DNA of 64,000 bases, from positions 18,822 to 82,821 of IMG/VR virus record IMGVR_UViG_3300012950_001127, one strand, 5' to 3'. The translations under genes were made by a program, and so were the position numbers. The DNA comes from a virus. Shown here in pieces: positions 1 to 64,000 of the stretch (positions within the stretch are counted from its first letter, which is position 1; each line of letters starts with the position of its first letter). Under the pieces are notes generated by a model, which saw only the letters and a list, made by a program, of their open reading frames with translations, was not told the origin of the DNA and ran no database searches.

Positions 1-207
1 TCTTCCTTCTATTCTGCTACAGAAGATAGCTATAGTATTGCGTTTTGGCGCCTTAAGGAAAAGATGTTTAAGCTTCCTACTATAGAAGACTATATGTCTA
101 AGATTGAGTCTATAACAAAGAAAGATATAATGGAGGCCGCAAATCTAGTTTTTGACAAAGATAAGCGACTAATGTTAATATGTCGAGGACCAGAAGATTC
201 TGGTTAA
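1..207 (+). CDS. C-terminal end of a probable M16 (pitrilysin/insulinase) family zinc peptidase, 5'-truncated by the window
   Basis: Frame 1 is open to TAA at 205-207 and translates ...PTIEDYMSKIESITKKDIMEAANLVFD...; this resembles the M16 C-terminal 'I..VT.EDI...A' helix. The active site is not in the window. Confidence 0.6.
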   Translation, partial: SSFYSATEDSYSIAFWRLKEKMFKLPTIEDYMSKIESITKKDIMEAANLVFDKDKRLMLICRGPEDSG

Positions 208-224
208 AAATTACTGGAGTAAGA

Positions 225-962
225 ATGACTGTTCCTGAGAAATCTATTTTGTTATATGAAGATGGAATTGGGCAAGTTGATTATGTGCAGCATATGGGCA
301 CTGATTTAACTATTGTCAATAGTGCGCGAGTTTCTTTTGGAAAAGAGAAAAAGGAGTTAGACAAGAGAGATATTAAGTTAATTAATTATTTAGTTAATCC
401 GCCAGAGGGCAAGATGCACTCTTCGGTATTTGAACATAATGTTGTTACCTTTCGCTTCATTGTTCCACTCTTTGTTCGCTCTCAACATCATAGACACCGG
501 ACTTGGTCTTATAATGAAATTAGTCGTCGCTATACTAATGTGAATATTCGATTTTATAATCCTGTCATGCTTAGAGCACAGCATGAGTCAAACAGACAAG
601 CAAGTAATCAAAGCGAACTAATTAACCCGCTTGTGTCTTATCCTAAGCATATGTATGCCGCTATGAACGCCTCTACTGCCATAAGAGAGCATGGAGAGAA
701 CAGCCTTTTGCTCTATGAAAGACTGCTTGAAAGCGGAGTTTGCAGAGAGCAGGCCAGAGGGGTGTTGCCTCAAAATATGTATACAGAGTATTATGGGACT
801 GTAAATCTCAATAACTTATTAAAGTTTATTGGACTTAGATTGCACGAAGGCGCACAATGGGAAATACAGCAAGTGGCAAAAGCTTGTCTTGATATTGCAA
901 CTACTCTGTGGCCTGTTGCGGTAGGTTCTTATAAGAAGTATTGTGAAGCTAATAGTAAATAA
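225..962 (+). CDS. thyX: Flavin-dependent thymidylate synthase ThyX
   Basis: Motifs ARVS, H-S-x-F-E-H, RHRTWSYNEISRRY, REQARGVLP and AQWEIQ. Start placed at ATG 225 after GGAG. Confidence 0.96.
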   Translation: MTVPEKSILLYEDGIGQVDYVQHMGTDLTIVNSARVSFGKEKKELDKRDIKLINYLVNPPEGKMHSSVFEHNVVTFRFIVPLFVRSQHHRHRTWSYNEISRRYTNVNIRFYNPVMLRAQHESNRQASNQSELINPLVSYPKHMYAAMNASTAIREHGENSLLLYERLLESGVCREQARGVLPQNMYTEYYGTVNLNNLLKFIGLRLHEGAQWEIQQVAKACLDIATTLWPVAVGSYKKYCEANSK

Positions 963-1112
963 CTCTCTTCTGCCGCCAAGTCTGGAAGATTTCGGGCAAA
1001 AACTTCACAAAATTGAGGGATCTTTTTTAAAAGACGGTAATATGTATATTGTATATGATATAAGTTAGTTGTAATTACTATGATTATTAAACATATATAA
1101 CATTTCGGAGAA

Positions 1113-1448
1113 ATGGTGAGTTTTGTTGATTTTTTAATATTTTTATTTGGCTGTACTGGCCTTACAATAAATTTAGTTTCCAGCGAAATACTGAGACCAC
1201 TTAGGGAGTTTGTTCTTTCTAAGTCAGAAAAATTGGGATATCTCTTAAGTTGCCCGATGTGTTCTGGGTTTTGGATTGGTTTAGTGGCAAGTAGCTTCTT
1301 TGAGATCAATCCTGTTTTTGGGGCAGCAACAGCTAGTTTTTCAAGTTGGTTTGCTGCAAACTTTATAGATGCGATATATGCAGTTGGTGTTTATTATGAT
1401 GTACAACTTCAAGATGGAGAATTAGAAGATGAAAGAACTACTGAGTAG
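1113..1448 (+). CDS. Small membrane protein, DUF1360-like
   Basis: Hydrophobic helices plus LLSCPMCSGFWIG, the CPxC..xW motif typical of DUF1360. Confidence 0.65.
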   Translation: MVSFVDFLIFLFGCTGLTINLVSSEILRPLREFVLSKSEKLGYLLSCPMCSGFWIGLVASSFFEINPVFGAATASFSSWFAANFIDAIYAVGVYYDVQLQDGELEDERTTE

Positions 1449-1938
1449 AGTTTCCCTTCCGGGAAGAGTTATTGATTTAATTTGGTCTGATGATGAATAT
1501 TACAGAGATATTATTTCTAATAAAAAAGTAACCAGCTCTGGAAAGTTTCCAAGATGTGACCAATGGTGTGATGAAGAGGGGTTTCATATGGCCTTTGCGC
1601 TGGCGGGCTATTCGTCGGAAGACGTAGAGGTGTTTGCCTCATTAAGTGAGATTCACATTCATGGACAAGGATTAAAGACTACTTCTGAAGCATCCTCCAA
1701 AGTTGTTGAGGAGGGGGAGGCAGAAGATGATTATCCCGCCAAAGAGCCGAGGTTAGGGGTCCAAACAGGCATGATCGTTAGAGGGATTGCCAGAAGAAAT
1801 TTTAAAACAAAATATTTTATAAATCAATTCTTTGATACGGCTAAGGCAATTGCGATTATGAACAATGGATTATTAGAAATAATTGTTCCAAAGTCTAAAA
1901 AACAAAGCCTTGAAAAGATCAAGATACAGGAGAAATAA
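1429..1938 (+). CDS. Small heat-shock protein (Hsp20/IbpA-like)
   Basis: FPRCD, ALAGYS..DV, RGIARRNF, NGLLEIIVP and a C-terminal I-K-I motif. Confidence 0.85.
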   Translation: MKELLSRVSLPGRVIDLIWSDDEYYRDIISNKKVTSSGKFPRCDQWCDEEGFHMAFALAGYSSEDVEVFASLSEIHIHGQGLKTTSEASSKVVEEGEAEDDYPAKEPRLGVQTGMIVRGIARRNFKTKYFINQFFDTAKAIAIMNNGLLEIIVPKSKKQSLEKIKIQEK

Positions 1939-1939
1939 A

Positions 1940-2194
1940 ATGGAAAATATTAATACTTTGATTAAGACAATGGTTGTCAGTATTGTTGATAATACTGAAG
2001 CCGTATTAGTTGAGGAGTCTGCTTCAGAAAAGGGAACTCTTTTTGAAATAAAAGTAGCGAAAGACGATGTTGGAAAGGTTATTGGGAAGCAGGGAAGAAT
2101 AGCTAGTGCTCTCAGAACCGTTGCTAAGGCAGCTGGGGCAAAAGCTGGAGTTAGAGTTATGGTCAATGTTTTCAACAAGCCTTTAGATGTTTAG
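1940..2194 (+). CDS. khpA: KH-domain RNA-binding protein KhpA (YlqC/UPF0109)
   Basis: 84-aa single KH domain containing VAKDDVGKVIGKQGRIASALRT (GxxG loop). Start at ATG 1940 after AGGAG. Confidence 0.88.
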   Translation: MENINTLIKTMVVSIVDNTEAVLVEESASEKGTLFEIKVAKDDVGKVIGKQGRIASALRTVAKAAGAKAGVRVMVNVFNKPLDV

Positions 2195-2214
2195 ATAAAT
2201 ATACGGAATATGTA

Positions 2215-2598
2215 ATGACTAAAAATTGGAGAGAAAAATGTATTAGTTATCCAAACTTAATGTTTGGAAGAGCCTTAAGAAGTGCTAAAAATAGAGCTAT
2301 AAAGCGCAAAATTCCTTTTGATTTAACCAGAGAGTATTTAATAGACTTATTTGAAGGTCAGAATGGATTATGTTATTATTCAGAAATTCCTCTCAATATA
2401 GTTAAAGAGAAGGAAAACAGAACACATGATCCATTTAAAATGTCTTTAGATTGTGTTGACCCAGACAAGGGTTATGTTCCGGGGAATGTTGTTTGGTGCG
2501 CATATTGTATTAATGCTTTAAAGCTAAAAATGTCTACTAACAAAATGGTAGATATATGCAGGCACGTGGTAAAGGTTGCAGGTGTAAAGGGCTGGTAG
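2215..2598 (+). CDS. Free-standing His-Me finger/HNH-like endonuclease
   Basis: Q.GLCYYS...SLD..D...GY..GNVVWC...IN.LK, a pattern common in small phage endonucleases. Confidence 0.7.
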   Translation: MTKNWREKCISYPNLMFGRALRSAKNRAIKRKIPFDLTREYLIDLFEGQNGLCYYSEIPLNIVKEKENRTHDPFKMSLDCVDPDKGYVPGNVVWCAYCINALKLKMSTNKMVDICRHVVKVAGVKGW

Positions 2599-2608
2599 TG
2601 AGGTTGGT

Positions 2609-2809
2609 ATGCTAGAAACAGAAGTAGAAAAGATTAAGAAGAAGGTTAATAGGATATATGAAAATTATGGCCTTGAGGTTGATGGTATGGCAGAAGAAGA
2701 AATGAGCAGAGTTTATAGATATTATATAGACGAAAAAAAACAATTGGAAAAAGATCTAAAAGACTCTGAAAAACATGCAACTTCTGTTGATAATGATAAG
2801 GCTTTATAG
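2609..2809 (+). CDS. Hypothetical protein
   Basis: 66-aa ORF with a GAGG Shine-Dalgarno sequence. Confidence 0.55.
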   Translation: MLETEVEKIKKKVNRIYENYGLEVDGMAEEEMSRVYRYYIDEKKQLEKDLKDSEKHATSVDNDKAL

Positions 2810-2882
2810 GATGTACTATTAATATTTATATTTTTATCGTAGGATGCACGCACACACATGTTTGCACTTGAAGGAATAGACG

Positions 2883-3167
2883 ATGGTAAACAAGAGAGAA
2901 CTAGCAAAACGAGTCGCACAAAAAACATTATTATCTCAGAAGGAGGCTCTTCAGGTTGTTGAGGAGCTATTCTCTTCTATTTTAGAATCTTTAGAAGAAG
3001 ACGAAGAAGTATCAATAGTAGGGTTTGGAAAGTTTTATTTATATACTCATTCTTCAAGACCAGTAAGGAATCCCAAGACTCAAGAAGAAATGATGCTAGA
3101 GCCATATAAGTCAGTTAAGTTTAAATCTAGCGATAAAGTTAAAAAGCATTTTAAGAAAAAGTCTTAA
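2883..3167 (+). CDS. HU/IHF-family DNA-binding protein
   Basis: MVNKRELAK, VSIVGFGKF, RNPKT and VKFK motifs. Confidence 0.93.
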   Translation: MVNKRELAKRVAQKTLLSQKEALQVVEELFSSILESLEEDEEVSIVGFGKFYLYTHSSRPVRNPKTQEEMMLEPYKSVKFKSSDKVKKHFKKKS

Positions 3168-3176
3168 GGGGATCGA

Positions 3177-6100
3177 ATGGCGGTTGATAGCAAAGCAAAG
3201 TCTACTGAGTTTACTAGCGCAGTAACAATTGTAACGGCAGAATGGGCGAATTCCCATTTTATTACAGAGATTGAAGAAGGTCATTACGGGCACGTTCACG
3301 ATGGTGAGCTAACGGACGGACACGCGGGGAAGGTTAATTTAACTGCTGGCGCGCACGTGCGCGGTCAGTTGCGTCATGCAAACTTGGCTGATGTTGCTGT
3401 ACAAAAAAGAAATGTTCAAACATATCCGATAGGCCAAATATATAACGCCATTCCTGTATATGAAATAGATAGTGAAGGGAATAAACAATACTATCTAGAC
3501 CTAAGCTTGTTTGAGCCTGCCGGTGATGATAAAAATATACAATATAATCATAACGGTGTTCTCGGCGCAGAGTCTGGATTCTCTTGGGACTATACAAATA
3601 ATAGGTTAGGGCTGGGATATGACAACCCCATGGCAAGAATTCATGTAGTAGGCACAGATAATAGCAACGATTCCGTCCTTTTTTTCACAGAGACACACGA
3701 TGGCGACGGGGGCGGGAATCTAGTTTTTAGAAAAGCTAGAGGCGGAGTTGCAAATCCGACTGGTACAGGCTACCTTGGCGTCACAAGTGGTGATTTTATT
3801 GGCACTATTCGGTTCGATGGGTACGATTCAGATAATAGTGATCCAAGCTCCACTGGATATACGAAAGCTGCATCTATTCATGCTAAAGTTGATGGCGCCC
3901 CTGTTGCCGGATCGGTCCCAGGAAAAATTATATTTAAAACGGTTCCGGTGAGCGGCACCAGTCTGATAGAAAGAGTAACCATTAAGAATGATGGAAAGGT
4001 TGGCATAGGAATCGAGGAGCCAACAGCTCTTCTTCATGTAGATGGTGGAGCAATAATTGAAGGTGATTTAACTGTAAATGGAACAATGACCACTCTTAAT
4101 ACTACAGAGATGACAGTTGACGATCCAAATATTGAGTTAAATGCCATTGGCTCTTCTGCTACAGATACACTTGCAGATGGAGGAGGAATTACCCTTCATG
4201 GAAGCGGATCTTCTGTTTATACAATCGCTTGGGCTAACGCAACTAATCGTTGGCACTTTAACCAAGGCATAGAGATTGATGGGACTGATACAAACTTAAT
4301 CGTAGGAGGGGACAGCCCTGGAGCCGGAAGCAATCAGATAGGACTCAGAACAGACAGTCCTGCGTTTCCATTCCATATGCAGAACAGTGATCAGCTTATT
4401 GCGCATAATGAGCCAGCGAATGCTGATTGCAAGTCTATTCAGTTTAGAAAGAGTAAGGGAGCTACGGGGGCATACACAGATTATACGAAAGTAACTACTG
4501 ATGATGCCCTTGGGGCCATTAGATTTTTTGGAGCAGATGGAGCAAAGTATGTGCAAGCAGCAAATATTGTTAGCTTTGTTGATGAAGACGCCCTCGGGGT
4601 CGATGTGGACGATATGCCCGGAATGCTTGTGTTCGGAACTACAAGTGATGGAGACAATTCTGTTACAGAAAGAGTAAGGATTTCAAGCAAAGGTCATGTA
4701 GGAATTGGACTTGTAGAGGGTGGAGGGACAGAGGTTCTTAGAAGGCTTGATGTTAAAGGTGCCGCTGGAGCTAATACATCCCCCGTAAGAATTAGAGAAA
4801 TTACCGAAGGTATGGGGAAGGTTTTAGTTTGGGATAAAGACGGAGACATGGGATCGGCCCCCAATAATTTAGCTGGCGATGTATATTGGGCTCCTATAGA
4901 GTTTTTCGAATCAACTGAAGAGAATCCAGCTACGGTAGAGGTTTCAGGGCCTGAAAATGAAGACACTGCGGTTGTTGTAAACCCTCCATCAGGAGGGTAT
5001 GATGCCGATGGCATTGAGCTGATGTTTTATTCTGTTAATCCGAGTAATAATCGTATTCCCTTTAATATAAATCAGCATGGACATATGGGAGTTGGGAAGA
5101 TTAATGCTGGACAAACTTATAGAATTGACGCCGATGGAGTTGTAAATGCAACCGGATTTGCTATTGGTGGAGTTGCGTTAACAGCGTCTATTGGGCAGCT
5201 TAATGATGCTGGAGGCCAAACGCCAGCGGCAGGTGGCACAGCAGAGGCTAACAAGGCTGTTGTTTTAGACGCCAATAAAGATATAGTTGGCCTTAGAGAT
5301 CAGAAGCTTGAGGGGGATATACATTTTACAAATGACACAAAGGGATTTAAGGACGCTAACGGAAATTATCAAGCTAAATTCAATCAAGTTGCTGACGCTG
5401 TAAATAATTTAGCGATTTCTAATGCTGCAACAGGAGGAGCTCCAGTTCTTGCGGCCTCTGGATCAGATGCTAACGTTGGATTAACTTTCAGCACACAAGG
5501 GACGGGAGCGCATGTTCTTAGACACGCCAACCAAGACACTTTGGCTATAAGAAATGATTCTGGAGATGCTATTTATCAGCAGCAGGTGGCCGGGAAAGAT
5601 CATGTATTTAAAGCTCAAGATGGGGTCGAAGCGTTAAGAATTAAGAGCGATGGTAACGTCGGCATCGGAATTGCCTCTCCTAATGATTACGTAGATGAAA
5701 AGAGAAATCTTGTACTTGGATCAACAACAGCCCACACGGGAATGACTATTGTTTCCGGGCCTACCCATATGGGCACGATTCAATTCAGAAGTGATACCGC
5801 CGTTAACAATATAGAAGGCTGGGTGGACTATAGCCAGAATTCAAAGGCAATGCGCTTTGGAACTAATGGCCTTAACACTCGTATGGTTATTGACTCATCT
5901 GGCAACGTCGGTATTGGAACGATTAACCCGGTTCATACGCTGGATGTAACGGGAGACATAAACTTAACTGGGGATTTTTCTTTTGATGCATCTGCAGCAG
6001 TTGTCAGTGCCATTTTAGATGAAGATGCAATGGGGTCAAATAGCGCAACAGCATTGGCAACCCAACAGTCTATTAAGGCATATGTTGATTCGCAAGTGAC

Positions 6101-8678
6101 GGCTCAAGATTTAGACTTTCAAGGCGATACTGGCGGCGCTTTCTCTATTGATTTAGACTCAGAGACTTTAATTGTTGCAGGTGGTACGGGAATAGATTCT
6201 GTAGGTTCTAGTAACACAGTTACTCTAAATATAGATGCAACGGTTGCTACATTAGAAGGATCACAAGCGCTTACAAATAAAACGTTAACCAGCCCTGTGT
6301 TAAACACAGGTGTTAGTGGTAGTGCCATATTAGACGAAGACGATCTGTCTTCTGATAGCGACACGAAGCTTGCCACACAGCAGTCTATTAAAGCATATGT
6401 TGATTCGCAAGGCGGCGGGGTGACCCTAGCAGGGAATGTAGACAACAGATTAGTAACCGCTACTGGCTCCGGGTTAAGTGGTGAGGCTGGACTTACATAT
6501 GATGGAACAGTTGTTATAGCTCAAGATAGTGATGTTCTCATCCAGACTAATAACACTTCTGATTCAGCACATAAGAGAATTACATTTGCAAAGAGCGCGA
6601 ACGCAACCGCTGGGCTTCATGGTTTGGTTGCAAATAACGAAGATCTTGGTGCCTTGGAATGGCAGGCGTCAGATGGAACCGACTATGGCGTCTCTGCGCT
6701 TATTAAAGCACAGATAGATGCACCCCCAGGAGATAATGATACTCCGGGCAGATTAACCTTCTGGACAACTTCAGATGATGCCGATACTGCCACTGAAAGA
6801 ATGAGGATAGATAGCGCTGGAAATATCGGCATAAATGGTTGCACTGATCCCAAGAGAGCCTTGCAGACTCATAATGGTGATATTGCAATAAGAATGAACC
6901 CAGGAAACTCTAGCGTCCCAAAGGCTCTTATTTTTCAGTCTGGTAGAGACGGTTCTGTGAATGGCCAAACGATAGTGGAGGATAATGATGTTCTTGGTTA
7001 TTTAAGGTGGGACGGCGCTGATGGTGACCAAGATATTGTTGCGGCAAGTATTCATGCTACGGTAACAGGCTCTCCTGGCAATAATAATATGCCTGCCTCT
7101 ATTTGTTTTTCAACCAATTCGGGGGCTGCAGCCACGACGGAGAAGATGATTCTTACGCCCACTGGAGATCTTGAGCTTTTGCTTGGCGGAGAACTTAGAT
7201 GGCACGATGATGATAGCACGCGTTATGTTGGCTTTAAATCCCCGTCAGTTGTTAGCAACAATGTAATGTGGACGCTGCCTGCTGCTGACGGAAGTGATGG
7301 TGATGTCCTCACTACCGATAGCAACGGAACCCTAAGCTGGGCCGCTGCAAGTGGAGGCTTAGATGCCTCAAACGGCTCAAGCGACAGAATAGCCACATTT
7401 TCTGATAGCGATAGCTTGTATGGAGAGGCAGATCTAGAGTTTGACTCTCAAGCTTTAAAAGTAACAGCTCATGATGTAGCTATAAATTCTGTAGGAGCCA
7501 ATCTAACCGCTCAGGTTCTTGCCTTCTTTAAGGACAAGGCCGGCGAGATTGTGACTTATCTAGATGGAAATAATGCAAATGATACAGCATTGGGGCACAT
7601 TGAGTTTCAAGGTTTTGATGGAAGCAATCAAAGAATTGGCGCAAGAATATCATCATATGTTGACGCCACTCCTGGGTCTTCAGATATGCCCTCGCGCCTT
7701 GTTTTTTGGACTACGCCAAACGGCACTGCAACTCCAGTGGAGAGGTTGAGAATAACACAAGCGGGGAATGTGGGGATCGGAGCAACTAATCCGACAAACC
7801 CACTTCATGTAAATGGAAATATTGCTGTAGGCGGAAGTAATAATGAATTAAGATTTTATGATGGGCCAAACTATGTAGGATTTGAGGCTCCAGACTTGTC
7901 TTCCAGTCAAATTTGGGTACTGCCTGCTGCTGACGGAAGTGATGGTGATGTCCTCACTACCGATAGCAACGGAATCCTAAGCTGGGCCGCTGGCGGAAGC
8001 GGGGCTGTTGCAACCTATTCCAATACCGGAAACAATAGAATCATAACATCAGTTAATTCCAGCACCATAAACGGAGAGGCAAACCTCACATTTGACGGAA
8101 ATGAATTTATAGTAGAGTCAACCACTAATGCAGTCAAGATTGCTTATGACGGCTCAAGTCATACAGTGTTAGATACAAGTTCCGCAGGGCAATTCAATAT
8201 TCAGCCATCGAGCGGGTCAGCCGTTGTTCATGGAAGCCTATCTGCAGGAAGAGCGGTTTTGCAAGCAACAGATGCAGACATAACGTTGTCGGACACAGAA
8301 TCTGGGGCGCTTGTTATATTTAATTCTACAACAGCAAGAACCATTACTCTGCCTAATGCAACAGCTTCAACTGTAGGAGCATGGTTTACAATCATGGTAG
8401 GGAAAGCGCCGAGCCTCAATGAGCATGTTATTTCAATAGCAGCTAATTCGAGTGATTACATCGGCGGCGGTGTTCTTATGTACAAGGACAATGATGACAG
8501 TACCTTTCGGGGCGCTGGAGCCCTTAAGGTAAAAATTGAAACAGGAACAGACGCGCTTGGGCAGGTTGATTCTATATTTACATTGCTATGTACTGGCGAT
8601 AATACCTGGACGTGTATGCCTAATGACTCATTTGTAATTTTTACTGCTGAAAATCCAGGCCAGCCATTTTCTACCTGA
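3177..8678 (+). CDS. Long mosaic tail-fibre/adhesin-like virion protein (1833 aa)
   Basis: Many GNVGIG beta repeats, about five copies of an FxKxRG...G.I.F.G.DG...PG.L.F.T...ER..I module, and duplicated TLPAADG..GDVLTTD and ATQQSIKAYVDSQ modules. Confidence 0.8.
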   Translation: MAVDSKAKSTEFTSAVTIVTAEWANSHFITEIEEGHYGHVHDGELTDGHAGKVNLTAGAHVRGQLRHANLADVAVQKRNVQTYPIGQIYNAIPVYEIDSEGNKQYYLDLSLFEPAGDDKNIQYNHNGVLGAESGFSWDYTNNRLGLGYDNPMARIHVVGTDNSNDSVLFFTETHDGDGGGNLVFRKARGGVANPTGTGYLGVTSGDFIGTIRFDGYDSDNSDPSSTGYTKAASIHAKVDGAPVAGSVPGKIIFKTVPVSGTSLIERVTIKNDGKVGIGIEEPTALLHVDGGAIIEGDLTVNGTMTTLNTTEMTVDDPNIELNAIGSSATDTLADGGGITLHGSGSSVYTIAWANATNRWHFNQGIEIDGTDTNLIVGGDSPGAGSNQIGLRTDSPAFPFHMQNSDQLIAHNEPANADCKSIQFRKSKGATGAYTDYTKVTTDDALGAIRFFGADGAKYVQAANIVSFVDEDALGVDVDDMPGMLVFGTTSDGDNSVTERVRISSKGHVGIGLVEGGGTEVLRRLDVKGAAGANTSPVRIREITEGMGKVLVWDKDGDMGSAPNNLAGDVYWAPIEFFESTEENPATVEVSGPENEDTAVVVNPPSGGYDADGIELMFYSVNPSNNRIPFNINQHGHMGVGKINAGQTYRIDADGVVNATGFAIGGVALTASIGQLNDAGGQTPAAGGTAEANKAVVLDANKDIVGLRDQKLEGDIHFTNDTKGFKDANGNYQAKFNQVADAVNNLAISNAATGGAPVLAASGSDANVGLTFSTQGTGAHVLRHANQDTLAIRNDSGDAIYQQQVAGKDHVFKAQDGVEALRIKSDGNVGIGIASPNDYVDEKRNLVLGSTTAHTGMTIVSGPTHMGTIQFRSDTAVNNIEGWVDYSQNSKAMRFGTNGLNTRMVIDSSGNVGIGTINPVHTLDVTGDINLTGDFSFDASAAVVSAILDEDAMGSNSATALATQQSIKAYVDSQVTAQDLDFQGDTGGAFSIDLDSETLIVAGGTGIDSVGSSNTVTLNIDATVATLEGSQALTNKTLTSPVLNTGVSGSAILDEDDLSSDSDTKLATQQSIKAYVDSQGGGVTLAGNVDNRLVTATGSGLSGEAGLTYDGTVVIAQDSDVLIQTNNTSDSAHKRITFAKSANATAGLHGLVANNEDLGALEWQASDGTDYGVSALIKAQIDAPPGDNDTPGRLTFWTTSDDADTATERMRIDSAGNIGINGCTDPKRALQTHNGDIAIRMNPGNSSVPKALIFQSGRDGSVNGQTIVEDNDVLGYLRWDGADGDQDIVAASIHATVTGSPGNNNMPASICFSTNSGAAATTEKMILTPTGDLELLLGGELRWHDDDSTRYVGFKSPSVVSNNVMWTLPAADGSDGDVLTTDSNGTLSWAAASGGLDASNGSSDRIATFSDSDSLYGEADLEFDSQALKVTAHDVAINSVGANLTAQVLAFFKDKAGEIVTYLDGNNANDTALGHIEFQGFDGSNQRIGARISSYVDATPGSSDMPSRLVFWTTPNGTATPVERLRITQAGNVGIGATNPTNPLHVNGNIAVGGSNNELRFYDGPNYVGFEAPDLSSSQIWVLPAADGSDGDVLTTDSNGILSWAAGGSGAVATYSNTGNNRIITSVNSSTINGEANLTFDGNEFIVESTTNAVKIAYDGSSHTVLDTSSAGQFNIQPSSGSAVVHGSLSAGRAVLQATDADITLSDTESGALVIFNSTTARTITLPNATASTVGAWFTIMVGKAPSLNEHVISIAANSSDYIGGGVLMYKDNDDSTFRGAGALKVKIETGTDALGQVDSIFTLLCTGDNTWTCMPNDSFVIFTAENPGQPFST
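7275..7992 (+). repeat. 73-bp near-perfect direct repeat pair within the tail-fibre gene (7275-7347 and 7920-7992)
   Basis: Identical except for one C/T difference; encodes LPAADGSDGDVLTTDSNG(T/I)LSWAA. Confidence 0.9.
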
Positions 8679-8764
8679 TACCTTCGGCCAATATTATGTT
8701 CAAATGCTTTTGTGCATATTTCGTATAATACATACAAAGATTTGTACAGTCTAAGGAGTTTACT

Positions 8765-9094
8765 TTGCAGGCCTATATTGTTTTAAGTTGTAATGGGCAT
8801 GTTGATTTGGATGGATTTTTATATTGCAATTCTATTTCAAATCCAATTATTGATTTATCAAAAGTAAAAAAAGAAGAAAGAGAAAAAGTTTTTCACTTTT
8901 TAGACAATGCATGTGGATTATTTGATTCTACATGTTATGACTATAATAAATGCATTAATATAGTAACATTCTTGTATAGGAATTTTAATTTAATTAGTGA
9001 AGAAAATTTACGAAAAATTCAAGCATTTTTAAAAATGCATAAAGTTTGCGGAGTATATATAATGTTAGTGTTAAAAGAGGATTACAATGTCTGA
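8765..9094 (+). CDS. Hypothetical protein
   Basis: TTG start after AAGGAG; first gene of an overlapping chain. Confidence 0.6.
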   Translation: MQAYIVLSCNGHVDLDGFLYCNSISNPIIDLSKVKKEEREKVFHFLDNACGLFDSTCYDYNKCINIVTFLYRNFNLISEENLRKIQAFLKMHKVCGVYIMLVLKEDYNV

Positions 9095-9443
9095 TTTGAA
9101 AGTGCCACAAAATAATAAATATTTAGAGTCAAAAACAAAGGGAGTTAGAAATAAAGTAGAGGAAGCTTTCAATGATTTTAAGCTGCTGTTGTCAGACAAA
9201 ACTCATCCAGACAATCAAACTCCTGGATTTCATAACCGAGTCGTAGGTATTTTAAATAATTTGCTTGTAGCCGCAGATGATCTTGACTCTACAAACCCTG
9301 GAGAGGGTATTTTTGGTTTAATTATATTAGCCTTAAGATCTAATTTAAAACTTAAAGATGATAGAGTTAAATTAGAAGTAGAAGTTAGAGAGTTGAGAAG
9401 AGAAATAGAAAAGCTTAAAAAGAATCAAAAGATAAAGAGATGA
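9087..9443 (+). CDS. Hypothetical protein with C-terminal coiled coil
   Basis: GAGG SD; overlaps both neighbours. Confidence 0.65.
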   Translation: MSDLKVPQNNKYLESKTKGVRNKVEEAFNDFKLLLSDKTHPDNQTPGFHNRVVGILNNLLVAADDLDSTNPGEGIFGLIILALRSNLKLKDDRVKLEVEVRELRREIEKLKKNQKIKR

Positions 9444-9658
9444 CGTTTAAGAGCAAAGCTATAAAGCTTTTAACGGATAAAGCTTCTAATGTAAGTAAAG
9501 AGATTAGAAAAATAGAGGACGATGCCAAAAAATTTTCCGTTGACTGCTCCTCCGACCGTGTCTACAATGCTCTTGTGGGCTACCGTGAAGGCCTTAGAGA
9601 TGTTCTGCAGGAACTAAGGAGTTTGAATGAAGGCGTCAGAGGTAATAGGGATATTTGA
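9440..9658 (+). CDS. Hypothetical protein
   Basis: ATGA overlap with the upstream gene. Confidence 0.55.
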   Translation: MTFKSKAIKLLTDKASNVSKEIRKIEDDAKKFSVDCSSDRVYNALVGYREGLRDVLQELRSLNEGVRGNRDI

Positions 9659-10721
9659 GCAAAAAAAGGAAGAAAAGATTTTCAGCCTTTTGAAGTCATT
9701 TGGGATAAAGACGGAGTATGTAAAGATTGATAAAAAGAGATTTTTTGATATTTATGATATAAAATTATCTAATGGAATCAGATCTTCTAAGTTAGATCGA
9801 GTTCTTGTAGATATAGGTTTAGCAATGTCTTCTCATTCCCACCCTAAAGGATATCCTGTTATGAGGGATGGGGTATATAGGATTGAAATTCAAAGAGAAG
9901 AGATAGAGTCTCCTACTTTTCAGTCTGTATATAATTCTTTTGCTAAAAATCATTATGCGCCTATAGCGGTAGGCGTAGACACTTTGGGGGAATTTTTCAG
10001 TATAGATTTAAATAAGCTGCCAAATTTATTGGTAGCAGGGACTACTGGCTCTGGCAAAAGCATGTTGCTTCATAGCTTTGTATTATCTCTTTTGGGCTCT
10101 GATGCGCTTGTGCACCTTGTTGACCCGAAGATGGTAGAGTTTGGTATTTATGAAAACTTTAAAGCAATAAGATCTATTTCTCACTCTGTTGAGGAGACAG
10201 AGGCGATGATAGAGGGTGTTCGTGAACTCATGGAGTCTAGATTTGGATGCCTAAAGAGTCATGGAGCAAGAGACGCGTCAGAATATAATAAAAAAGTAGA
10301 TCAGAAGAATAAAATGCGTCCAGTAGTTGTGATTGTAGACGAGTGGGCAGATATTGTATTACAAGATAAGGATATACAAAAGGTATTATGCTTTGTTGCA
10401 CAAAAAGGCAGAGCGGCTGGTATTTCTATAATTCTTGCGACACAAAGACCATCTGCCAGAGTAATATCTGGATTAGTTAAAGCGAATTTTTCCGGCAGAG
10501 TGTCTTTGAAAGTTGCGTCGGCTGTTGATAGTAGGATTGTTTTAGATTGCAATGGAGCAGAAAAAATAACAGACGTAGGTACTGGCCTATATTTAGATGG
10601 CACATTGTCTAAACCAAAAATGTTTAGAGCGCCAAATATTCTTGATATTCAAGAAGAATTAAATATTATAAGCCCAATCGCTAAGGCGCGTCCAAGTTTT
10701 TGGAGCAGGTTTAAATTTTGA
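9627..10721 (+). CDS. ftsK: FtsK/SpoIIIE-family DNA translocase ATPase (motor domain only)
   Basis: LLVAGTTGSGKS (Walker A), VDPKMVE, VVIVDEWAD (Walker B), KGRAAGI..ILATQRPS and DSRIVLD. No transmembrane or gamma domain. Confidence 0.9.
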   Translation: MKASEVIGIFEQKKEEKIFSLLKSFGIKTEYVKIDKKRFFDIYDIKLSNGIRSSKLDRVLVDIGLAMSSHSHPKGYPVMRDGVYRIEIQREEIESPTFQSVYNSFAKNHYAPIAVGVDTLGEFFSIDLNKLPNLLVAGTTGSGKSMLLHSFVLSLLGSDALVHLVDPKMVEFGIYENFKAIRSISHSVEETEAMIEGVRELMESRFGCLKSHGARDASEYNKKVDQKNKMRPVVVIVDEWADIVLQDKDIQKVLCFVAQKGRAAGISIILATQRPSARVISGLVKANFSGRVSLKVASAVDSRIVLDCNGAEKITDVGTGLYLDGTLSKPKMFRAPNILDIQEELNIISPIAKARPSFWSRFKF

Positions 10722-11257
10722 TTAGATATTCGAAAGAGCAGATATTAAATAGTGTAAATATCGCAAGTATAGCAGATAAATTTAATATAGGGTTGGAGCA
10801 GGTTAATACTGGCAACTTTACACACAGGTGCAAGTGCCCATCGGCAGAGCATAAGAATGGCTCAGAAAGAACAGGCTCTCTTTATATAGATGAGATAAAC
10901 AATAATTTTTATTGCTTTGGTTGTGGAGCATCTAACAATGTTATAGACTTTTATATGTTATGTGCTGAAAAAGATTTTTCAGAATCTATTTTTGATCTAT
11001 CCGAATATGTAGATGCAGATAAAGTTAAGAATATTAAAGTAATAAAAAAAGCAAGTAACTTTCAATATTTAATAATGATTTCTAATGAATTTAGAAAATT
11101 ACAGAGATTTCACTCAGAAGATATGGAGTGGATCGAGAAGTTTATCAAACATACGGATAAGCGCTTGTGTTCTATAGATAGATGTGATGTTGGTGCGGCA
11201 AAGAAAATTTTAAATAAAATAAAGCTTATTATAAATAGGAGGTATCAAAACAAATGA
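10718..11257 (+). CDS. Stand-alone CHC2 (DnaG-type) zinc-binding domain protein
   Basis: CP..EH....E.TGSL......FYCFGCGA..NVIDF. No Toprim domain follows. Confidence 0.8.
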   Translation: MIRYSKEQILNSVNIASIADKFNIGLEQVNTGNFTHRCKCPSAEHKNGSERTGSLYIDEINNNFYCFGCGASNNVIDFYMLCAEKDFSESIFDLSEYVDADKVKNIKVIKKASNFQYLIMISNEFRKLQRFHSEDMEWIEKFIKHTDKRLCSIDRCDVGAAKKILNKIKLIINRRYQNK

Positions 11258-12423
11258 GAATGATTATCTGTGGAGATACGCATATAGGTGCCATTTTTGG
11301 CCTTGGAAGGCCAAATGGCAAGGGCAGTAATACGCGAGTTGATGACTATGAAAATACTTTTAACTCTATTGTTGATCACGCCATAAACACAAAGGCTGAT
11401 ATTTTTATTCAAACTGGAGATATATTTGAAAGCAGAAATCCTTCGGTTGAACATATGAAGGTTGTAGATAAGGCTCTTAGGCGCTTGTCTAATGAAAATA
11501 TAGCAACGTTTGTGATAATGGGGAATCATGATTATAAAAAAAGCGGCCCATCATTTACTAGCTCTATAACTTCATTGGCTTCTGCAGATTATCCAAACGT
11601 AAGAATGCTAATAGAGCCTGAGATTATTCAGGTTTGTAACTCAAGCAATGAAAAAGTTAATATTCTTCTCCTGCCTTATAGGGACAGGAAGATGTATAAG
11701 GGGAAATCTGTCAAGGAGCAATCAGATGGATATAATAATGAAATTATAAATTTAGTATCTTCCGCAGCCTCAGACATACCTCTGGTCGCGGTTGGACATA
11801 ATTTCTTTTATGAAGGAAGTTATAATGATTATGGCGGAACAGAAATTCTAACGAGCCCCCAGGCCTTTAAGGGCGCAGACTTAGTTGTTATGGGGCACTT
11901 GCATCAGTTTAGAGTATTGCGCAAGCGCGCACCCGTATGTGTGTATTCTGGCTCCATGGAGAAGACAAACTTTGGAGATTCAAGCGTAGACAAGTATTAT
12001 ATAGATTATAATATTTTAAATAAAAAGATAAAGTTTTGTAAAACTAAAACGAGAGAGCTTGTTGATGACTCCTTTGATTTAACTGGGGTTGGCTTTGCAG
12101 ATGTTCAAAACAGAATAGAGGAAGAATTAGAGGCCTCTTCTCTTGAAGACAAGATAGTTAGATTGAAGCTGGTTGTTGATGAAAAAGTTTTGCCAGTATT
12201 AGACGTGTCGAGGGTTGAAACGGCCATATATAGCCATGGAGCGTTTTATGTATCCAAAGTAATTATAGAGCCTATTGCACAAAGGATTGTTAGAGATAAT
12301 GCCATTCTAGGCTACGAAGATGATTACGAAATGTTTGAAGCCTTTCTTAAGTCACAGAATATAGATTTAGATTCTAAAGAGTTGCTGTTGACCGAAGCAA
12401 AGGAAATTATGGGGAAAATATGA
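11254..12423 (+). CDS. sbcD: SbcD/Mre11 (gp47-like) metallophosphoesterase nuclease
   Basis: DTHIG, GDIF, GNHD, GHLH and YSGS motifs; adjacent to sbcC. Confidence 0.92.
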   Translation: MRMIICGDTHIGAIFGLGRPNGKGSNTRVDDYENTFNSIVDHAINTKADIFIQTGDIFESRNPSVEHMKVVDKALRRLSNENIATFVIMGNHDYKKSGPSFTSSITSLASADYPNVRMLIEPEIIQVCNSSNEKVNILLLPYRDRKMYKGKSVKEQSDGYNNEIINLVSSAASDIPLVAVGHNFFYEGSYNDYGGTEILTSPQAFKGADLVVMGHLHQFRVLRKRAPVCVYSGSMEKTNFGDSSVDKYYIDYNILNKKIKFCKTKTRELVDDSFDLTGVGFADVQNRIEEELEASSLEDKIVRLKLVVDEKVLPVLDVSRVETAIYSHGAFYVSKVIIEPIAQRIVRDNAILGYEDDYEMFEAFLKSQNIDLDSKELLLTEAKEIMGKI

Positions 12424-14525
12424 TTCCAACAAAAGTTGAATTAGAAAACTTTTTTTCACACAAAAATAGCACTGTTGATTTTTCAGATTTTTCTTCTGCA
12501 TTGCTCATAGGCAATACAGAGGGCGATTACGGAAAGTCTAATGGCTCTGGGAAAAGTGCCATATTTGAATCAATTTTATGGTGCCTTTTTAACAAATCAA
12601 GAGTCTCTATGATGGATGATATAATCATGTGGGGATCTGCCACATGCTTTGTAGAGTTAGAGTTTAATCATGATAATAATTTATATAAGGTAAGAAGGTC
12701 CAGATCAAGGATGAACTCAACATCATCTGTTGAATTTTGTATATCTGATCCAGTGGAAGGCTGGCAAGACTTATCTTGTTCTACTGCGGGAGATACAAAT
12801 AAGTTAATCGAAGAAATTACAGGTCTCAATTATAAAACTTTTATAAACTCTGTCTATTTTAGACAGAATGATATATCTGAGTTTGCAGAAGCAGAAGCTT
12901 CCAGAAAGAAAGAGATTTTAAAATCTATTGTAGATATATCCAGATGGGACGACTACGATAAGGAGGCTAGGAAAAAGGCTAGAGATATCAAAATAGAGTG
13001 CAAAGTGTTGCAGGCATCTGTAGATGGATATAAAGATTTGGTTGAAGAGCTTGCGAAAACAGAGGGGGAGTTAGGATTATTAAAAGACAGCATAGAGAAG
13101 CTGGCGGCTAAGAAAGCCTCAGTTGTGGGACAGCTTGATTTGCTGAGTGGCGAATATTCTTTGATAAAAGAATCTTTGGATACAGAGACATACGATAAAA
13201 TTATTGAAAAAATTTCTTCTTTAAAGAAAGACAAAGAGCGTGCCGCTAACCTCTTAGGCGAAGAAACCGCTTTGATAGTTAAATATGAAAAAGATAAGAA
13301 GGCAATAGAGAATGATATTGACAATCTTTCAATATCAATAAAAAATCTTCTTGAAGAAGAGGTGCCTACAGGAATTGTTGATTCGCTTCGCAGTGAGCTA
13401 ACGACGCATAAGTCTAGCGTAGCTTCTTCTAAACTAATTTTAAGTAATTTAAACAAGATTGATCTAAGCAGCGGTGCATGTCATGTGTGTGAGCAGAATA
13501 TTCCTGAAACTCTTAGCCAAAAGTTATCAAAAGAATATAGAGAAAGAATTGATGGTCACAAGAAAAGCGTCGGAGTTTGCAAAGAAAGCATTGTAAAGAT
13601 TGAGGGCAAAATAGAAAAGTGGCTTGAGAAAGAGAAGGGCAATTCTAAGATAAAAGAGGCAAATGCTAGCATTGAGCCGTTAGAATACAAGCTAAGCCTT
13701 GTAAAAGAAACTCTAGATAAACATGTAAAGGAAAAAAAGGTTCAATCTAATAAGCTAGACAATATTAAGTCTGAATTAAAAACAAATATAGAAATATTAG
13801 AATCAATTAAAAATGAAAATTTTCAGAATATAAGATCAAATATTCAAATCTTAAAGGATGAAAAAGAAGTTTTGTTAAAATCCATTGCTGAAGAAAATAA
13901 AAAGATTGGAAGGCTGCAGGAAAGAGAAAGCTCTTTGAGCTCTAAGAAGGATGCTATGGAAGATAATAAGAAAAAATTAAATGAGAAGCTAAAGAGCGTT
14001 GCATTGTTTGACAAATTGGCAAGAATGTTTGGCAAAAACGGAATACAAACAATTCTTTTAGATGCTGTGATTGAAGATTTGGAGAAAACTTCTAATAAAA
14101 CTCTTTCGTCAATTTGCAACGAACCTGCAGTTATAACGCTAGAAACACAGCGTCCTGGTGCAGATGGAACGTCTATCGTTGAAACTTTGGACTTAAAAGT
14201 ACGTAAAGATGGGTGTTTGCAAAACTTTAAATCTCTTAGTGGCGGAGAAAAGTTTAGAATTTCCTTGGCGTTGCGGATAGCCCTTAGTGAAATATCCTCA
14301 AGATATGGCGGATCTTCGTTAGAATTTTTGTTGTTAGATGAAGTAAATTCGCCCTTAGACAGATTTGGCGTTGAAACTCTTTTTATAAATGTAATAAAGT
14401 CATTAGAGGACAAATATAAAATACTGGTTATTACTCACGATGAAGGGCTGAAAGAAAGATTTGATAACGTTATAGATGTAACAAAGGTTAATGGGGAAAG
14501 CCAAATAGAATTTATAGTTAGATAG
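12420..14525 (+). CDS. sbcC: SbcC/Rad50 (gp46-like) SMC ATPase
   Basis: NGSGKS Walker A, coiled coil, CHVC zinc hook, LSGGE signature, LLDE Walker B and ITH. Confidence 0.93.
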   Translation: MIPTKVELENFFSHKNSTVDFSDFSSALLIGNTEGDYGKSNGSGKSAIFESILWCLFNKSRVSMMDDIIMWGSATCFVELEFNHDNNLYKVRRSRSRMNSTSSVEFCISDPVEGWQDLSCSTAGDTNKLIEEITGLNYKTFINSVYFRQNDISEFAEAEASRKKEILKSIVDISRWDDYDKEARKKARDIKIECKVLQASVDGYKDLVEELAKTEGELGLLKDSIEKLAAKKASVVGQLDLLSGEYSLIKESLDTETYDKIIEKISSLKKDKERAANLLGEETALIVKYEKDKKAIENDIDNLSISIKNLLEEEVPTGIVDSLRSELTTHKSSVASSKLILSNLNKIDLSSGACHVCEQNIPETLSQKLSKEYRERIDGHKKSVGVCKESIVKIEGKIEKWLEKEKGNSKIKEANASIEPLEYKLSLVKETLDKHVKEKKVQSNKLDNIKSELKTNIEILESIKNENFQNIRSNIQILKDEKEVLLKSIAEENKKIGRLQERESSLSSKKDAMEDNKKKLNEKLKSVALFDKLARMFGKNGIQTILLDAVIEDLEKTSNKTLSSICNEPAVITLETQRPGADGTSIVETLDLKVRKDGCLQNFKSLSGGEKFRISLALRIALSEISSRYGGSSLEFLLLDEVNSPLDRFGVETLFINVIKSLEDKYKILVITHDEGLKERFDNVIDVTKVNGESQIEFIVR

Positions 14526-14580
14526 TTAGATCCGTTTTAATATGGTATGCTAATTATCGCAGATAAGTTATGGAGAGATC

Positions 14581-15456
14581 ATGATAGTATTAACTATGAC
14601 AGAGAGTTCGGTTGAGCTTATTTCTGGCAGCCCAGAGTATGTTGCCTTTTCCTCTAGCGAGCCAGCTAGCATCTACTATACCCTCGACGGATCTGCGCCC
14701 ACGGAAGAATCCCTGATTGCTGTGGGAAGAGTATACCTGCCTTCAGGTGGGGTAGCTTTTTCTATTAAGGCTGTTGCTATATCGGCAAGTGATAGTTCGG
14801 CAGTTTTAGAGCAAGAATACTCTCCAGACTCTACGGATTTAAATGGGCCAAGGCATATTGGGGAAGAGGGCGTTTTGGTTATGCCTTATGGAGAGGACGC
14901 TGTTGATAGTCTGTCTTACGATGCGAGTGGAGATCCGGCTCAAGAGGTTGCAAAGAGCTTTGATGATTTAGATATAAAGGTCTCCAGGGTTAATCGCGGT
15001 GGAGTTATGCTAGATAAATACAAAACCTCTGTATCTTTTGTTAACTTTGCAGAAATTTCCTCTAAAGCAAAAGAGACAATAACAAGCACTCCAAATAATA
15101 ATGTTGACTTTGATCCTACGGCTAGAGTTATTGTGATAGACGGCTCCACGGACGAAAAAAAGCAAGAACAAGTTGTCAAGATAGTAAATCGTCCCTATAA
15201 TAATCTTGACCCAGTTAGCAAATTTTACGATGAGCAAATTGGGAATTCAGAACAAGTTATTACAGGAAACTATGTTAGAAGCTTTTATAATCCCAGCACT
15301 GGAATATATACATCTTTTTATTGGGAAAGTAGAGAATCTAGGTGGTTAAAATCTATTCAGAGAATAGAGCACAAGCCCTTGGCTGTATCTTTTTCGTCTG
15401 AAAAAATGTTTGTATATAGATGGATTCAAGATAGAGCTATGAGTCAAATTTTTTAG
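14581..15456 (+). CDS. Protein with an N-terminal CHB_HEX_C/FN3-associated Ig-like domain, probably a virion protein
   Basis: IYYTLDGSAPT...IKAVAI motif; preceded by TGCTAAT and GGAG. Confidence 0.6.
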   Translation: MIVLTMTESSVELISGSPEYVAFSSSEPASIYYTLDGSAPTEESLIAVGRVYLPSGGVAFSIKAVAISASDSSAVLEQEYSPDSTDLNGPRHIGEEGVLVMPYGEDAVDSLSYDASGDPAQEVAKSFDDLDIKVSRVNRGGVMLDKYKTSVSFVNFAEISSKAKETITSTPNNNVDFDPTARVIVIDGSTDEKKQEQVVKIVNRPYNNLDPVSKFYDEQIGNSEQVITGNYVRSFYNPSTGIYTSFYWESRESRWLKSIQRIEHKPLAVSFSSEKMFVYRWIQDRAMSQIF

Positions 15457-15482
15457 TTTTCCTGCTACAAAAGGAGTTAGTT

Positions 15483-16256
15483 TTGTTAAAGCTTTCTGTG
15501 TCCTCTATGGACACTTATAATAAATGTCCAAAAAAATACCATTATAGGTATATAGAAAAGCCAGATGTAGAGAGGGCTAAGTGGGGGTTCACTGAGTTTG
15601 GCTCATGCGCCCATAGAATTCTCGAATTATTTCATAAAGAAATAATAAGAACAAAATCTGGAGAAAGTCATTATTCAGACATAATGAAGACTGCTTTTAA
15701 AAAGGCAGTAAAAGAATTTGATCTTGCCATATTAGAACAGCCAGTGTGGACTCCGAATGGAGACGCTCCTGGCCTCTTATATTTAAGAGAAATAATGCAA
15801 GATTATTTAAATTTATTAAAAAATAAAGGAATGCCAAATGTAATTGGCATTGAGGCCCCATATAACTTTAAGCTCCTAGCTGACGGAAAAGAGATTTTAG
15901 TAAGGGGCATTATAGACAGAATTGATAAAATTGGAGATCGAGAATATAGAGTTCTTGATTATAAAACCAGTAAGAATCAAAAATATTTAACCAGCTTTCA
16001 GCTGCTGGTTTATGCCGAAGCAGTTAGGCAAAAGTATCCAGATGCAGAAACTGTGCATGGTTCATATATGCTTTTGAAACACGGTTGCAAAACTGTTGAT
16101 TGGACCTTCGCTGGATCTGAAATAGATGGCTGCAAGCAGTCTATAATAAAAACTGCAACATATATTGAAGATGATGATTCTTGGGTAAAAAAGCCATCGC
16201 TTTTGTGCAGGTGGTGCGATTATAAACCAATATGCCAAGATGCATGGACAGAGTAG
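15483..16256 (+). CDS. PD-(D/E)XK RecB/Cas4-like exonuclease with probable Fe-S cluster
   Basis: KCP..Y at the N-terminus; GIIDRID, LDYKT, QL..Y; C-terminal LCRWCDYKPIC. Confidence 0.88.
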   Translation: MLKLSVSSMDTYNKCPKKYHYRYIEKPDVERAKWGFTEFGSCAHRILELFHKEIIRTKSGESHYSDIMKTAFKKAVKEFDLAILEQPVWTPNGDAPGLLYLREIMQDYLNLLKNKGMPNVIGIEAPYNFKLLADGKEILVRGIIDRIDKIGDREYRVLDYKTSKNQKYLTSFQLLVYAEAVRQKYPDAETVHGSYMLLKHGCKTVDWTFAGSEIDGCKQSIIKTATYIEDDDSWVKKPSLLCRWCDYKPICQDAWTE

Positions 16257-16264
16257 GGGATAAG

Positions 16265-17044
16265 ATGTTTGAAGGTATAGTTAGAATGTATGATGAAGAC
16301 GTGCATATAAATACAGATACAAAAGAAGGATATGCGCGAGTTATAGAGAGAATAGACCCGCTATTATGTAAAATGGCCTCAAAAACATATATGCCTGGAT
16401 ATAATTTTGATGACATCAAGCAAGAGTTGATAGTAATTGCGATGGAAGGAGTTGATGCATTTGATCCGAAAAAGAATGTAAAGTTAAGTACCTTTCTGCA
16501 TATTCATCTTAGAAATAAGTTGATTTCAAAAATAAAGAGCGTTAATAAACTTTCTAATGATGCGTTTTCATTGTCTGAAAATATGCAGAAAAACCCTATA
16601 TGTAGTTGTGGTGGCAAAATTATTTCAGACGAATACATAGAGGAAGAGACTGGCAAAGTAAAGTGCGGACATAGCTGTGAAGTATGTAGCAAAAATTATT
16701 CTTATCCTCATAGGAGGTCCAGAGAAGAGCTTATATTTAGTGGAATGCCGCGAGTTAACCCGAATGACGGTGAAGAGTATGCGGATTTTCAAAGTTCTTT
16801 ATCAAACTCTAGTGGGCTTTATTCTGACGATAGAACATCATATGATGATGTTGAATTAGAGCTTTTGATAGATAAGCTTTCAGAGGCGATTGACGAAAAG
16901 ACTTCAATCATATTAAGGAAAGTTTGCCTGGAAGGATTTTCAATTAAAGATGCTGCAGAAAGTGTAGGCTTGACCGGGTGGGCGGCAAGCATGAGGCTTA
17001 AGAAGCTTGATCGCTTTAAAATATTAAAAGACTTGCTTGATTAA
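16265..17044 (+). CDS. Phage sigma70-family sigma factor with a Cys-rich insertion
   Basis: Region 2 (DDIKQE...FDPKKNVKLSTF..LRN), region 4 HTH (GFSIKDAAESVG) and an inserted CSC...CGHSCEVC segment. Confidence 0.8.
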   Translation: MFEGIVRMYDEDVHINTDTKEGYARVIERIDPLLCKMASKTYMPGYNFDDIKQELIVIAMEGVDAFDPKKNVKLSTFLHIHLRNKLISKIKSVNKLSNDAFSLSENMQKNPICSCGGKIISDEYIEEETGKVKCGHSCEVCSKNYSYPHRRSREELIFSGMPRVNPNDGEEYADFQSSLSNSSGLYSDDRTSYDDVELELLIDKLSEAIDEKTSIILRKVCLEGFSIKDAAESVGLTGWAASMRLKKLDRFKILKDLLD

Positions 17045-18371
17045 AAATAGTATGAGGGATGAAATCTTAAAACATATTAAAGATGAGAAGGATGTATCTA
17101 GGTATAAAATATTTGTTTTAAAAAAAAGAGCAAAAAATAAAGCCTACAAGCATAGACTTATTTCTATCGAAAAGGATTTTGTAGAATATCCAATCGAAAA
17201 GATTGAATTTAAAACCCTGGCAGAGGCTCGTGAGGCTATAGCTTTGTTTAAAGTTTCTAGATCAGAGTTTGTTGCCAAATATGGGCAAGGCAGGCCTAAA
17301 GAAAGGGCTAAAATTAATGCCAAAGAGCGCGGGCTTCTTGATGATAAAGTTTCTTTTTATGAAAATAAATATAAAAATCTTTTAGAGGAAGGAATAAAGA
17401 AATTAAATATATTAGAAGATGATTTTTTTGCTTCTCAGGTAAATTCGCTAAATAATTTAGATAAATCTGTTGGTCCAGATACCCTAATGAGGGTCGAGGG
17501 GGCCTCTCTCGGCAAAAAAAGAGCCAGGGCTCAGATTTTGCTGTATTGTTTTTCTAGATTTTTATATTATAAAGTTAAGAGGATAAAGAGATCTATCGAG
17601 AAGGACGAGATAAGCGCTGAAGAGTTTAGAGATTTAAATTTTACATTAGATAATTTTTTAAATAATTATGAATATGGATTGTTTAATTATTATAATGATG
17701 GAATAAAAGAGGTTCCGTTGATTATAAATGGAACTTTGGGACATAATAATTATATTCATGCGCTATATCCCCTTACCAATTTATTCGAGAAGTATGAATA
17801 TGATTTTTGTATCGAAAAAGTATTAGACGAAAATAAAAAAATTTTTAATGAGACAAGCCTTTTGCCATCTAATAAAAAATTTGCAAAAAGAGGATATGCT
17901 GTAATAACTCCTATGCAGCGGGTTGGCAATGAGGCAGTAAAACTTTTATTTTTAGATTTATGGTCTAAAAGCGGGGTGTGTTTGAACGAAATCTTTACTA
18001 AAGATTTTTATAATCAGATCGTTGATGATATATATTATAAGGCGATTTCCACAGTTCCTATTTGGACTACCGGCGAAGAGCTTAATAAAAACAAGTTTCT
18101 TTTTAGAATTATTGCATCATTGCTTGGCCTTGAACATGTGCCGATGATAGATGAAATTAACTTCAAAGATGCTTCTATAATAACTAGGATAAATAATTAT
18201 TACGATGGCAATATAGAAATATGCTCAAAGTCTAGTAAAATTTTAGTTCCAACTACGCGTTCTGAAGCAGATCATATAAAAACTTCTTTGGCACGGTTTG
18301 ACTTACTAATAAAAGAAATAAGAGAAGAGTATATTTCTTTGTTTTTAAAAGATAATCAATATGTCGTATAA
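17037..18371 (+). CDS. Hypothetical protein
   Basis: 444-aa ORF with a TTGA overlap; no motif recognised. Confidence 0.7.
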   Translation: MIKNSMRDEILKHIKDEKDVSRYKIFVLKKRAKNKAYKHRLISIEKDFVEYPIEKIEFKTLAEAREAIALFKVSRSEFVAKYGQGRPKERAKINAKERGLLDDKVSFYENKYKNLLEEGIKKLNILEDDFFASQVNSLNNLDKSVGPDTLMRVEGASLGKKRARAQILLYCFSRFLYYKVKRIKRSIEKDEISAEEFRDLNFTLDNFLNNYEYGLFNYYNDGIKEVPLIINGTLGHNNYIHALYPLTNLFEKYEYDFCIEKVLDENKKIFNETSLLPSNKKFAKRGYAVITPMQRVGNEAVKLLFLDLWSKSGVCLNEIFTKDFYNQIVDDIYYKAISTVPIWTTGEELNKNKFLFRIIASLLGLEHVPMIDEINFKDASIITRINNYYDGNIEICSKSSKILVPTTRSEADHIKTSLARFDLLIKEIREEYISLFLKDNQYVV

Positions 18372-18383
18372 CGTTAGTTAAAA

Positions 18384-21300
18384 TTGGAAAGTTTAATGGA
18401 TTTTGTCAAATTAAAGCAAGTTCTTGCAGATGTATCTGCCGATTCTTTCGGTGATTTTGTAACAATATTAAGTGAATTCCACACGAAGATACAAAACATA
18501 ATAGATATTCATGAGGCATTGGCCGATGATAATCCGCAGGCACGCGACGAGTTTTTGCCAAGACTTATAGGCGCATTTGAGGAAGGTGGGCTTATAGAAC
18601 TTTTGGGTGTTTTAGCCCAAGCCTATGAGGGCGCGGACATTACTTTAGACAATTTAAGCCCATTTGCTAATAAAGCGGAAGAGTTTGTAGAGGCATATGG
18701 CATTGGTGAATTTTTGGCGCAAGATTTTGCCAATATAATTGACAATGTAAACTCCCTGGAGGAAGCGGGGCAAGACGAGGTTCGGGTCGATGAGCCTCTC
18801 GATCCCGAGCCTCTCGATCCTGAGCCTCCCGGTCCCGAGCCTACAATAACCGTAGATGATTTGCTTTCTGGGCAAGTCAGGAAGAGTCGGGGTGGTGAAG
18901 CTCAGCCGAGCGAAGAAGAGGGAGACCCCGAAGAAGAAGAGCCAATTTCTCAAAAGAAAGTAAAAATTTTAGAAAGGCTAACTGTTGAAGAAAATGTAAT
19001 TTTAAATTTAGATGTCTCTGGAACTTTCTTTTCAAAAAGAATAAATAAGGAAGATTACAGATTGTCCTTGGCGGCGGCCCGCCAATCTTCGCAAGATTTG
19101 GATGAACTAAATTTTCACGATGCGTTTTCTGGGCTCCCTGCGCTATATGCGATAGATGATGAGCAGCACAAGGTTATATTTGATCTTAATGCTGCAAATC
19201 TTACAGAAAAAGCAGCAATTGATTTTATTGCGCTTTTAAATCGCGAATATTCCAGATTATCTGGAGAGAATATTAGTTATTCTAAAATTCATATACTTCA
19301 AGTAAAAAGAAAGAAGTTGGCAGAAAAGTTAGATGATTTTGTTGCCGCAATAAAGATTAGAGATTTGAAGATTAAAGATCTTCTGTCTAAATTCCATCAC
19401 ATGGGGTATGCGATGGAAGGTTATAACGAAATTAAATTTAGTTTAACTAAACTTATAAAAGATCCGAATACCGCGCTTAGTAAAGAATTAAATAATTTAA
19501 TTATGAATGTGGTGTTTATTGATATACGAAGCGAGATTGTTAAGTACAAATTCTCTAGAGCAGCTAAAGCAAATAAGGCCCTTTTAGAAGAGGTCATGCA
19601 AGCTTTTACTCCTATATTTGAAGAGCGACTATTGCAAGCAATTGTATCGTTCTTTTCTCCAAGTATTGCGCTTAATAGTGAAGTTATTTTTGATCAAGAG
19701 CAATTTTCTCAAGTATCAAGGACTAATGAGTTTTCTATAGCAGCATTTTTATCTTCACATGGAAGCTTGGGTCGGCAGCTTGTTCAGCAATTTGCATACG
19801 AACAAACTGTTATGAGCAAAAAAAGAGGGTGGAGTTACATGTCTTGCCCGACTTGTAATAAAGAAATATATACAGCTCCTTTTACAGGCTCTTACAAAGG
19901 CTCGGGCAGAGGGGCAGAGATTCATCCGAGAGAGCATTCTGATTACGAAGAAGAAAGATATAGCCTGCTTAGAAAAGATGGAACAATAATTACTCTTGAT
20001 CAATTAAATCAACATGGAGAGTTTCCTCCTCCAGAGGGTTATTTAGAGGGAGCTACATGGTTAGAGATAGAGTCTATGGTGGCCTCTCCACGCAGATCAA
20101 AGCATATAGAGGGAGTGGCGCGGCGCTCTCTAGCATTAAGCGCCATGGGCGGAATCCCTGTGCATAGCAGCAAGCAGGGTGGTTATATTGCAAATTATAA
20201 GTACCTTTGTCCTTATGGAGACACTTCTGCGCCAAGAGCCGGCTTAGAAACAATGCAAGCAGGAAAGCCGGCAAGATTTCAGTGCGGTCTTTCTTTGGAC
20301 CCAACCCCCCTGTTGAGCGGTGATCAAAATATTAGACCAGAACACTTGCAGGCCACAGGGGCATCTTTGGGATATTCTATTGAGCAATATTCTGCCACTT
20401 TAGACGAGGTGGCGCAAAGTGGCACAATAAGTGAGGAACAAAAGCAAGATTTTCTTGATGAGTTAAATCGACGGCGAGGTGGTGGGTGGAAATTTTCTAA
20501 CACTTACTTTAGATGCCCTTGCAAAGTTGATATACCAGAAGAGCATTATGGAAAAGAAAATTTTGATATTTCTGATTATGAACGCTATTCGTATATAGCC
20601 TCTCCAATTTCCGGCCCCATAACAGAGGCGGCCGTAGCAAGTAATGATGTTTATCTGCCAAGAAGCGCAGACGGATCAATTGCCCCTATTCAAGAAGGCT
20701 CTATGAGCTATTTGATCTGCGGAGCTTTAACTTCATTATCTGCTTTTATAAGAAGTCCGAGTGATCTTAATTCTCTTTCGGCTATATTAACAGAGCTAAT
20801 AAGCAAGGCTTCTGCTGAGCCAGATGGTTTGGCAGCGAATAAAGTTTTGGCAGACTTTATAAATACTTTAATTTATTTAGGAGTTGATGTTTCAGATATT
20901 CTTCCGCTAATGTCTAGAAACGTTAGAGTTGCAGCGGATATGTTTGAAGCAGAAAGATTTAAAAAAATAGCCCATTTGTTTGCAGTGGCTATGGCCTCTC
21001 CCCAGAATTTGTCTGGGTTGTCTAAAATAACTGAATCTTCTACAATAGATATTATTAAAAACATTGGCCTTCGATGCAAATACGGTCATAACTTTACAGT
21101 TGGGGACTCTGTATTTTTCGGAAGAACACATACTGGCATAAATATGCAAAATGTAAAGAAGAATGTTTACTCTTGGAGAGACGTAATAGATTCCGGGATA
21201 TTGTTTTCTGAAGGATTAGAGAATTTTAAAAATACATTGAAGTTGCGCACAGCAGGCAAGGGTCAGGGTAATCCGTATATTTTACAGGGTAATCGAAGCG

Positions 21301-24300
21301 GTTCTTCTCCTACAGATTATGAAGGCTGGGGCGGCAGAAGTATATATGACATTTATTTCTTACACCCAGAGACAGGGGCCGAATTAGCATTTCATCATCC
21401 TTCAAGAACTTATATATGGGGATCTGAGGGCGGAAAGCCATATACATCTGCACGAGTTAGAGAAACAAGAGATAGAGACTCAGTAATAGAGACCCACTTA
21501 AATTCTCGAAAAGATATTGAGGGCGGAAGGGAAGACGGAGCGCAGGCAGGAGCGGATAAGATGGGCAGAGCGGCTGCTCAAGCAGGAGCGGCAGATAGCA
21601 CTGTTTCTAGTATTATGGAAATGGCAAAAGACAGTCTTGGAAAGCTGTCAACACCAGCGTCCCCAAATAAGGGAGTTAATCAACTAACGGTCCCCTTAGG
21701 AAGCATGTTAAAGTCTTATTTGACATGCGTACATGACTGGCTAGACCTCGCTACCTCTTTGGACGCCGAGGGCGTTATAGCCGGGAAGTCAGAGGTTTTG
21801 GGTACAGATGAAGAAAAGATGGCGAAACTTTTAGATGAGTCAAGAAATGTAATGTTATCTGTAATTGAATATGCTGAGGGGGAGATTACTCCTTTTGCCA
21901 ACACTGTTATAGATATGTCTTTACAAAGATTTAAAGAAAGCTATTTAAATAGAGTATTTAAATTAGACTTAAGATTTTTAAATCAATTTGGTCTAATAAA
22001 TACTGAAAATATAATACATAATATTATTTATTCTATGTTAAATACTTTATATGATGCTAGAAAAAATGAAAACTTGGGAGCGGATGAGAAGTCTGGAGCA
22101 AAAGAGTGGTACGCTAATTATAGAGGAGACCTACTGTTAAGCAATATGCAGATAAACTTTAATACTTTAGTTGACGCTGGAGTTGATCTCAATTCTTTAA
22201 CAGATAATTTTAGAGAAATTCTCGCCCCCACTGCTTTGACGGCAAGAGAGATAGAGGGTATATATTCTCCTATTTCTGAAGAAGGGTATAGTTTAAAAGT
22301 CACAAAGATGAAAGGGAAAGAGTTCATGGGCATGATTATGCTGGCATCCTCTGCTCTTTATATTGCTGATTCTATTTCAAGGATTTATAATTTGTATATG
22401 AAGTATCCCAACACAAGTAACTACATAGGGTATGATATCGGATTAGATTTATCTTCTATAGATAAAGTTCTAGCCTTAGACAAAGAAAGTGTTGAGAGAA
22501 TAAATATAGGATTTGATAATTTAGAATTAGAGGGAAGCCCGCATTATAATCCCATAGAATTTATAGAAGATTATTTTGATAATATACTTAATTGTATAAA
22601 AGCTTTAGAAGGCGACTTAGTTAGAGTAAAGGCCGCATGTGTATCTTACAAGTATATACAGCGTGCTTCTGATATTATAAGAGAACGATTAAATAATATA
22701 ATTGTTTCTGAGCCAGAATCAGAAGAGTCTATTAAGGCGAGTCGCATAATAAACAGTGTCATGGTAAACTTGCCAGTTACAACTATTGACTTGAATAGTG
22801 GAGGAAAATACGCCAATTATTATTCAAGCTCTGCAGAGGCAGGGGGAGTTCCGCATGGATTAATTCCATTGTTTGGAGCAATGCTGGTGACGCATAAAGA
22901 TAAGCAGTTGGCCAATGTATATTATCCCGTGTATATATTAACAACAGTCAAGGGTGTACATCATAATTTTAATATAGACATCCCTTTGCCTGCGTCTAAA
23001 AAGTATATGTATGTTTTAAGCAGCAAGGCTCTTCCCGGCTCTAATGAGCTCGCAGATATTTCAAACACTCTGCCAGAAGTTTATAAGGATAATGGATGGG
23101 CGGCTTATGAGGTTTTGGCGTCAGAATGGAATTTTAAAGATTCGAGGTCAAATGCTGGACTCTCTGAAGGGGTTAGCTACATATACCATCCTGGCACAAT
23201 TCAGAATTTTGATGAAAATAATAATGTCTCTTCTTATTCTAATATAGAGTCCGGGTTAGATACGAGTCTCGGGATGTTCTTGGGATCGTTATGTCCCAAG
23301 GAGGGTCGCGGCCTTTGCTTTCCTCCCGTTCCTTTGATGCCTAATAACATTGGCGTGCCAATTCCATTTGGCTATGTTGACAGAATGAAAGAGCCTGCAA
23401 CGAGAAAGGCCGCCTTCCCTATTTTAGACGTAAGAATTCCAGTTCCAATTAAGATAGGAGATTATATAGAGAATATTGACGTATCTGACTTTTTGTTAAG
23501 AGAGCCCCATGAGGTTGCGCTATCTTTGATAAAAGAAATTATGAAAAATTACAAGTTATATCAAAAAGATCTAAGCTCAATTAACATTAGAACTCCAGAG
23601 GGACGAAAGCAGAAAGAGAGAGTAAAGGCGCAATATAAAGAAATTATTTCAAAATTAAATTATATGTATAGATCTTTGCCGTTTGCTACAGAAAATAAGC
23701 GAAGCGCTACGGCGAGAGCAAGGCAGAATATAGTTCAGTTTGAAGAAGGAACACAACACTCAGAGCGCTTTGGAGCAAGAGCTTCTGTATATATGCCTAT
23801 GATTGATTGGGTTATTATGCACAAGATGATAACCTCTCCTGCATTTGGCCCAGAATTCGGAGGGCATAATCTTTGGAGTGTTAGCGAAGGAAGCGCAGAG
23901 GGAGACACAGAGGTTGCGATAAGAGCTGTTAAAAGCGGATTAGAAAGATTTTTAATTGAATTAAATGGATTAGAGCGGTTAGCAGAATTATTAAGTGCAA
24001 GGCTTAATACAGATATAAGTCCAGAGGATTTGCTAGATCCGCAGAAAAGACTATTTAACTCAGGAAAGATAACGAAAAAACAATGTAAAGAATTATTTGG
24101 ATATGATTTCAGTTATACTGATACTTCTGTAGAATCTAGTGTTATGATGGGGGCCCATGAAGATGAATTTGGATCAGAGTTGTTTTGGATTAGAAGCAAT
24201 ACGGGAGAGGCTTTAGAGGAAGTTCAGGTGGTTTCTGATTCTGAAATCTCTAAGGCTGGTACTACTAATATATTTAGAAATTTTCGCTCTTGGGCAATGT

Positions 24301-24761
24301 CCCCAGGAAGGTACTACCCTATAGGCGTTGAGCGGAATGTAAGCTCTAGAACTGGAGACCCCGCTGCTAGAATAAAGATATTAAATACTATATTTCCAAG
24401 TCAAGATTATGCATCTAGATTGGCAGACGTGCAAGATTTAAGCTCTGAAGCTCTATTGGATATAGAGCAATTATATGCGTATGAGGTGTTACTTGGAAAT
24501 CCTAGAAAGCAAACATTTTATCCGCCACCAGCTACGGACAGGGTATCGCATATATCTATTGTAAGACAGGCGGAGGCAATTAGTGATTATTTGAGAGAGT
24601 ATCATCAAGCGGAGATGACTAGATCTTGGGATATAAAAAAGTTAAGTTTTTATAAAAATAATCTTATAAAAAAATCTAAAATTGACAAGATGGCTTTTGA
24701 TGTTAATGGTATAATGATAGGTACAAGGCTTATGGCCCTGTGGAATTATTTAACACGTTAA
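18384..24761 (+). CDS. Giant hypothetical protein (2125 aa) with scattered Cys knuckles; possible internal virion protein
   Basis: Uninterrupted ORF (ATG 18396 is an alternative start) containing CPTC, CPYG, CPC and CKYGH, plus short EPLDP repeats. Confidence 0.75.
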   Translation: MESLMDFVKLKQVLADVSADSFGDFVTILSEFHTKIQNIIDIHEALADDNPQARDEFLPRLIGAFEEGGLIELLGVLAQAYEGADITLDNLSPFANKAEEFVEAYGIGEFLAQDFANIIDNVNSLEEAGQDEVRVDEPLDPEPLDPEPPGPEPTITVDDLLSGQVRKSRGGEAQPSEEEGDPEEEEPISQKKVKILERLTVEENVILNLDVSGTFFSKRINKEDYRLSLAAARQSSQDLDELNFHDAFSGLPALYAIDDEQHKVIFDLNAANLTEKAAIDFIALLNREYSRLSGENISYSKIHILQVKRKKLAEKLDDFVAAIKIRDLKIKDLLSKFHHMGYAMEGYNEIKFSLTKLIKDPNTALSKELNNLIMNVVFIDIRSEIVKYKFSRAAKANKALLEEVMQAFTPIFEERLLQAIVSFFSPSIALNSEVIFDQEQFSQVSRTNEFSIAAFLSSHGSLGRQLVQQFAYEQTVMSKKRGWSYMSCPTCNKEIYTAPFTGSYKGSGRGAEIHPREHSDYEEERYSLLRKDGTIITLDQLNQHGEFPPPEGYLEGATWLEIESMVASPRRSKHIEGVARRSLALSAMGGIPVHSSKQGGYIANYKYLCPYGDTSAPRAGLETMQAGKPARFQCGLSLDPTPLLSGDQNIRPEHLQATGASLGYSIEQYSATLDEVAQSGTISEEQKQDFLDELNRRRGGGWKFSNTYFRCPCKVDIPEEHYGKENFDISDYERYSYIASPISGPITEAAVASNDVYLPRSADGSIAPIQEGSMSYLICGALTSLSAFIRSPSDLNSLSAILTELISKASAEPDGLAANKVLADFINTLIYLGVDVSDILPLMSRNVRVAADMFEAERFKKIAHLFAVAMASPQNLSGLSKITESSTIDIIKNIGLRCKYGHNFTVGDSVFFGRTHTGINMQNVKKNVYSWRDVIDSGILFSEGLENFKNTLKLRTAGKGQGNPYILQGNRSGSSPTDYEGWGGRSIYDIYFLHPETGAELAFHHPSRTYIWGSEGGKPYTSARVRETRDRDSVIETHLNSRKDIEGGREDGAQAGADKMGRAAAQAGAADSTVSSIMEMAKDSLGKLSTPASPNKGVNQLTVPLGSMLKSYLTCVHDWLDLATSLDAEGVIAGKSEVLGTDEEKMAKLLDESRNVMLSVIEYAEGEITPFANTVIDMSLQRFKESYLNRVFKLDLRFLNQFGLINTENIIHNIIYSMLNTLYDARKNENLGADEKSGAKEWYANYRGDLLLSNMQINFNTLVDAGVDLNSLTDNFREILAPTALTAREIEGIYSPISEEGYSLKVTKMKGKEFMGMIMLASSALYIADSISRIYNLYMKYPNTSNYIGYDIGLDLSSIDKVLALDKESVERINIGFDNLELEGSPHYNPIEFIEDYFDNILNCIKALEGDLVRVKAACVSYKYIQRASDIIRERLNNIIVSEPESEESIKASRIINSVMVNLPVTTIDLNSGGKYANYYSSSAEAGGVPHGLIPLFGAMLVTHKDKQLANVYYPVYILTTVKGVHHNFNIDIPLPASKKYMYVLSSKALPGSNELADISNTLPEVYKDNGWAAYEVLASEWNFKDSRSNAGLSEGVSYIYHPGTIQNFDENNNVSSYSNIESGLDTSLGMFLGSLCPKEGRGLCFPPVPLMPNNIGVPIPFGYVDRMKEPATRKAAFPILDVRIPVPIKIGDYIENIDVSDFLLREPHEVALSLIKEIMKNYKLYQKDLSSINIRTPEGRKQKERVKAQYKEIISKLNYMYRSLPFATENKRSATARARQNIVQFEEGTQHSERFGARASVYMPMIDWVIMHKMITSPAFGPEFGGHNLWSVSEGSAEGDTEVAIRAVKSGLERFLIELNGLERLAELLSARLNTDISPEDLLDPQKRLFNSGKITKKQCKELFGYDFSYTDTSVESSVMMGAHEDEFGSELFWIRSNTGEALEEVQVVSDSEISKAGTTNIFRNFRSWAMSPGRYYPIGVERNVSSRTGDPAARIKILNTIFPSQDYASRLADVQDLSSEALLDIEQLYAYEVLLGNPRKQTFYPPPATDRVSHISIVRQAEAISDYLREYHQAEMTRSWDIKKLSFYKNNLIKKSKIDKMAFDVNGIMIGTRLMALWNYLTR

Positions 24762-24785
24762 TTTGAACAATAAGTTGGAGGCAGC

Positions 24786-25061
24786 ATGAGTGTGGTTAAG
24801 ATTTTTAATGAAGATAATGGTCAGTCTGAAAATACTACGTGGAATATTGATGACGTAAAAGAATATGTTAAACAATATCTTGTATATGAATTGCAGATAA
24901 AAGATCTGCAAGAGTCTAGAAGAGAATGGTCTAATGATTTTTTAAAAGCGAAGAGTCTTCCAAAGAAAGAGCTTACGCAGGCCTTGGGGTCAGCAAAGAA
25001 AGACATTGATATGGAAGTGGTAAATGAGATATATGATAACATAATAGGAATGTTTGAATGA
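24786..25061 (+). CDS. Small helical protein resembling T4 DsbA/GapR-type dsDNA-binding proteins
   Basis: 91 aa, VKEYV...ELQIKDL..SR...F...L..K; GGAGG SD. Confidence 0.45.
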   Translation: MSVVKIFNEDNGQSENTTWNIDDVKEYVKQYLVYELQIKDLQESRREWSNDFLKAKSLPKKELTQALGSAKKDIDMEVVNEIYDNIIGMFE

Positions 25062-25543
25062 TGATATTTGCCCTGCATTTTTTGCTTGGCTATACATACG
25101 GTCTTTTCGCAGAGTGGTTTATTCATAAAGAAATTTTACACAGATACGGCAAAGGAAAAAATGCTATTTTTAAATTTCATTGGAGTTCACATCACAGTGA
25201 TGCCAGAAGATTTGAGTTTATAGATCCTTCCTATAATGAGAGTTTGCTTGCATGGAACGCAGCAACGAAAGAGTTGCTCTCTTTATTATTTTTAGTTGCA
25301 ATCCATACTCCTGTTTTATTTTTCGCCCCAGGAGCCTATGCTGCTCTTATTTTTTCAGTAATTGAATATTACTTTAAACACAGAAAGGCGCATAAAAATC
25401 CAGAGTGGGCAAAAGAAAAATTAGTGTGGCATTTTGACCATCACATGGGTAAAATACAGGATATGAACTGGGGTGTTCGCAGGGATATTGTCGATAGGCT
25501 TTTGGGAACAAGAGTAAAATACACGACAAAAAATAATTATTAA
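25058..25543 (+). CDS. Fatty-acid hydroxylase/sterol desaturase family membrane protein
   Basis: Histidine boxes EWFIHKEILH, HWSSHH, HRKAH and HFDHH; NWGV..D..LGT; transmembrane helices. Confidence 0.82.
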   Translation: MMIFALHFLLGYTYGLFAEWFIHKEILHRYGKGKNAIFKFHWSSHHSDARRFEFIDPSYNESLLAWNAATKELLSLLFLVAIHTPVLFFAPGAYAALIFSVIEYYFKHRKAHKNPEWAKEKLVWHFDHHMGKIQDMNWGVRRDIVDRLLGTRVKYTTKNNY

Positions 25544-25564
25544 TATTTAAAATTGGAGCTTTAC

Positions 25565-28500
25565 ATGGCCTCTGGACCTTTTGTTTCTTTACATAATCAT
25601 ACAGAGCTTGGCAGCCCACTTGACGGAATGAATGATGTTCGTGATCTTTTTAGAAGAGCGAAAGAAGTAAATCATCCAGGGGTTGCGGTAACTGACCATG
25701 GAACGCTCACTGCTCTGTATGACTCTTGGAAGGCTAGCCAAGAATTTGGGGTAAAATTAATCCCTGGAATAGAGGCTTATTTTGCTGATGACTTAAACAT
25801 AAAGAAGTCATATCACTTAGTTCTTCTCGCTAAAAATTCTATAGGATATAAAAATATTTTAAAGTTAAATTATTTAGCTTTCCAGAATCAAGTTTCTGGA
25901 TACATGGGAAAGAAGACGCCTAGAATTTCTTGGGAACATATTGAGAATTATAACGAGGGAATAATTGCCTTAACGGCTTGTTCTAATGGTCTTGTTGCCA
26001 AAACTTTAATAACTGATAATGATGAAGAAAAAGCTTTATGTCATATATCTAGATTGAATGAAATATTCTATAATAGATTATTTTTAGAGTTACAGCCACA
26101 TGCCTTATATGATGTTAATAAGCATGGAAAGGAAGTAAATCAGCAAAAATTAAATGAATCGCTTATTAGAATATCTCACGATATGAAGATTCCTTATGTT
26201 ATAACTTGTGATGCTCATTATAGGGATAAAGAGGCTGCAAAATATCATGACTTTATGCTTGCAATAAAAGATAAAAAAGCAGTTGACGATCCAGATCGCT
26301 TTAGATATGGAGTCCAAGATATGTACCTAAAGACACATGAAGAAATTATAGATTTTTTTGGGAAAGATATTGCTACAGTTGGTATGGAAAATTCCATTAA
26401 AATAATGAATGCTTGTGATGAGCCGAGCTATATAAAGCCACGAGGAGCTATGCTTCCTGTTTTCTCTGTTTCTGAAGAATTAGATTATAAAGAGTTTAAA
26501 GAGTGGAAGGGTGAAGTTGGATCTAATATAGCGGAAGATAAAGCATATCTTCGGTTCAAGTGCATTGAGGGGTTCAAGAATAAGCTAACACACTTAGATA
26601 AGGGAGATAGAGACGAATACTGGGAAAGGGTGAAAACTGAATTAGCTGTATTAGAGGAGAAAAATTTTTCGTCTTATATGTTAATTGTTGCAGATTATGT
26701 TAATTGGGCTAAAGAAAGAATGCCGGTAGGGCCAGCGCGTGGTTCTGCGGCGGGGTCATTAGTAGCCTACTTGACAGGCATAACAAGCGTTGACCCCATA
26801 GAGTATGATTTAATCTTTGAAAGATTTCATAATAATCAAAAGAAATCTTTTCCAGATATTGATTCTGATTTTTCTGATCCAAGTATAGTTAAAGATTATA
26901 TTAAAGATAAGTATGGATCAGATCGGGTTGCTTCCATTTCTAATTGGAGCACTCTATCGCCACGCGTTGTTATAAAGGATGTAGCAAGAAGTTTAAGGTT
27001 AGGTGGAGATAAGTCTTCTGCTTTTAAAATAGCAAACGCTATAACCTCTATCATGCCAGATGCAGACACCCTTAGCGAGGCAATGTCGAGTAGTCGCCAA
27101 TTATCTGATTATATGAAGCAATACCCAGAGTTATATAAGTATGCTTCTAAGTTGCAAAATCTTACCAGAAACTGGTCCATGCATGCCGCAGGAGTCGTTA
27201 TTGGAGAGGATGCCCTATATGAGTCCATTCCCTTGAGAATAGACAAGGAAGGACACATTATAACGCAATGGGAAAAAACAAGGTGTGAAGAGAATGGTCT
27301 TATAAAGATGGATCTATTGGGACTTAAAACTCTTACTGTTATAGATAATGCTTTTAAATTAATTCACGAATCTACAGGGGAAAGCTTATCTGTAAATGAT
27401 ATAGATATGAAGGATCAAAGGGTTTATGAGATGATCGGGAAAGGCAAGACTATCGGGCTGTTTCAATTAGAATCTTCTCTTACTCCATTTTGCATACGGC
27501 TTAAGCCAAAAAATATAGAAGATATATCTGCAATAAATGCTATAGGCAGACCTTCGTGTAAGCCGGCAGAGAGAAGGAGATATGCTAAGCGTAGGCTCGG
27601 GGCAGAAAAAACAGTATATGATCATCCAAGTTTAAAAAGAGCATTAGAAAAAACTTATGGAGTTTTGGTTTATGAGGAGCAAGCTATGATCATTGCACAA
27701 GATTGTGCTGGATGGGATCTTAATCAGGCAGATGCTTTAAGAAAGATTAGTAAATTAAAAGGAAAAGATCAAGAGCTTGTTTTGCGTACAGAGGCAAATT
27801 TTACAAAAGATTGTATAGAATATAGCGGCATGTCATATGAAGTAGCGTGCAAGATTTGGAAAACATACATAGAACCTCTTGGGGGGTACGCTTTTAATAA
27901 ATCTCACTCTATATCTTATTCTATAATATCTTTTTATACTGCTTGGTTAAAATATCATTACCCTTCTGAGTTCATGTGCGCTTTATTAAACTCAGAAGAC
28001 CCAAATAGCGATAAGGCTCAAGAGTATTTGAGTGAATGCAGATCTATGAAGATTCAAATTAAACCTCCAAATGTTAATGATAGTGTTGGGCCTTATGGCG
28101 TGCTAAAATCAGGAGAGATTGTCACAGGACTTTCTGCCATTAAGGGCGTGGGCGAAAAAGCTATTAGCTCTATAGTTGCTAATCAGCCTTATGTTGATTA
28201 TCCTAATTTTTTAATGTTAAATGAAAGTAGAACCGTTGGGAAGACTGTTATTCAGTCTTTGTCCAAAGCTGGTGCTTTGGATTGTTTTTCTGGCGTAAGA
28301 AAAGATATGCATGATAATTATCAAAAATATAGATCTAAGGCCAAGGCGGTTTTCAAAAAGGCAATAGAGTCAAAAATATTTTTACAACACCCCTCTTTGA
28401 AGAAAGTTCCAAGTGATCGCAAAGAAGAATTGTTTAAAGAATTTGGCATAGTAAATAATTCTACTGAGTATCATAAGATAATGAGCTCTATTGAATTTTC

Positions 28501-28936
28501 TAAATCTGAAGAAGATTGGGATAGAAAGAAAAGGCTTTTGTTTGAAAAAGAGTCTCTGGGCAGACCTATAAGCGGAAGTTTGCACGAGGTATTTAAAGGA
28601 TTCTTCTCTGGAGGCTCTCTTGTGACGCCATTATCTCATGTAAATACTTTAGAGGCATCCTCTAAGGTTAAAATTGAAGTAATTATATCAACAAAGCTTA
28701 AAGAGTTTAAAATAAAAAATGGCAAAAACATAGGTAGAAAGTTTGCTAAATATTTGGTCGAAGATATAAACGGGGATACTTGCGGATTAACCGTATGGGC
28801 TGATGACTATGATAGATATAGAGCCATATTGAAAGACGGAGTTCCAATAAAAGCAATATGTAGAGTTAATGAGTATATGGATCAGAAAGATTTAGCGCTT
28901 TCTGCGTTAGAAAGAGTTTATGGGAGAGAAAGATGA
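25565..28936 (+). CDS. dnaE: DNA polymerase III alpha subunit (family C)
   Basis: PHP domain (HNHT, TDHG, DAHY), RGSAAGS, PDIDSDF, HAAG, KMDLLGL, YAFNKSH and a C-terminal OB fold. Start at ATG 25565 after GGAG. Confidence 0.97.
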   Translation: MASGPFVSLHNHTELGSPLDGMNDVRDLFRRAKEVNHPGVAVTDHGTLTALYDSWKASQEFGVKLIPGIEAYFADDLNIKKSYHLVLLAKNSIGYKNILKLNYLAFQNQVSGYMGKKTPRISWEHIENYNEGIIALTACSNGLVAKTLITDNDEEKALCHISRLNEIFYNRLFLELQPHALYDVNKHGKEVNQQKLNESLIRISHDMKIPYVITCDAHYRDKEAAKYHDFMLAIKDKKAVDDPDRFRYGVQDMYLKTHEEIIDFFGKDIATVGMENSIKIMNACDEPSYIKPRGAMLPVFSVSEELDYKEFKEWKGEVGSNIAEDKAYLRFKCIEGFKNKLTHLDKGDRDEYWERVKTELAVLEEKNFSSYMLIVADYVNWAKERMPVGPARGSAAGSLVAYLTGITSVDPIEYDLIFERFHNNQKKSFPDIDSDFSDPSIVKDYIKDKYGSDRVASISNWSTLSPRVVIKDVARSLRLGGDKSSAFKIANAITSIMPDADTLSEAMSSSRQLSDYMKQYPELYKYASKLQNLTRNWSMHAAGVVIGEDALYESIPLRIDKEGHIITQWEKTRCEENGLIKMDLLGLKTLTVIDNAFKLIHESTGESLSVNDIDMKDQRVYEMIGKGKTIGLFQLESSLTPFCIRLKPKNIEDISAINAIGRPSCKPAERRRYAKRRLGAEKTVYDHPSLKRALEKTYGVLVYEEQAMIIAQDCAGWDLNQADALRKISKLKGKDQELVLRTEANFTKDCIEYSGMSYEVACKIWKTYIEPLGGYAFNKSHSISYSIISFYTAWLKYHYPSEFMCALLNSEDPNSDKAQEYLSECRSMKIQIKPPNVNDSVGPYGVLKSGEIVTGLSAIKGVGEKAISSIVANQPYVDYPNFLMLNESRTVGKTVIQSLSKAGALDCFSGVRKDMHDNYQKYRSKAKAVFKKAIESKIFLQHPSLKKVPSDRKEELFKEFGIVNNSTEYHKIMSSIEFSKSEEDWDRKKRLLFEKESLGRPISGSLHEVFKGFFSGGSLVTPLSHVNTLEASSKVKIEVIISTKLKEFKIKNGKNIGRKFAKYLVEDINGDTCGLTVWADDYDRYRAILKDGVPIKAICRVNEYMDQKDLALSALERVYGRER

Positions 28937-29442
28937 TAGCGTGTAAAGTTTGTGAATTTGAAGTTAACAATTCTATGAGACATAGTTTGGTTAAAAATAT
29001 ATGCCCAGCTTGTGGGGCTGCACTTTTCGGTGATTTTCATATGCGAAGACTTAATCTTTTGAAGCAAAAGATTTTAGAGCAAGAATTTTCCGAAGCGTTG
29101 GATGAAAGCAGTCTTTTTGACATTTGTTTATTCATTCTTACTGAGTTTTTTGTTAGCAAGCCAGGAATAGTAAACACAAAATTAGATCAAGGTAATATGC
29201 TCGATATTAGTATGGACGAACAAGGTTTGGAAGAAGGCGAGTTGATTGATTTTAGCGAAGCCGAGCCTGACCAGTCTTATGATGAAATTAGAGATGAAAT
29301 TAGAAAAGAGGTCCTAGCAGATGTTGATGAGGAGCTTGTTGAGGCGGAGGAAGATTTGCGAATCGCAAGACTCAAAAGAATAGCGAAAGAATCGCCTACG
29401 AATAAAAACCCAGGCGCTATAGTTAGGCGGGTAACGGATTGA
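28933..29442 (+). CDS. Hypothetical protein with N-terminal zinc ribbon and acidic region
   Basis: CKVC...CPACG. Confidence 0.65.
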   Translation: MIACKVCEFEVNNSMRHSLVKNICPACGAALFGDFHMRRLNLLKQKILEQEFSEALDESSLFDICLFILTEFFVSKPGIVNTKLDQGNMLDISMDEQGLEEGELIDFSEAEPDQSYDEIRDEIRKEVLADVDEELVEAEEDLRIARLKRIAKESPTNKNPGAIVRRVTD

Positions 29443-29789
29443 TTAGAGCGGTTGCAAATAAAAGGCTTGACCTTAATGATAATGAGTATGATTATTTTTT
29501 AGATCTAAAAAATCAGTTTGGCGAAGATGATTTTCGACAAATTTTTGATACTGATAAAAACGGAATAATAACTGCTATTAGCCCTCCAGTAGATAGGTCA
29601 GTATCTTTGGGCATTCTTTTTTTTATGCTAAACATTATGATGAACCAAAGACTTAGAATGCTCGATGACAAGATAACAAAAATTTTAGTTTTTGAGAAAA
29701 ATATTGACATGTTGGGCATGGTGCCTAATATAGTTGAAAGATTAGAGAAAATAGAGAAATTAACAAGCCCGGAGGAGAATAATGGCTAA
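29439..29789 (+). CDS. Hypothetical protein
   Basis: TTGA overlap; part of the gene chain. Confidence 0.6.
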   Translation: MIRAVANKRLDLNDNEYDYFLDLKNQFGEDDFRQIFDTDKNGIITAISPPVDRSVSLGILFFMLNIMMNQRLRMLDDKITKILVFEKNIDMLGMVPNIVERLEKIEKLTSPEENNG

Positions 29790-30336
29790 GCTATTTGAAA
29801 AGGTTTCAATAAATGGATTTTCTATTGAAGATATAGATATAACTCCAGTAGAGGAGTTGAGTAATCTTTTGCCAAAAAATGGTGTTATTGATATAAACAT
29901 TGCAGAAAAGGGCTTAGTATATACTTTGGAAGGACAGAACTTTTGCCAAGAAAAAGTAGCACAATTAGATAGATGGATAGGCTTTTTAGAGTCAGAAAAA
30001 AACAAGGCATGGTCAGATGCTGCCCTAAATAAGGCAAAGCAGGCAGGACATAAGACGGTAAAAGACAAAGAGTGGTATGCACAGTCAGATGATGATTACG
30101 TTAATGCGTATAATTCTTTGGCTTTAGCGAAAGCTTGTAAAAAATGGCTAGAGAATAAAACGGCCTATTTTTCAGGTTGGCATTATGCATTAAAAACTTT
30201 CCTGCGTAGAGATTATGCTATTGAAAATGCCAGCGGCACAAAGTATAATGCAGGAACAGATTATAATCCATTCCCTACAGATGTAGGGAAAGAAGATGAT
30301 TTCGCAGATGGCGAAAACGACATAGAGTGGAAATAA
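29782..30336 (+). CDS. Helical protein, possibly a UvsY-like recombination mediator
   Basis: Long helices with a KEWYAQSDDDY segment and an acidic tail; lies next to SSB and near RecA. The function is inferred from context. Confidence 0.35.
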   Translation: MAKLFEKVSINGFSIEDIDITPVEELSNLLPKNGVIDINIAEKGLVYTLEGQNFCQEKVAQLDRWIGFLESEKNKAWSDAALNKAKQAGHKTVKDKEWYAQSDDDYVNAYNSLALAKACKKWLENKTAYFSGWHYALKTFLRRDYAIENASGTKYNAGTDYNPFPTDVGKEDDFADGENDIEWK

Positions 30337-30347
30337 ACTTTAGACTT

Positions 30348-30397
30348 TAGCATAAATCCGCAATGTTGCGGTTAAGCTACAAACGTGACAATGTCAC
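30348..30397 (+). promoter_or_regulatory. Structured 5' leader of the ssb gene (two hairpins)
   Basis: CCGCAATGTTGCGG (30358-30371, extended by TAGC/GCTA) and GTGACAATGTCAC (30385-30397), just upstream of AAGGAG. Confidence 0.55.
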
Positions 30398-30416
30398 ATA
30401 TAAATAAGGAGAAAAA

Positions 30417-31040
30417 ATGTCAACAATGGTATTTGGAGAAGTAGATTGGAATTCGGCAGACTCTGGCGGAACTAAGTCAGACTTTATACGACTTGAAGAA
30501 GGCGAGAACACAGTTCGTGTTATGGGTAATCCGGTGCAATTTTATATTCACTGGGTAGTAAAGCCAGACGGAAGTCGTCAAAAGGTAAATAGTCCGGTAG
30601 AACATCCCGAACTTGTTCGCAGATTAGAGGATTCTGGATTTAGGCGTCAAGCGCGATGGCTAATAAAGGTCTTGGACCGAACCGACAACCAGTTCAGACT
30701 GCTTGAGGTCGGCCCGCAGATTTATAATGGAGTTAAGGCTCTGTACAATAATAGTCGCTGGGGCAAGGTGACTGCTTATGATATTACTATCTGCAAGGGG
30801 CCTAAGGGACAGCAGCCTTTATATAGCGTTACCCCTAATCCAAAAGATGCACTAGATTCTGATTTAAAGACTACCTTTGTAGAATTTAATGATCGAATCA
30901 ATATAGAGCGTTTAATCACTCCTTCTGGAGCTATGGACGTGTGCGAGCACATGGGTTGGGATCCAAGCACGTATATGACTGAGGACTCTGGAGAGGGAAC
31001 CTCGGCTGGAGATGATGATTTCGATTTCGATTTCGAATAA
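30417..31040 (+). CDS. Phage single-stranded DNA-binding protein (gp32-like)
   Basis: FIRL..GENTVRV, HWV, YDITI.K, and an acidic-aromatic tail DDDFDFDFE; strong SD; followed by a terminator. Confidence 0.75.
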   Translation: MSTMVFGEVDWNSADSGGTKSDFIRLEEGENTVRVMGNPVQFYIHWVVKPDGSRQKVNSPVEHPELVRRLEDSGFRRQARWLIKVLDRTDNQFRLLEVGPQIYNGVKALYNNSRWGKVTAYDITICKGPKGQQPLYSVTPNPKDALDSDLKTTFVEFNDRINIERLITPSGAMDVCEHMGWDPSTYMTEDSGEGTSAGDDDFDFDFE

Positions 31041-31067
31041 AAATTTCTAATTAATTTAGAAAATATT

Positions 31068-31100
31068 AAGCGCATAAAGTAACATCTTTATGCGCTTTTT
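31068..31100 (+). terminator. Rho-independent terminator after ssb
   Basis: 12-bp stem AAGCGCATAAAG/CTTTATGCGCTT, loop TAACAT, followed by a T run. Confidence 0.85.
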
Positions 31101-31103
31101 ATT

Positions 31104-31640
31104 ATGATAAGAATAATTGGTTTAGACATATCTTCTGCCGTTATAGGCTGGGCTTTACTGGAATATGATGACAAGTCTGTTCATTTGATTGAACATGGCT
31201 GCATTAAGCCTCCAAAGAGCTCTAAGGGAACCCTTACATACAGGGTCAATGACGCTTATGATGAAATATATGATTTTTTTAAATTAAAAGCCCCAGATAT
31301 TGTTGCATCTGAGGCATATGTGAATAAATTCACAAGAGGGAGAAGCACGGCAAGGACAATAATTGTATTGTCAGTATTTAATGAGATTTCATCACTTGCG
31401 TGTTTGCGTGCGCTTGAATACGAGCCATATAAATATGCAGTTATGACAATCCGATCTAAGTTATCAAAACTTGCTGGATATAGGATAATATCCAAAGATG
31501 ACTGCTTTGAATTTGTAAAGAAATATTTCCCATCATTTAAAGTAAAAACAAACAGAAATGGTAAAATAGCAAAAGAGAGTTATGACGAAGCTGACGCGAT
31601 TGCGGTTGCTTTAACTCATATAATTAAGAAGAGGGAATAA
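31104..31640 (+). CDS. ruvC: RuvC-like Holliday junction resolvase
   Basis: IIGLDIS, VASE and DEADAIAVA catalytic pattern. Confidence 0.85.
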   Translation: MIRIIGLDISSAVIGWALLEYDDKSVHLIEHGCIKPPKSSKGTLTYRVNDAYDEIYDFFKLKAPDIVASEAYVNKFTRGRSTARTIIVLSVFNEISSLACLRALEYEPYKYAVMTIRSKLSKLAGYRIISKDDCFEFVKKYFPSFKVKTNRNGKIAKESYDEADAIAVALTHIIKKRE

Positions 31641-33292
31641 TGAGTAAAGATTTGACTTTTGGAAAAGATGCACGAAATAAGATTTTCTCAGGCGTTGAGA
31701 AGCTGGCCTCAACTGTTGCCGTAACAATGGGGCCTCAGGGAAAGAATGTTATATTTGGAATATATGGAGGAGCTGCAGCTCCATTGATAACAAAAGATGG
31801 GGTATCTGTCGCAAGACAGGTTACTTTGCATGATCCGGTTGAAGAATTGGGGTGTCAATTGGTAAAAGAGGTGGCTGCAAGAACTGCGGCTGTAGCCGGA
31901 GACGGCACTACAACAGCGACCGTTTTGACACACGCAATTTTAAAAGCAGGTAATGAGTTAATCACAAACAATTATAGCCCCCTTCTGTTTAGGCGGGGTA
32001 TTGAATGGGCTACAAGCGAAGTGGTTAAGGTTTTAAACCAAATGGCAACAGAGGCTGATAGTCTTGAGACTATTAAAAACATTGCAACAATTTCTGCAAA
32101 TAATGACGAAGAGATGGGAAGGAATATAGCAGAAGCGTTTAACGCGGTCGGGCTTGACGGAACTGTTGCGGCAGAAGCACATCCTGGAGCGGCAACCTCT
32201 GTGCGATACACAGATGGTATAGAGCTTAAGTCAGGATATATTACAACTGCTTTTTTAACGGAGGCTGGGCAGACAGAGATTTGTCTTGAATCATGCAGAG
32301 TCTTAATATGCAATCAAGAGATAACCAACCTAATAGGATGGCTAGACTTATTAAATGAAGTTTCTGACAAAGGGGTGCCGTTGTTAATTTTGTCTAAGAC
32401 ATTAAAGCAGGAAGCTTTGACGACCATTGTTACAAATAATAAGCTTGGCAGAATAAAGGCAGTTGCTGTTGAGATTCCTGCCTTTGGGGCGAAGCAAGAT
32501 GAATGGCTAGAGGATTTGGCCTCATTGGTTGACACGGTTGTTTGTGGCGATAAGACGGGCCACTCTATCAGGGAATTGAAGCTTGATGATCTTGGATTCG
32601 CAGAGAAAGTCATTGTGGGCAAATACGCTACTAAAATAATTGGAAGCAGAAAAAACAAAGAGAGAATAAGCGAGAGGCTTAGCTTTTATTCGGAAGACGC
32701 TCAAAAGCTCTTGGGAGAAAACGAGCGCCGAGATATACAGAAAAGAATTTCTTTTTTAAATAACAAAGCTGCAGTTATATCGGTCGGATACTCAACGGAA
32801 GTAGAGCTTAGAGAGAAGGGGGATAGGCTCGATGATGCCTTGAGTGCCACCAGGGCCGCCATAGAAGAGGGGGTTGTTGCAGGAGGGGGAGTGGCACTTC
32901 TGAGAGCCTCTAATATGGTTGATTTATCAAAGATAGATGAGAATCTTTTGCCAGCTGTGCAGGTTTTGCTCGGAGCCTGCAAGGCTCCTATGGCGCAAAT
33001 TGTTACAAATGCATATGAGGATCCAGACAAAATAATGAAAAAAGTATTAAAATCAAATAATTTAAATTTTGGCTATAATGCTGCAACTGGTAGCTTTGAA
33101 GACCTTTTAGATTCTGGAGTTATAGACCCCAAAAAGGTAACTAGAATTGCATTGGAAAATGCAGTGAGCGTATCTTTGCTTCTTATTAATACCGAAGCTG
33201 TAATTTCTGATTCGCCAGAAGATCCCTCTGCATGGCAAGCCCCCGGAGGTTGGAGGCCGCCATCAAAAAGTGGATTAAATCACGATTATTAA
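31640..33292 (+). CDS. groEL: Chaperonin GroEL (phage-encoded)
   Basis: VTMGPQG, ITKDGVSVA, AGDGTTTATVL, ATISAN, GVVAGGG and GVIDPKKV. Confidence 0.96.
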   Translation: MSKDLTFGKDARNKIFSGVEKLASTVAVTMGPQGKNVIFGIYGGAAAPLITKDGVSVARQVTLHDPVEELGCQLVKEVAARTAAVAGDGTTTATVLTHAILKAGNELITNNYSPLLFRRGIEWATSEVVKVLNQMATEADSLETIKNIATISANNDEEMGRNIAEAFNAVGLDGTVAAEAHPGAATSVRYTDGIELKSGYITTAFLTEAGQTEICLESCRVLICNQEITNLIGWLDLLNEVSDKGVPLLILSKTLKQEALTTIVTNNKLGRIKAVAVEIPAFGAKQDEWLEDLASLVDTVVCGDKTGHSIRELKLDDLGFAEKVIVGKYATKIIGSRKNKERISERLSFYSEDAQKLLGENERRDIQKRISFLNNKAAVISVGYSTEVELREKGDRLDDALSATRAAIEEGVVAGGGVALLRASNMVDLSKIDENLLPAVQVLLGACKAPMAQIVTNAYEDPDKIMKKVLKSNNLNFGYNAATGSFEDLLDSGVIDPKKVTRIALENAVSVSLLLINTEAVISDSPEDPSAWQAPGGWRPPSKSGLNHDY

Positions 33293-33302
33293 GGAGTATA
33301 TA

Positions 33303-34445
33303 ATGACAAGAAAACTATCAATGTCAGAAGCTGAAAAGGAAGTAATTAAGTTTTTTGGAGAAGACACAGTATTTTTTGACGGAAATATCAGCACTAGATA
33401 TGAAGCAATAAGTACTGGCAGCCCAAAGCTAGATGAAGCTATAGGTATAGGGGGAATTCCTATGGGCAGAATTACGCAATTTGCAGGCCAGGAAAGTTCT
33501 GGAAAGACTATGCTTGCACTCTCTTGCATTAAGAGTTATTTAGATGCAAATCCCAATAATACAGCGCTTTTTATTGATGCGGAATATACTTATGATCCAG
33601 AGTGGGCCCAGAGTCAGGGTGTTGATATATCTAGAGTCATGGTCATAAAAACTAATGATGCAAAAGCAATTTTTGAAGGATTAATCGGCACTATGAAGAC
33701 TAATTCTAAAACTAAAAAAGTTTCAAAAAATATGAAAGGCATTTTAGATTACGTAATAGAAGGAGAGGATCCAAGATTTAAAGATCTTGGGATAATTGTT
33801 CTTGATTCAATTGCGGTATTAAATACTCCGCTGGAGATTTCTGCAGATATTGGCAAAGCAAATATGGCGCCAATCCCTAGATTTCTATCTACAGAATTAA
33901 AAAAGCTTACTCCGATTGTTGCACAAGCAAATGTTGTATTTATTGGCATTAATCAAGTTCGTGTAAATTTAGGTCAGATGTTTGGAGATCCAACGACTTC
34001 TCCGGGCGGAAAGGCACTCAAGCACGCGTGCAGTTTGATGATAAATATGGCTCCAGTTTTTAGTGCTGATTCTGTTATAAAGAATAATGCTGGAGATAAG
34101 ATTGGACATACTGTGCGAGCAAAGATTCAAAAAAATAAAGTTGGCGCTCCTTACAGGCAGGCGGAGTATAAAGTAAAATACAAGAAAGGTATAGTAAATA
34201 TTGAAGAAGAAGTTTTTGATCTAGCTGTAAAGTACGGGATTATCGAAAGGCCAAGTAGTCAAAGTTATCTCATAGATGGTGAAAAAATTCGTGGACGAGA
34301 GAGTGCTATAAGCGCCTTTTCAAGCAATGATTCTGTAGTAAAAAGTTATAACGAATCAATTAGAGATTTATATATTGGTGGCACAACTCCTGACACTGCA
34401 AAGGAAGAGTTGCAAGAAAATAGTTTAATTAGCGCAATAGAGTAG
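33303..34445 (+). CDS. recA: RecA/UvsX recombinase
   Basis: STGS..LD.A.GIGG.P.GRI, GQESSGKT, FIDAE, VLDSIA, INQVR, GGKALK and KNKVG.P. Confidence 0.95.
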   Translation: MTRKLSMSEAEKEVIKFFGEDTVFFDGNISTRYEAISTGSPKLDEAIGIGGIPMGRITQFAGQESSGKTMLALSCIKSYLDANPNNTALFIDAEYTYDPEWAQSQGVDISRVMVIKTNDAKAIFEGLIGTMKTNSKTKKVSKNMKGILDYVIEGEDPRFKDLGIIVLDSIAVLNTPLEISADIGKANMAPIPRFLSTELKKLTPIVAQANVVFIGINQVRVNLGQMFGDPTTSPGGKALKHACSLMINMAPVFSADSVIKNNAGDKIGHTVRAKIQKNKVGAPYRQAEYKVKYKKGIVNIEEEVFDLAVKYGIIERPSSQSYLIDGEKIRGRESAISAFSSNDSVVKSYNESIRDLYIGGTTPDTAKEELQENSLISAIE

Positions 34446-34453
34446 GAGATATA

Positions 34454-34825
34454 ATGATAGTAAGATGTAATGTTGGATGCAGATTGACAGACGGGATCAC
34501 AGATGCCTCGCTTGATTTGGATACAAATAATGCCATGTGCAATGAGTGCGGAGAGGTGCTGACCGATGTGTCTGAATATTCAAAGCTTTCTATGAAGACT
34601 AATGGTGATATATTAAGAACAAAAAAGAAAAAAGCTTTTGTATTTCCATGTCAAACATGCAATGAGGACGTTGAGACAGAGTTTGTTTCAAGCAGACTTG
34701 TAGGGAAAGCTTGTCCGAATAATCAAGATGGGTGCAAGATAGATATAACTCAACATATGGTAAAAGCAATTGAGGAGACAAAAATAATTAGCGATAAGAT
34801 AAAGGAACATGATGCAAGCGAATGA
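34454..34825 (+). CDS. Cys-rich putative double zinc-binding protein
   Basis: CNVGC, CNEC, CQTC and CP..C; overlaps the primase start. Confidence 0.65.
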   Translation: MIVRCNVGCRLTDGITDASLDLDTNNAMCNECGEVLTDVSEYSKLSMKTNGDILRTKKKKAFVFPCQTCNEDVETEFVSSRLVGKACPNNQDGCKIDITQHMVKAIEETKIISDKIKEHDASE

Positions 34826-35570
34826 AATAAATAAACTTATTTCCATATGCCATAGTAATCTTAAAAATTCAAAAAAGTGTTTAAAGTATTTGATAAAAGA
34901 TAGATTTTTGGATAAAGAAAGTATTTTGAAATATAAAATAGGATTCTTTCCGCAAAATATCTCTATGCTAAAAGAACATGTATCAGAAGATGTTTTAACT
35001 AAGGCAAGTATTTTAGATTATTATAACAATAGTAGTGATTTTTCTAATTATTTTTATTTAATATTCCCAATTTTTTCTGAATTTAATGATCCAATAGGTA
35101 TAAGCGGCAGATCACTTATGCCTGATGAAGAGAGGGCGGTATTAGGCATTCCTAAATATAAAAATTCGTCATATAAAAAAGCTAATATTTTATACGGATT
35201 AAACTTTTCTAAAGACAAGATATTGAAATCTAATAATGTTTATATTTTAGAAGGATACTTTGATCACCTGTCTCTAAACAAATCTGGCATTTATAACTCT
35301 GTTGCAATATGTGGAACTGCTTTTTCTCAAAAGCATTTTTTGAAACTTGCAAGATATTCTGATAAAATGACGTTTATACTTGATGCAGATTCGGCTGGTC
35401 AAAAAACGGCAGAGAGAATTTTTAACAAATATTCTAATAAGGGGATAAAGTTGCGCTTTTTAAGGGTTCCGGAACCATACAAAGATATAGATGAGTATTT
35501 TTCTGACCCAATTAATAGTAAGGCTACATTTTTTAAAGATTTTAAACAATTTATTCCAAACACATGGTAG
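34809..35570 (+). CDS. dnaG: DnaG-type primase catalytic (Toprim) core lacking the zinc-binding domain
   Basis: IFPI, SGRSL, PKYKNS, LYGL, LEGYFD, GTAF, DADSAG and KDIDEY. Confidence 0.9.
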   Translation: MMQANEINKLISICHSNLKNSKKCLKYLIKDRFLDKESILKYKIGFFPQNISMLKEHVSEDVLTKASILDYYNNSSDFSNYFYLIFPIFSEFNDPIGISGRSLMPDEERAVLGIPKYKNSSYKKANILYGLNFSKDKILKSNNVYILEGYFDHLSLNKSGIYNSVAICGTAFSQKHFLKLARYSDKMTFILDADSAGQKTAERIFNKYSNKGIKLRFLRVPEPYKDIDEYFSDPINSKATFFKDFKQFIPNTW

Positions 35571-35576
35571 GGTTAT

Positions 35577-36035
35577 ATGGCGAAAAAAAGTAGCTCATAT
35601 CAATATAAAATTGTTGAGATTTCATTTGATCAAGCAAAGTTAAATAATTTTTCATCAGAGCGAGGCATAAGCAACGTGCTGATGGAAAACTCATGTGATG
35701 AGCGAATATCGGATTTAAAAGAAGAATTATTAGATCAGTTATATGAAATAATAAATGGAGATTATTTAACTGGGCATCAGAAGAAAATATTATTTATGAG
35801 ATTAATGGGGAAGACTCAGAACCAAATAGCTGAACATTTAGGCATAACGCAATCTGCTGTACATAAAGCTATGCATGGAAATATTGACTATAAAAATCAT
35901 AAAAAGAGATATGGCGGGATAATAAAGAAGCTTAAGAAGATATGCAAGAATAAACCTGAAATTTTAAAGACATTAGAGCAAATTTCAAAAGTAAAAAATG
36001 GAGACTCTGATTCACCTACTAATTTAAAAGAATAG
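35577..36035 (+). CDS. Sigma70 region-4/LuxR-like HTH protein
   Basis: LTGHQKKIL....GKTQNQIAEHLGITQSAVHK. Confidence 0.75.
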   Translation: MAKKSSSYQYKIVEISFDQAKLNNFSSERGISNVLMENSCDERISDLKEELLDQLYEIINGDYLTGHQKKILFMRLMGKTQNQIAEHLGITQSAVHKAMHGNIDYKNHKKRYGGIIKKLKKICKNKPEILKTLEQISKVKNGDSDSPTNLKE

Positions 36036-36121
36036 CATTAAGTTTTGTAGGTTTGAGGCAAATATAAGTTGGAAATTATTTCTATTAATAAACTTAAGTT
36101 TTACAGCAGGGAGTATATCTA

Positions 36122-36604
36122 ATGTCTGAAATAGACGAAGTGCTTATTAAATTATTTCGCGAACAGTCTTCTGACCCTTCCGATAAAAACGTATTACCTT
36201 TAGATGGTGGCGTTAAAATAAAAAAGATTGCGTTTGATATGTTTAAGGTGTTGGACGACAAACATGAAGACTTGTGGAAAGTAGAGAGCATCGATGGGGC
36301 TGATTTTTTAGTTAGATGCACAGACACTCCTTCGTTGCAAGTCAAGGAGAGTGGAGATTGGTCTGCAGTTGCTAATTACGATTGCGACAATGTAACTCTT
36401 TCATATAAGAGTGTTCCAATTTGCGCTTTTTCGTCCGACGAGTATGAGTTCGATAAGAATAGTATTTTTTCATTTAAATCGGCTCTTTTAGATATTGTGG
36501 AGGAAGATAGCCACTTTGTTAAGAATGTTATTGCTAGTCAGCCAAGTGCAAAAATTGAAGTTTTAAGTAATATTTTCCCCGAAATAAAAGAAATAATAAA
36601 GTAG
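36122..36604 (+). CDS. Hypothetical protein, first gene of the head module
   Basis: GGGAG SD; preceded by TACTAAT and TATTAAT. Confidence 0.65.
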   Translation: MSEIDEVLIKLFREQSSDPSDKNVLPLDGGVKIKKIAFDMFKVLDDKHEDLWKVESIDGADFLVRCTDTPSLQVKESGDWSAVANYDCDNVTLSYKSVPICAFSSDEYEFDKNSIFSFKSALLDIVEEDSHFVKNVIASQPSAKIEVLSNIFPEIKEIIK

Positions 36605-36613
36605 GAAATTTAA

Positions 36614-38173
36614 ATGAAAGAAATAAATAGAATGGCAATGGAAGCACAGAGAGCTTTGGATAGACTTTCTAATGGAAAAACATATACAACGGCTTATGTC
36701 GCAAATAGATTGCAAAAGTCAGCGTATCTTAACTCAAGAGACGCCCTAATATGCCATATGCGGGATGTTATAGCGAAAAGAGCTACCGAGCATAAGTTTA
36801 CAACTCAAAAGGATATCGGACAATTATATGACAACCTGTATGGAATGTCCGGTGGACGATCTAAGTTTAGAGAGGTTTTGGGTGATTTGTTGCCTCATAA
36901 GCATGCGGCTTTGAATTTAGCGCCACAGGGCGCAGAGGCGGCGAGAATCCCGTGCGAAAATAAATTAGAACCATTATTCGGAGAAAGCAAACTATCTGAA
37001 GAATTGTCTGGCATATTTTCACTAAACAAGAAAGCTGTTTTTTCCACATATTCTGACAATACTATTAGAAAGGCAGAAAAGTTTGCTAAGCTACAATTAG
37101 AATCATTGGGATGGGTGCCGTTATCTGTAAAGGCCATCAGGTCCAATGAACATTTTGTTCTTTGCACAGCATCTATTGATACCTCTGATTATACTCAGGT
37201 GAATATACCAATTCCGGTTCAGGTTACGAACGGCCTTCCCGCCCTTCCTAGGCACTTTGTGGCAGATGATAATCTAGTAACCCTCAATAAGGAAAATGTA
37301 TTTTTGTTTGTAAAAGATGCAAATAATCATCAAAAGAAGAGTGCTGTTAATAAATATGCTGCCCAAAGAGATATTCGAGAGCTGCGTGTAGATCAAGTGG
37401 TGGTTCCTGCTGCATTAGAGATGTATGCAGATCTTGAAGACAGCCTTATGGTTGCTGCATCTCACTTTAATAAAAACCAGATGGCAAAGGCAACTAATAT
37501 TGTTGCCGCAGAGCTGTCTGGATGTGGGGTTCAAAATCCACAGATTAAAATTGCATCTTCAACGCCAAGAGGGCTAGTTTTGACTGCTAGTGTTCCAACG
37601 GCTATGGGAAGGGTTGATATAAATGTGCCCGTTGATATGCCGAACGGAACTCCAATTATCCCCAGAGCTTTTGTGATTGGAAATAAAACTTGCAAGTTAA
37701 ACTCTGCCTCGATTCAAAGCTTGATTAGTATTGCTAATTCTAATAAGAATCTAAATAAGATATCTAGAGAAACTTTAGAAATGGGCAGACTTACTTATCA
37801 TCAGCTTTTAGATACGATGATTGACGGAGTTTCGCGTGGTGATTATAAACAGGCAGAGAGCGCTTTGAGTGCGATTGATTCAAAATTCGGTGGGCAGCAA
37901 TATACATTTGCTCTAGATAAGTTTTCAAAGCTGTTAAAGCATTCATCCGCTGATTCAGATAGAGACCTTATGATTAAGAAGGCTCTTGAATCTGGAGATT
38001 TAATTTGGGTCACAACATCGGTTGAGCCATATTGTCCAAAGCTTGGTCTGCCTGCCAGCAAGGTTGATTTCGATGGCAAGGGTCGCCCTTATCCAATTAG
38101 AAGAAATTCTCAGACGAACAATCTGGGAGAGACTGGGGCGATGATTTCTACATCAAGAGTCGCATTATCATAA
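36614..38173 (+). CDS. Hypothetical head-module protein with an internally duplicated beta domain
   Basis: Two similar segments, NIPIPVQVTNGLPALPRHF and INVPVDMPNGTPIIPRAF. Confidence 0.7.
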   Translation: MKEINRMAMEAQRALDRLSNGKTYTTAYVANRLQKSAYLNSRDALICHMRDVIAKRATEHKFTTQKDIGQLYDNLYGMSGGRSKFREVLGDLLPHKHAALNLAPQGAEAARIPCENKLEPLFGESKLSEELSGIFSLNKKAVFSTYSDNTIRKAEKFAKLQLESLGWVPLSVKAIRSNEHFVLCTASIDTSDYTQVNIPIPVQVTNGLPALPRHFVADDNLVTLNKENVFLFVKDANNHQKKSAVNKYAAQRDIRELRVDQVVVPAALEMYADLEDSLMVAASHFNKNQMAKATNIVAAELSGCGVQNPQIKIASSTPRGLVLTASVPTAMGRVDINVPVDMPNGTPIIPRAFVIGNKTCKLNSASIQSLISIANSNKNLNKISRETLEMGRLTYHQLLDTMIDGVSRGDYKQAESALSAIDSKFGGQQYTFALDKFSKLLKHSSADSDRDLMIKKALESGDLIWVTTSVEPYCPKLGLPASKVDFDGKGRPYPIRRNSQTNNLGETGAMISTSRVALS

Positions 38174-38188
38174 AAACTGGAGTTTATA

Positions 38189-39475
38189 ATGAGCGGTAAG
38201 TTCGACAGAGGTTACAGAAAAAATAAATTAAAGAATATTACAAAGTTGGCCCTAGGGGATCAGCATGGAATATTTCAGCATTTTCAGTCTGATGTGACTG
38301 ATTACCCCTCTCGTGAACGCTATTTGTCAATGAGAGGTGGAGAGTCTACATCGAGAGATAGACTGTACGGGATAGGTCCAGAGCATGAAGACTCATATGT
38401 TCCGTTGGAACATACGGCTCGCTCTTTATCTACTCGTTACTCCCCAAATCGGTGCGGAGTGCAGGCCATGAGGGTTCCTGGGTCTAATGGCGGTGTATTT
38501 CAAGACCCGTATACCAAGAAGATTTACGATTATAACGAGGGATTTACCTTGGAGGATGGAACGTCATTTCCTGGAGGCAGCCCCGCTCTGCAGACCAGTT
38601 TGATGGGCTTTGCAAATCATTTGGACGAGTTGGGTTTATATAAAGAAGCAAATTATTTAGACAGTTTGATAAAAAGAGCGGGCGATCCAGCTGATGCGCT
38701 GTCAACAGAAGAGATCGTCAAGCTGGTGAGCTTTCTTAAGGCTCAAAAGCGACCCATAAGTGACTTAGCCAATGTTGATAGCAAGACCCCATGGGTTATG
38801 GATGCGTTAAATCCGGTTTCTGAAGAAGAAAGTTTAGATCCATTTGACATGATAACTGGCGAGCATAGCGCATCACCATCACCCGAGGGGCCTCTTGCAA
38901 GCGAAGATGGTATTATGTCAAAGCTTATTGCGGTAATGCCCGGGATGCAAGGCCGGGAAGCAGCCGATAAGATGAGGCACTTAGAGGCTATAAAGGAAAA
39001 GCTTCAATCAGATTCTGAAAAAGATATGGAAAGCGCAGGTTGGATGGCTCATCATATGTTACAGGGCGTGACCAGAACAGGCGGAGAAAGGCTAAACGCT
39101 TTTATGCTTATGCTTAAATTATTTTCAATGTGGGGAGGAGAGTTGGCTCATGACTTTTTTAAATCTAGAACAGAAGATATTGAGGCAGAGTTTCAAGAAG
39201 AGGGCAGATCTTGGTTCAAGAAGAGCGAAGGTCTTTCTAAAAACGTATTAGAGCATATGATAAAATTTGCTAATTATTTAGATTTTCACGGGCTTCGCAA
39301 TGAAGCTAATTATTTAGATTTGCTTCTGAAGAAAAACGCACAAGAAGAGGCGGAGCCTCAGCATTATTTGACAGATGTCGCAAATTCTTTAGACAACAGA
39401 GGTCTTTATAGAGAAGCTGACTTTTTGGATGCCTCAATCAAGAGGGCTCAGGCAGCAGCCAGTTTATCTTCATAA
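38189..39475 (+). CDS. Putative internal head protein with three helical tag repeats
   Basis: ANHLDELGLYKEANYLD, ANYLDFHGLRNEANYLD and ANSLDNRGLYREADFLD. Confidence 0.7.
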   Translation: MSGKFDRGYRKNKLKNITKLALGDQHGIFQHFQSDVTDYPSRERYLSMRGGESTSRDRLYGIGPEHEDSYVPLEHTARSLSTRYSPNRCGVQAMRVPGSNGGVFQDPYTKKIYDYNEGFTLEDGTSFPGGSPALQTSLMGFANHLDELGLYKEANYLDSLIKRAGDPADALSTEEIVKLVSFLKAQKRPISDLANVDSKTPWVMDALNPVSEEESLDPFDMITGEHSASPSPEGPLASEDGIMSKLIAVMPGMQGREAADKMRHLEAIKEKLQSDSEKDMESAGWMAHHMLQGVTRTGGERLNAFMLMLKLFSMWGGELAHDFFKSRTEDIEAEFQEEGRSWFKKSEGLSKNVLEHMIKFANYLDFHGLRNEANYLDLLLKKNAQEEAEPQHYLTDVANSLDNRGLYREADFLDASIKRAQAAASLSS

Positions 39476-39495
39476 ATAAAGTTTTAATTCTTAAA

Positions 39496-39531
39496 GAGTC
39501 CTGGCCTAGTAAAATAAGGCTAGGACTTTTT
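39496..39531 (+). terminator. Rho-independent terminator
   Basis: Stem GAGTCCTGGCCT/AGGCTAGGACTT (with G:U pairs) followed by a T run. Confidence 0.75.
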
Positions 39532-39545
39532 ATTTTGAGGTAAAT

Positions 39546-40232
39546 ATGAGTAAGAAAATTTTAAATCATCCCGAAAAGGAAGAGATAATAAAAAAGCTTT
39601 TATCTGGAGACTCTGTAAAAGAGGTTGAACGATGGCTTAAAGAAAAGCATCCAAGGACAAAAAGGCTTCATATTTCCTATATGACTCTTCAGAAGTTTAG
39701 ATCAGAAAATTTAAATTTAAAAGGCGAAGTTCTTGAGGATATAAAAGATAAAAGAACAGAGATTGATCAAGAGTCAAAAGAAGCAGAGGCTAGAATGATC
39801 ATAACAAGCTCTTCTGCATATCAGCAAAAAATAGAAGAAATAGCTTCTTCTGAATTAGACGTTTCAAAAAGACTTCTTGAGATGGACTCACTAATTAATT
39901 CTAGAATAGAATACTATTTTAACTTATTGCAACAAGGCGGCTCTTTGCGCGAAGATAAGATTTTCATTGAGTATGTTAATACTATGAAGTCTATTATGCA
40001 AGACTGGAAGAAATATATTGAAGGATTTGCGGATAAAAAAATAGAACATAATATTAATATTAGTGTAGTAAATGAACAGGCGAAAATTTTGAAAGAAGTT
40101 GTTATGGATGTATTGCAGGAATTAAGTCCAAATCTTATTCCTATATTTGTAGATAAGCTGGATTACAAGATGAAAAAAGCAAATAATGATGATATAAGCT
40201 TAATTGAAGGAGAGGTAATAGATGTTGATTGA
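39546..40232 (+). CDS. HTH/coiled-coil protein, possibly the terminase small subunit
   Basis: N-terminal HTH-like segment, helical body, IEHNINISV and IEGEVID tail; upstream of terL. The function is inferred. Confidence 0.4.
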   Translation: MSKKILNHPEKEEIIKKLLSGDSVKEVERWLKEKHPRTKRLHISYMTLQKFRSENLNLKGEVLEDIKDKRTEIDQESKEAEARMIITSSSAYQQKIEEIASSELDVSKRLLEMDSLINSRIEYYFNLLQQGGSLREDKIFIEYVNTMKSIMQDWKKYIEGFADKKIEHNINISVVNEQAKILKEVVMDVLQELSPNLIPIFVDKLDYKMKKANNDDISLIEGEVIDVD

Positions 40233-40485
40233 AGGAAGACAATATCAGGTTTTAAACCTTGATGACATTAATAGCCTTGTATCTTTGGAGGCTTGGGTCA
40301 AAAGGAATCTTTCTCTTTTTGATGAAGAGGCGAGTGTTTCTTCTGGAAAAATAGAAATTTTTCTAAATTATATTAAAGAAATAGTTAAATCTCAAAAGCC
40401 AGCAGACAAGTCGGAGTGGTTAGAGAAATTAGACGGCTTAGAAGAAAGATTGATAGAAAAAAGAGATCGAGCCGCAGGGGGCTAA
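40222..40485 (+). CDS. Hypothetical protein
   Basis: GAGG SD; overlaps both neighbours. Confidence 0.6.
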   Translation: MLIEGRQYQVLNLDDINSLVSLEAWVKRNLSLFDEEASVSSGKIEIFLNYIKEIVKSQKPADKSEWLEKLDGLEERLIEKRDRAAGG

Positions 40486-42047
40486 TGATGGGAAATATAA
40501 ATAAATATTTATCAATGAAACTGTCTGCTCTTATGACCTCTTCTGACTTGGGCGGCTATAAAGCTTTAACTAAAAGAGCAGAGGCATTATCAACTATTGG
40601 AATAGATAGTAATGAAAAATTTATAAAGTATTTATTTTTAAAAAAAGCAAGTAGAAATTTGGGGCTTAGTGTTGAATCATTTGATATATCAAAGCTATTA
40701 TCTTATAATATTAAGAATATAAATGATGCTTACTATTATCTGCTAAAAAACAGAATTAAGGGTACTATGAAAAAGGTTGCTTATCCAAACTTTGATCCAA
40801 ATATTTATGACAGAATAGAAGATGAGTTTGATTTAAATAAATGGTTAGACGTAACTCATCTTGTTTTTGATGCTGTTTCAAAAAATGAAATGACAAAAGA
40901 GAACGCCCTAGACTATTATAGTAATTTTTTAGATATAGAAAGAGATGAGGATCTTAATTTTAAAAAATGGTTTGAATATTATAGCAAGGGCGAGCATTTA
41001 AAATATAGTTCAGAGGAAAATAAGCAAATGAAAAAGAAAGCACTTTATACTGCAGATTTGGGGCAAGGAAATAACCCATATTATGGCGGAAGCGGAAGTT
41101 CGTATTTAAATAGATCAACTGGTTTTAATATGCCCGGCGATAGTTTTGGCGAGTCTTTATTTGGGGAAGAATCAGAAGAAGAGCAAACAGAGGGCTCTTC
41201 GGAAGGCTGTGGCGCCGGCTCAGGAGATGAGTTTTCAGGATGGAAGAGAAAATTGCATTCTGCATGTAGGCGTATAGACAGGCTTATAAGAAATGATAAG
41301 TTTCTAAATTCAGAAGATTATAAAGCATTGGCAGAATTATTGCTGAATTTAAGCTTGCAGGTTCAAATGTTAAAGCTCGCCTCTACTGCCTCTGATGTAA
41401 CTCATAGGGCTGCTAACAAACTAAATAAGATGGGCTACCTTGGTGAGGCAAGTATACTTAAGAAAATTGCACAAGAAGTCCCCGCCAATCCCCCCGTTGC
41501 CGAAGAGCAGGTTGCTCAAGACCCTGCTTTTGCGAACGCAGCACCAGTGGTTCCGGGGATGCCTGCTGGTGCCCCGGCCGAAGAGCCTCCACGGGCTCCG
41601 ACTATAAAAGACATGATTCCAAATCCAGGAGATGTTGATGCAGCATCTTTAAAAGATATTGTTCCTATTCCTGGAGCGAGACCCGGAGAGTACGAAGAGC
41701 TTGCTGGAGAAGTTAACGTTGAAGATGCGGCAGTAAAATTAGACGAAATTGCGGGCATGCTATCCGACAGAAGGATCATTAGGCGCTTGGCAGAGTTTGA
41801 TATTATGCTGGACAAAATAGGAATTGCCTCAATGTTCCCTGAGCTTGCAGAGTCTCAAAGTAAATTAATTGATTCATTTTCTTACGCTTTAACTAGAGTG
41901 ACAAAGATGATGGGGCAGCTATCTAACGCCAAGACAGTTATTGAGGCTCAGCCAAACTTTGTCCCTGGAGCAGTTCAGGCTCCAGAGCAGGAGGCTCCAG
42001 AGCAGGAGGCTCCAGAACAAGGCCAGGGGTTTCCTCCGGCCATATAA
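40485..42047 (+). CDS. Putative head protein with multiple K-x-A sites and Pro/Glu-rich linkers
   Basis: TAATG overlap start; KKVAY, KKKAL, KLAS and KKIAQ; EAPEQ repeats at the C-terminus. Confidence 0.65.
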   Translation: MMGNINKYLSMKLSALMTSSDLGGYKALTKRAEALSTIGIDSNEKFIKYLFLKKASRNLGLSVESFDISKLLSYNIKNINDAYYYLLKNRIKGTMKKVAYPNFDPNIYDRIEDEFDLNKWLDVTHLVFDAVSKNEMTKENALDYYSNFLDIERDEDLNFKKWFEYYSKGEHLKYSSEENKQMKKKALYTADLGQGNNPYYGGSGSSYLNRSTGFNMPGDSFGESLFGEESEEEQTEGSSEGCGAGSGDEFSGWKRKLHSACRRIDRLIRNDKFLNSEDYKALAELLLNLSLQVQMLKLASTASDVTHRAANKLNKMGYLGEASILKKIAQEVPANPPVAEEQVAQDPAFANAAPVVPGMPAGAPAEEPPRAPTIKDMIPNPGDVDAASLKDIVPIPGARPGEYEELAGEVNVEDAAVKLDEIAGMLSDRRIIRRLAEFDIMLDKIGIASMFPELAESQSKLIDSFSYALTRVTKMMGQLSNAKTVIEAQPNFVPGAVQAPEQEAPEQEAPEQGQGFPPAI

Positions 42048-42077
42048 TGCTATAATTAAACACTTAGAGGCTTAGCG

Positions 42078-42926
42078 ATGAATAAAGATGAAATATATAA
42101 TATTATTTTAAAAATAAGTAAAGAAAATTATATTTCAGAGCCATTTGTTGTAGGGGGAACTCCCCGGGATATTTACCGAGGCGAAGAAGATTCCAATCCA
42201 GATATAGACATTACTACGAATGATGCAGATATATTGAGGTTGGCAATTTTAGCTGCCGATAGCCTAAAGCTTAGGTTTCATTTGTTTAATGATGGGCATG
42301 TTTCTGTGTATGTTGCAGAGCCAGAAGAGTCATATGCTTTAGACTTTTCAAGCAACTTTGTTTCAAAAGATGCAATCGCTTATATAGATAGAGAGCTTAG
42401 GCATGTAGCTAATTCGCCAAAATTATATGAAGTATATAGCAGAGATTTTACGATGAATACGCTTCATAAAAGATTACTTAGTGACGAAATTATTGATCCA
42501 ACCAATATGGGTATGAAAGATATAGATAATAAAATTATAAGAACGGTTGTTCCGCCAAATATTACGTTCTATGATGATAAGCGAAGATTGTGGAGAGCAA
42601 TTCGATTTGCTGCAAAATTTAATTTTAAAATTGATGATAAAATAATAGATTACGTAAAAAGCGTTAGAGATGAATTCACAGGAGAAGGAAAGTGGGGAAA
42701 GGCCGGACCCGGAAGAAAAGTTAGTGACCAATTTGTTTCAACATCTGTGGGTGAAGCGCTTAAGTATAATCCAGAGCTAACAATGCATTATATAAATGAA
42801 ATGGATTTACTTCCTGCGGTTCCATTGTCTGGAAGATTTAAAGAAGAAATAATAAATAGAAAGTTAGTAAATAAATATTTAGATGATGTTATTAATTTGA
42901 GCGAATATGAATTAAGTGTTTTGTAA
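42078..42926 (+). CDS. Class II (CCA-adding/poly(A) polymerase family) nucleotidyltransferase
   Basis: VVGG.PRD, DIDITT, RDFTMN, DP..G..DI, IRTV and DDKRRLWRAIRFA. Confidence 0.88.
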   Translation: MNKDEIYNIILKISKENYISEPFVVGGTPRDIYRGEEDSNPDIDITTNDADILRLAILAADSLKLRFHLFNDGHVSVYVAEPEESYALDFSSNFVSKDAIAYIDRELRHVANSPKLYEVYSRDFTMNTLHKRLLSDEIIDPTNMGMKDIDNKIIRTVVPPNITFYDDKRRLWRAIRFAAKFNFKIDDKIIDYVKSVRDEFTGEGKWGKAGPGRKVSDQFVSTSVGEALKYNPELTMHYINEMDLLPAVPLSGRFKEEIINRKLVNKYLDDVINLSEYELSVL

Positions 42927-42961
42927 TATAGTATTATATATCATGTCATTTATTCAAAATT

Positions 42962-42968
42962 TACTAAT
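42962..42968 (+). promoter_or_regulatory. Candidate late promoter TACTAAT
   Basis: The same motif recurs upstream of several head-module genes. Confidence 0.55.
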
Positions 42969-42995
42969 ATTTTTCTCATTTATAGAGAAGGATGC

Positions 42996-43430
42996 ATGAT
43001 CAGAGGTAAAAGCCACAAATGTCCATTTGGACTTTCAATAACAGATGGGTGTAAAACTGCCGGCGGAATTATAGAAGGAACAAAGATGATGGCCATATCT
43101 GAGATGCAACCACTTGATATTTTTGAAAAAAAAGAGGACGCTAAAGAAGCTATGAATGATAATTTAGATATAATGATTATGGTTGGAGAGCCTATGCGCT
43201 GCCCCTTTGCCGACTTAGTATTAGAAGAGAGGAATGCTGTTGACTGCAAATATGATCCAGAGCATTCGTCAGTGCCTGCGGGAAATGTTGGATTAACCGG
43301 CAGCCCGCTCTACCCACACACGTTTGTTGGTAATATGTCTGAGGCCCAATACGGGTACCCATTAGAATATTATTCTGATAATAATGAAAGTAGAGACGTA
43401 TATTATGGACTTTATAGTTTAATAGGATAA
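42996..43430 (+). CDS. Cys-containing hypothetical protein
   Basis: CPFG...C...CPF...C; preceded by TACTAAT. Confidence 0.65.
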   Translation: MIRGKSHKCPFGLSITDGCKTAGGIIEGTKMMAISEMQPLDIFEKKEDAKEAMNDNLDIMIMVGEPMRCPFADLVLEERNAVDCKYDPEHSSVPAGNVGLTGSPLYPHTFVGNMSEAQYGYPLEYYSDNNESRDVYYGLYSLIG

Positions 43431-43435
43431 ATAAA

Positions 43436-45118
43436 ATGAATAAAAAATTTACAACATCATCAGTTTACAGAGAGCCTCAAAGTTCTGATTCAACGATTTA
43501 TATCGAAAAAGAAGCTCAGTGGCAAAGACAGGTAGGCGAAGCGGCCGGCCGGTTCGGGGAAGCCCTTAGGGGCTCTGAGGGCAGGGAGCAAAGGACTAGA
43601 GCTAGATGGAATCGGCAAGACGAGAGCACATCTGGTAGGCGCGACCGGCGAGACCAAAGAGAGGCGGGTTCTGACCAAAGAAGAGAAAATAGACGGGAAA
43701 GACAAGATCTGTCTAGAGAACAAGGAAGGTCTTATAGCCCTTGGAATCAAAATGATGCTCGTGTAGATCGTAAGCGTGAGCGCCAAGATGCTGGCGAGGC
43801 GGCTTCTGACCAAAGAAGAGAAGATAGACGAGAAAGACAAGATCTATCTAGAGATCATTCTAGAGAAGAATACGCCCAAAGGCAAGGATGGGGCGATTAC
43901 GGCCAGGCCTCGGACGCAGCAGCAGGAGGCGCAGCCGAGATGGCAGAGTCACCATTGGGTCAACTGGCTTCGGATCGTCCACCCACCGTTAATAACCCAG
44001 AGTCTATGCAGGCCTTAGAAGAGGCTGCCGCCGCTGATACTGCGGCGGACTCACAATGGCCCACCACCGTTAATAACCCAGAGTCTATGCAGGCCTTAGA
44101 AGAGGCTGCCGCAGCAGATGCTGCGAGCTCTAACGCGAATGATGGCGTAGTTTATGTAGAGGGAGTAAATAACGCAGCAGATTATATGTTAGATGATGCT
44201 TTAGGCCTGGGCGGAGGTGACGTTGTCTTCGTGGAAGAAGTGTCAGAGAATATTCCCCTTCCTCTTGAAGAAGTTACTTTTCAAGAAGGTCCGACCTCGG
44301 GGCATGAAATGAAAGATTTAAGCTTAGGAGACGTTGTAGATGGCCTAGCAGATGTTTTAGATGACGCAGGAGACCTCGGAGAAGAGTTTGAGAAGCTAAA
44401 GAAGTATGTTCCTGGAACTCAAATGGACGAAGATGAATTAGATGACGCGCCAAAGGCAGAGACAAATTATTTAGATGACGGAGATTTGTCTAAGTTTTTG
44501 GGACATATTACAGAGCAGTATCCGGCAAACATACCTCAACATGACGGCAGAAGTCAGTTGGGCTGCGAAAGAGCTGTTAGCTGGCTTGAAAGACTTAATA
44601 GTGAAATTTCTAAAAATATTCGTTTAGACACAGACAATTCTTTAGACTCAGATATACATAAGCTTGAAGAAATTCGTGTAAATGTTATGCGAGATATTCT
44701 TGTTCTCAAAAATCACTTAGCTAAATTAAAGAAGAGATTTAAAGAAGAAAACAAGAAGAGCGCATCTTTGGATATAGACGGAATACCAAGCTGGACAAGC
44801 TCTGGCGGAGATGAGGTGGAATATTCCGACCTAAAAAAGGAGGCCTCTACGCCAAGAAAGATGGTTATTGCAGTGCCCCCATTTCAGAGGGCTATAACGG
44901 GAATTCTAATCAACGCGCATATCTCTGGAGGCCATCCAATGGAAGATGTTTATGAGTTTTTGTCAAAGAAGTATTCCATAGAGCCACGTGAAGAACTTGC
45001 AATAATGCAGGTGTGCATGGATAGTGGGTTCCCCATCTTTAAAGACAGAGGAACTTACTCTGGAGGATCAAAAGATTCTAACAAGGCCATGGATTTTGTA
45101 AGGAATTATTTTGCATAG
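43436..45118 (+). CDS. Putative head protein with a low-complexity Arg/Gln/Ala-rich insert
   Basis: KEAQ, KKSAS and KKEAS sites; internal DNA repeats. Confidence 0.65.
   Translation: MNKKFTTSSVYREPQSSDSTIYIEKEAQWQRQVGEAAGRFGEALRGSEGREQRTRARWNRQDESTSGRRDRRDQREAGSDQRRENRRERQDLSREQGRSYSPWNQNDARVDRKRERQDAGEAASDQRREDRRERQDLSRDHSREEYAQRQGWGDYGQASDAAAGGAAEMAESPLGQLASDRPPTVNNPESMQALEEAAAADTAADSQWPTTVNNPESMQALEEAAAADAASSNANDGVVYVEGVNNAADYMLDDALGLGGGDVVFVEEVSENIPLPLEEVTFQEGPTSGHEMKDLSLGDVVDGLADVLDDAGDLGEEFEKLKKYVPGTQMDEDELDDAPKAETNYLDDGDLSKFLGHITEQYPANIPQHDGRSQLGCERAVSWLERLNSEISKNIRLDTDNSLDSDIHKLEEIRVNVMRDILVLKNHLAKLKKRFKEENKKSASLDIDGIPSWTSSGGDEVEYSDLKKEASTPRKMVIAVPPFQRAITGILINAHISGGHPMEDVYEFLSKKYSIEPREELAIMQVCMDSGFPIFKDRGTYSGGSKDSNKAMDFVRNYFA
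43661..44112 (+). repeat. Two in-frame direct repeat pairs: 43661-43719/43796-43854 (59 bp, 4 mismatches) and 43983-44031/44064-44112 (49 bp, exact)
   Basis: Read directly from the sequence. Periods are 135 and 81 bp, both multiples of 3. Confidence 0.85.
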
Positions 45119-45127
45119 AGAACTAGT

Positions 45128-45715
45128 ATGAAAGTAAAAAGACAAAATATTAGCGAAGAATATAATACAACGGTTGATTGGATTAATGATTTTTCAAATA
45201 ATTTAAATAAAAATGCTGATTATTTGACTAATCTTAAATCCATAATGAAAAGTAGAAATGATTTTTCATCTACAGATGAGAAGATTGCAGATCTAAAAAG
45301 TAGGGTCGGATTTGACTTAATAAAGAATGTTCAATTGTCGGAAGGCAAAAATATAAAATCAGCTTCATGCGCATGCGGAGGTTCTTGCAATTCATGCCAA
45401 ATGAAATCGCATTATGGAGAAGACGCTTTTGAAAAAGTTAGAAATATTGTCAAATATATTGGAGATTTAGTAAGTGATCGACCTGATGCAAGCTTGCCTA
45501 TGATACTTTCTGAATGCAGAGAAAATCCTGAATTAGGCTTTTCTAACTTGGAAGGCATGATTGATCCGGTTCAATTAAGAGATTTAATAACAAAACTAAC
45601 TAGTAAACACGAAAAAGTTCAGGACAAAGTAGAATATATACCTCAGGCTGAAATATCAGTTGTTAATGATGATGATGTTGCCGACTATATTAACCATGCA
45701 AGTCCTGGATCGTAA
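45128..45715 (+). CDS. Hypothetical protein upstream of terminase
   Basis: KSASCACGGSCNSC Cys cluster; TAATG overlap with terL. Confidence 0.65.
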   Translation: MKVKRQNISEEYNTTVDWINDFSNNLNKNADYLTNLKSIMKSRNDFSSTDEKIADLKSRVGFDLIKNVQLSEGKNIKSASCACGGSCNSCQMKSHYGEDAFEKVRNIVKYIGDLVSDRPDASLPMILSECRENPELGFSNLEGMIDPVQLRDLITKLTSKHEKVQDKVEYIPQAEISVVNDDDVADYINHASPGS

Positions 45716-47496
45716 TGCTTCAAAAAAAAAATGCAAAAACTCAAGAGCAGCTTTTTGAGCAGCTAAAAACTAGTTTTTTAGATTTTGATCCAGCAAATTT
45801 TGTTCAAAATAATTTAACTTTAGACGGCGCAGAGTTTAAAGTTTTAGATAATGGATGGAAGTTTATGGCCGATATATATCGGTATATTGCTTTGCAGGCC
45901 ACAAGAAGAGACGGAAAGCCAGTTGTTATAAAGAAGGGTCGCCAGGTCGGGGCGACCGTTATGGCAGGCGCTCTTGATTTATTTTTTACGAATAGCGGCC
46001 TGTTTGACAAGCCAAATGTTAGGGTTGTTCATCTTTTTCCGGCTTTAGGTCAGGTAAAAAAGTTTTCGCAAGATAAGCTTGAAACTTTAATCAGAACAGC
46101 TAAAGATGATTTTGTAAATAAAAATAAATTAATAAGCTCAAATTCTGTTGATAATTTAACCATGAAGCAGTTTAACAAAGGCACTTTGTGGATAGATAGT
46201 TTAGGCACAGATGGTGATAGAATTCGTGGTATGACGGCGGATATAATCTTTTTTGACGAAGTTCAGGACATGTTTGGTCATGCCATTGGAAATGCTACAA
46301 AGATTTTAACGGCAGCAAAATATGGCCCAACCGGTCAGGGCGTTCAAGTCTTCTTTGGAACGCCAAAAGATAAAAGTAGTTATTTTTCAACCATTTGGGA
46401 TATGTCAGATCAGAGATATTATCACTTGGGTTGTATAAACTGTAAAAAAACGTATCCTTTTTATCTTCCCAACGATGATCGCTGGAAATCTATTTGGCTA
46501 TATGAAAATACAATTCAGTGCCCCTTGTGTGGCACAAAGCAAAAAAAGGTAGAAGCGATAGAGTACGGCAGATGGGTTGGCGCTAAGAATGCAGAAGAGG
46601 CCGAATTTGTTGGATTTCACCTGAATCAGCTTTATATTCCTTATTTTACAAAAGAGAATATAGAAAAATTAATGCCTGAAAATAATCCATCTCAAACTGA
46701 ACGAATTTGGCATAATGAAGTTATAGGTGAATTTTATTCTGGGGCGGGGATGCCTTTGACCAAGCGTGATATATATAATAATTGTAGAGATCCGGATCGT
46801 GAATTTGCAAAGAGTATTGGCGCAAATGAAAAAACAGTTTATCTTGGCGTGGATTGGGGAGGAAAAGATGATGACCCAAACTCTCGGGGCGGACAATCTT
46901 TTTCGTGTGTTGTAATTTTGTCTGCTCAGCCAGACGGAACTCTTTTAATCGAGCATGCACATAAGCTTAAGAAGAATACATTTGATTATAAAAAAGATAC
47001 AATAAAAGAGATGTACAGGCGATTCGCTGTAACGCGAGGGGTGTCAGATTGGTTTTTTGGACAAGATGTAGTGCATGATATTCAGGTTATGTATAGAGAT
47101 CGATTTATAGGAGCTCAAGGCAGTGGCAGCCTGATAAAGCCAATAAAGTATAGAGAAGATGAATTAATTGTATCTTATAATAAAGACCTTATGATTGAAG
47201 AGTTGTTTGATTTAATTAGAAAGGGTAGGATTAGATTTCCATGGAAAAGCTATGAATATATTGAGTGGTTAATAGATCATTGTACATCAATGGAATCTAA
47301 AATAAGAGTAACGGCAGGACAGCCAATAAAATCTTTTCAAAAAGGCGTTGGGCCAAATGATGGATTAATGGCATTAATGTATGCATATATTGCTTATAAA
47401 TTTGATGCAACAAAAGGCTTTACTATTAAGCCGGGATTATATAAGCCGACACGATATCCAAATCCTGTATTGGCAAAAGTTAAAAGGAGAGTTTAA
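45715..47496 (+). CDS. terL: Terminase large subunit (lambda GpA-like, with zinc finger)
   Basis: KGRQVGAT, IRG, FFDEVQD, GTP, CxxC...CPLC, LGVDWG and NDGLMA; immediately upstream of the portal. Confidence 0.9.
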   Translation: MLQKKNAKTQEQLFEQLKTSFLDFDPANFVQNNLTLDGAEFKVLDNGWKFMADIYRYIALQATRRDGKPVVIKKGRQVGATVMAGALDLFFTNSGLFDKPNVRVVHLFPALGQVKKFSQDKLETLIRTAKDDFVNKNKLISSNSVDNLTMKQFNKGTLWIDSLGTDGDRIRGMTADIIFFDEVQDMFGHAIGNATKILTAAKYGPTGQGVQVFFGTPKDKSSYFSTIWDMSDQRYYHLGCINCKKTYPFYLPNDDRWKSIWLYENTIQCPLCGTKQKKVEAIEYGRWVGAKNAEEAEFVGFHLNQLYIPYFTKENIEKLMPENNPSQTERIWHNEVIGEFYSGAGMPLTKRDIYNNCRDPDREFAKSIGANEKTVYLGVDWGGKDDDPNSRGGQSFSCVVILSAQPDGTLLIEHAHKLKKNTFDYKKDTIKEMYRRFAVTRGVSDWFFGQDVVHDIQVMYRDRFIGAQGSGSLIKPIKYREDELIVSYNKDLMIEELFDLIRKGRIRFPWKSYEYIEWLIDHCTSMESKIRVTAGQPIKSFQKGVGPNDGLMALMYAYIAYKFDATKGFTIKPGLYKPTRYPNPVLAKVKRRV

Positions 47497-47499
47497 AAA

Positions 47500-49191
47500 A
47501 TGAGACGAGTTAGTAGGCCCCCCACAAAGATTTCCAAAAAAGCTGCAAATTCTATATCTGAAGTCAGAAGAGCTCAGATTACTGATGCTGCCAATAAGAA
47601 GATGGATGCAGATAATGAATTAGGCTTTAAAGCATCCGTAGCACATAGCCCCAATTTTTCTAAGATTGGCTCTATAGCAAGCCCTATGCCTGGGCCGTCA
47701 GCTTCATCAACTACAGATCGATTATCTCCAGAAATTTATTCTCCGTTATTTCAGCTTGCAAATTTAAATCTACCTCGTGATCGAGTTACGATGAATGCCT
47801 GGAATAGGGTTTTTTACGATACTCATCCGATGGTTAGAAACGCAATAAATCTTCACGCTTCTTACCCAATTAGCAAAATAAACATAACTTGTAAAAATAA
47901 AAAAGTGCAAGAATTTTTTATGCAGATGGCTGAAAAGATTGATCTTTACTCCATTGTATATGGTGTAGCCTTAGAGTTTTGGAAAATGGGCGAGGCGTTT
48001 CCGTATGGAGAGTTGGATGAAAACTCTGGAACATGGAGCAGAATAACTGTTTTAAATCCAGACTATGTACATGTAAAGAAGTCTGTCATTGGAAATCACA
48101 CAATGATATCTTTAAGGCCAGACGCAAATTTGCAAAGAATTGTAAATTCTTCTTCTCCGTCTGATTTGTCTATGAGGAAGCATATTCCAAAACATATTAT
48201 ACAATATGTAAAGAAGGGGCAAAATATACCGCTTGATTCTTTTAATATTTCACACTTAAAGCTATTAAGCTCTCCATACGATGTCAGAGGAACCTCTGTA
48301 TGCGTATCTATATATAAAGATTTAATGCTTTACGATAAATTTCGCGAGTGCAAATTTGCTCAAGCAGACGGAATGGTAAACCCGCTAACCTTGGTAACTT
48401 TGGGCGGAGAGGGAGATTATAGAGCTACGCAGGCCGATATTGAGGCGTTTAAAAATGTTTTAGAAGAAGCGCAATATGATAAAGATTTTAAGATAGTAAC
48501 ACATAATGGTGTTAAGATTGAAAGAGCAGGATTTTCAGGAGGGCTTGTAGATATAGGGACAGACATTGAGCACATTGTTACAAACCTGTACGCTGGCCTT
48601 ATGGTTCCTAAGGCGCTGATGGACCAAGAATCTGCAACGTATGCAAGCTCCTCTGTGGGGCTGGATGTTTTGCGGCAAAGATATGATATTTTTAGAAATA
48701 TGATAAAAAAGTGGTTAGAAAGAAAGGTGTTTGCTCCAATTTGTGAGCTTCAGGACTTCTTTGAATATAAAGATGGAGAGAAAAGACTTTTGATTCCATC
48801 AATTGATTTTAATCATATGAATCTTTATGATATGTCTGATTATGTAACAAATATATCTCAATTTGTTGGAAATAAGCAAGTTTCTCTTCAAACTTTGCAT
48901 AGAAGCCTTGGGTTAAGCTACGAGGAAGAGCGAAGAAGAATTAGAGAAGAGATGATAGATGAGCAAGTTTTTGCAAAAGAGCAACAAGTTTTGGGGAACA
49001 TGAGATTGTCAGAGCTTTTGACAATAGATCCAAACAAAACTATTCAAGAGCCGCCAGAGGGTGCTGCGCCAGGAGGAGGCGAGGGGCTCCCCGGAGTTCC
49101 TCCCGGTGGCGGACCTCCTCCCGGTGGACCTCCTCCCGGCGGACTTCCTCCCGGTGGACCTCCTCCTGGCGGCGGGCCGCCTGAGTTATAA
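47500..49191 (+). CDS. Portal protein with a (GGPPP)n tail
   Basis: Follows terL; HP.V.NAI.L, GEAFPY, VLNPDYV, PY..RGTS, GL.VPKAL and VSLQTL...LGL.YE.E portal-like pattern. Confidence 0.8.
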   Translation: MRRVSRPPTKISKKAANSISEVRRAQITDAANKKMDADNELGFKASVAHSPNFSKIGSIASPMPGPSASSTTDRLSPEIYSPLFQLANLNLPRDRVTMNAWNRVFYDTHPMVRNAINLHASYPISKINITCKNKKVQEFFMQMAEKIDLYSIVYGVALEFWKMGEAFPYGELDENSGTWSRITVLNPDYVHVKKSVIGNHTMISLRPDANLQRIVNSSSPSDLSMRKHIPKHIIQYVKKGQNIPLDSFNISHLKLLSSPYDVRGTSVCVSIYKDLMLYDKFRECKFAQADGMVNPLTLVTLGGEGDYRATQADIEAFKNVLEEAQYDKDFKIVTHNGVKIERAGFSGGLVDIGTDIEHIVTNLYAGLMVPKALMDQESATYASSSVGLDVLRQRYDIFRNMIKKWLERKVFAPICELQDFFEYKDGEKRLLIPSIDFNHMNLYDMSDYVTNISQFVGNKQVSLQTLHRSLGLSYEEERRRIREEMIDEQVFAKEQQVLGNMRLSELLTIDPNKTIQEPPEGAAPGGGEGLPGVPPGGGPPPGGPPPGGLPPGGPPPGGGPPEL

Positions 49192-49226
49192 GGCGTTTTA
49201 AATATATGAATAATGGTATATAAAAT

Positions 49227-50714
49227 ATGATTAGTTCAAATGAAAAACAATTGCTAACAGTTACTCTGCAGGCCGTCATGAGAGGTTTGGACAAAGGAGT
49301 ATCGGAAGGGTTCTCTAAGGCTAGATCAACAGATGTAGATGGAGCAATGACTGCATTATTAGCAATTCCTAATATGATTTTGCAGCCAAGCACTATATGG
49401 GACCCAGGATCTTTGCGGGGATTAGAAGAAGAGATGAGGTCCAGTGTTTATATGAAAAAGGGCAAAGAAAGACTTCGGGCTGCTAAGGCAAAATTTAGAG
49501 AACAAATAACTAGGGCTTTCGCTTTAACAGGAACTTTTTTTGAGCCATATTTAGATATTATTGATGCAGAAAAAAGCCCCGGACAAAGCAAGATAACAGA
49601 AGTAGGTAGAGCCCTTGGCCTAGAAAATGATACTGTTGTTTTTGATCCTGGAGAAATACAAGTGATTTCTTTAGACTTTAATACTAGAGATGATATTTTC
49701 GCCTCTGCAATGGGGCAGATTCTGCCATTATTAAGAGTAAAATTTGATGCAATCATGGCTTATCAGGGTGTTGGCTTTGACTCTTTGTTGCAAAGCGCCC
49801 TTAGCGGAGACTTAACTGAGGGCGAAACAGAGATATTCTCAGGTCTTTATGGGGCAATTTTAGAGTGGAGATTTTTAGTAAATAACCTGAACAGCAATTC
49901 TCGCGGCCTATCTCCTGCTGCGGCAGGAGATCCCGATGGATCAACTGCTCCGGATGGATCAACTGCTCCGGATGGATCAGAAGATATAGCCGCCCCAACT
50001 GCGGAATTTCCTGCTTTTTCGGTAGTAGTGGCTGGGATTATAGTTGATAGTTTAATAAACCCCAAAGATGGGTTTGGGATTGATATTACTGGGGCCTCTA
50101 GTGATATAATATTGGACAGAGTTCTTTTTAACGAGGCTCCGCTAAACTCTATATATCCATCAATTGATTTGCTTATAACTGGTGACAGCGCAGATAAATT
50201 AAACTCAACTGCAGAAGATGCTGAACAGTATATAGATTTTTTTGTTAATTCTGGGATAATTGAATTTAATTCCTCATTGCCAGATAATTGGAAAAATTAT
50301 ATAGCAGATTTCACAAGAAATTCTCATCCGGGTGGTGCAACAATTTCTTTGATCTTTCGCCAAGATAAATTATCTGAGCTAATAGCCTCTTCTATAGCTT
50401 CTAAAGTAGATATTTTTAAGATTATTACAGATAGATCTGGCGAGGTTTATGTAAAGGCAGAGGATACAGACTTGTTGGATAGCTTGTATAAAATATCTAG
50501 CGCTATGGGAGTAACGCCGTTGTATGAAACTATTTCGCCGGGAGGCGAAAAGGTGGTTTTCACGTCAACAGATTTGGTGAGAAATGGCGGAAAGATAAGA
50601 GACTCAAGAGGCAGATCTTTTAAGCCTAAAAGATGGAAGGGGAAAGGCTTATCTGATATAGTTTCGGCTCCTGGGTATGGCAAGGTTAAAAAGAAAAAGA
50701 GGAGCAAAAAATGA
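49227..50714 (+). CDS. Hypothetical protein with PDGSTA repeats and a basic C-terminus
   Basis: 495-aa ORF; 18-bp tandem repeats near 49933-49980. Confidence 0.65.
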   Translation: MISSNEKQLLTVTLQAVMRGLDKGVSEGFSKARSTDVDGAMTALLAIPNMILQPSTIWDPGSLRGLEEEMRSSVYMKKGKERLRAAKAKFREQITRAFALTGTFFEPYLDIIDAEKSPGQSKITEVGRALGLENDTVVFDPGEIQVISLDFNTRDDIFASAMGQILPLLRVKFDAIMAYQGVGFDSLLQSALSGDLTEGETEIFSGLYGAILEWRFLVNNLNSNSRGLSPAAAGDPDGSTAPDGSTAPDGSEDIAAPTAEFPAFSVVVAGIIVDSLINPKDGFGIDITGASSDIILDRVLFNEAPLNSIYPSIDLLITGDSADKLNSTAEDAEQYIDFFVNSGIIEFNSSLPDNWKNYIADFTRNSHPGGATISLIFRQDKLSELIASSIASKVDIFKIITDRSGEVYVKAEDTDLLDSLYKISSAMGVTPLYETISPGGEKVVFTSTDLVRNGGKIRDSRGRSFKPKRWKGKGLSDIVSAPGYGKVKKKKRSKK

Positions 50715-51271
50715 AAAAAAAATCTATCAGAACTGCTCCATATGTTTTTAAGCCAACAATAAATGCAGAAGACATCCCTAGCTCTACAGGGGGGGAAGAG
50801 GGGCTTAGCAGCAGTACAAATGAAGGAGTTGGGCGAGGGTTTTCTATGATGGGAGAGCCCACTACTCCTGCAGTTATTTTGGAGACAGAAGAGGGGCCTC
50901 TTTTTCTCGGGAAGCATCGTCATCAAAAAAGAAATATTGATCATAAAAGATTCAAAAGCTTAATGGATTTGCTTGTTGGACTAGCAAATGCTGCAGATGA
51001 TCAAGATGAAATTAAGATGGCAGATTTTACTGACTTTTTAATTACAAAGTTTGCGCAGCAAATAAATATAGATCATTCTATTTTATTTAAAGATTTAATT
51101 ATAAAAATAATTGAATCTGATATTTTTAATCAAGATGAAATAGTTGTAAATTTAACTAATCACTATAATAGATTAATTGTTTTGAGCGTATCATCTGGGA
51201 TGAATATTCTGGATGCAAAGAAAAAGGCATATAATATGGTTGCAAATAAGGCAGAAAGATATGTCAAATGA
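50711..51271 (+). CDS. Hypothetical head-module protein with one helical tag
   Basis: LANAADDQDEIKMADFTDFLITKFAQ. Confidence 0.6.
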   Translation: MKKKSIRTAPYVFKPTINAEDIPSSTGGEEGLSSSTNEGVGRGFSMMGEPTTPAVILETEEGPLFLGKHRHQKRNIDHKRFKSLMDLLVGLANAADDQDEIKMADFTDFLITKFAQQINIDHSILFKDLIIKIIESDIFNQDEIVVNLTNHYNRLIVLSVSSGMNILDAKKKAYNMVANKAERYVK

Positions 51272-51560
51272 TTTAATAAAAAAAGCTCAGCTTTTAGAGC
51301 AGAATCCGGTTTATGTAGCAGAAGAGTTGCATAAAATCATAAAAATAATGATAGCCAGATTATCCTTTGAATCTAGAGCTAAATCTTATTTAAACTTAAA
51401 GGATAAAATAGAAGAGTTTGATTCCATGGAGATAGCAAACAAAAAATCACCAGGCGGCGCGGCTATTGGCGTAAGTTTGAGCTTAGTAAAAAATATTTTA
51501 AATGGTAAAGATCCATATTTTATAAATATAGTATTAAATGAGTTAGTCAGAAGGTTATAA
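51261..51560 (+). CDS. Hypothetical head-module protein
   Basis: Start MSNDLIKKAQ at ATG 51261. Confidence 0.6.
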   Translation: MSNDLIKKAQLLEQNPVYVAEELHKIIKIMIARLSFESRAKSYLNLKDKIEEFDSMEIANKKSPGGAAIGVSLSLVKNILNGKDPYFINIVLNELVRRL

Positions 51561-51564
51561 TAAA

Positions 51565-52422
51565 GTGTCAAGAATCTCTAAAATAAATTTTCTTCATAAG
51601 CTTGCTTATCTAAATAAGAGTGCGACAGGGCCGATGAGTCTGGAAGATTTTTTAGAAGTAACAAGATCTGGAGCGGATATTGCAGATAACGCTGTAGATT
51701 ATGTTCAAAAGGCAGGGGTGTCTTTAGAGGAGTTTATAGACAGCTTGAGCGATCTATCGGGAGAATATGAGGCAATTAACAATAGTTTATTTTCAGAGAT
51801 TAGAGCATTGCCGAGGCCAGAGAGGCCTGAGGCAGTGGGGGTTGTTTCTCCAGAGTTAGAAAGCAGATATAGCGATTGGACTCTGGGCGGCCCCAAGAAA
51901 ACTCCTCCTAACTTTCACAGGGTAGAGGGGGGCAACAATAATTATAGAAGCGCTCAACCTCCGAATGAAGAGGGTTTTTATAAATTTTTAAACGAAAAGT
52001 ATGGAATTGAAAATATTATTAGTTTAAATTCAAAGAATCATAGCAGTTCCGCTGGCGCTGCCGGCCTTGGATATTTGCATGTTCCGCTTAGCAGCAGGCC
52101 CCCGTCTCGGTCAGATTGGAGTATGATCAAAAGCTTGTTGTCTCAGGGCAACACTCTTGTTCATTGTACACATGGCGCAGATAGAACAGGGGGAGTCATT
52201 GGAAGGTATAAGGTTGAAGAGATGAATGTAGACCCAACTATAGCTCACAATGAATCCTTAGAGTATGGGTTTAAGTCTCAAGATCATCCAGGCTGGCCAG
52301 AGCGGTGCGATGATATGCCTGTAGGTGCGCCAGAAGAAGTAGCTGAGAAGCAAGAGTGTATTGATGATTCTGCCGATCCAAACAAAAGGCTTAGAAATTT
52401 TATTTATCATGGACACAGATAA
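51565..52422 (+). CDS. Dual-specificity/tyrosine (CX5R) phosphatase with an N-terminal K-x-A leader
   Basis: NFHRV...YRSAQP, GI..IISL and the P-loop VHCTHGADRTG. Confidence 0.88.
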   Translation: MSRISKINFLHKLAYLNKSATGPMSLEDFLEVTRSGADIADNAVDYVQKAGVSLEEFIDSLSDLSGEYEAINNSLFSEIRALPRPERPEAVGVVSPELESRYSDWTLGGPKKTPPNFHRVEGGNNNYRSAQPPNEEGFYKFLNEKYGIENIISLNSKNHSSSAGAAGLGYLHVPLSSRPPSRSDWSMIKSLLSQGNTLVHCTHGADRTGGVIGRYKVEEMNVDPTIAHNESLEYGFKSQDHPGWPERCDDMPVGAPEEVAEKQECIDDSADPNKRLRNFIYHGHR

Positions 52423-52435
52423 AGTAGTATGCAAA

Positions 52436-52442
52436 TACTAAT
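52436..52442 (+). promoter_or_regulatory. Candidate late promoter TACTAAT
   Basis: Intergenic, about 40 nt before the 52484 start. Confidence 0.55.
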
Positions 52443-52483
52443 AGAAGAATATAAAGAAGATTGAAACTTATAAGGAATATAGC

Positions 52484-54751
52484 ATGATAAAAAAGTTAGC
52501 TTGGCCGCCATTTTCAGAGATGAATACATCAATGGAGCCTCAAGGGGACGCGGCTATGGACATTCAAGTTACTGTGTCAGAGGGAGAAACGGCGACTCCT
52601 GGATATTCCACTTTGGTTGGTCATCAGTTTACACAAGAAGAAAATCAATCTCCAATGTCTGTTGGAGTAATGTCTCCTGCAGAAGATGTTTTTTCTGACA
52701 TAGAGGACGCAGAAGCCCAAGCGATAGGAGAGTTGACAGACCGACTGATAAGCATGCTTCCGGACGGCTCTAATGTTTTGACTCTAGGCAAGCCTGATTG
52801 TCAAAATACAGAGCTGGTATTAGATGCGGGGCATAATTTGACTAATTTGGTTAAAAATACAGAAGATCTTGTCAATACCAGCAGGTTTCATAAAGAATGT
52901 GGGGACTCCAGATTTCACTTATTTAGGAAAAAGTTTGACGGATTTTGTTTGGCAAGCCAGTACAGCAAGCATGATGATCTGTCCATAGAGATTGGCAATA
53001 TATGTAAGCATTTAAGACCCTTGAGTGTTGGCCTAATTATGTCTAGAGCAAATTTAGACTTGTCTGATAGCTTGGAAAAATTAGGATTTGAAATTTTGTC
53101 TAAGTCAACACATAATGTGGGTATATATCTAGTAAGAAGAAATATTTTAAATAAAACTGCTGCAGTGAGATGTTATAACAATAAAGATGAAGATATATTT
53201 GTATCTTTTAAATGTGATATAGCAGAGACACCAAGAGAAAAGGCGGATGGGCTACAGGTTTATCCTTCCCTCGGGAAAGACGGAGGATTATTATTTTCAT
53301 ACAAAAAGGCTCAAGATGTAATGTATCATATGGGAACGGTTGGATATCCCATAGACATAATTTTTATAGGCGAGAATAATAAAGTTAATAAAATATCTAA
53401 AAATATACAGCCTGGATCCCTGGATGTGTTTGGCTGCCCTAATGTAAAAACCGTCTTGGAGATATCTGGAGGCCTGTGCGATGCATTGGGGATAGGGGTG
53501 GGCGCATATGTTTCTATAAATAGAGGGGAGAAATTTTTAGATGAAGATATCATTAAAGTATCGGGGGTTATAGAGAGATTAGGCTTTGAAAAGTTTTTTG
53601 TAAAAAAATCAGATAGTTTAAATTCTGGACTATATAATGTATTGAATAATAAAATTTATATTATAAATAATAATGATTATCATAATAATACTGCTAGTAT
53701 AGTAAAGTCTGCGTCATATATCAATATAAAGAAAGAAAAGATAGTTGCCTTTGATATTGATAATCAGCTTGTAGATAAATATAATATAAAGCTTTATAAG
53801 CATTGTGCTCCAAGCGAAGCTGTATTCGCCGGGCTAGATAATGAATCTTTTTCCATTGAAAGCAAAGATGAGGTAAATATAAAGCTCTCTTCTTATCTTA
53901 CGGATAGTTTTCAAGAAACATTTGGGGCAAATTACTCTGTTATTCCGACCCCATCTAAGAGTTTTTCTGGATTTAATAAGCATGATAGGCTACAAGCTCT
54001 TAAGAAAATTTCAGGAGCAATTGATTCTAATTCAAAAATTATTTTTGTCACAAAACATTTAATTAATAAAGATGTTTTAAATAAAATTATACAGTCTGAA
54101 ATAAATATAAAAGTTGGATCCGGCCAGCCTTTAGAGTTTGAGCTATTAAAAATTCCACAATATTTTGATTCGGAGGAGACATTTAACGCCCTATCTGATA
54201 GGCATGCAAATAAGGATATATTTCTTTATACAAATAATATTACAAAGAAAGCTGGGGTTCCTGTCCCTAATGAAATAAAAGATAAGGCAAGAGGGGCAAT
54301 AAGATATTTCGACAGAGCTGATGATATTTGTGGAAAATTAATTGATAATTTGCAAAAGAATTTATCTCAATATGAGAAGATACAAGGCAACCAAGAAGCT
54401 ATCACGGGGTCAAAGGGACAATATAATCAATCGGTAAAAAGAAACTCTAAGATGACAAAGCGTATGCTTTTAAATATAAAAGAAGGTTTGAAGACAATGA
54501 ATGAAATTAAAGATGTTTCTACAACTGGCGAGCTCATTGACTCTATTGCCAATTCTGCCAAAAGCGCGTCAGAGTCTGTAAAAGAGATCTTTAAACTTGT
54601 AGATGTTTTGGACTCTATTGATTTTCAAAATAAATTAACAGAGAAAACAGGTAACATGGAGAATGTTGTTGGAGATTTAAAATTAACGTTATCTAGAATG
54701 AGAGATTATATTAATTCAGACATTTTAGGCATTTTGATATTATCGGAGTAA
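52484..54751 (+). CDS. Multidomain protein: acidic segment, alpha/beta domain, DUF192 domain, HAD-like domain and helical domain
   Basis: DUF192 pattern IAETP.EK..GL...GLLF....M..V.YPIDIIFI...VLEI.GG; IVAFDID...IIFVT. Confidence 0.72.
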   Translation: MIKKLAWPPFSEMNTSMEPQGDAAMDIQVTVSEGETATPGYSTLVGHQFTQEENQSPMSVGVMSPAEDVFSDIEDAEAQAIGELTDRLISMLPDGSNVLTLGKPDCQNTELVLDAGHNLTNLVKNTEDLVNTSRFHKECGDSRFHLFRKKFDGFCLASQYSKHDDLSIEIGNICKHLRPLSVGLIMSRANLDLSDSLEKLGFEILSKSTHNVGIYLVRRNILNKTAAVRCYNNKDEDIFVSFKCDIAETPREKADGLQVYPSLGKDGGLLFSYKKAQDVMYHMGTVGYPIDIIFIGENNKVNKISKNIQPGSLDVFGCPNVKTVLEISGGLCDALGIGVGAYVSINRGEKFLDEDIIKVSGVIERLGFEKFFVKKSDSLNSGLYNVLNNKIYIINNNDYHNNTASIVKSASYINIKKEKIVAFDIDNQLVDKYNIKLYKHCAPSEAVFAGLDNESFSIESKDEVNIKLSSYLTDSFQETFGANYSVIPTPSKSFSGFNKHDRLQALKKISGAIDSNSKIIFVTKHLINKDVLNKIIQSEINIKVGSGQPLEFELLKIPQYFDSEETFNALSDRHANKDIFLYTNNITKKAGVPVPNEIKDKARGAIRYFDRADDICGKLIDNLQKNLSQYEKIQGNQEAITGSKGQYNQSVKRNSKMTKRMLLNIKEGLKTMNEIKDVSTTGELIDSIANSAKSASESVKEIFKLVDVLDSIDFQNKLTEKTGNMENVVGDLKLTLSRMRDYINSDILGILILSE

Positions 54752-54754
54752 TAT

Positions 54755-54949
54755 ATGTTTATAAAATTTAGTGATAAAACAAAAAAAATTACAGTCAAAA
54801 CGTCTAAAGAGGACGCTGCTGAAACCCATAATGACGAAGAAAACACTGTTTATCTAGATGAAGAGTTAGATGACCAAGAGTCTGACGACAGAAGGATTAA
54901 AGTCTTAAAAAAGTATAATAGCAACAAGCTTATTAAGAATAACGATTAA
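54755..54949 (+). CDS. Small hypothetical protein
   Basis: 64-aa ORF with a GGAG SD. Confidence 0.55.
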   Translation: MFIKFSDKTKKITVKTSKEDAAETHNDEENTVYLDEELDDQESDDRRIKVLKKYNSNKLIKNND

Positions 54950-55048
54950 AAAACTATGTAATTCAAAAAAAAATTACACAAAACTTATAAAGACTAATAA
55001 TATATATAAATATTGATCATCAACGTATAATGCACGAAGGGCCCTTTT

Positions 55049-58000
55049 ATGTTAAAGAAGATTTGTTTTTCGCCAAAAAATGTAATAGAAACGCATGACA
55101 AGCAAGAAGTGCTTGTTAATAACGATCTAGTTGCAAGGATGACTAAGTTGGCGAATAACCTTAGGGCAATTTCTCCAAAGTCGGATGATTTTTTATATTT
55201 CTCTATTATATTTTTAAAATCAGCAGAAGCAGCACTTTTAGATGAGAAGGGTCTTCCGAAAAAGGTCGCAAACGGAGAAACCGCTTGGGGCTTTTTTGAT
55301 GAAGAGTGGAAATGGCACGGAAATACTCAGCCTCATAGAAATAACAATAGAGATATTTTTCCAGAATCAGAATTAAAGAAGGCGGCAGCCTCTTGGGTCG
55401 GTCTGCCTTTGTGTAAGGACCATGAGTCAAGTTCCGTAGATGGAATACGCGGCATAATTCTCGATACACACTATGATGAGAAATATAAGCAAATTATAGG
55501 ACTTTGCGCTTTAGACAAAGTTAACTATCCGGATTTGGCGAGAAAAGTAGAGACTGGACTGGTTAGGTATGGCTCTATGGGAACTGCCGTAGAGACATCT
55601 GTTTGTTCTGAATGTTTAAATAAAGCTACGACACAAGAAGAGTATTGTGCTCATATTTTAAACAAAACAGCGCATGGAGAAATAAATGTTGGGTTAAAGC
55701 CTATAGAGTATAGTTTGGTGGTGCAGCCAGCCGAGCCTGGCGCAGTATTGTTAAAGTGTATAGCATCTTTGACAGATTACAGAGATGAATTTATAAATTA
55801 TGGCGTAGATAATGTAGAAAGCATGTTGGGCAAATTAAGTTTGCCGCAAGCAAAACATTTAGAAAAAATAATGAAAACTGCTTGTGGTGAAAATGGCTGC
55901 TCAATAGGGCAAAGACAAGATATAGTTTCTAGTTTTCTTGATAACAATGGATTGTTAAAAACATCTACAGATGATTTTACAGATATGTCTCAAAAAGATA
56001 GAAATACTGCAGAAACTATAAATGCAGTTAGTCAGGCGGCCAATGTTGTAACTGACCCTGGAGTGCCTCAAAATATAAAAAGCGTTATAAGCAACCTTAT
56101 AAGCAGACTGGATCAGTCTAAAACTTCAACTCAACGCGTTACAGGTTACGAAGACCAAGAAGGCACAAGTCTTCCTGGGGATGTTAAAGATTATAGTGGA
56201 AATACTAGAATGAATATGTTTGGAAGTGGGGGAGATGAATTCCCTGGTCCAGATTTTTCTGAGAAAGATTTATTAAACCAAACCCCTCCTATGGGAGGAG
56301 GGGAGCCCTTAGTAGGATTTGCTTCTGAAGAGGGCAAGCTCGCCGCCAAAACGGCAAGCGACAATAATTACGTAGACGACAAGTCAATTAATTCATTAGT
56401 GGAGGATATTATGAACGAGTCAAGATTAAGAAAAAGAGCTGAGTTACGTCGTCGTATTGCTTATTATCAAGGCGGCGACAATGTTAGCGACAAGAATTGG
56501 AGAGAGCCCAGTGGGTTCAAGAGCGAAAATTATACAAACACAAGGGACAAGCAAGATAAGCAAATGCTTGGAACATATGAGTTCAATCAGCAAGAAAGCC
56601 AAGATCTCGCGGCGAAAGAAAAGCTGAGCCGAGCGCAGCTTCAGGACAGAAGAATGCGTCGTGTTGCGTATATGCAGGGCGGAGCAGAAGGGGTTGAGCC
56701 AAGTGTCTTTAAGTCTGAAGACTATAAGAAGTATAGAGACAATATGGACAAGCAAATGCTGCAAGGCAAGTCTATGGGTGGACCCTCGGGATCATTCCCT
56801 GGAGATGAAGGAGTAAAAGAAGGCTTAAAGAGAGCTTCGTATGACCGTGGCGGATTTACCAAGTCTGCATATAATGGCCCTTCGTTAAGTACAAGATTTA
56901 GTGTTCGACGCAATCCAAATGGATCTGTAGATCACTACGGAAGTACTTTTGAAGTTTTTGCCGGAAATAAGCGTGTTCTTGCCGCAACTGCTGGAGAAAT
57001 TTACGGAACCGAACTTCCTGCTAATTGGGCATGGCTAAACAGCCAAACTTATGGGCAAGAAGTTTGCAAGCAAATTCGTGCTAGCGGACTTCCTAGTGTT
57101 GCAAGGCTTCTTAAGTCTGCACAGGCAGGGCCACCTCCGGGACCTCCGATGGACGGACCACCTCCGGGAGCCGATATGGGCGGACCACCTCCGGGAGCCG
57201 ATATGGGCGGACCACCTCCGGGACCTCCGGGGCCGCCGATGGACGATATGGGGCCGCCGATGGACGATATGGGACCACCGATGGATGGGCCCCCAGGAGA
57301 GGACGAAGAGGCAGAAGAGACTCCGTCAGAGGCCATTGAGGGCCGCTTAACAGAGATGGAGCAACTCCTTAGCGAAGTAAGAGATCTTGTTGGACAACTT
57401 GAAGATGAAAGTCTTGCAGATGTTGATGTAAATGTATTTACAGGTAAGGACAAAAATGAGCCTGGAGCAGAAGCGGGCGGCGCTGAAGGAGAAATGCTCG
57501 CATTGTCTTCTCAGGTCTCTAATGAGCTTAAAAAGGTTTTTGCTCAACTTGACGAATCTGCCGACGAGCTTTCAATGGTTGCGGAGACATATGATAATAT
57601 CTCTAAACTCTCTAGAGGCCAAAGATCCCGATTTGTTAAGCTTGCCTCTGATGCAGTTAAGGATGCAGATAGTGTAATTGGAGAAACAAAGGCTCTAGTT
57701 AGAGTTGCTAATTCTTCTGGATTGAAAAAGTTTGCACAGAGTAGAGCTGCAAGAAGGAGCGGCAGACCTAGCCAAAGAAGAGTTGCCACCAAAGCTGCTC
57801 CCAGCCAAACAGGACAAGTTAACACTCTTGTGTCCGAAGCAATGACGCTTAGAAGAAACAGAAGAGGCGCTATTTTAAAGCAGGCAGAAGGAAGAATTCT
57901 TTCGCAAAGAGCCGCAAAGAGATCGGCTTTGCTTAGAAATGCAAATCAGAAAGCTGCCACAAGGACTGCGGTTAGACAGCAAAGGGTTGCTAGCCCAGCG

Positions 58001-58402
58001 CCGACTCGTCCCAATGTTGCTCCAAATGTAGTAAAGAATGCCGCTCAAACCTCTGAGGTTCAGAAGGCATTGTCTAATAAGCTAAATGCAAAGAGAGCAG
58101 ATGAGGAGAGAGAGTCGTACAGAATTAAGTTGCGTAGAGCTTATGATGTTGGGCTAGAGATGCAAAATAAGGGTCTCTTGGTACAGACGAAGACAGCGCT
58201 TGATAAGCAGGTTGATGAGATAATGTCCTTTGATGATAGAGCTTTTGAAGCGTTCAAGAGAAGCATTGGAAATGCTAGACCAGTTAGAAACATGAAAGTT
58301 GCTTCCGATTTAGGTGGAATTAATATTGGAGTTGAATCAGACGCCAATACTCAGCCTAGCGCAACCAATACCGTAGATGTTTTAACATCTATGTGGGAAT
58401 AG
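55049..58402 (+). CDS. Prohead maturation protease (HK97/assemblin-like, with zinc ribbon) fused to a scaffold
   Basis: N.N.D.F...EL, KDH, RG.ILD, SMG, CSEC..YC.H and EYSLV..PA, followed by a long coiled-coil/Pro-rich region. Confidence 0.8.
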   Translation: MLKKICFSPKNVIETHDKQEVLVNNDLVARMTKLANNLRAISPKSDDFLYFSIIFLKSAEAALLDEKGLPKKVANGETAWGFFDEEWKWHGNTQPHRNNNRDIFPESELKKAAASWVGLPLCKDHESSSVDGIRGIILDTHYDEKYKQIIGLCALDKVNYPDLARKVETGLVRYGSMGTAVETSVCSECLNKATTQEEYCAHILNKTAHGEINVGLKPIEYSLVVQPAEPGAVLLKCIASLTDYRDEFINYGVDNVESMLGKLSLPQAKHLEKIMKTACGENGCSIGQRQDIVSSFLDNNGLLKTSTDDFTDMSQKDRNTAETINAVSQAANVVTDPGVPQNIKSVISNLISRLDQSKTSTQRVTGYEDQEGTSLPGDVKDYSGNTRMNMFGSGGDEFPGPDFSEKDLLNQTPPMGGGEPLVGFASEEGKLAAKTASDNNYVDDKSINSLVEDIMNESRLRKRAELRRRIAYYQGGDNVSDKNWREPSGFKSENYTNTRDKQDKQMLGTYEFNQQESQDLAAKEKLSRAQLQDRRMRRVAYMQGGAEGVEPSVFKSEDYKKYRDNMDKQMLQGKSMGGPSGSFPGDEGVKEGLKRASYDRGGFTKSAYNGPSLSTRFSVRRNPNGSVDHYGSTFEVFAGNKRVLAATAGEIYGTELPANWAWLNSQTYGQEVCKQIRASGLPSVARLLKSAQAGPPPGPPMDGPPPGADMGGPPPGADMGGPPPGPPGPPMDDMGPPMDDMGPPMDGPPGEDEEAEETPSEAIEGRLTEMEQLLSEVRDLVGQLEDESLADVDVNVFTGKDKNEPGAEAGGAEGEMLALSSQVSNELKKVFAQLDESADELSMVAETYDNISKLSRGQRSRFVKLASDAVKDADSVIGETKALVRVANSSGLKKFAQSRAARRSGRPSQRRVATKAAPSQTGQVNTLVSEAMTLRRNRRGAILKQAEGRILSQRAAKRSALLRNANQKAATRTAVRQQRVASPAPTRPNVAPNVVKNAAQTSEVQKALSNKLNAKRADEERESYRIKLRRAYDVGLEMQNKGLLVQTKTALDKQVDEIMSFDDRAFEAFKRSIGNARPVRNMKVASDLGGINIGVESDANTQPSATNTVDVLTSMWE
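56411..58402 (+). CDS. Probable nested, separately translated scaffold protein (663 aa)
   Basis: In-frame ATG at 56411 preceded by GGAGG (56401-56405) and AATTAAT (56386-56392). Confidence 0.55.
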   Translation: MNESRLRKRAELRRRIAYYQGGDNVSDKNWREPSGFKSENYTNTRDKQDKQMLGTYEFNQQESQDLAAKEKLSRAQLQDRRMRRVAYMQGGAEGVEPSVFKSEDYKKYRDNMDKQMLQGKSMGGPSGSFPGDEGVKEGLKRASYDRGGFTKSAYNGPSLSTRFSVRRNPNGSVDHYGSTFEVFAGNKRVLAATAGEIYGTELPANWAWLNSQTYGQEVCKQIRASGLPSVARLLKSAQAGPPPGPPMDGPPPGADMGGPPPGADMGGPPPGPPGPPMDDMGPPMDDMGPPMDGPPGEDEEAEETPSEAIEGRLTEMEQLLSEVRDLVGQLEDESLADVDVNVFTGKDKNEPGAEAGGAEGEMLALSSQVSNELKKVFAQLDESADELSMVAETYDNISKLSRGQRSRFVKLASDAVKDADSVIGETKALVRVANSSGLKKFAQSRAARRSGRPSQRRVATKAAPSQTGQVNTLVSEAMTLRRNRRGAILKQAEGRILSQRAAKRSALLRNANQKAATRTAVRQQRVASPAPTRPNVAPNVVKNAAQTSEVQKALSNKLNAKRADEERESYRIKLRRAYDVGLEMQNKGLLVQTKTALDKQVDEIMSFDDRAFEAFKRSIGNARPVRNMKVASDLGGINIGVESDANTQPSATNTVDVLTSMWE

Positions 58403-58411
58403 GTGGCAACA

Positions 58412-59452
58412 ATGTATAGCATGAGAGAAAATGGAGATTCTATTGCCCATGAGTTTTTAAAACTCTTGGGTGATTCCCCCAGCTTCCAAAAGGAAGCTGG
58501 GATCATGGACGCCGCAAGGTCAGCAGCAGAGTCAATGGGCCAGCAATCAGGTGGCAATGTTGGCGCGGATTCTGTTAAACAGGCTCAAGGTGTACTTGGG
58601 GTTGAGCAAGATGGAGTTATGGGACCACAAACTGAGGCTGCTTTAAAGCAGTGGCAGCAGAATAATGGCTTAACTGCAGATGGTGTGTTAGGCCCGCAAA
58701 CCCTTGAGGCTATGGGGATTGGGCAAAACAGCGCTGGTCAAAGCATCCAGGATGCGGCTGCAGCCGTTGGGGGTGTGGCGAAGAGTGTTGGACAGACCGT
58801 TCAAAACGCTGCAAATGCCGCAGCTAACTGGGGAAACTGGGCGAATGATGGTCAGACTGATTATCTAGCTGATGACAAAGTTGCAGGCTTATTTGTAAAT
58901 CCAGGAAGTAAAAAGCAAAGTGTAAATATGAATATGCTTGATGATCAGATAAAGAGCCACGCATTCGTTAAGAGCATAGCGATAGTTGCTTCAGAGCTTA
59001 ACAGAAGAGGTCTTACAAAAGAGGCTCATTATATTTTAGATTCTGTAGCCAAAGATCAAACAAGAGCGTTTTTGAGCAATGTTTTCTCTACAGCCACAGT
59101 TCTTAGCAAGAGGGGTTTGGCAAAAGAGGCACATTATCTATTAGATTCTGTTATGAAGGCTAAAAAGAGAGCACAAAGAGTCCCTCAAAGGCTCGCTCCA
59201 AAGACTGCCAATCATCATATTGTAAATGGTCTGAATAAGATTGCACATAGCTTGCGCTCTAAAGGTGAAAACTTCGCGGCAGATGTAGTTAATGCAACTA
59301 CTCTTAGTATAGTGACTGACCTTAAGAAAGAAGCTGCAAAAAAAGGCAACATTTCTAGAACCTTGTTAAAGATGGCTAGAGAGTTTGATAGAAGCGGAGA
59401 TACTTTCGCCGGAGATATGGTGAGAACTACCTTGCTTAATCTTCAGAAGTAA
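58412..59452 (+). CDS. Head-module protein with a PG_binding_1 domain and four helical tag repeats
   Basis: DGVMGPQTEAALKQWQQNNGLTADGVLGPQT; RRGLTKEAHYILD and KRGLAKEAHYLLD. Confidence 0.75.
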   Translation: MYSMRENGDSIAHEFLKLLGDSPSFQKEAGIMDAARSAAESMGQQSGGNVGADSVKQAQGVLGVEQDGVMGPQTEAALKQWQQNNGLTADGVLGPQTLEAMGIGQNSAGQSIQDAAAAVGGVAKSVGQTVQNAANAAANWGNWANDGQTDYLADDKVAGLFVNPGSKKQSVNMNMLDDQIKSHAFVKSIAIVASELNRRGLTKEAHYILDSVAKDQTRAFLSNVFSTATVLSKRGLAKEAHYLLDSVMKAKKRAQRVPQRLAPKTANHHIVNGLNKIAHSLRSKGENFAADVVNATTLSIVTDLKKEAAKKGNISRTLLKMAREFDRSGDTFAGDMVRTTLLNLQK

Positions 59453-59507
59453 AAGATAGTATTTTTGTTTTCTATTGAAAGAATTTCTATACTATTAATA
59501 GTAAAAT

Positions 59508-59537
59508 AAAAGGGAGGAAGAGATTCCTCCCTTTTTT
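59508..59537 (+). terminator. Rho-independent terminator
   Basis: AAAAGGGAGGAA-GAGA-TTCCTCCCTTTT followed by further T residues. Confidence 0.9.
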
Positions 59538-59572
59538 ATATTTATATTTATTTATAATAGCGGAGATTAAAG

Positions 59573-60265
59573 TTGTTAAAAGTAATTCATACTGGAAATG
59601 CAATGCCAATGAGTTTGCCTGTTGATCCAACGGCAGAATTTGAGCCGGGGATGTTCGCCCAGCTTGGTTTGATAGGAAATGATATCGTTGGAAGTGTCAG
59701 CGACGGAACAGCTCCATTGGGGATTATTGATGACGTTAGAACGACTGCGTTTACCAAAGCTCAAGTAGATGAAGTTGTGGTGGCAACAGCACAGGCTATA
59801 GAGGTAAATTCTAATGGGTATCGTGTAAACACAGAAGATTTGACTGGCATATTAGAATTTCCAAATATTGTAGAAGATAGCTTTACATCTACAATCTCTG
59901 TAGTTTTAAATACAGTAAATGGGGTTGTAACAATTCCTGCCGGAACCGTTTTAAATCATGATTCGGATGGTGATGGCGACTATGATAGCTTTAGAGTTAT
60001 AGTTAATTATATATACAGAGTTGCCGGAACTCCTGGAGATGATACTACAGTTGGCAGCGGAAGAATAACTTTGCACTATCAACGAGGCATTTATGCTACA
60101 GATCAGTTTGATACAACTCAAGTATATCCTGTAAACGCTACTCTTTACGTTGGATTAGATGGAAAGATTACCTCTAAGCAGCCTACAGCGAATCATCCTG
60201 GTGTGGCGGTTTGTACGGGACCCCCATCTGCATCAATAGGAACTATAGAATTCATGTTGCTGTAA
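59573..60265 (+). CDS. Probable capsid decoration/cement protein
   Basis: Beta-rich: PVDP.AEFEPG, PLGIIDD, GSGRITL, TDQFDT..YPVNA.LYV..DG.IT and GPPS; located in the head module. Confidence 0.55.
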   Translation: MLKVIHTGNAMPMSLPVDPTAEFEPGMFAQLGLIGNDIVGSVSDGTAPLGIIDDVRTTAFTKAQVDEVVVATAQAIEVNSNGYRVNTEDLTGILEFPNIVEDSFTSTISVVLNTVNGVVTIPAGTVLNHDSDGDGDYDSFRVIVNYIYRVAGTPGDDTTVGSGRITLHYQRGIYATDQFDTTQVYPVNATLYVGLDGKITSKQPTANHPGVAVCTGPPSASIGTIEFMLL

Positions 60266-60267
60266 AC

Positions 60268-60274
60268 TACTAAT
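60268..60274 (+). promoter_or_regulatory. Candidate late promoter TACTAAT
   Basis: Intergenic, about 45 nt before the 60320 start. Confidence 0.55.
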
Positions 60275-60319
60275 TTTTTAAATTGTGTTGATTAATATAT
60301 ATTATGGAGAATACAAATA

Positions 60320-60727
60320 ATGTTTAATTCTTGGTCCAAAGAAGATATATCTCATTTCGAAAAAAGTGAAGTTATGCAAGAATTCGAAAAAAGAGTTATA
60401 GAGAATTTGCATAGATTAGCTATTTTGAATAAAAAAGCCCAAGCTGAGGGAGCTGCTGAATTAAAGGAAGTAGAGAATCAGGCTAATGAGACTGCAGAGG
60501 CCCTGAAGGGTGTTGCAGAGGAGCAGGCGAAGCTTAACCCTGCTGATGATGATCCAGAAAAGACAGATGAAACTGCAGAAGACGGCTTAGCCGACAAGAG
60601 TGCTGTTGTAGAAGAGCTTAGAGAGATGATTAAGGCGGCGATGTCAAATAATAATATTAAGCTGGCTTATAAAATAGAGCGCACTATTGACGAGATTTTG
60701 GAGCAAAGCGTAAAATGCGAATTGTAA
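60320..60727 (+). CDS. Hypothetical acidic helical head-module protein
   Basis: GGAG SD, TACTAAT upstream, KKAQ site. Confidence 0.65.
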   Translation: MFNSWSKEDISHFEKSEVMQEFEKRVIENLHRLAILNKKAQAEGAAELKEVENQANETAEALKGVAEEQAKLNPADDDPEKTDETAEDGLADKSAVVEELREMIKAAMSNNNIKLAYKIERTIDEILEQSVKCEL

Positions 60728-63657
60728 AAAATTCAGAAGCAAGCCTGTTTGATGACTATGTAGCTACAATGCTGCAATTTGATAACAAAAGAAATAATCA
60801 ATTTTTGGTGAAAACTGCCGGGGATCGTGTCTCATTCTTTAGGAAGCTTCTCGGCATTGGTGATGATGTTGTTGATATTGGAAACAGATCTGCGAGATAT
60901 GGAGATAAGGCGCTTGACGCAGAGAGGGCTGCCAAAGTTGGCGTAGATGCAACAGAGGCGGTTTCTAGAAGCGGTATAGATATTGCTGAAGTATTTGTAG
61001 ATGGAGCAGCGGGCGCAAAGGCTTTAGCGTTTGACATTCAGACTTCAGCAAGACAACTGCAGCAAGATGGTAGAAATATTTCTAACTTAGAAGAGTTTTT
61101 GCATCAAGAAATTAGAAACAGTCCGCATGTTACTGCTGCCGGAAAGGCTAATCCAGATGATATTATAAGGTATTTAAGTGGCGAAGAGGTTCGGGCGGCA
61201 GTGCGTAGTAGCACAGAAGTGGTGCGCGCCATGGGCCTGCTCGATGATGTTCAGGCCGATGCTCTGCTCAGAGGCGAGCACATTCCCGCCGGAGGAGGCC
61301 TTACGCCCGTGAATCAAGGACAGAGGTTGTCCACATCCGATATGCATGCAGATGATATGGCGTTGCTTGCAGAAAGAGGCTTTTTGCCTAATAAACGCTA
61401 TGTGTGGGATGACAAGCTTAGGGGCTGGGTAGAGCTTGGCGCAGACGGTAGAACGGCAGTGCCAGGAAGTCAGCACATTGTAAGAGCAGAAGAGGGAAGG
61501 CGTCTTTTAACTGTTGATGAGGTTACAGATTGGGTAAGTGCGACGAGGGGAGTGCAGGATCGGGTACCCCGGCAAACTATCGATGTTGTGGATGTTGTGA
61601 ACACGCCGACTCACAGGGCTTTAACAAACGGTGATTATAGAGGATTCAGCGATATTGCAGGAAATATGCACTCTTCTCCCGCCTGGAGAAGACTGACTGC
61701 TGAGCAGCGTCAAGCTGCAGATTATTTCATAAGACAGGGCGCAGAACTATCAGATTCGACTAGAAAACTTGTCGCTGCAGGCGAGCGTGTTAGAAGCGTT
61801 CGTAGTCAAGCGGAACTTGATCGTGCCATTGCCGAGTTTGCAGAAGCTGCTGCAGATCTTCAGCGGAAGCAGCAATATTATGGACGAGCCTATGAGGATG
61901 CCCGCCGGCAAGGATTAGAGGCTGCTCTGCCACATATTGCTCACATGGAATCCGTCGTCGGCCGGTATGCCGATGAAGCAGCTGAAGTTATTCGGATTGA
62001 AAGAGAGGCTCTTAATGCAGAACGCGCTGCACATAATGGCAGGGTTGATGATTTTAATAATGCACAGCGAGCGGGCGAAAGTGGTCTTGCAGAAAGATTA
62101 GCTAAGCTTGAAGCAGATGAAGTTGCACTCAAAGCAAGGCAGGAAAAACTTGTAGCAGATGAAGCTGCACTCGAAGCGCAAAGGGCTGCAGATGCAGCTG
62201 CTCCACGGCCAACGGGCGGCGAACCAGATCCTAAGTCGGTTCGTGGTCAGACCAATGCCGCATCAGAAGGGGCGGTCGATGATCTGGCTGCCGCCAAACG
62301 CACCTTAGAAGAGGCTCATATCGCCAATGGAAAAACTCCTGCACAAGCTAGGGCATTGGCAGATGAAGCGTTTCAAGTTGCAGGGGCACGATCAGGGCTG
62401 TCTGGAACGACTAAGCTTGCATTAGCTGGTGCTGGCGCATGGGGAGGATGGAAGTGGGGAGTGTGGGGCAAGCTCGCAGCGCTTCTTGGCATAGGCGTTG
62501 GAGGATACGCTCTTTACAACTATCTTTCTGATGATGAAGAAGATTCTAGCGGAGCAACAGGCGGCGGCGGTCCAGGCGGCGGCAGCGGGGGAGGAAGAAG
62601 AGATTACGGTCATCGAGTTGCAGATCCTACGACGGGTGAGCCTACCACTGTTTCGAGAATATATCAACAGGGACGGTGGGAAGATCTTAATACTCTGTTG
62701 AATAACAGCCCTGGAGACATCGCTCTTCATGATGCTGTTAGAAGCGCATATGGAAAATCTTATAAGGTTGAATTGCCAGGGCCATTTGACGGTGAGGGTC
62801 AGGATCTTAGATATGCATTTATAAATAGAACACTTGGTGCCAGAGGGCCTATAGACAGAGAGGGGCTTAATAGATCCGCTTTAATTGAGCTGGTTTATTC
62901 TTCTCTTATGGACCCTCAAACTGGTGGAGCACAATATGATCACTACCTTACAAAGGTGACAAAAAATCCAATAACAAGAAGGCCAAATGCACAAATGGCC
63001 TTGAACGAAGCATTTGAGGAAGTTATGGGCAAAGGACTTTATGAGAGAGGACTCTTCGGAGGGACAGGTCCCGGAAGAAGAAGAACCAGAAGAGATATGG
63101 CGGGAAGAAGCTTAAACGCAGGCCCAGGATATGCTGGAGCCCCTGCTCAAGATATGAGCAGAGCAGAGCGCGGAGCGCTCCGTCGCAGATATAATAGAAC
63201 GGCAGAAGATGAAAGCCGCTTTGATGAGATTAAGAAATTCACAGAGTTATCAATGAATTCTATTAATAATGATGATACATCTGAGTTCTTTAACAAGAAA
63301 GCAGATAAATTTTCCAATTCCTATTACAAAGATGCAGTAAATGGTCTAAGTGGTGGAGATGAGGAGTTAAAGTCTTATTATACTGGGCTGGGAAGACTGT
63401 ATAACAAGAAGCGTAAGAAACCAAAGGCTGATTACGATAAACTGTACGACGTGTCCGAAGGGACAGGAGTTGATTTGATACATGCCGCACATCCAAAAGC
63501 AATTGTTGTTTTAGATTCGATTGGACGAGGCGGATTAGTAGAGAATGGACTTGAACAAAAACGTCAAACACATGGTGTGGCTTTAAGTACACCGACTGGT
63601 AATTTTAGAGCAAATTACGCGTGGTTACGCGATGCTTTGAATAAAACAAGTAAATAG
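60715..63657 (+). CDS. Large Ala/Arg-rich protein with coiled coil and hydrophobic hairpin; putative ejected/internal virion protein
   Basis: LVKTAG near the N-terminus; LALAGAGAWGGWKWGVWGKLAALLGIGVGGYALYNYL; RTAED near the C-terminus. Confidence 0.65.
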   Translation: MRIVKNSEASLFDDYVATMLQFDNKRNNQFLVKTAGDRVSFFRKLLGIGDDVVDIGNRSARYGDKALDAERAAKVGVDATEAVSRSGIDIAEVFVDGAAGAKALAFDIQTSARQLQQDGRNISNLEEFLHQEIRNSPHVTAAGKANPDDIIRYLSGEEVRAAVRSSTEVVRAMGLLDDVQADALLRGEHIPAGGGLTPVNQGQRLSTSDMHADDMALLAERGFLPNKRYVWDDKLRGWVELGADGRTAVPGSQHIVRAEEGRRLLTVDEVTDWVSATRGVQDRVPRQTIDVVDVVNTPTHRALTNGDYRGFSDIAGNMHSSPAWRRLTAEQRQAADYFIRQGAELSDSTRKLVAAGERVRSVRSQAELDRAIAEFAEAAADLQRKQQYYGRAYEDARRQGLEAALPHIAHMESVVGRYADEAAEVIRIEREALNAERAAHNGRVDDFNNAQRAGESGLAERLAKLEADEVALKARQEKLVADEAALEAQRAADAAAPRPTGGEPDPKSVRGQTNAASEGAVDDLAAAKRTLEEAHIANGKTPAQARALADEAFQVAGARSGLSGTTKLALAGAGAWGGWKWGVWGKLAALLGIGVGGYALYNYLSDDEEDSSGATGGGGPGGGSGGGRRDYGHRVADPTTGEPTTVSRIYQQGRWEDLNTLLNNSPGDIALHDAVRSAYGKSYKVELPGPFDGEGQDLRYAFINRTLGARGPIDREGLNRSALIELVYSSLMDPQTGGAQYDHYLTKVTKNPITRRPNAQMALNEAFEEVMGKGLYERGLFGGTGPGRRRTRRDMAGRSLNAGPGYAGAPAQDMSRAERGALRRRYNRTAEDESRFDEIKKFTELSMNSINNDDTSEFFNKKADKFSNSYYKDAVNGLSGGDEELKSYYTGLGRLYNKKRKKPKADYDKLYDVSEGTGVDLIHAAHPKAIVVLDSIGRGGLVENGLEQKRQTHGVALSTPTGNFRANYAWLRDALNKTSK

Positions 63658-63660
63658 CCC

Positions 63661-63726
63661 TGGTTGTTGACTTTACAATTAGGTTAAAAACCAATTTAAG
63701 ATGATAAATTCATGGTGAGTTTATCA
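63661..63726 (+). promoter_or_regulatory. Two hairpins upstream of a strongly translated head gene
   Basis: TGGTT-G-TTGACTT/AGGTTAA-A-AACCA and TGATAAATTCA/TGAGTTTATCA, followed by TATTAAT and AAGGAG. Confidence 0.5.
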
Positions 63727-63756
63727 AAAATATTAATTTAAATAAGGAGAAAAAAA

Positions 63757-64000
63757 ATGGCTCTTGTATTATTAAATCCCGGCCTTAGACCATTAGGGCA
63801 GTTTGATATGGAAGACGATAATGCCACCAATATGTCGGGTGGCGAATATGTAGAACTTACAACTATTGACGTTTCGAGCGAGGCTGGCGCTGAAGCTTAT
63901 GCTGCAGATGTTGGCACAGGCGGTAGCGGCACTGGTATCATTCAGGGTTCTGCCGGAGACAATGTTCACTTTGCGCTTGCTCAGCGTGCGCAGTCAAAAG
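63757..64000 (+). CDS. 5' part of a probable capsid-associated (decoration-type) protein, truncated by the window
   Basis: AAGGAG SD; MALVLLNPGLRPLGQFDMEDD... is open to the window end. Confidence 0.6.
   Translation, partial: MALVLLNPGLRPLGQFDMEDDNATNMSGGEYVELTTIDVSSEAGAEAYAADVGTGGSGTGIIQGSAGDNVHFALAQRAQSK

Follow-up and report, generated by a model that had tools for sequence, protein, structure and literature searches.

A hydrophobic-x-Lys-x-Ala motif marks the head-module proteins of an uncultured relative of Bacillus megaphage G and is most likely a protease trimming signal

Results

The head-module proteins of an uncultured, large phage related to Bacillus megaphage G share a short linear motif, hydrophobic-x-Lys-x-Ala, which, judging from its distribution in the sequences, is most likely a protease trimming mark on head proteins inside the capsid. 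We analysed a stretch of 64,000 nucleotides (positions 18,822 to 82,821 of IMG/VR record IMGVR_UViG_3300012950_001127), hereafter the window. An earlier note on this DNA had reported that nearly every head protein carries hydrophobic-x-[KR]-x-A and had proposed that the protease encoded at 55049 cuts there, turning head genes into polyproteins. The motif observation is confirmed and is stronger than first stated. The head module was taken as the 22 ORFs (8949 aa) starting at position 36122 or beyond, and the other 30 ORFs of the window (11532 aa) served as the comparison set. Expected counts come from shuffles within each protein, which preserve composition. ORFs are referred to by their start coordinate (Table 1).

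Table 1. Head-module features and their motif sites (a slash within a site precedes the +1 residue)
Feature	Coordinates	Strand	Sites and matches
160-aa protein	36122..36604	+	leader site IKKIA/F aa33
Head-module protein, 519 aa	36614..38173	+	5 strict sites: aa 33, 53, 137, 232, 453
428-aa protein	38189..39475	+	5 strict sites, three within a repeated two-part tag
Widely conserved 543-aa protein	40416..42047	+	6 strict sites; MKKVA/Y aa 118 and LKKIA/Q aa 348 clade-wide
560-aa protein	43436..45118	+	IEKEA aa23, LKKEA aa466
195-aa protein, upstream of TerL	45128..45715	+	N-terminal site LNKNA aa26
Large terminase TerL	45715..47496	+	phrog_675, E 7.8e-62; 0 strict sites; negative control within the module
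Portal	47500..49191	+	phrog_16240, E 2e-46; N-terminal site ISKKA aa11
Two small proteins, 186 aa and 115 aa	50711..51560	+	one site each: ITKFA aa111, LIKKA aa21
CX5R phosphatase-like protein, 285 aa	51565..52422	+	LHKLA aa10, LNKSA aa16, both in first 20 residues
Multi-domain cargo candidate, 755 aa	52484..54751	+	IKKLA aa2, LNKTA 222, IVKSA 406, ITKKA 586
Protease-scaffold fusion, 1117 aa (candidate processing enzyme)	55049..58402	+	richest in motif, 11 strict sites: MTKLA aa31, FLKSA 55, LKKAA 109, LNKTA 204, IMKTA 274, LRKRA 460, FTKSA 603, LLKSA 687, FVKLA 862, LKKFA 892, ILKQA 942
Protease domain, ~aa 1-300	55049..56008	+	His125 in DHES, Ser176 in GSMGT
LLKSA/Q site	57107..57121	+	ends conserved block, immediately before the scaffold's Pro-rich linker
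PG_binding_1 protein, 349 aa	58403..59452	+	PF01471, E 1.4e-13, aa 64-104
135-aa and 980-aa proteins	60320..63657	+	leader sites LNKKA aa36, LVKTA aa31
MCP	L001:9642-10685, just outside the window		phrog_2522, E 3.4e-68

Enrichment and definition of the motif

All peptide strings quoted in the earlier note (19/19) were found in the ORFs it named. The pattern it gave, [LIVFM]x[KR]xA, occurs 67 times in the head module against 22.8 expected (z 10.3), a count reached by none of 300 shuffles, and 30 times in the other 30 ORFs against 24.8 expected (z 1.1), which 51 of 300 shuffles reach. Scanning each position in the head set showed that Lys is enriched 4.2x at the key position and Arg merely 1.4x, so the key residue is specifically Lys and not K/R. 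At the small-residue position Ala stands at 3.0x, with Ser and Gly at ~1.1x, whilst the hydrophobic position takes Leu, Met and Ile (3.4-4.1x) but not Val (0.8x), and the +1 position prefers Gln, His, Tyr and Asn. The strict form [LIMF]-x-K-x-A is found 50 times in the 22 head ORFs against 9.8 expected (z 13.9) and 14 times in the other 30 against 12.6, with at least one copy in 15/22 head ORFs vs 11/30 others. To say that nearly every head protein carries it is an overstatement, given that TerL and ORFs 49227, 59573, 39546, 40222, 42078 and 42996 are without the motif.

When all residue pairs at gaps of 0-5 were scanned, KxA ranked second in the head set (96 vs 48.6, z 6.8), outranked by GxP alone, whose source is Pro-rich repeats; in the other ORFs the same scan does not place KxA among the top 12 pairs. 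Moreover, the spacing is exact (i/i+2/i+4). Within the head set the reverse motif A.K.[LIMF] is flat (6 vs 10.2), the shifted [LIMF].KA is not enriched (12 vs 10.2), [LIMF].K..A was counted as not enriched (16 vs 9.3), and the [LIMF].E.A control gives 10 vs 10.2. The codons of the motif Lys and Ala match those in its remaining sequence, and x is encoded by 23 different codons; therefore, the signal lies at the protein level.

Sites are biased towards N-termini. A site ending within 40 aa is found in 13/22 head ORFs vs 1.0 expected, which none of 500 shuffles attained, and in 2/30 ORFs outside the module. Sites cluster no more than by chance, with 10 spacings of <=30 aa vs 9.6 expected. The motif occupies N-terminal leaders, the scaffold region, the N-termini of portal and MCP, and the inter-domain linkers of 52484, and these positions show the bias expected of prohead-protease substrates.

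Conservation across orthologues

Orthologue counts together with the enrichment bear out a module-specific linear motif, conserved over a large clade to which phage G belongs. The signal persists at 34-60% identity, with Lys (97%) and Ala/Ser/Gly kept as x drifts. Ten families carry the motif at 3.7-9.6x expected across orthologues, whilst the TerL, RecA-like, GroEL, RuvC and tRNA nucleotidyltransferase families reach 0-1.5x only; TerL orthologues (n=45) average 0.22 sites vs 0.61 expected. Over 13 hot sites, conservation is 0.81 at the core positions, 0.50 at x and 0.48/0.55 in the flanks. Lys is the most invariant residue (584/604, with Arg in 12/604), and the small position holds Ala in 491/600, Ser in 67 and Gly in 25. 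The +1/+2 residues often equal the core in conservation, as in Tyr-Pro, Gln-Glu and Phe-Asp. Some sites of the window are lost in orthologues, namely LKKFA 892, VVKNA 994 and both N-terminal sites of 60320, in whose 135-aa product the aa36 site is missing from 4/4 orthologues.

Among individual families, the leader motif of 36122 is present in 47/48 sequences (Ala 100%, Lys 97%, +1 Phe 97%). Orthologues of 36614 (n=51) have a mean of 5.94 sites vs 0.76 expected, with hot positions at reference aa 57, 444 and 457, and those of 38189 (n=5), whose repeated tag reads L-x-K-E-A-N-Y-L-D ... h-x-K-x-A-G/Q, a mean of 3.4 vs 0.35. ORF 40416 has 77 related loci; the motif occurs in 55/59 sequences at reference aa 122 and 49/59 at aa 352, and at these two hot sites Lys is 98-100% conserved, Ala 83-94% and +1 100%, against 22-41% for x. 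The aa 470 site of 43436 is kept in 28/28 sequences of a family whose mean column identity is 0.37. The motif is found in 35/52 sequences at the 45128 site column, in 22/42 portal orthologues (25/42 at a second hot column), and in 28/30 and 27/33 sequences of the 186-aa and 115-aa proteins, with Lys at 100% in both. The phosphatase Pfam matches of 51565 are weak, all under curated cut-offs. In 58403 a leader site (FQKEA aa28) is followed by five later sites in repeated RGL-x-KEAHY-LD tags.

The protease-scaffold protein 55049

That 55049 joins a prohead-protease-like domain to a scaffold part, as the earlier note had it, is supported by three kinds of match. Residues 113-209 match phrog_18299, a head maturation protease (E 1.8e-11); its Atlas feature neighbours are Peptidase_S78/S78_2/S77 (PF04586, PF14550, PF03420); and its two parts match gp19 and gp21 of phage G. 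There was no Pfam match at E<=1 and no PDB sequence match. The gene order is portal, 55049, then MCP, which places a protease with fused scaffold between portal and MCP, as for a prohead protease. The His125 and Ser176 columns are invariant in 6/6 sequences, and the DH and SMG elements also occur in phage G gp19; from their resemblance to known motifs, we take these residues to be the catalytic pair. An AF2 model of the protease from the 6-sequence alignment has a mean pLDDT of 40.6 and is therefore too poor for a fold search.

Motif density is a property of the whole family: 131 protease-scaffold representatives contain 1098 sites vs 285.8 expected (3.84x), with 100/131 at >=3x and none at or under expectation. 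[LI]LK[STN]AQ is retained in 5/5 orthologues despite variable flanks. The scaffold part holds two tandem repeats with some of the sites, and FLKSA 55, LNKTA 204 and IMKTA 274 are conserved sites within the presumably folded protease core. We infer that 55049 is a candidate S78/S77-like enzyme that would cut at the motif.

The notion of polyproteins releasing cargo domains fared less evenly. In ORF 52484 a DUF192 domain (aa 243-345; Pfam, E 6.6e-20) is followed by a HAD-like region and a bundle of helices. In its AF2 model (mean pLDDT 56.5) three of the four sites (2-6, 406-410 and 586-590) fall in the low-confidence segments 1-72, 349-417 and 584-593, consistent with linkers, whilst site 222-226 is a strand start; the placing of sites at domain boundaries, as described in the earlier note, is therefore borne out only in part. 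Orthologues of 52484 retain h-x-K-x-[AGS] with x variable. The linker sites of 52484 thus fit the proposal in part, but a 726-aa phosphatase-containing multi-domain relative in L009 has a single N-terminal site plus one LVKSG and no inter-domain sites.

The motif in phage G and other phages

Phage G, a cultured Bacillus phage, encodes an MCP (gp27) 49-50% identical to its counterpart here, a portal (gp14) 32% identical and a protease (gp19) 31% identical over aa 31-272; residues 1008-1073 of 55049 match the scaffold-like gp21. Its head genes gp4-gp28 contain 20 sites vs 6.6 expected, which 0/300 shuffles attained. The N-terminal site of 55049 itself aligns exactly with LVKTA of gp19, and the portal gp14 has MAKQA at aa16. 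M16 and DUF2201 are encoded too. Phage G differs in having protease and scaffold as separate genes and an MCP that is without the first ~42 MCP residues of this clade and without a site. Our literature search found no paper on the motif, and the parts of two phage G papers available to us (PMC12484599, PMC5646251) describe no cleavage motif. Phages E3 and Catera, two distant relatives, have a homologous protease-scaffold but no clear motif; in Catera, which is without M16, there is a weak excess of h-x-[KR]-x-A (23 vs 10.9).

Discussion

The motif resembles the recognition sites of several known processing systems and is identical to none of them. The T4 prohead protease gp21 is described as cutting at [L/I]-x-E (PMC12991175, in part). 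As there, one short motif recurs on scaffold, protease, shell protein and packaged internal proteins, most of its sites close a short N-terminal leader, and a hydrophobic residue stands two positions ahead of a charged key residue. However, that residue is Glu in T4 and here Lys with Ala two later, the protease here is fused to the scaffold, and by sequence 55049 relates solely to PHROG and Atlas clusters of S78/S77 type, Pfam giving no match. Processing of many head and ejection proteins at one consensus is likewise seen with phiKZ gp175 ([S/A/G]-x-E) and SPN3US gp245 (A-x-E), and for the substrates of gp245 the available part of PMC10052503 gives N-terminal propeptide removal as the rule. 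The present clade, by contrast, is phage G-like, and its motif is a putative site. Neither T4-type [LI].E (98 vs 89.3) nor phiKZ-type [SAG].E (155 vs 146) is enriched in the head set.

Herpesvirus assemblin, which shares a protease superfamily with the prohead proteases of phages, cuts at [V/L/I]-x-Ala/Ser and is nested with its scaffold (UL26/UL26.5). Shared features would be a small P1 (Ala), if the cut falls after Ala, and an in-frame fusion of protease and scaffold; here, however, Lys at -2 is obligatory with a hydrophobic residue at -4, and assemblin-type [VLI].A[SN] is not enriched in the head set (13 vs 19.1).

A different enzyme might read the signal, although we regard this as unlikely: the phage's conserved MPP-like zinc peptidase M16, perhaps with help from the adjacent MoxR AAA+ and DUF2201 metallopeptidase-vWA proteins, would recognise a presequence-like leader of 7-40 aa and cut K-x/A, with the basic residue at -2 and Ala/Ser as the new N-terminus. 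MPP (M16B) follows an R-2/R-3 rule, in which a basic residue lies two or three positions ahead of a small one. Leaders of tens of residues that end basic-then-small agree with the R-2 form of this rule, as does a basic residue at -2, but MPP favours Arg, which is barely tolerated at the motif, and many of the present sites are internal and in the scaffold. The genome does encode Peptidase_M16 and M16_C (E 5.5e-27, 1.1e-26), adjoining the DUF2201_N/VWA and AAA+ proteins, and this two-domain architecture comes with an HxxEH intact here and in 5/5 orthologues (6/6 sequences); an M16 gene is conserved in the clade. M16 is present in 8/11 records searched, including phage G, where it is gp2 and neighbours terL and the head module; elsewhere ~40-50 kb separate it from the head genes. 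E3 and Catera, which have no clear motif, are without it, as is one 24%-complete fragment, and DUF2201_N (3/5 records) is missing from E3 and Catera as well; Catera nevertheless has its weak motif excess. The proposal of Iyer et al. that a MoxR/vWA-metallopeptidase pair has structural proteins as its substrates in other jumbo phages (PMC7824862, in part) also counts in favour of M16. Against it, the richest substrates are scaffold and protease, classic prohead-protease substrates degraded within the shell. Moreover, the M16 protein has 0 motif sites and no leader, therefore nothing suggests that it enters the capsid.

The motif could instead serve docking or capsid targeting and be bound uncut, with scaffold, portal or inner shell recognising it as a short strand or helix so as to load cargo, which in our view is also improbable. 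Many copies lie in the two-part tag L-x-K-E-A-N/H-Y-L-D ... h-x-K-x-A-G/Q common to unrelated proteins, the +1/+2 residues are often conserved like the core, and some sites fall within folded regions; yet docking alone poorly explains the dense scaffold sites and the extreme N-terminal copies (M-x-K-x-A-W-P), and the tolerance Ala > Ser > Gly resembles a small protease pocket. T4 and P1 offer a precedent in their N-terminal capsid-targeting sequences (PMC9024508, in part). The T4 sequence itself ends in a cleavage motif, and therefore docking and cutting are compatible. Finally, we find it very hard to credit that the excess arose without any function, from composition, the periodicity of helices or common descent of a duplicated segment: helices abound in head proteins, and repeated tags and the two tandem scaffold repeats hold some of the sites, but the excess survives composition-keeping within-protein shuffles, sites are unclustered, Lys and Ala are retained in unrelated families even as x and the flanks change, and hot-site conservation and the reverse and spacing controls already contradict it.

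In summary, we lean, at somewhat better than even confidence, towards [L/I/M/F]-x-Lys-x-[Ala>Ser>Gly] being a head-maturation processing signal cut by the prohead-protease domain of 55049, and probably also part of capsid targeting. As in prohead processing, a short consensus is enriched in head and not in other phage proteins, and its sites end putative N-terminal propeptides and are dense in scaffold and protease. Features that count against this reading are the conserved sites within the presumably folded protease core, the strand-start site of 52484, the 726-aa relative, the window sites lost in orthologues, the poor model of the protease, and the presence in the clade of M16 and the DUF2201-vWA/MoxR pair, both missing from E3 and Catera. 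Cleavage would occur at the motif, the scissile bond lying somewhat more probably after Ala than after Lys. A register of [LIM]-x-K/x-A, cut after Lys, would mirror the T4 [LI]-x-E/ geometry. Under processing by 55049, proteins of the procapsid interior (internal or ejected cargo, scaffold, the portal N-terminus and the protease itself) would bear the signal, usually where a leader of ~7-40 residues ends and in some proteins also between domains. Once assembly is complete, the N-terminal, putatively HK97/T4-type serine protease domain of 55049 may bind it in extended form, with alternate side chains (hydrophobic, Lys, Ala) pointing toward the enzyme. A cut at or beside the signal would then remove leaders, chop the scaffold and free the mature proteins.

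Enrichment of a Lys-x-Ala motif in head proteins

The sequence analysed here (bases 18822-82821) is part of one 82.8-kb virus contig, which lacks a terminal repeat and breaks off within a gene. Long ORFs occur on the + strand only, and the chain of ORFs used for counting was picked by hand from that strand. Many proteins within 36122-63657 belong to no recognised family. An identical viral contig (L001) runs past the window end and encodes a 250-aa protein followed by the major capsid protein (MCP). A tRNA nucleotidyltransferase gene within the head-gene block is kept in 68 related loci and is not enriched in the motif described below. Moreover, two divergent GroEL-like genes are found on the same phage contig.

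Table. Features of the window and of adjoining or related sequence
Feature	Location	Strand	Match
GroEL-like gene, first copy	own genome 1097-2704
GroEL-like gene, second copy	window 31640-33292
MoxR-like AAA+, DUF2201 metallopeptidase-vWA, M16 peptidase	own genome 15490-19028, running up to window 207 (M16 gene, own genome 17775-19028)
Two-part tag copies	window 38636-38680, 39257-39340, 59012-59245; own genome 5255-5350, 6033-6125
tRNA nucleotidyltransferase	window 42078-42926		phrog_2244, E 1.9e-17
Large terminase	45715	+	phrog_675, E 7.8e-62
Portal	47500	+	phrog_16240, E 2e-46
Shared N-terminus, ORF 52484	52484-52510
Shared N-terminus, ORF 55049	55049-55075
1117-aa protein	55049	+	head-maturation-protease PHROG at residues 113-209, E 1.8e-11
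Tandem scaffold repeats	window 56420-56900
MCP (347 aa)	L001:9642-10685, just beyond window end		phrog_2522, E 3.4e-68

An earlier note had reported that head proteins share the loose motif [LIVFM]x[KR]xA. All 19 of the peptide strings it quoted were found, and the excess was borne out against within-protein shuffles: the 22 head ORFs contain 67 sites compared with 22.8 expected (z 10.3; reached in 0 of 300 shuffles), whereas the 30 other ORFs are near expectation (30 compared with 24.8; z 1.1). Scanning all residue pairs at gaps of 0-5 in the head set placed KxA (96 observed, 48.6 expected) behind GxP alone, a pair that comes from Pro-rich repeats; in the other proteins KxA was not one of the leading pairs. 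Varying one position at a time gave 4.2-fold enrichment for Lys, 3.0-fold for Ala (Ser and Gly ~1.1-fold) and, at the hydrophobic position, 3.4- to 4.1-fold for Leu, Met and Ile, 2.4-fold for Phe and 0.8-fold for Val. Gln, His, Tyr and Asn are preferred after the motif Ala. The earlier treatment of Lys and Arg as equivalents survives for Lys alone, as Arg is enriched only 1.4-fold and accounts for 12 of 604 residues at the conserved sites considered below. R-x-A reaches 2.7-fold in representatives of the protease-scaffold protein.

With the strict motif [LIMF]xKxA the head proteins have 50 sites against 9.8 expected (z 13.9) and the remaining window proteins 14 against 12.6. The 18.8 kb upstream of the window has 14 against 6.4, and three proteins there carry three or four loose sites each. 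Controls in the head set were flat, whether the motif was reversed (6 against 10.2), the Lys-Ala spacing set to 0 (12 against 10.2) or 2 (16 against 9.3), or the Lys replaced by Glu (10 against 10.2). The excess does not stem mainly from a clustering of sites into paired tags, since 10 spacings of up to 30 aa were counted and 9.6 expected. None of the T4-type [LI].E, phiKZ-type [SAG].E or assemblin-type [VLI].A[SN] patterns is enriched in head proteins, and a motif at the nucleotide level was dismissed because the Lys and Ala of the motif use codons as the background does and x is encoded by 23 different codons.

Leaders and inter-domain sites

A strict site ends within the first 40 residues of 13 of the 22 head ORFs (1.0 expected; 0 of 500 shuffles) and of 2 of the 30 other ORFs. 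The motif Ala lies mostly at residues 15-40, and at residues 6-8 in a few proteins. The protease-scaffold fusion encoded at 55049 contains 11 strict sites, including one at aa 31-35, and its LLKSA↓Q (arrow, putative cut) immediately precedes a Pro-rich linker.

The earlier note placed sites at domain boundaries and read the head genes as polyproteins. For ORF 52484, a multi-domain candidate cargo protein, an AF2 model from five sequences, of moderate quality only (pLDDT 56.5), assigns one of the four sites to the start of a strand and the other three to linkers of low confidence (segments 1-72, 349-417 and 584-593). Its Pfam DUF192 domain (aa 243-345) is flanked by two motif sites, and h-x-K-x-[AGS] sites occur between domains in three to four orthologues, so that this protein fits the polyprotein reading in part. 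However, a 726-aa protein of a more distant relative, which has a phosphatase domain (Pfam Y_phosphatase2, E 1.4e-06), carries only an N-terminal LSKRA↓Q and one LVKSG. What stays constant is therefore the N-terminal leader and not a cut between each pair of domains.

The proteins from 52484 and 55049 share an N-terminus of the type M-h-K-K-h-[A/C]-[W/F]-[P/S]-P, which is kept in orthologues; for 52484, the motif's hydrophobic residue is the initiator Met itself in four of the five orthologues. Unrelated proteins share a recurrent helical tag in two parts, G-L-x-K-E-A-N/H-Y/F-L-D followed 10-23 residues on by h-x-K-x-A-G/Q, which may act as the leader's docking part.

Conservation across related viruses

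Relatives of the protease were found in nine viral loci and relatives of ORF 40416 in 77, on contigs of up to 332 kb. The loose motif is enriched in all seven loci tested (z 5.7-7.5). Family counts and site-by-site orthologue checks omit hits covering <50% of the query and near-identical loci, namely hits of >=98% identity for the former and L001, L004 and L008 for the latter.

Table. Strict motif in orthologue families of head proteins
Family	Orthologues counted	Fold over expectation
38189	5	9.6
36614	51	7.8
36122	47	6.3
52484	6	5.0
40416	58	4.7
43436	27	4.5
51213	32	4.5
50711	29	4.3
45128	51	3.7
Portal	41	2.5

Control families gave 0.4-fold (TerL), 0 (RecA-like), 1.3-fold (GroEL), 1.0-fold (RuvC) and 1.5-fold (tRNA nucleotidyltransferase). 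The sole outlier among them, the 34809 family (2.9-fold), has a single site with every position conserved and Ala in only 57%, which looks like an ordinary fold element.

In thirteen alignment columns half or more of the sequences carry the motif. Conservation there is 0.81 for the core, 0.50 for x, 0.71 for the +1 residue and 0.48/0.55 for the flanks. Lys occupies its position in 584 of 604 cases; the Ala position (n=600) holds Ala in 491, Ser in 67 and Gly in 25, and the hydrophobic position Leu in 236, Ile in 187, Met in 97, Phe in 49 and Val in 15. Judged from these alignments, a core that is kept while x and the flanks drift marks a linear motif under selection and does not point to shared folds. 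Counting against this reading, orthologues do not keep protease-scaffold sites 892 and 994 or either N-terminal site of ORF 60320.

The signal extends to the cultured Bacillus phage G. Its gp27 is 50% identical to the MCP, gp14 matches the portal (32%), gp19 the protease domain (31%, aa 31-272 to 41-274) and gp21 the scaffold C-terminus. The gp19 alignment begins exactly at the motif, MTKLA here and LVKTA in phage G. In phage G, 20 strict sites fall in gp4-gp28, where 6.6 are expected (no shuffle of 300 reached 20), and 8 in gp29-gp64, where 4.4 are expected; N-terminal copies are present in gp9, gp13, gp14 and gp20. The first ~42 residues of the clade's MCP, which hold IVKYA↓S, are missing from gp27. 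A second MCP copy, MIK[RQ]A↓L, falls in the part common to phage G, where its spacing is not kept. Passages of two papers on phage G name gp19 a head maturation protease and give no cleavage site (PMC12484599; PMC5646251). We found no description in the literature of a Lys-x-Ala prohead-protease motif or of any phage G cleavage site; the supplementary phage G proteome tables, which lay outside the search, could bear on this point.

More distant relatives differ. Rhodococcus phage E3 has no excess (strict 3 against 3.4 expected; loose 14 against 11.5), and Mycobacterium phage Catera a weak one for the loose pattern only (23 against 10.9; strict 7 against 4.1). Both encode a homologous protease-scaffold fusion, without a clear motif.

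The candidate processing enzyme

The N-terminal ~300 residues of the 55049 protein gave no Pfam or PDB sequence match. Its protein-language-model neighbours carry Peptidase_S78, S78_2 or S77 and, together with the PHROG match, point to membership of the HK97/T4 prohead protease group. All six sequences aligned have His125 and Ser176; the AF2 model (pLDDT 40.6) is too poor for use. A profile search recovered 2099 relatives (E<=0.001), more than 1000 of them at E<=1e-10, the best being nearly all fusions of 1000-1500 aa. Among 141 of these proteins (P0041-P0181), the 131 of >=900 aa carry the strict motif at 3.84-fold (1098 against 285.8), none being at or below expectation, while the reverse motif stands at 1.04. 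The scaffold part contains two tandem ~65-aa repeats (R-R-x-A-Y-M-Q-G-G ... D-K-Q-M ... K-E-K-L-S-R-A), with many columns invariant across six sequences. Some homologues (P0033, P0040, P0048, P0053 and others) are 1400-1600 aa long with a protease match broken near residue 100, and P0033 and P0040 have Hint/intein Pfam domains, which suggests that some members of the clade have an intein within their prohead protease gene.

The genome also encodes other peptidases. In a conserved upstream cluster of three genes, one for a MoxR-like AAA+ protein is accompanied by one for a DUF2201 metallopeptidase-vWA protein with HExxH and one for an M16 peptidase whose HxxEH is intact. Relatives likewise have M16 and DUF2201 side by side, and every orthologue examined retains the zinc motifs. 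Iyer et al. proposed that structural proteins of other jumbo phages are processed by a pair of MoxR and vWA-metallopeptidase proteins (PMC7824862). Of 11 records searched, 8 have M16, among them phage G (gp2, beside terL); those lacking it are a fragment that is 24% complete and the complete E3 and Catera genomes. Similarly, DUF2201_N occurs in 3 of 5 records, including phage G, and is absent from E3 and Catera. This distribution fits a reading in which the M16/DUF2201 enzymes, not the prohead protease, read the motif, although we regard that reading as unlikely. All three peptidases co-occur with the motif, so phyletic patterns cannot separate them, and M16 homologues (11 records in the phage collection) are too rare for an informative outgroup. 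The prohead protease is favoured because the scaffold and the protease itself are the richest putative substrates, and because these have to be processed within the shell and M16 has neither leader nor site. A fuller version, in which M16 (mitochondrial-processing-peptidase-like) and the MoxR AAA+/vWA-metallopeptidase pair, in place of the capsid protease, read the Lys-x-Ala leaders for presequence-style sorting and maturation of capsid cargo in phage G-like megaphages, parallel to or upstream of the prohead protease, seems if anything a shade less probable.

Two registers fit for the bond that would be cut: after Ala is somewhat the likelier and after Lys a substantial second possibility, K-x↓A being improbable. 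A cut after Ala would give a hydrophobic P5, Lys at P3 and a small P1, with the conserved +1 residue as the new N-terminus. It is favoured because Ala is tolerated above Ser and Ser above Gly, and because herpesvirus assemblin is a precedent for cutting after Ala. A cut after Lys would place the hydrophobic residue at P3 and Lys, also the most invariant residue here, at P1, which is the geometry of the T4 motif [L/I]-x-E↓ (PMC12991175).

Conclusions

In summary, we confirmed the motif in the head proteins, and its interpretation as a processing signal is partly supported. As phage G carries the same signal, a direct bench test is possible. Should the motif prove to be a cleavage code, sequence by itself would suffice to list the proteins that are packaged, and probably injected, in a large, mostly uncultured clade and to predict their mature ends; this clade is represented by 77 related loci, on contigs of up to 332 kb, and by phage G (497 kb), which is cultured. 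A phosphatase-like protein, a DUF192/HAD-like protein and a peptidoglycan-binding protein are among the candidate cargo here. Such a code would also bring a specificity based on Lys and Ala into a protease superfamily in which the phage members studied cut after Glu, and the short leader could be tested as a capsid-loading tag.
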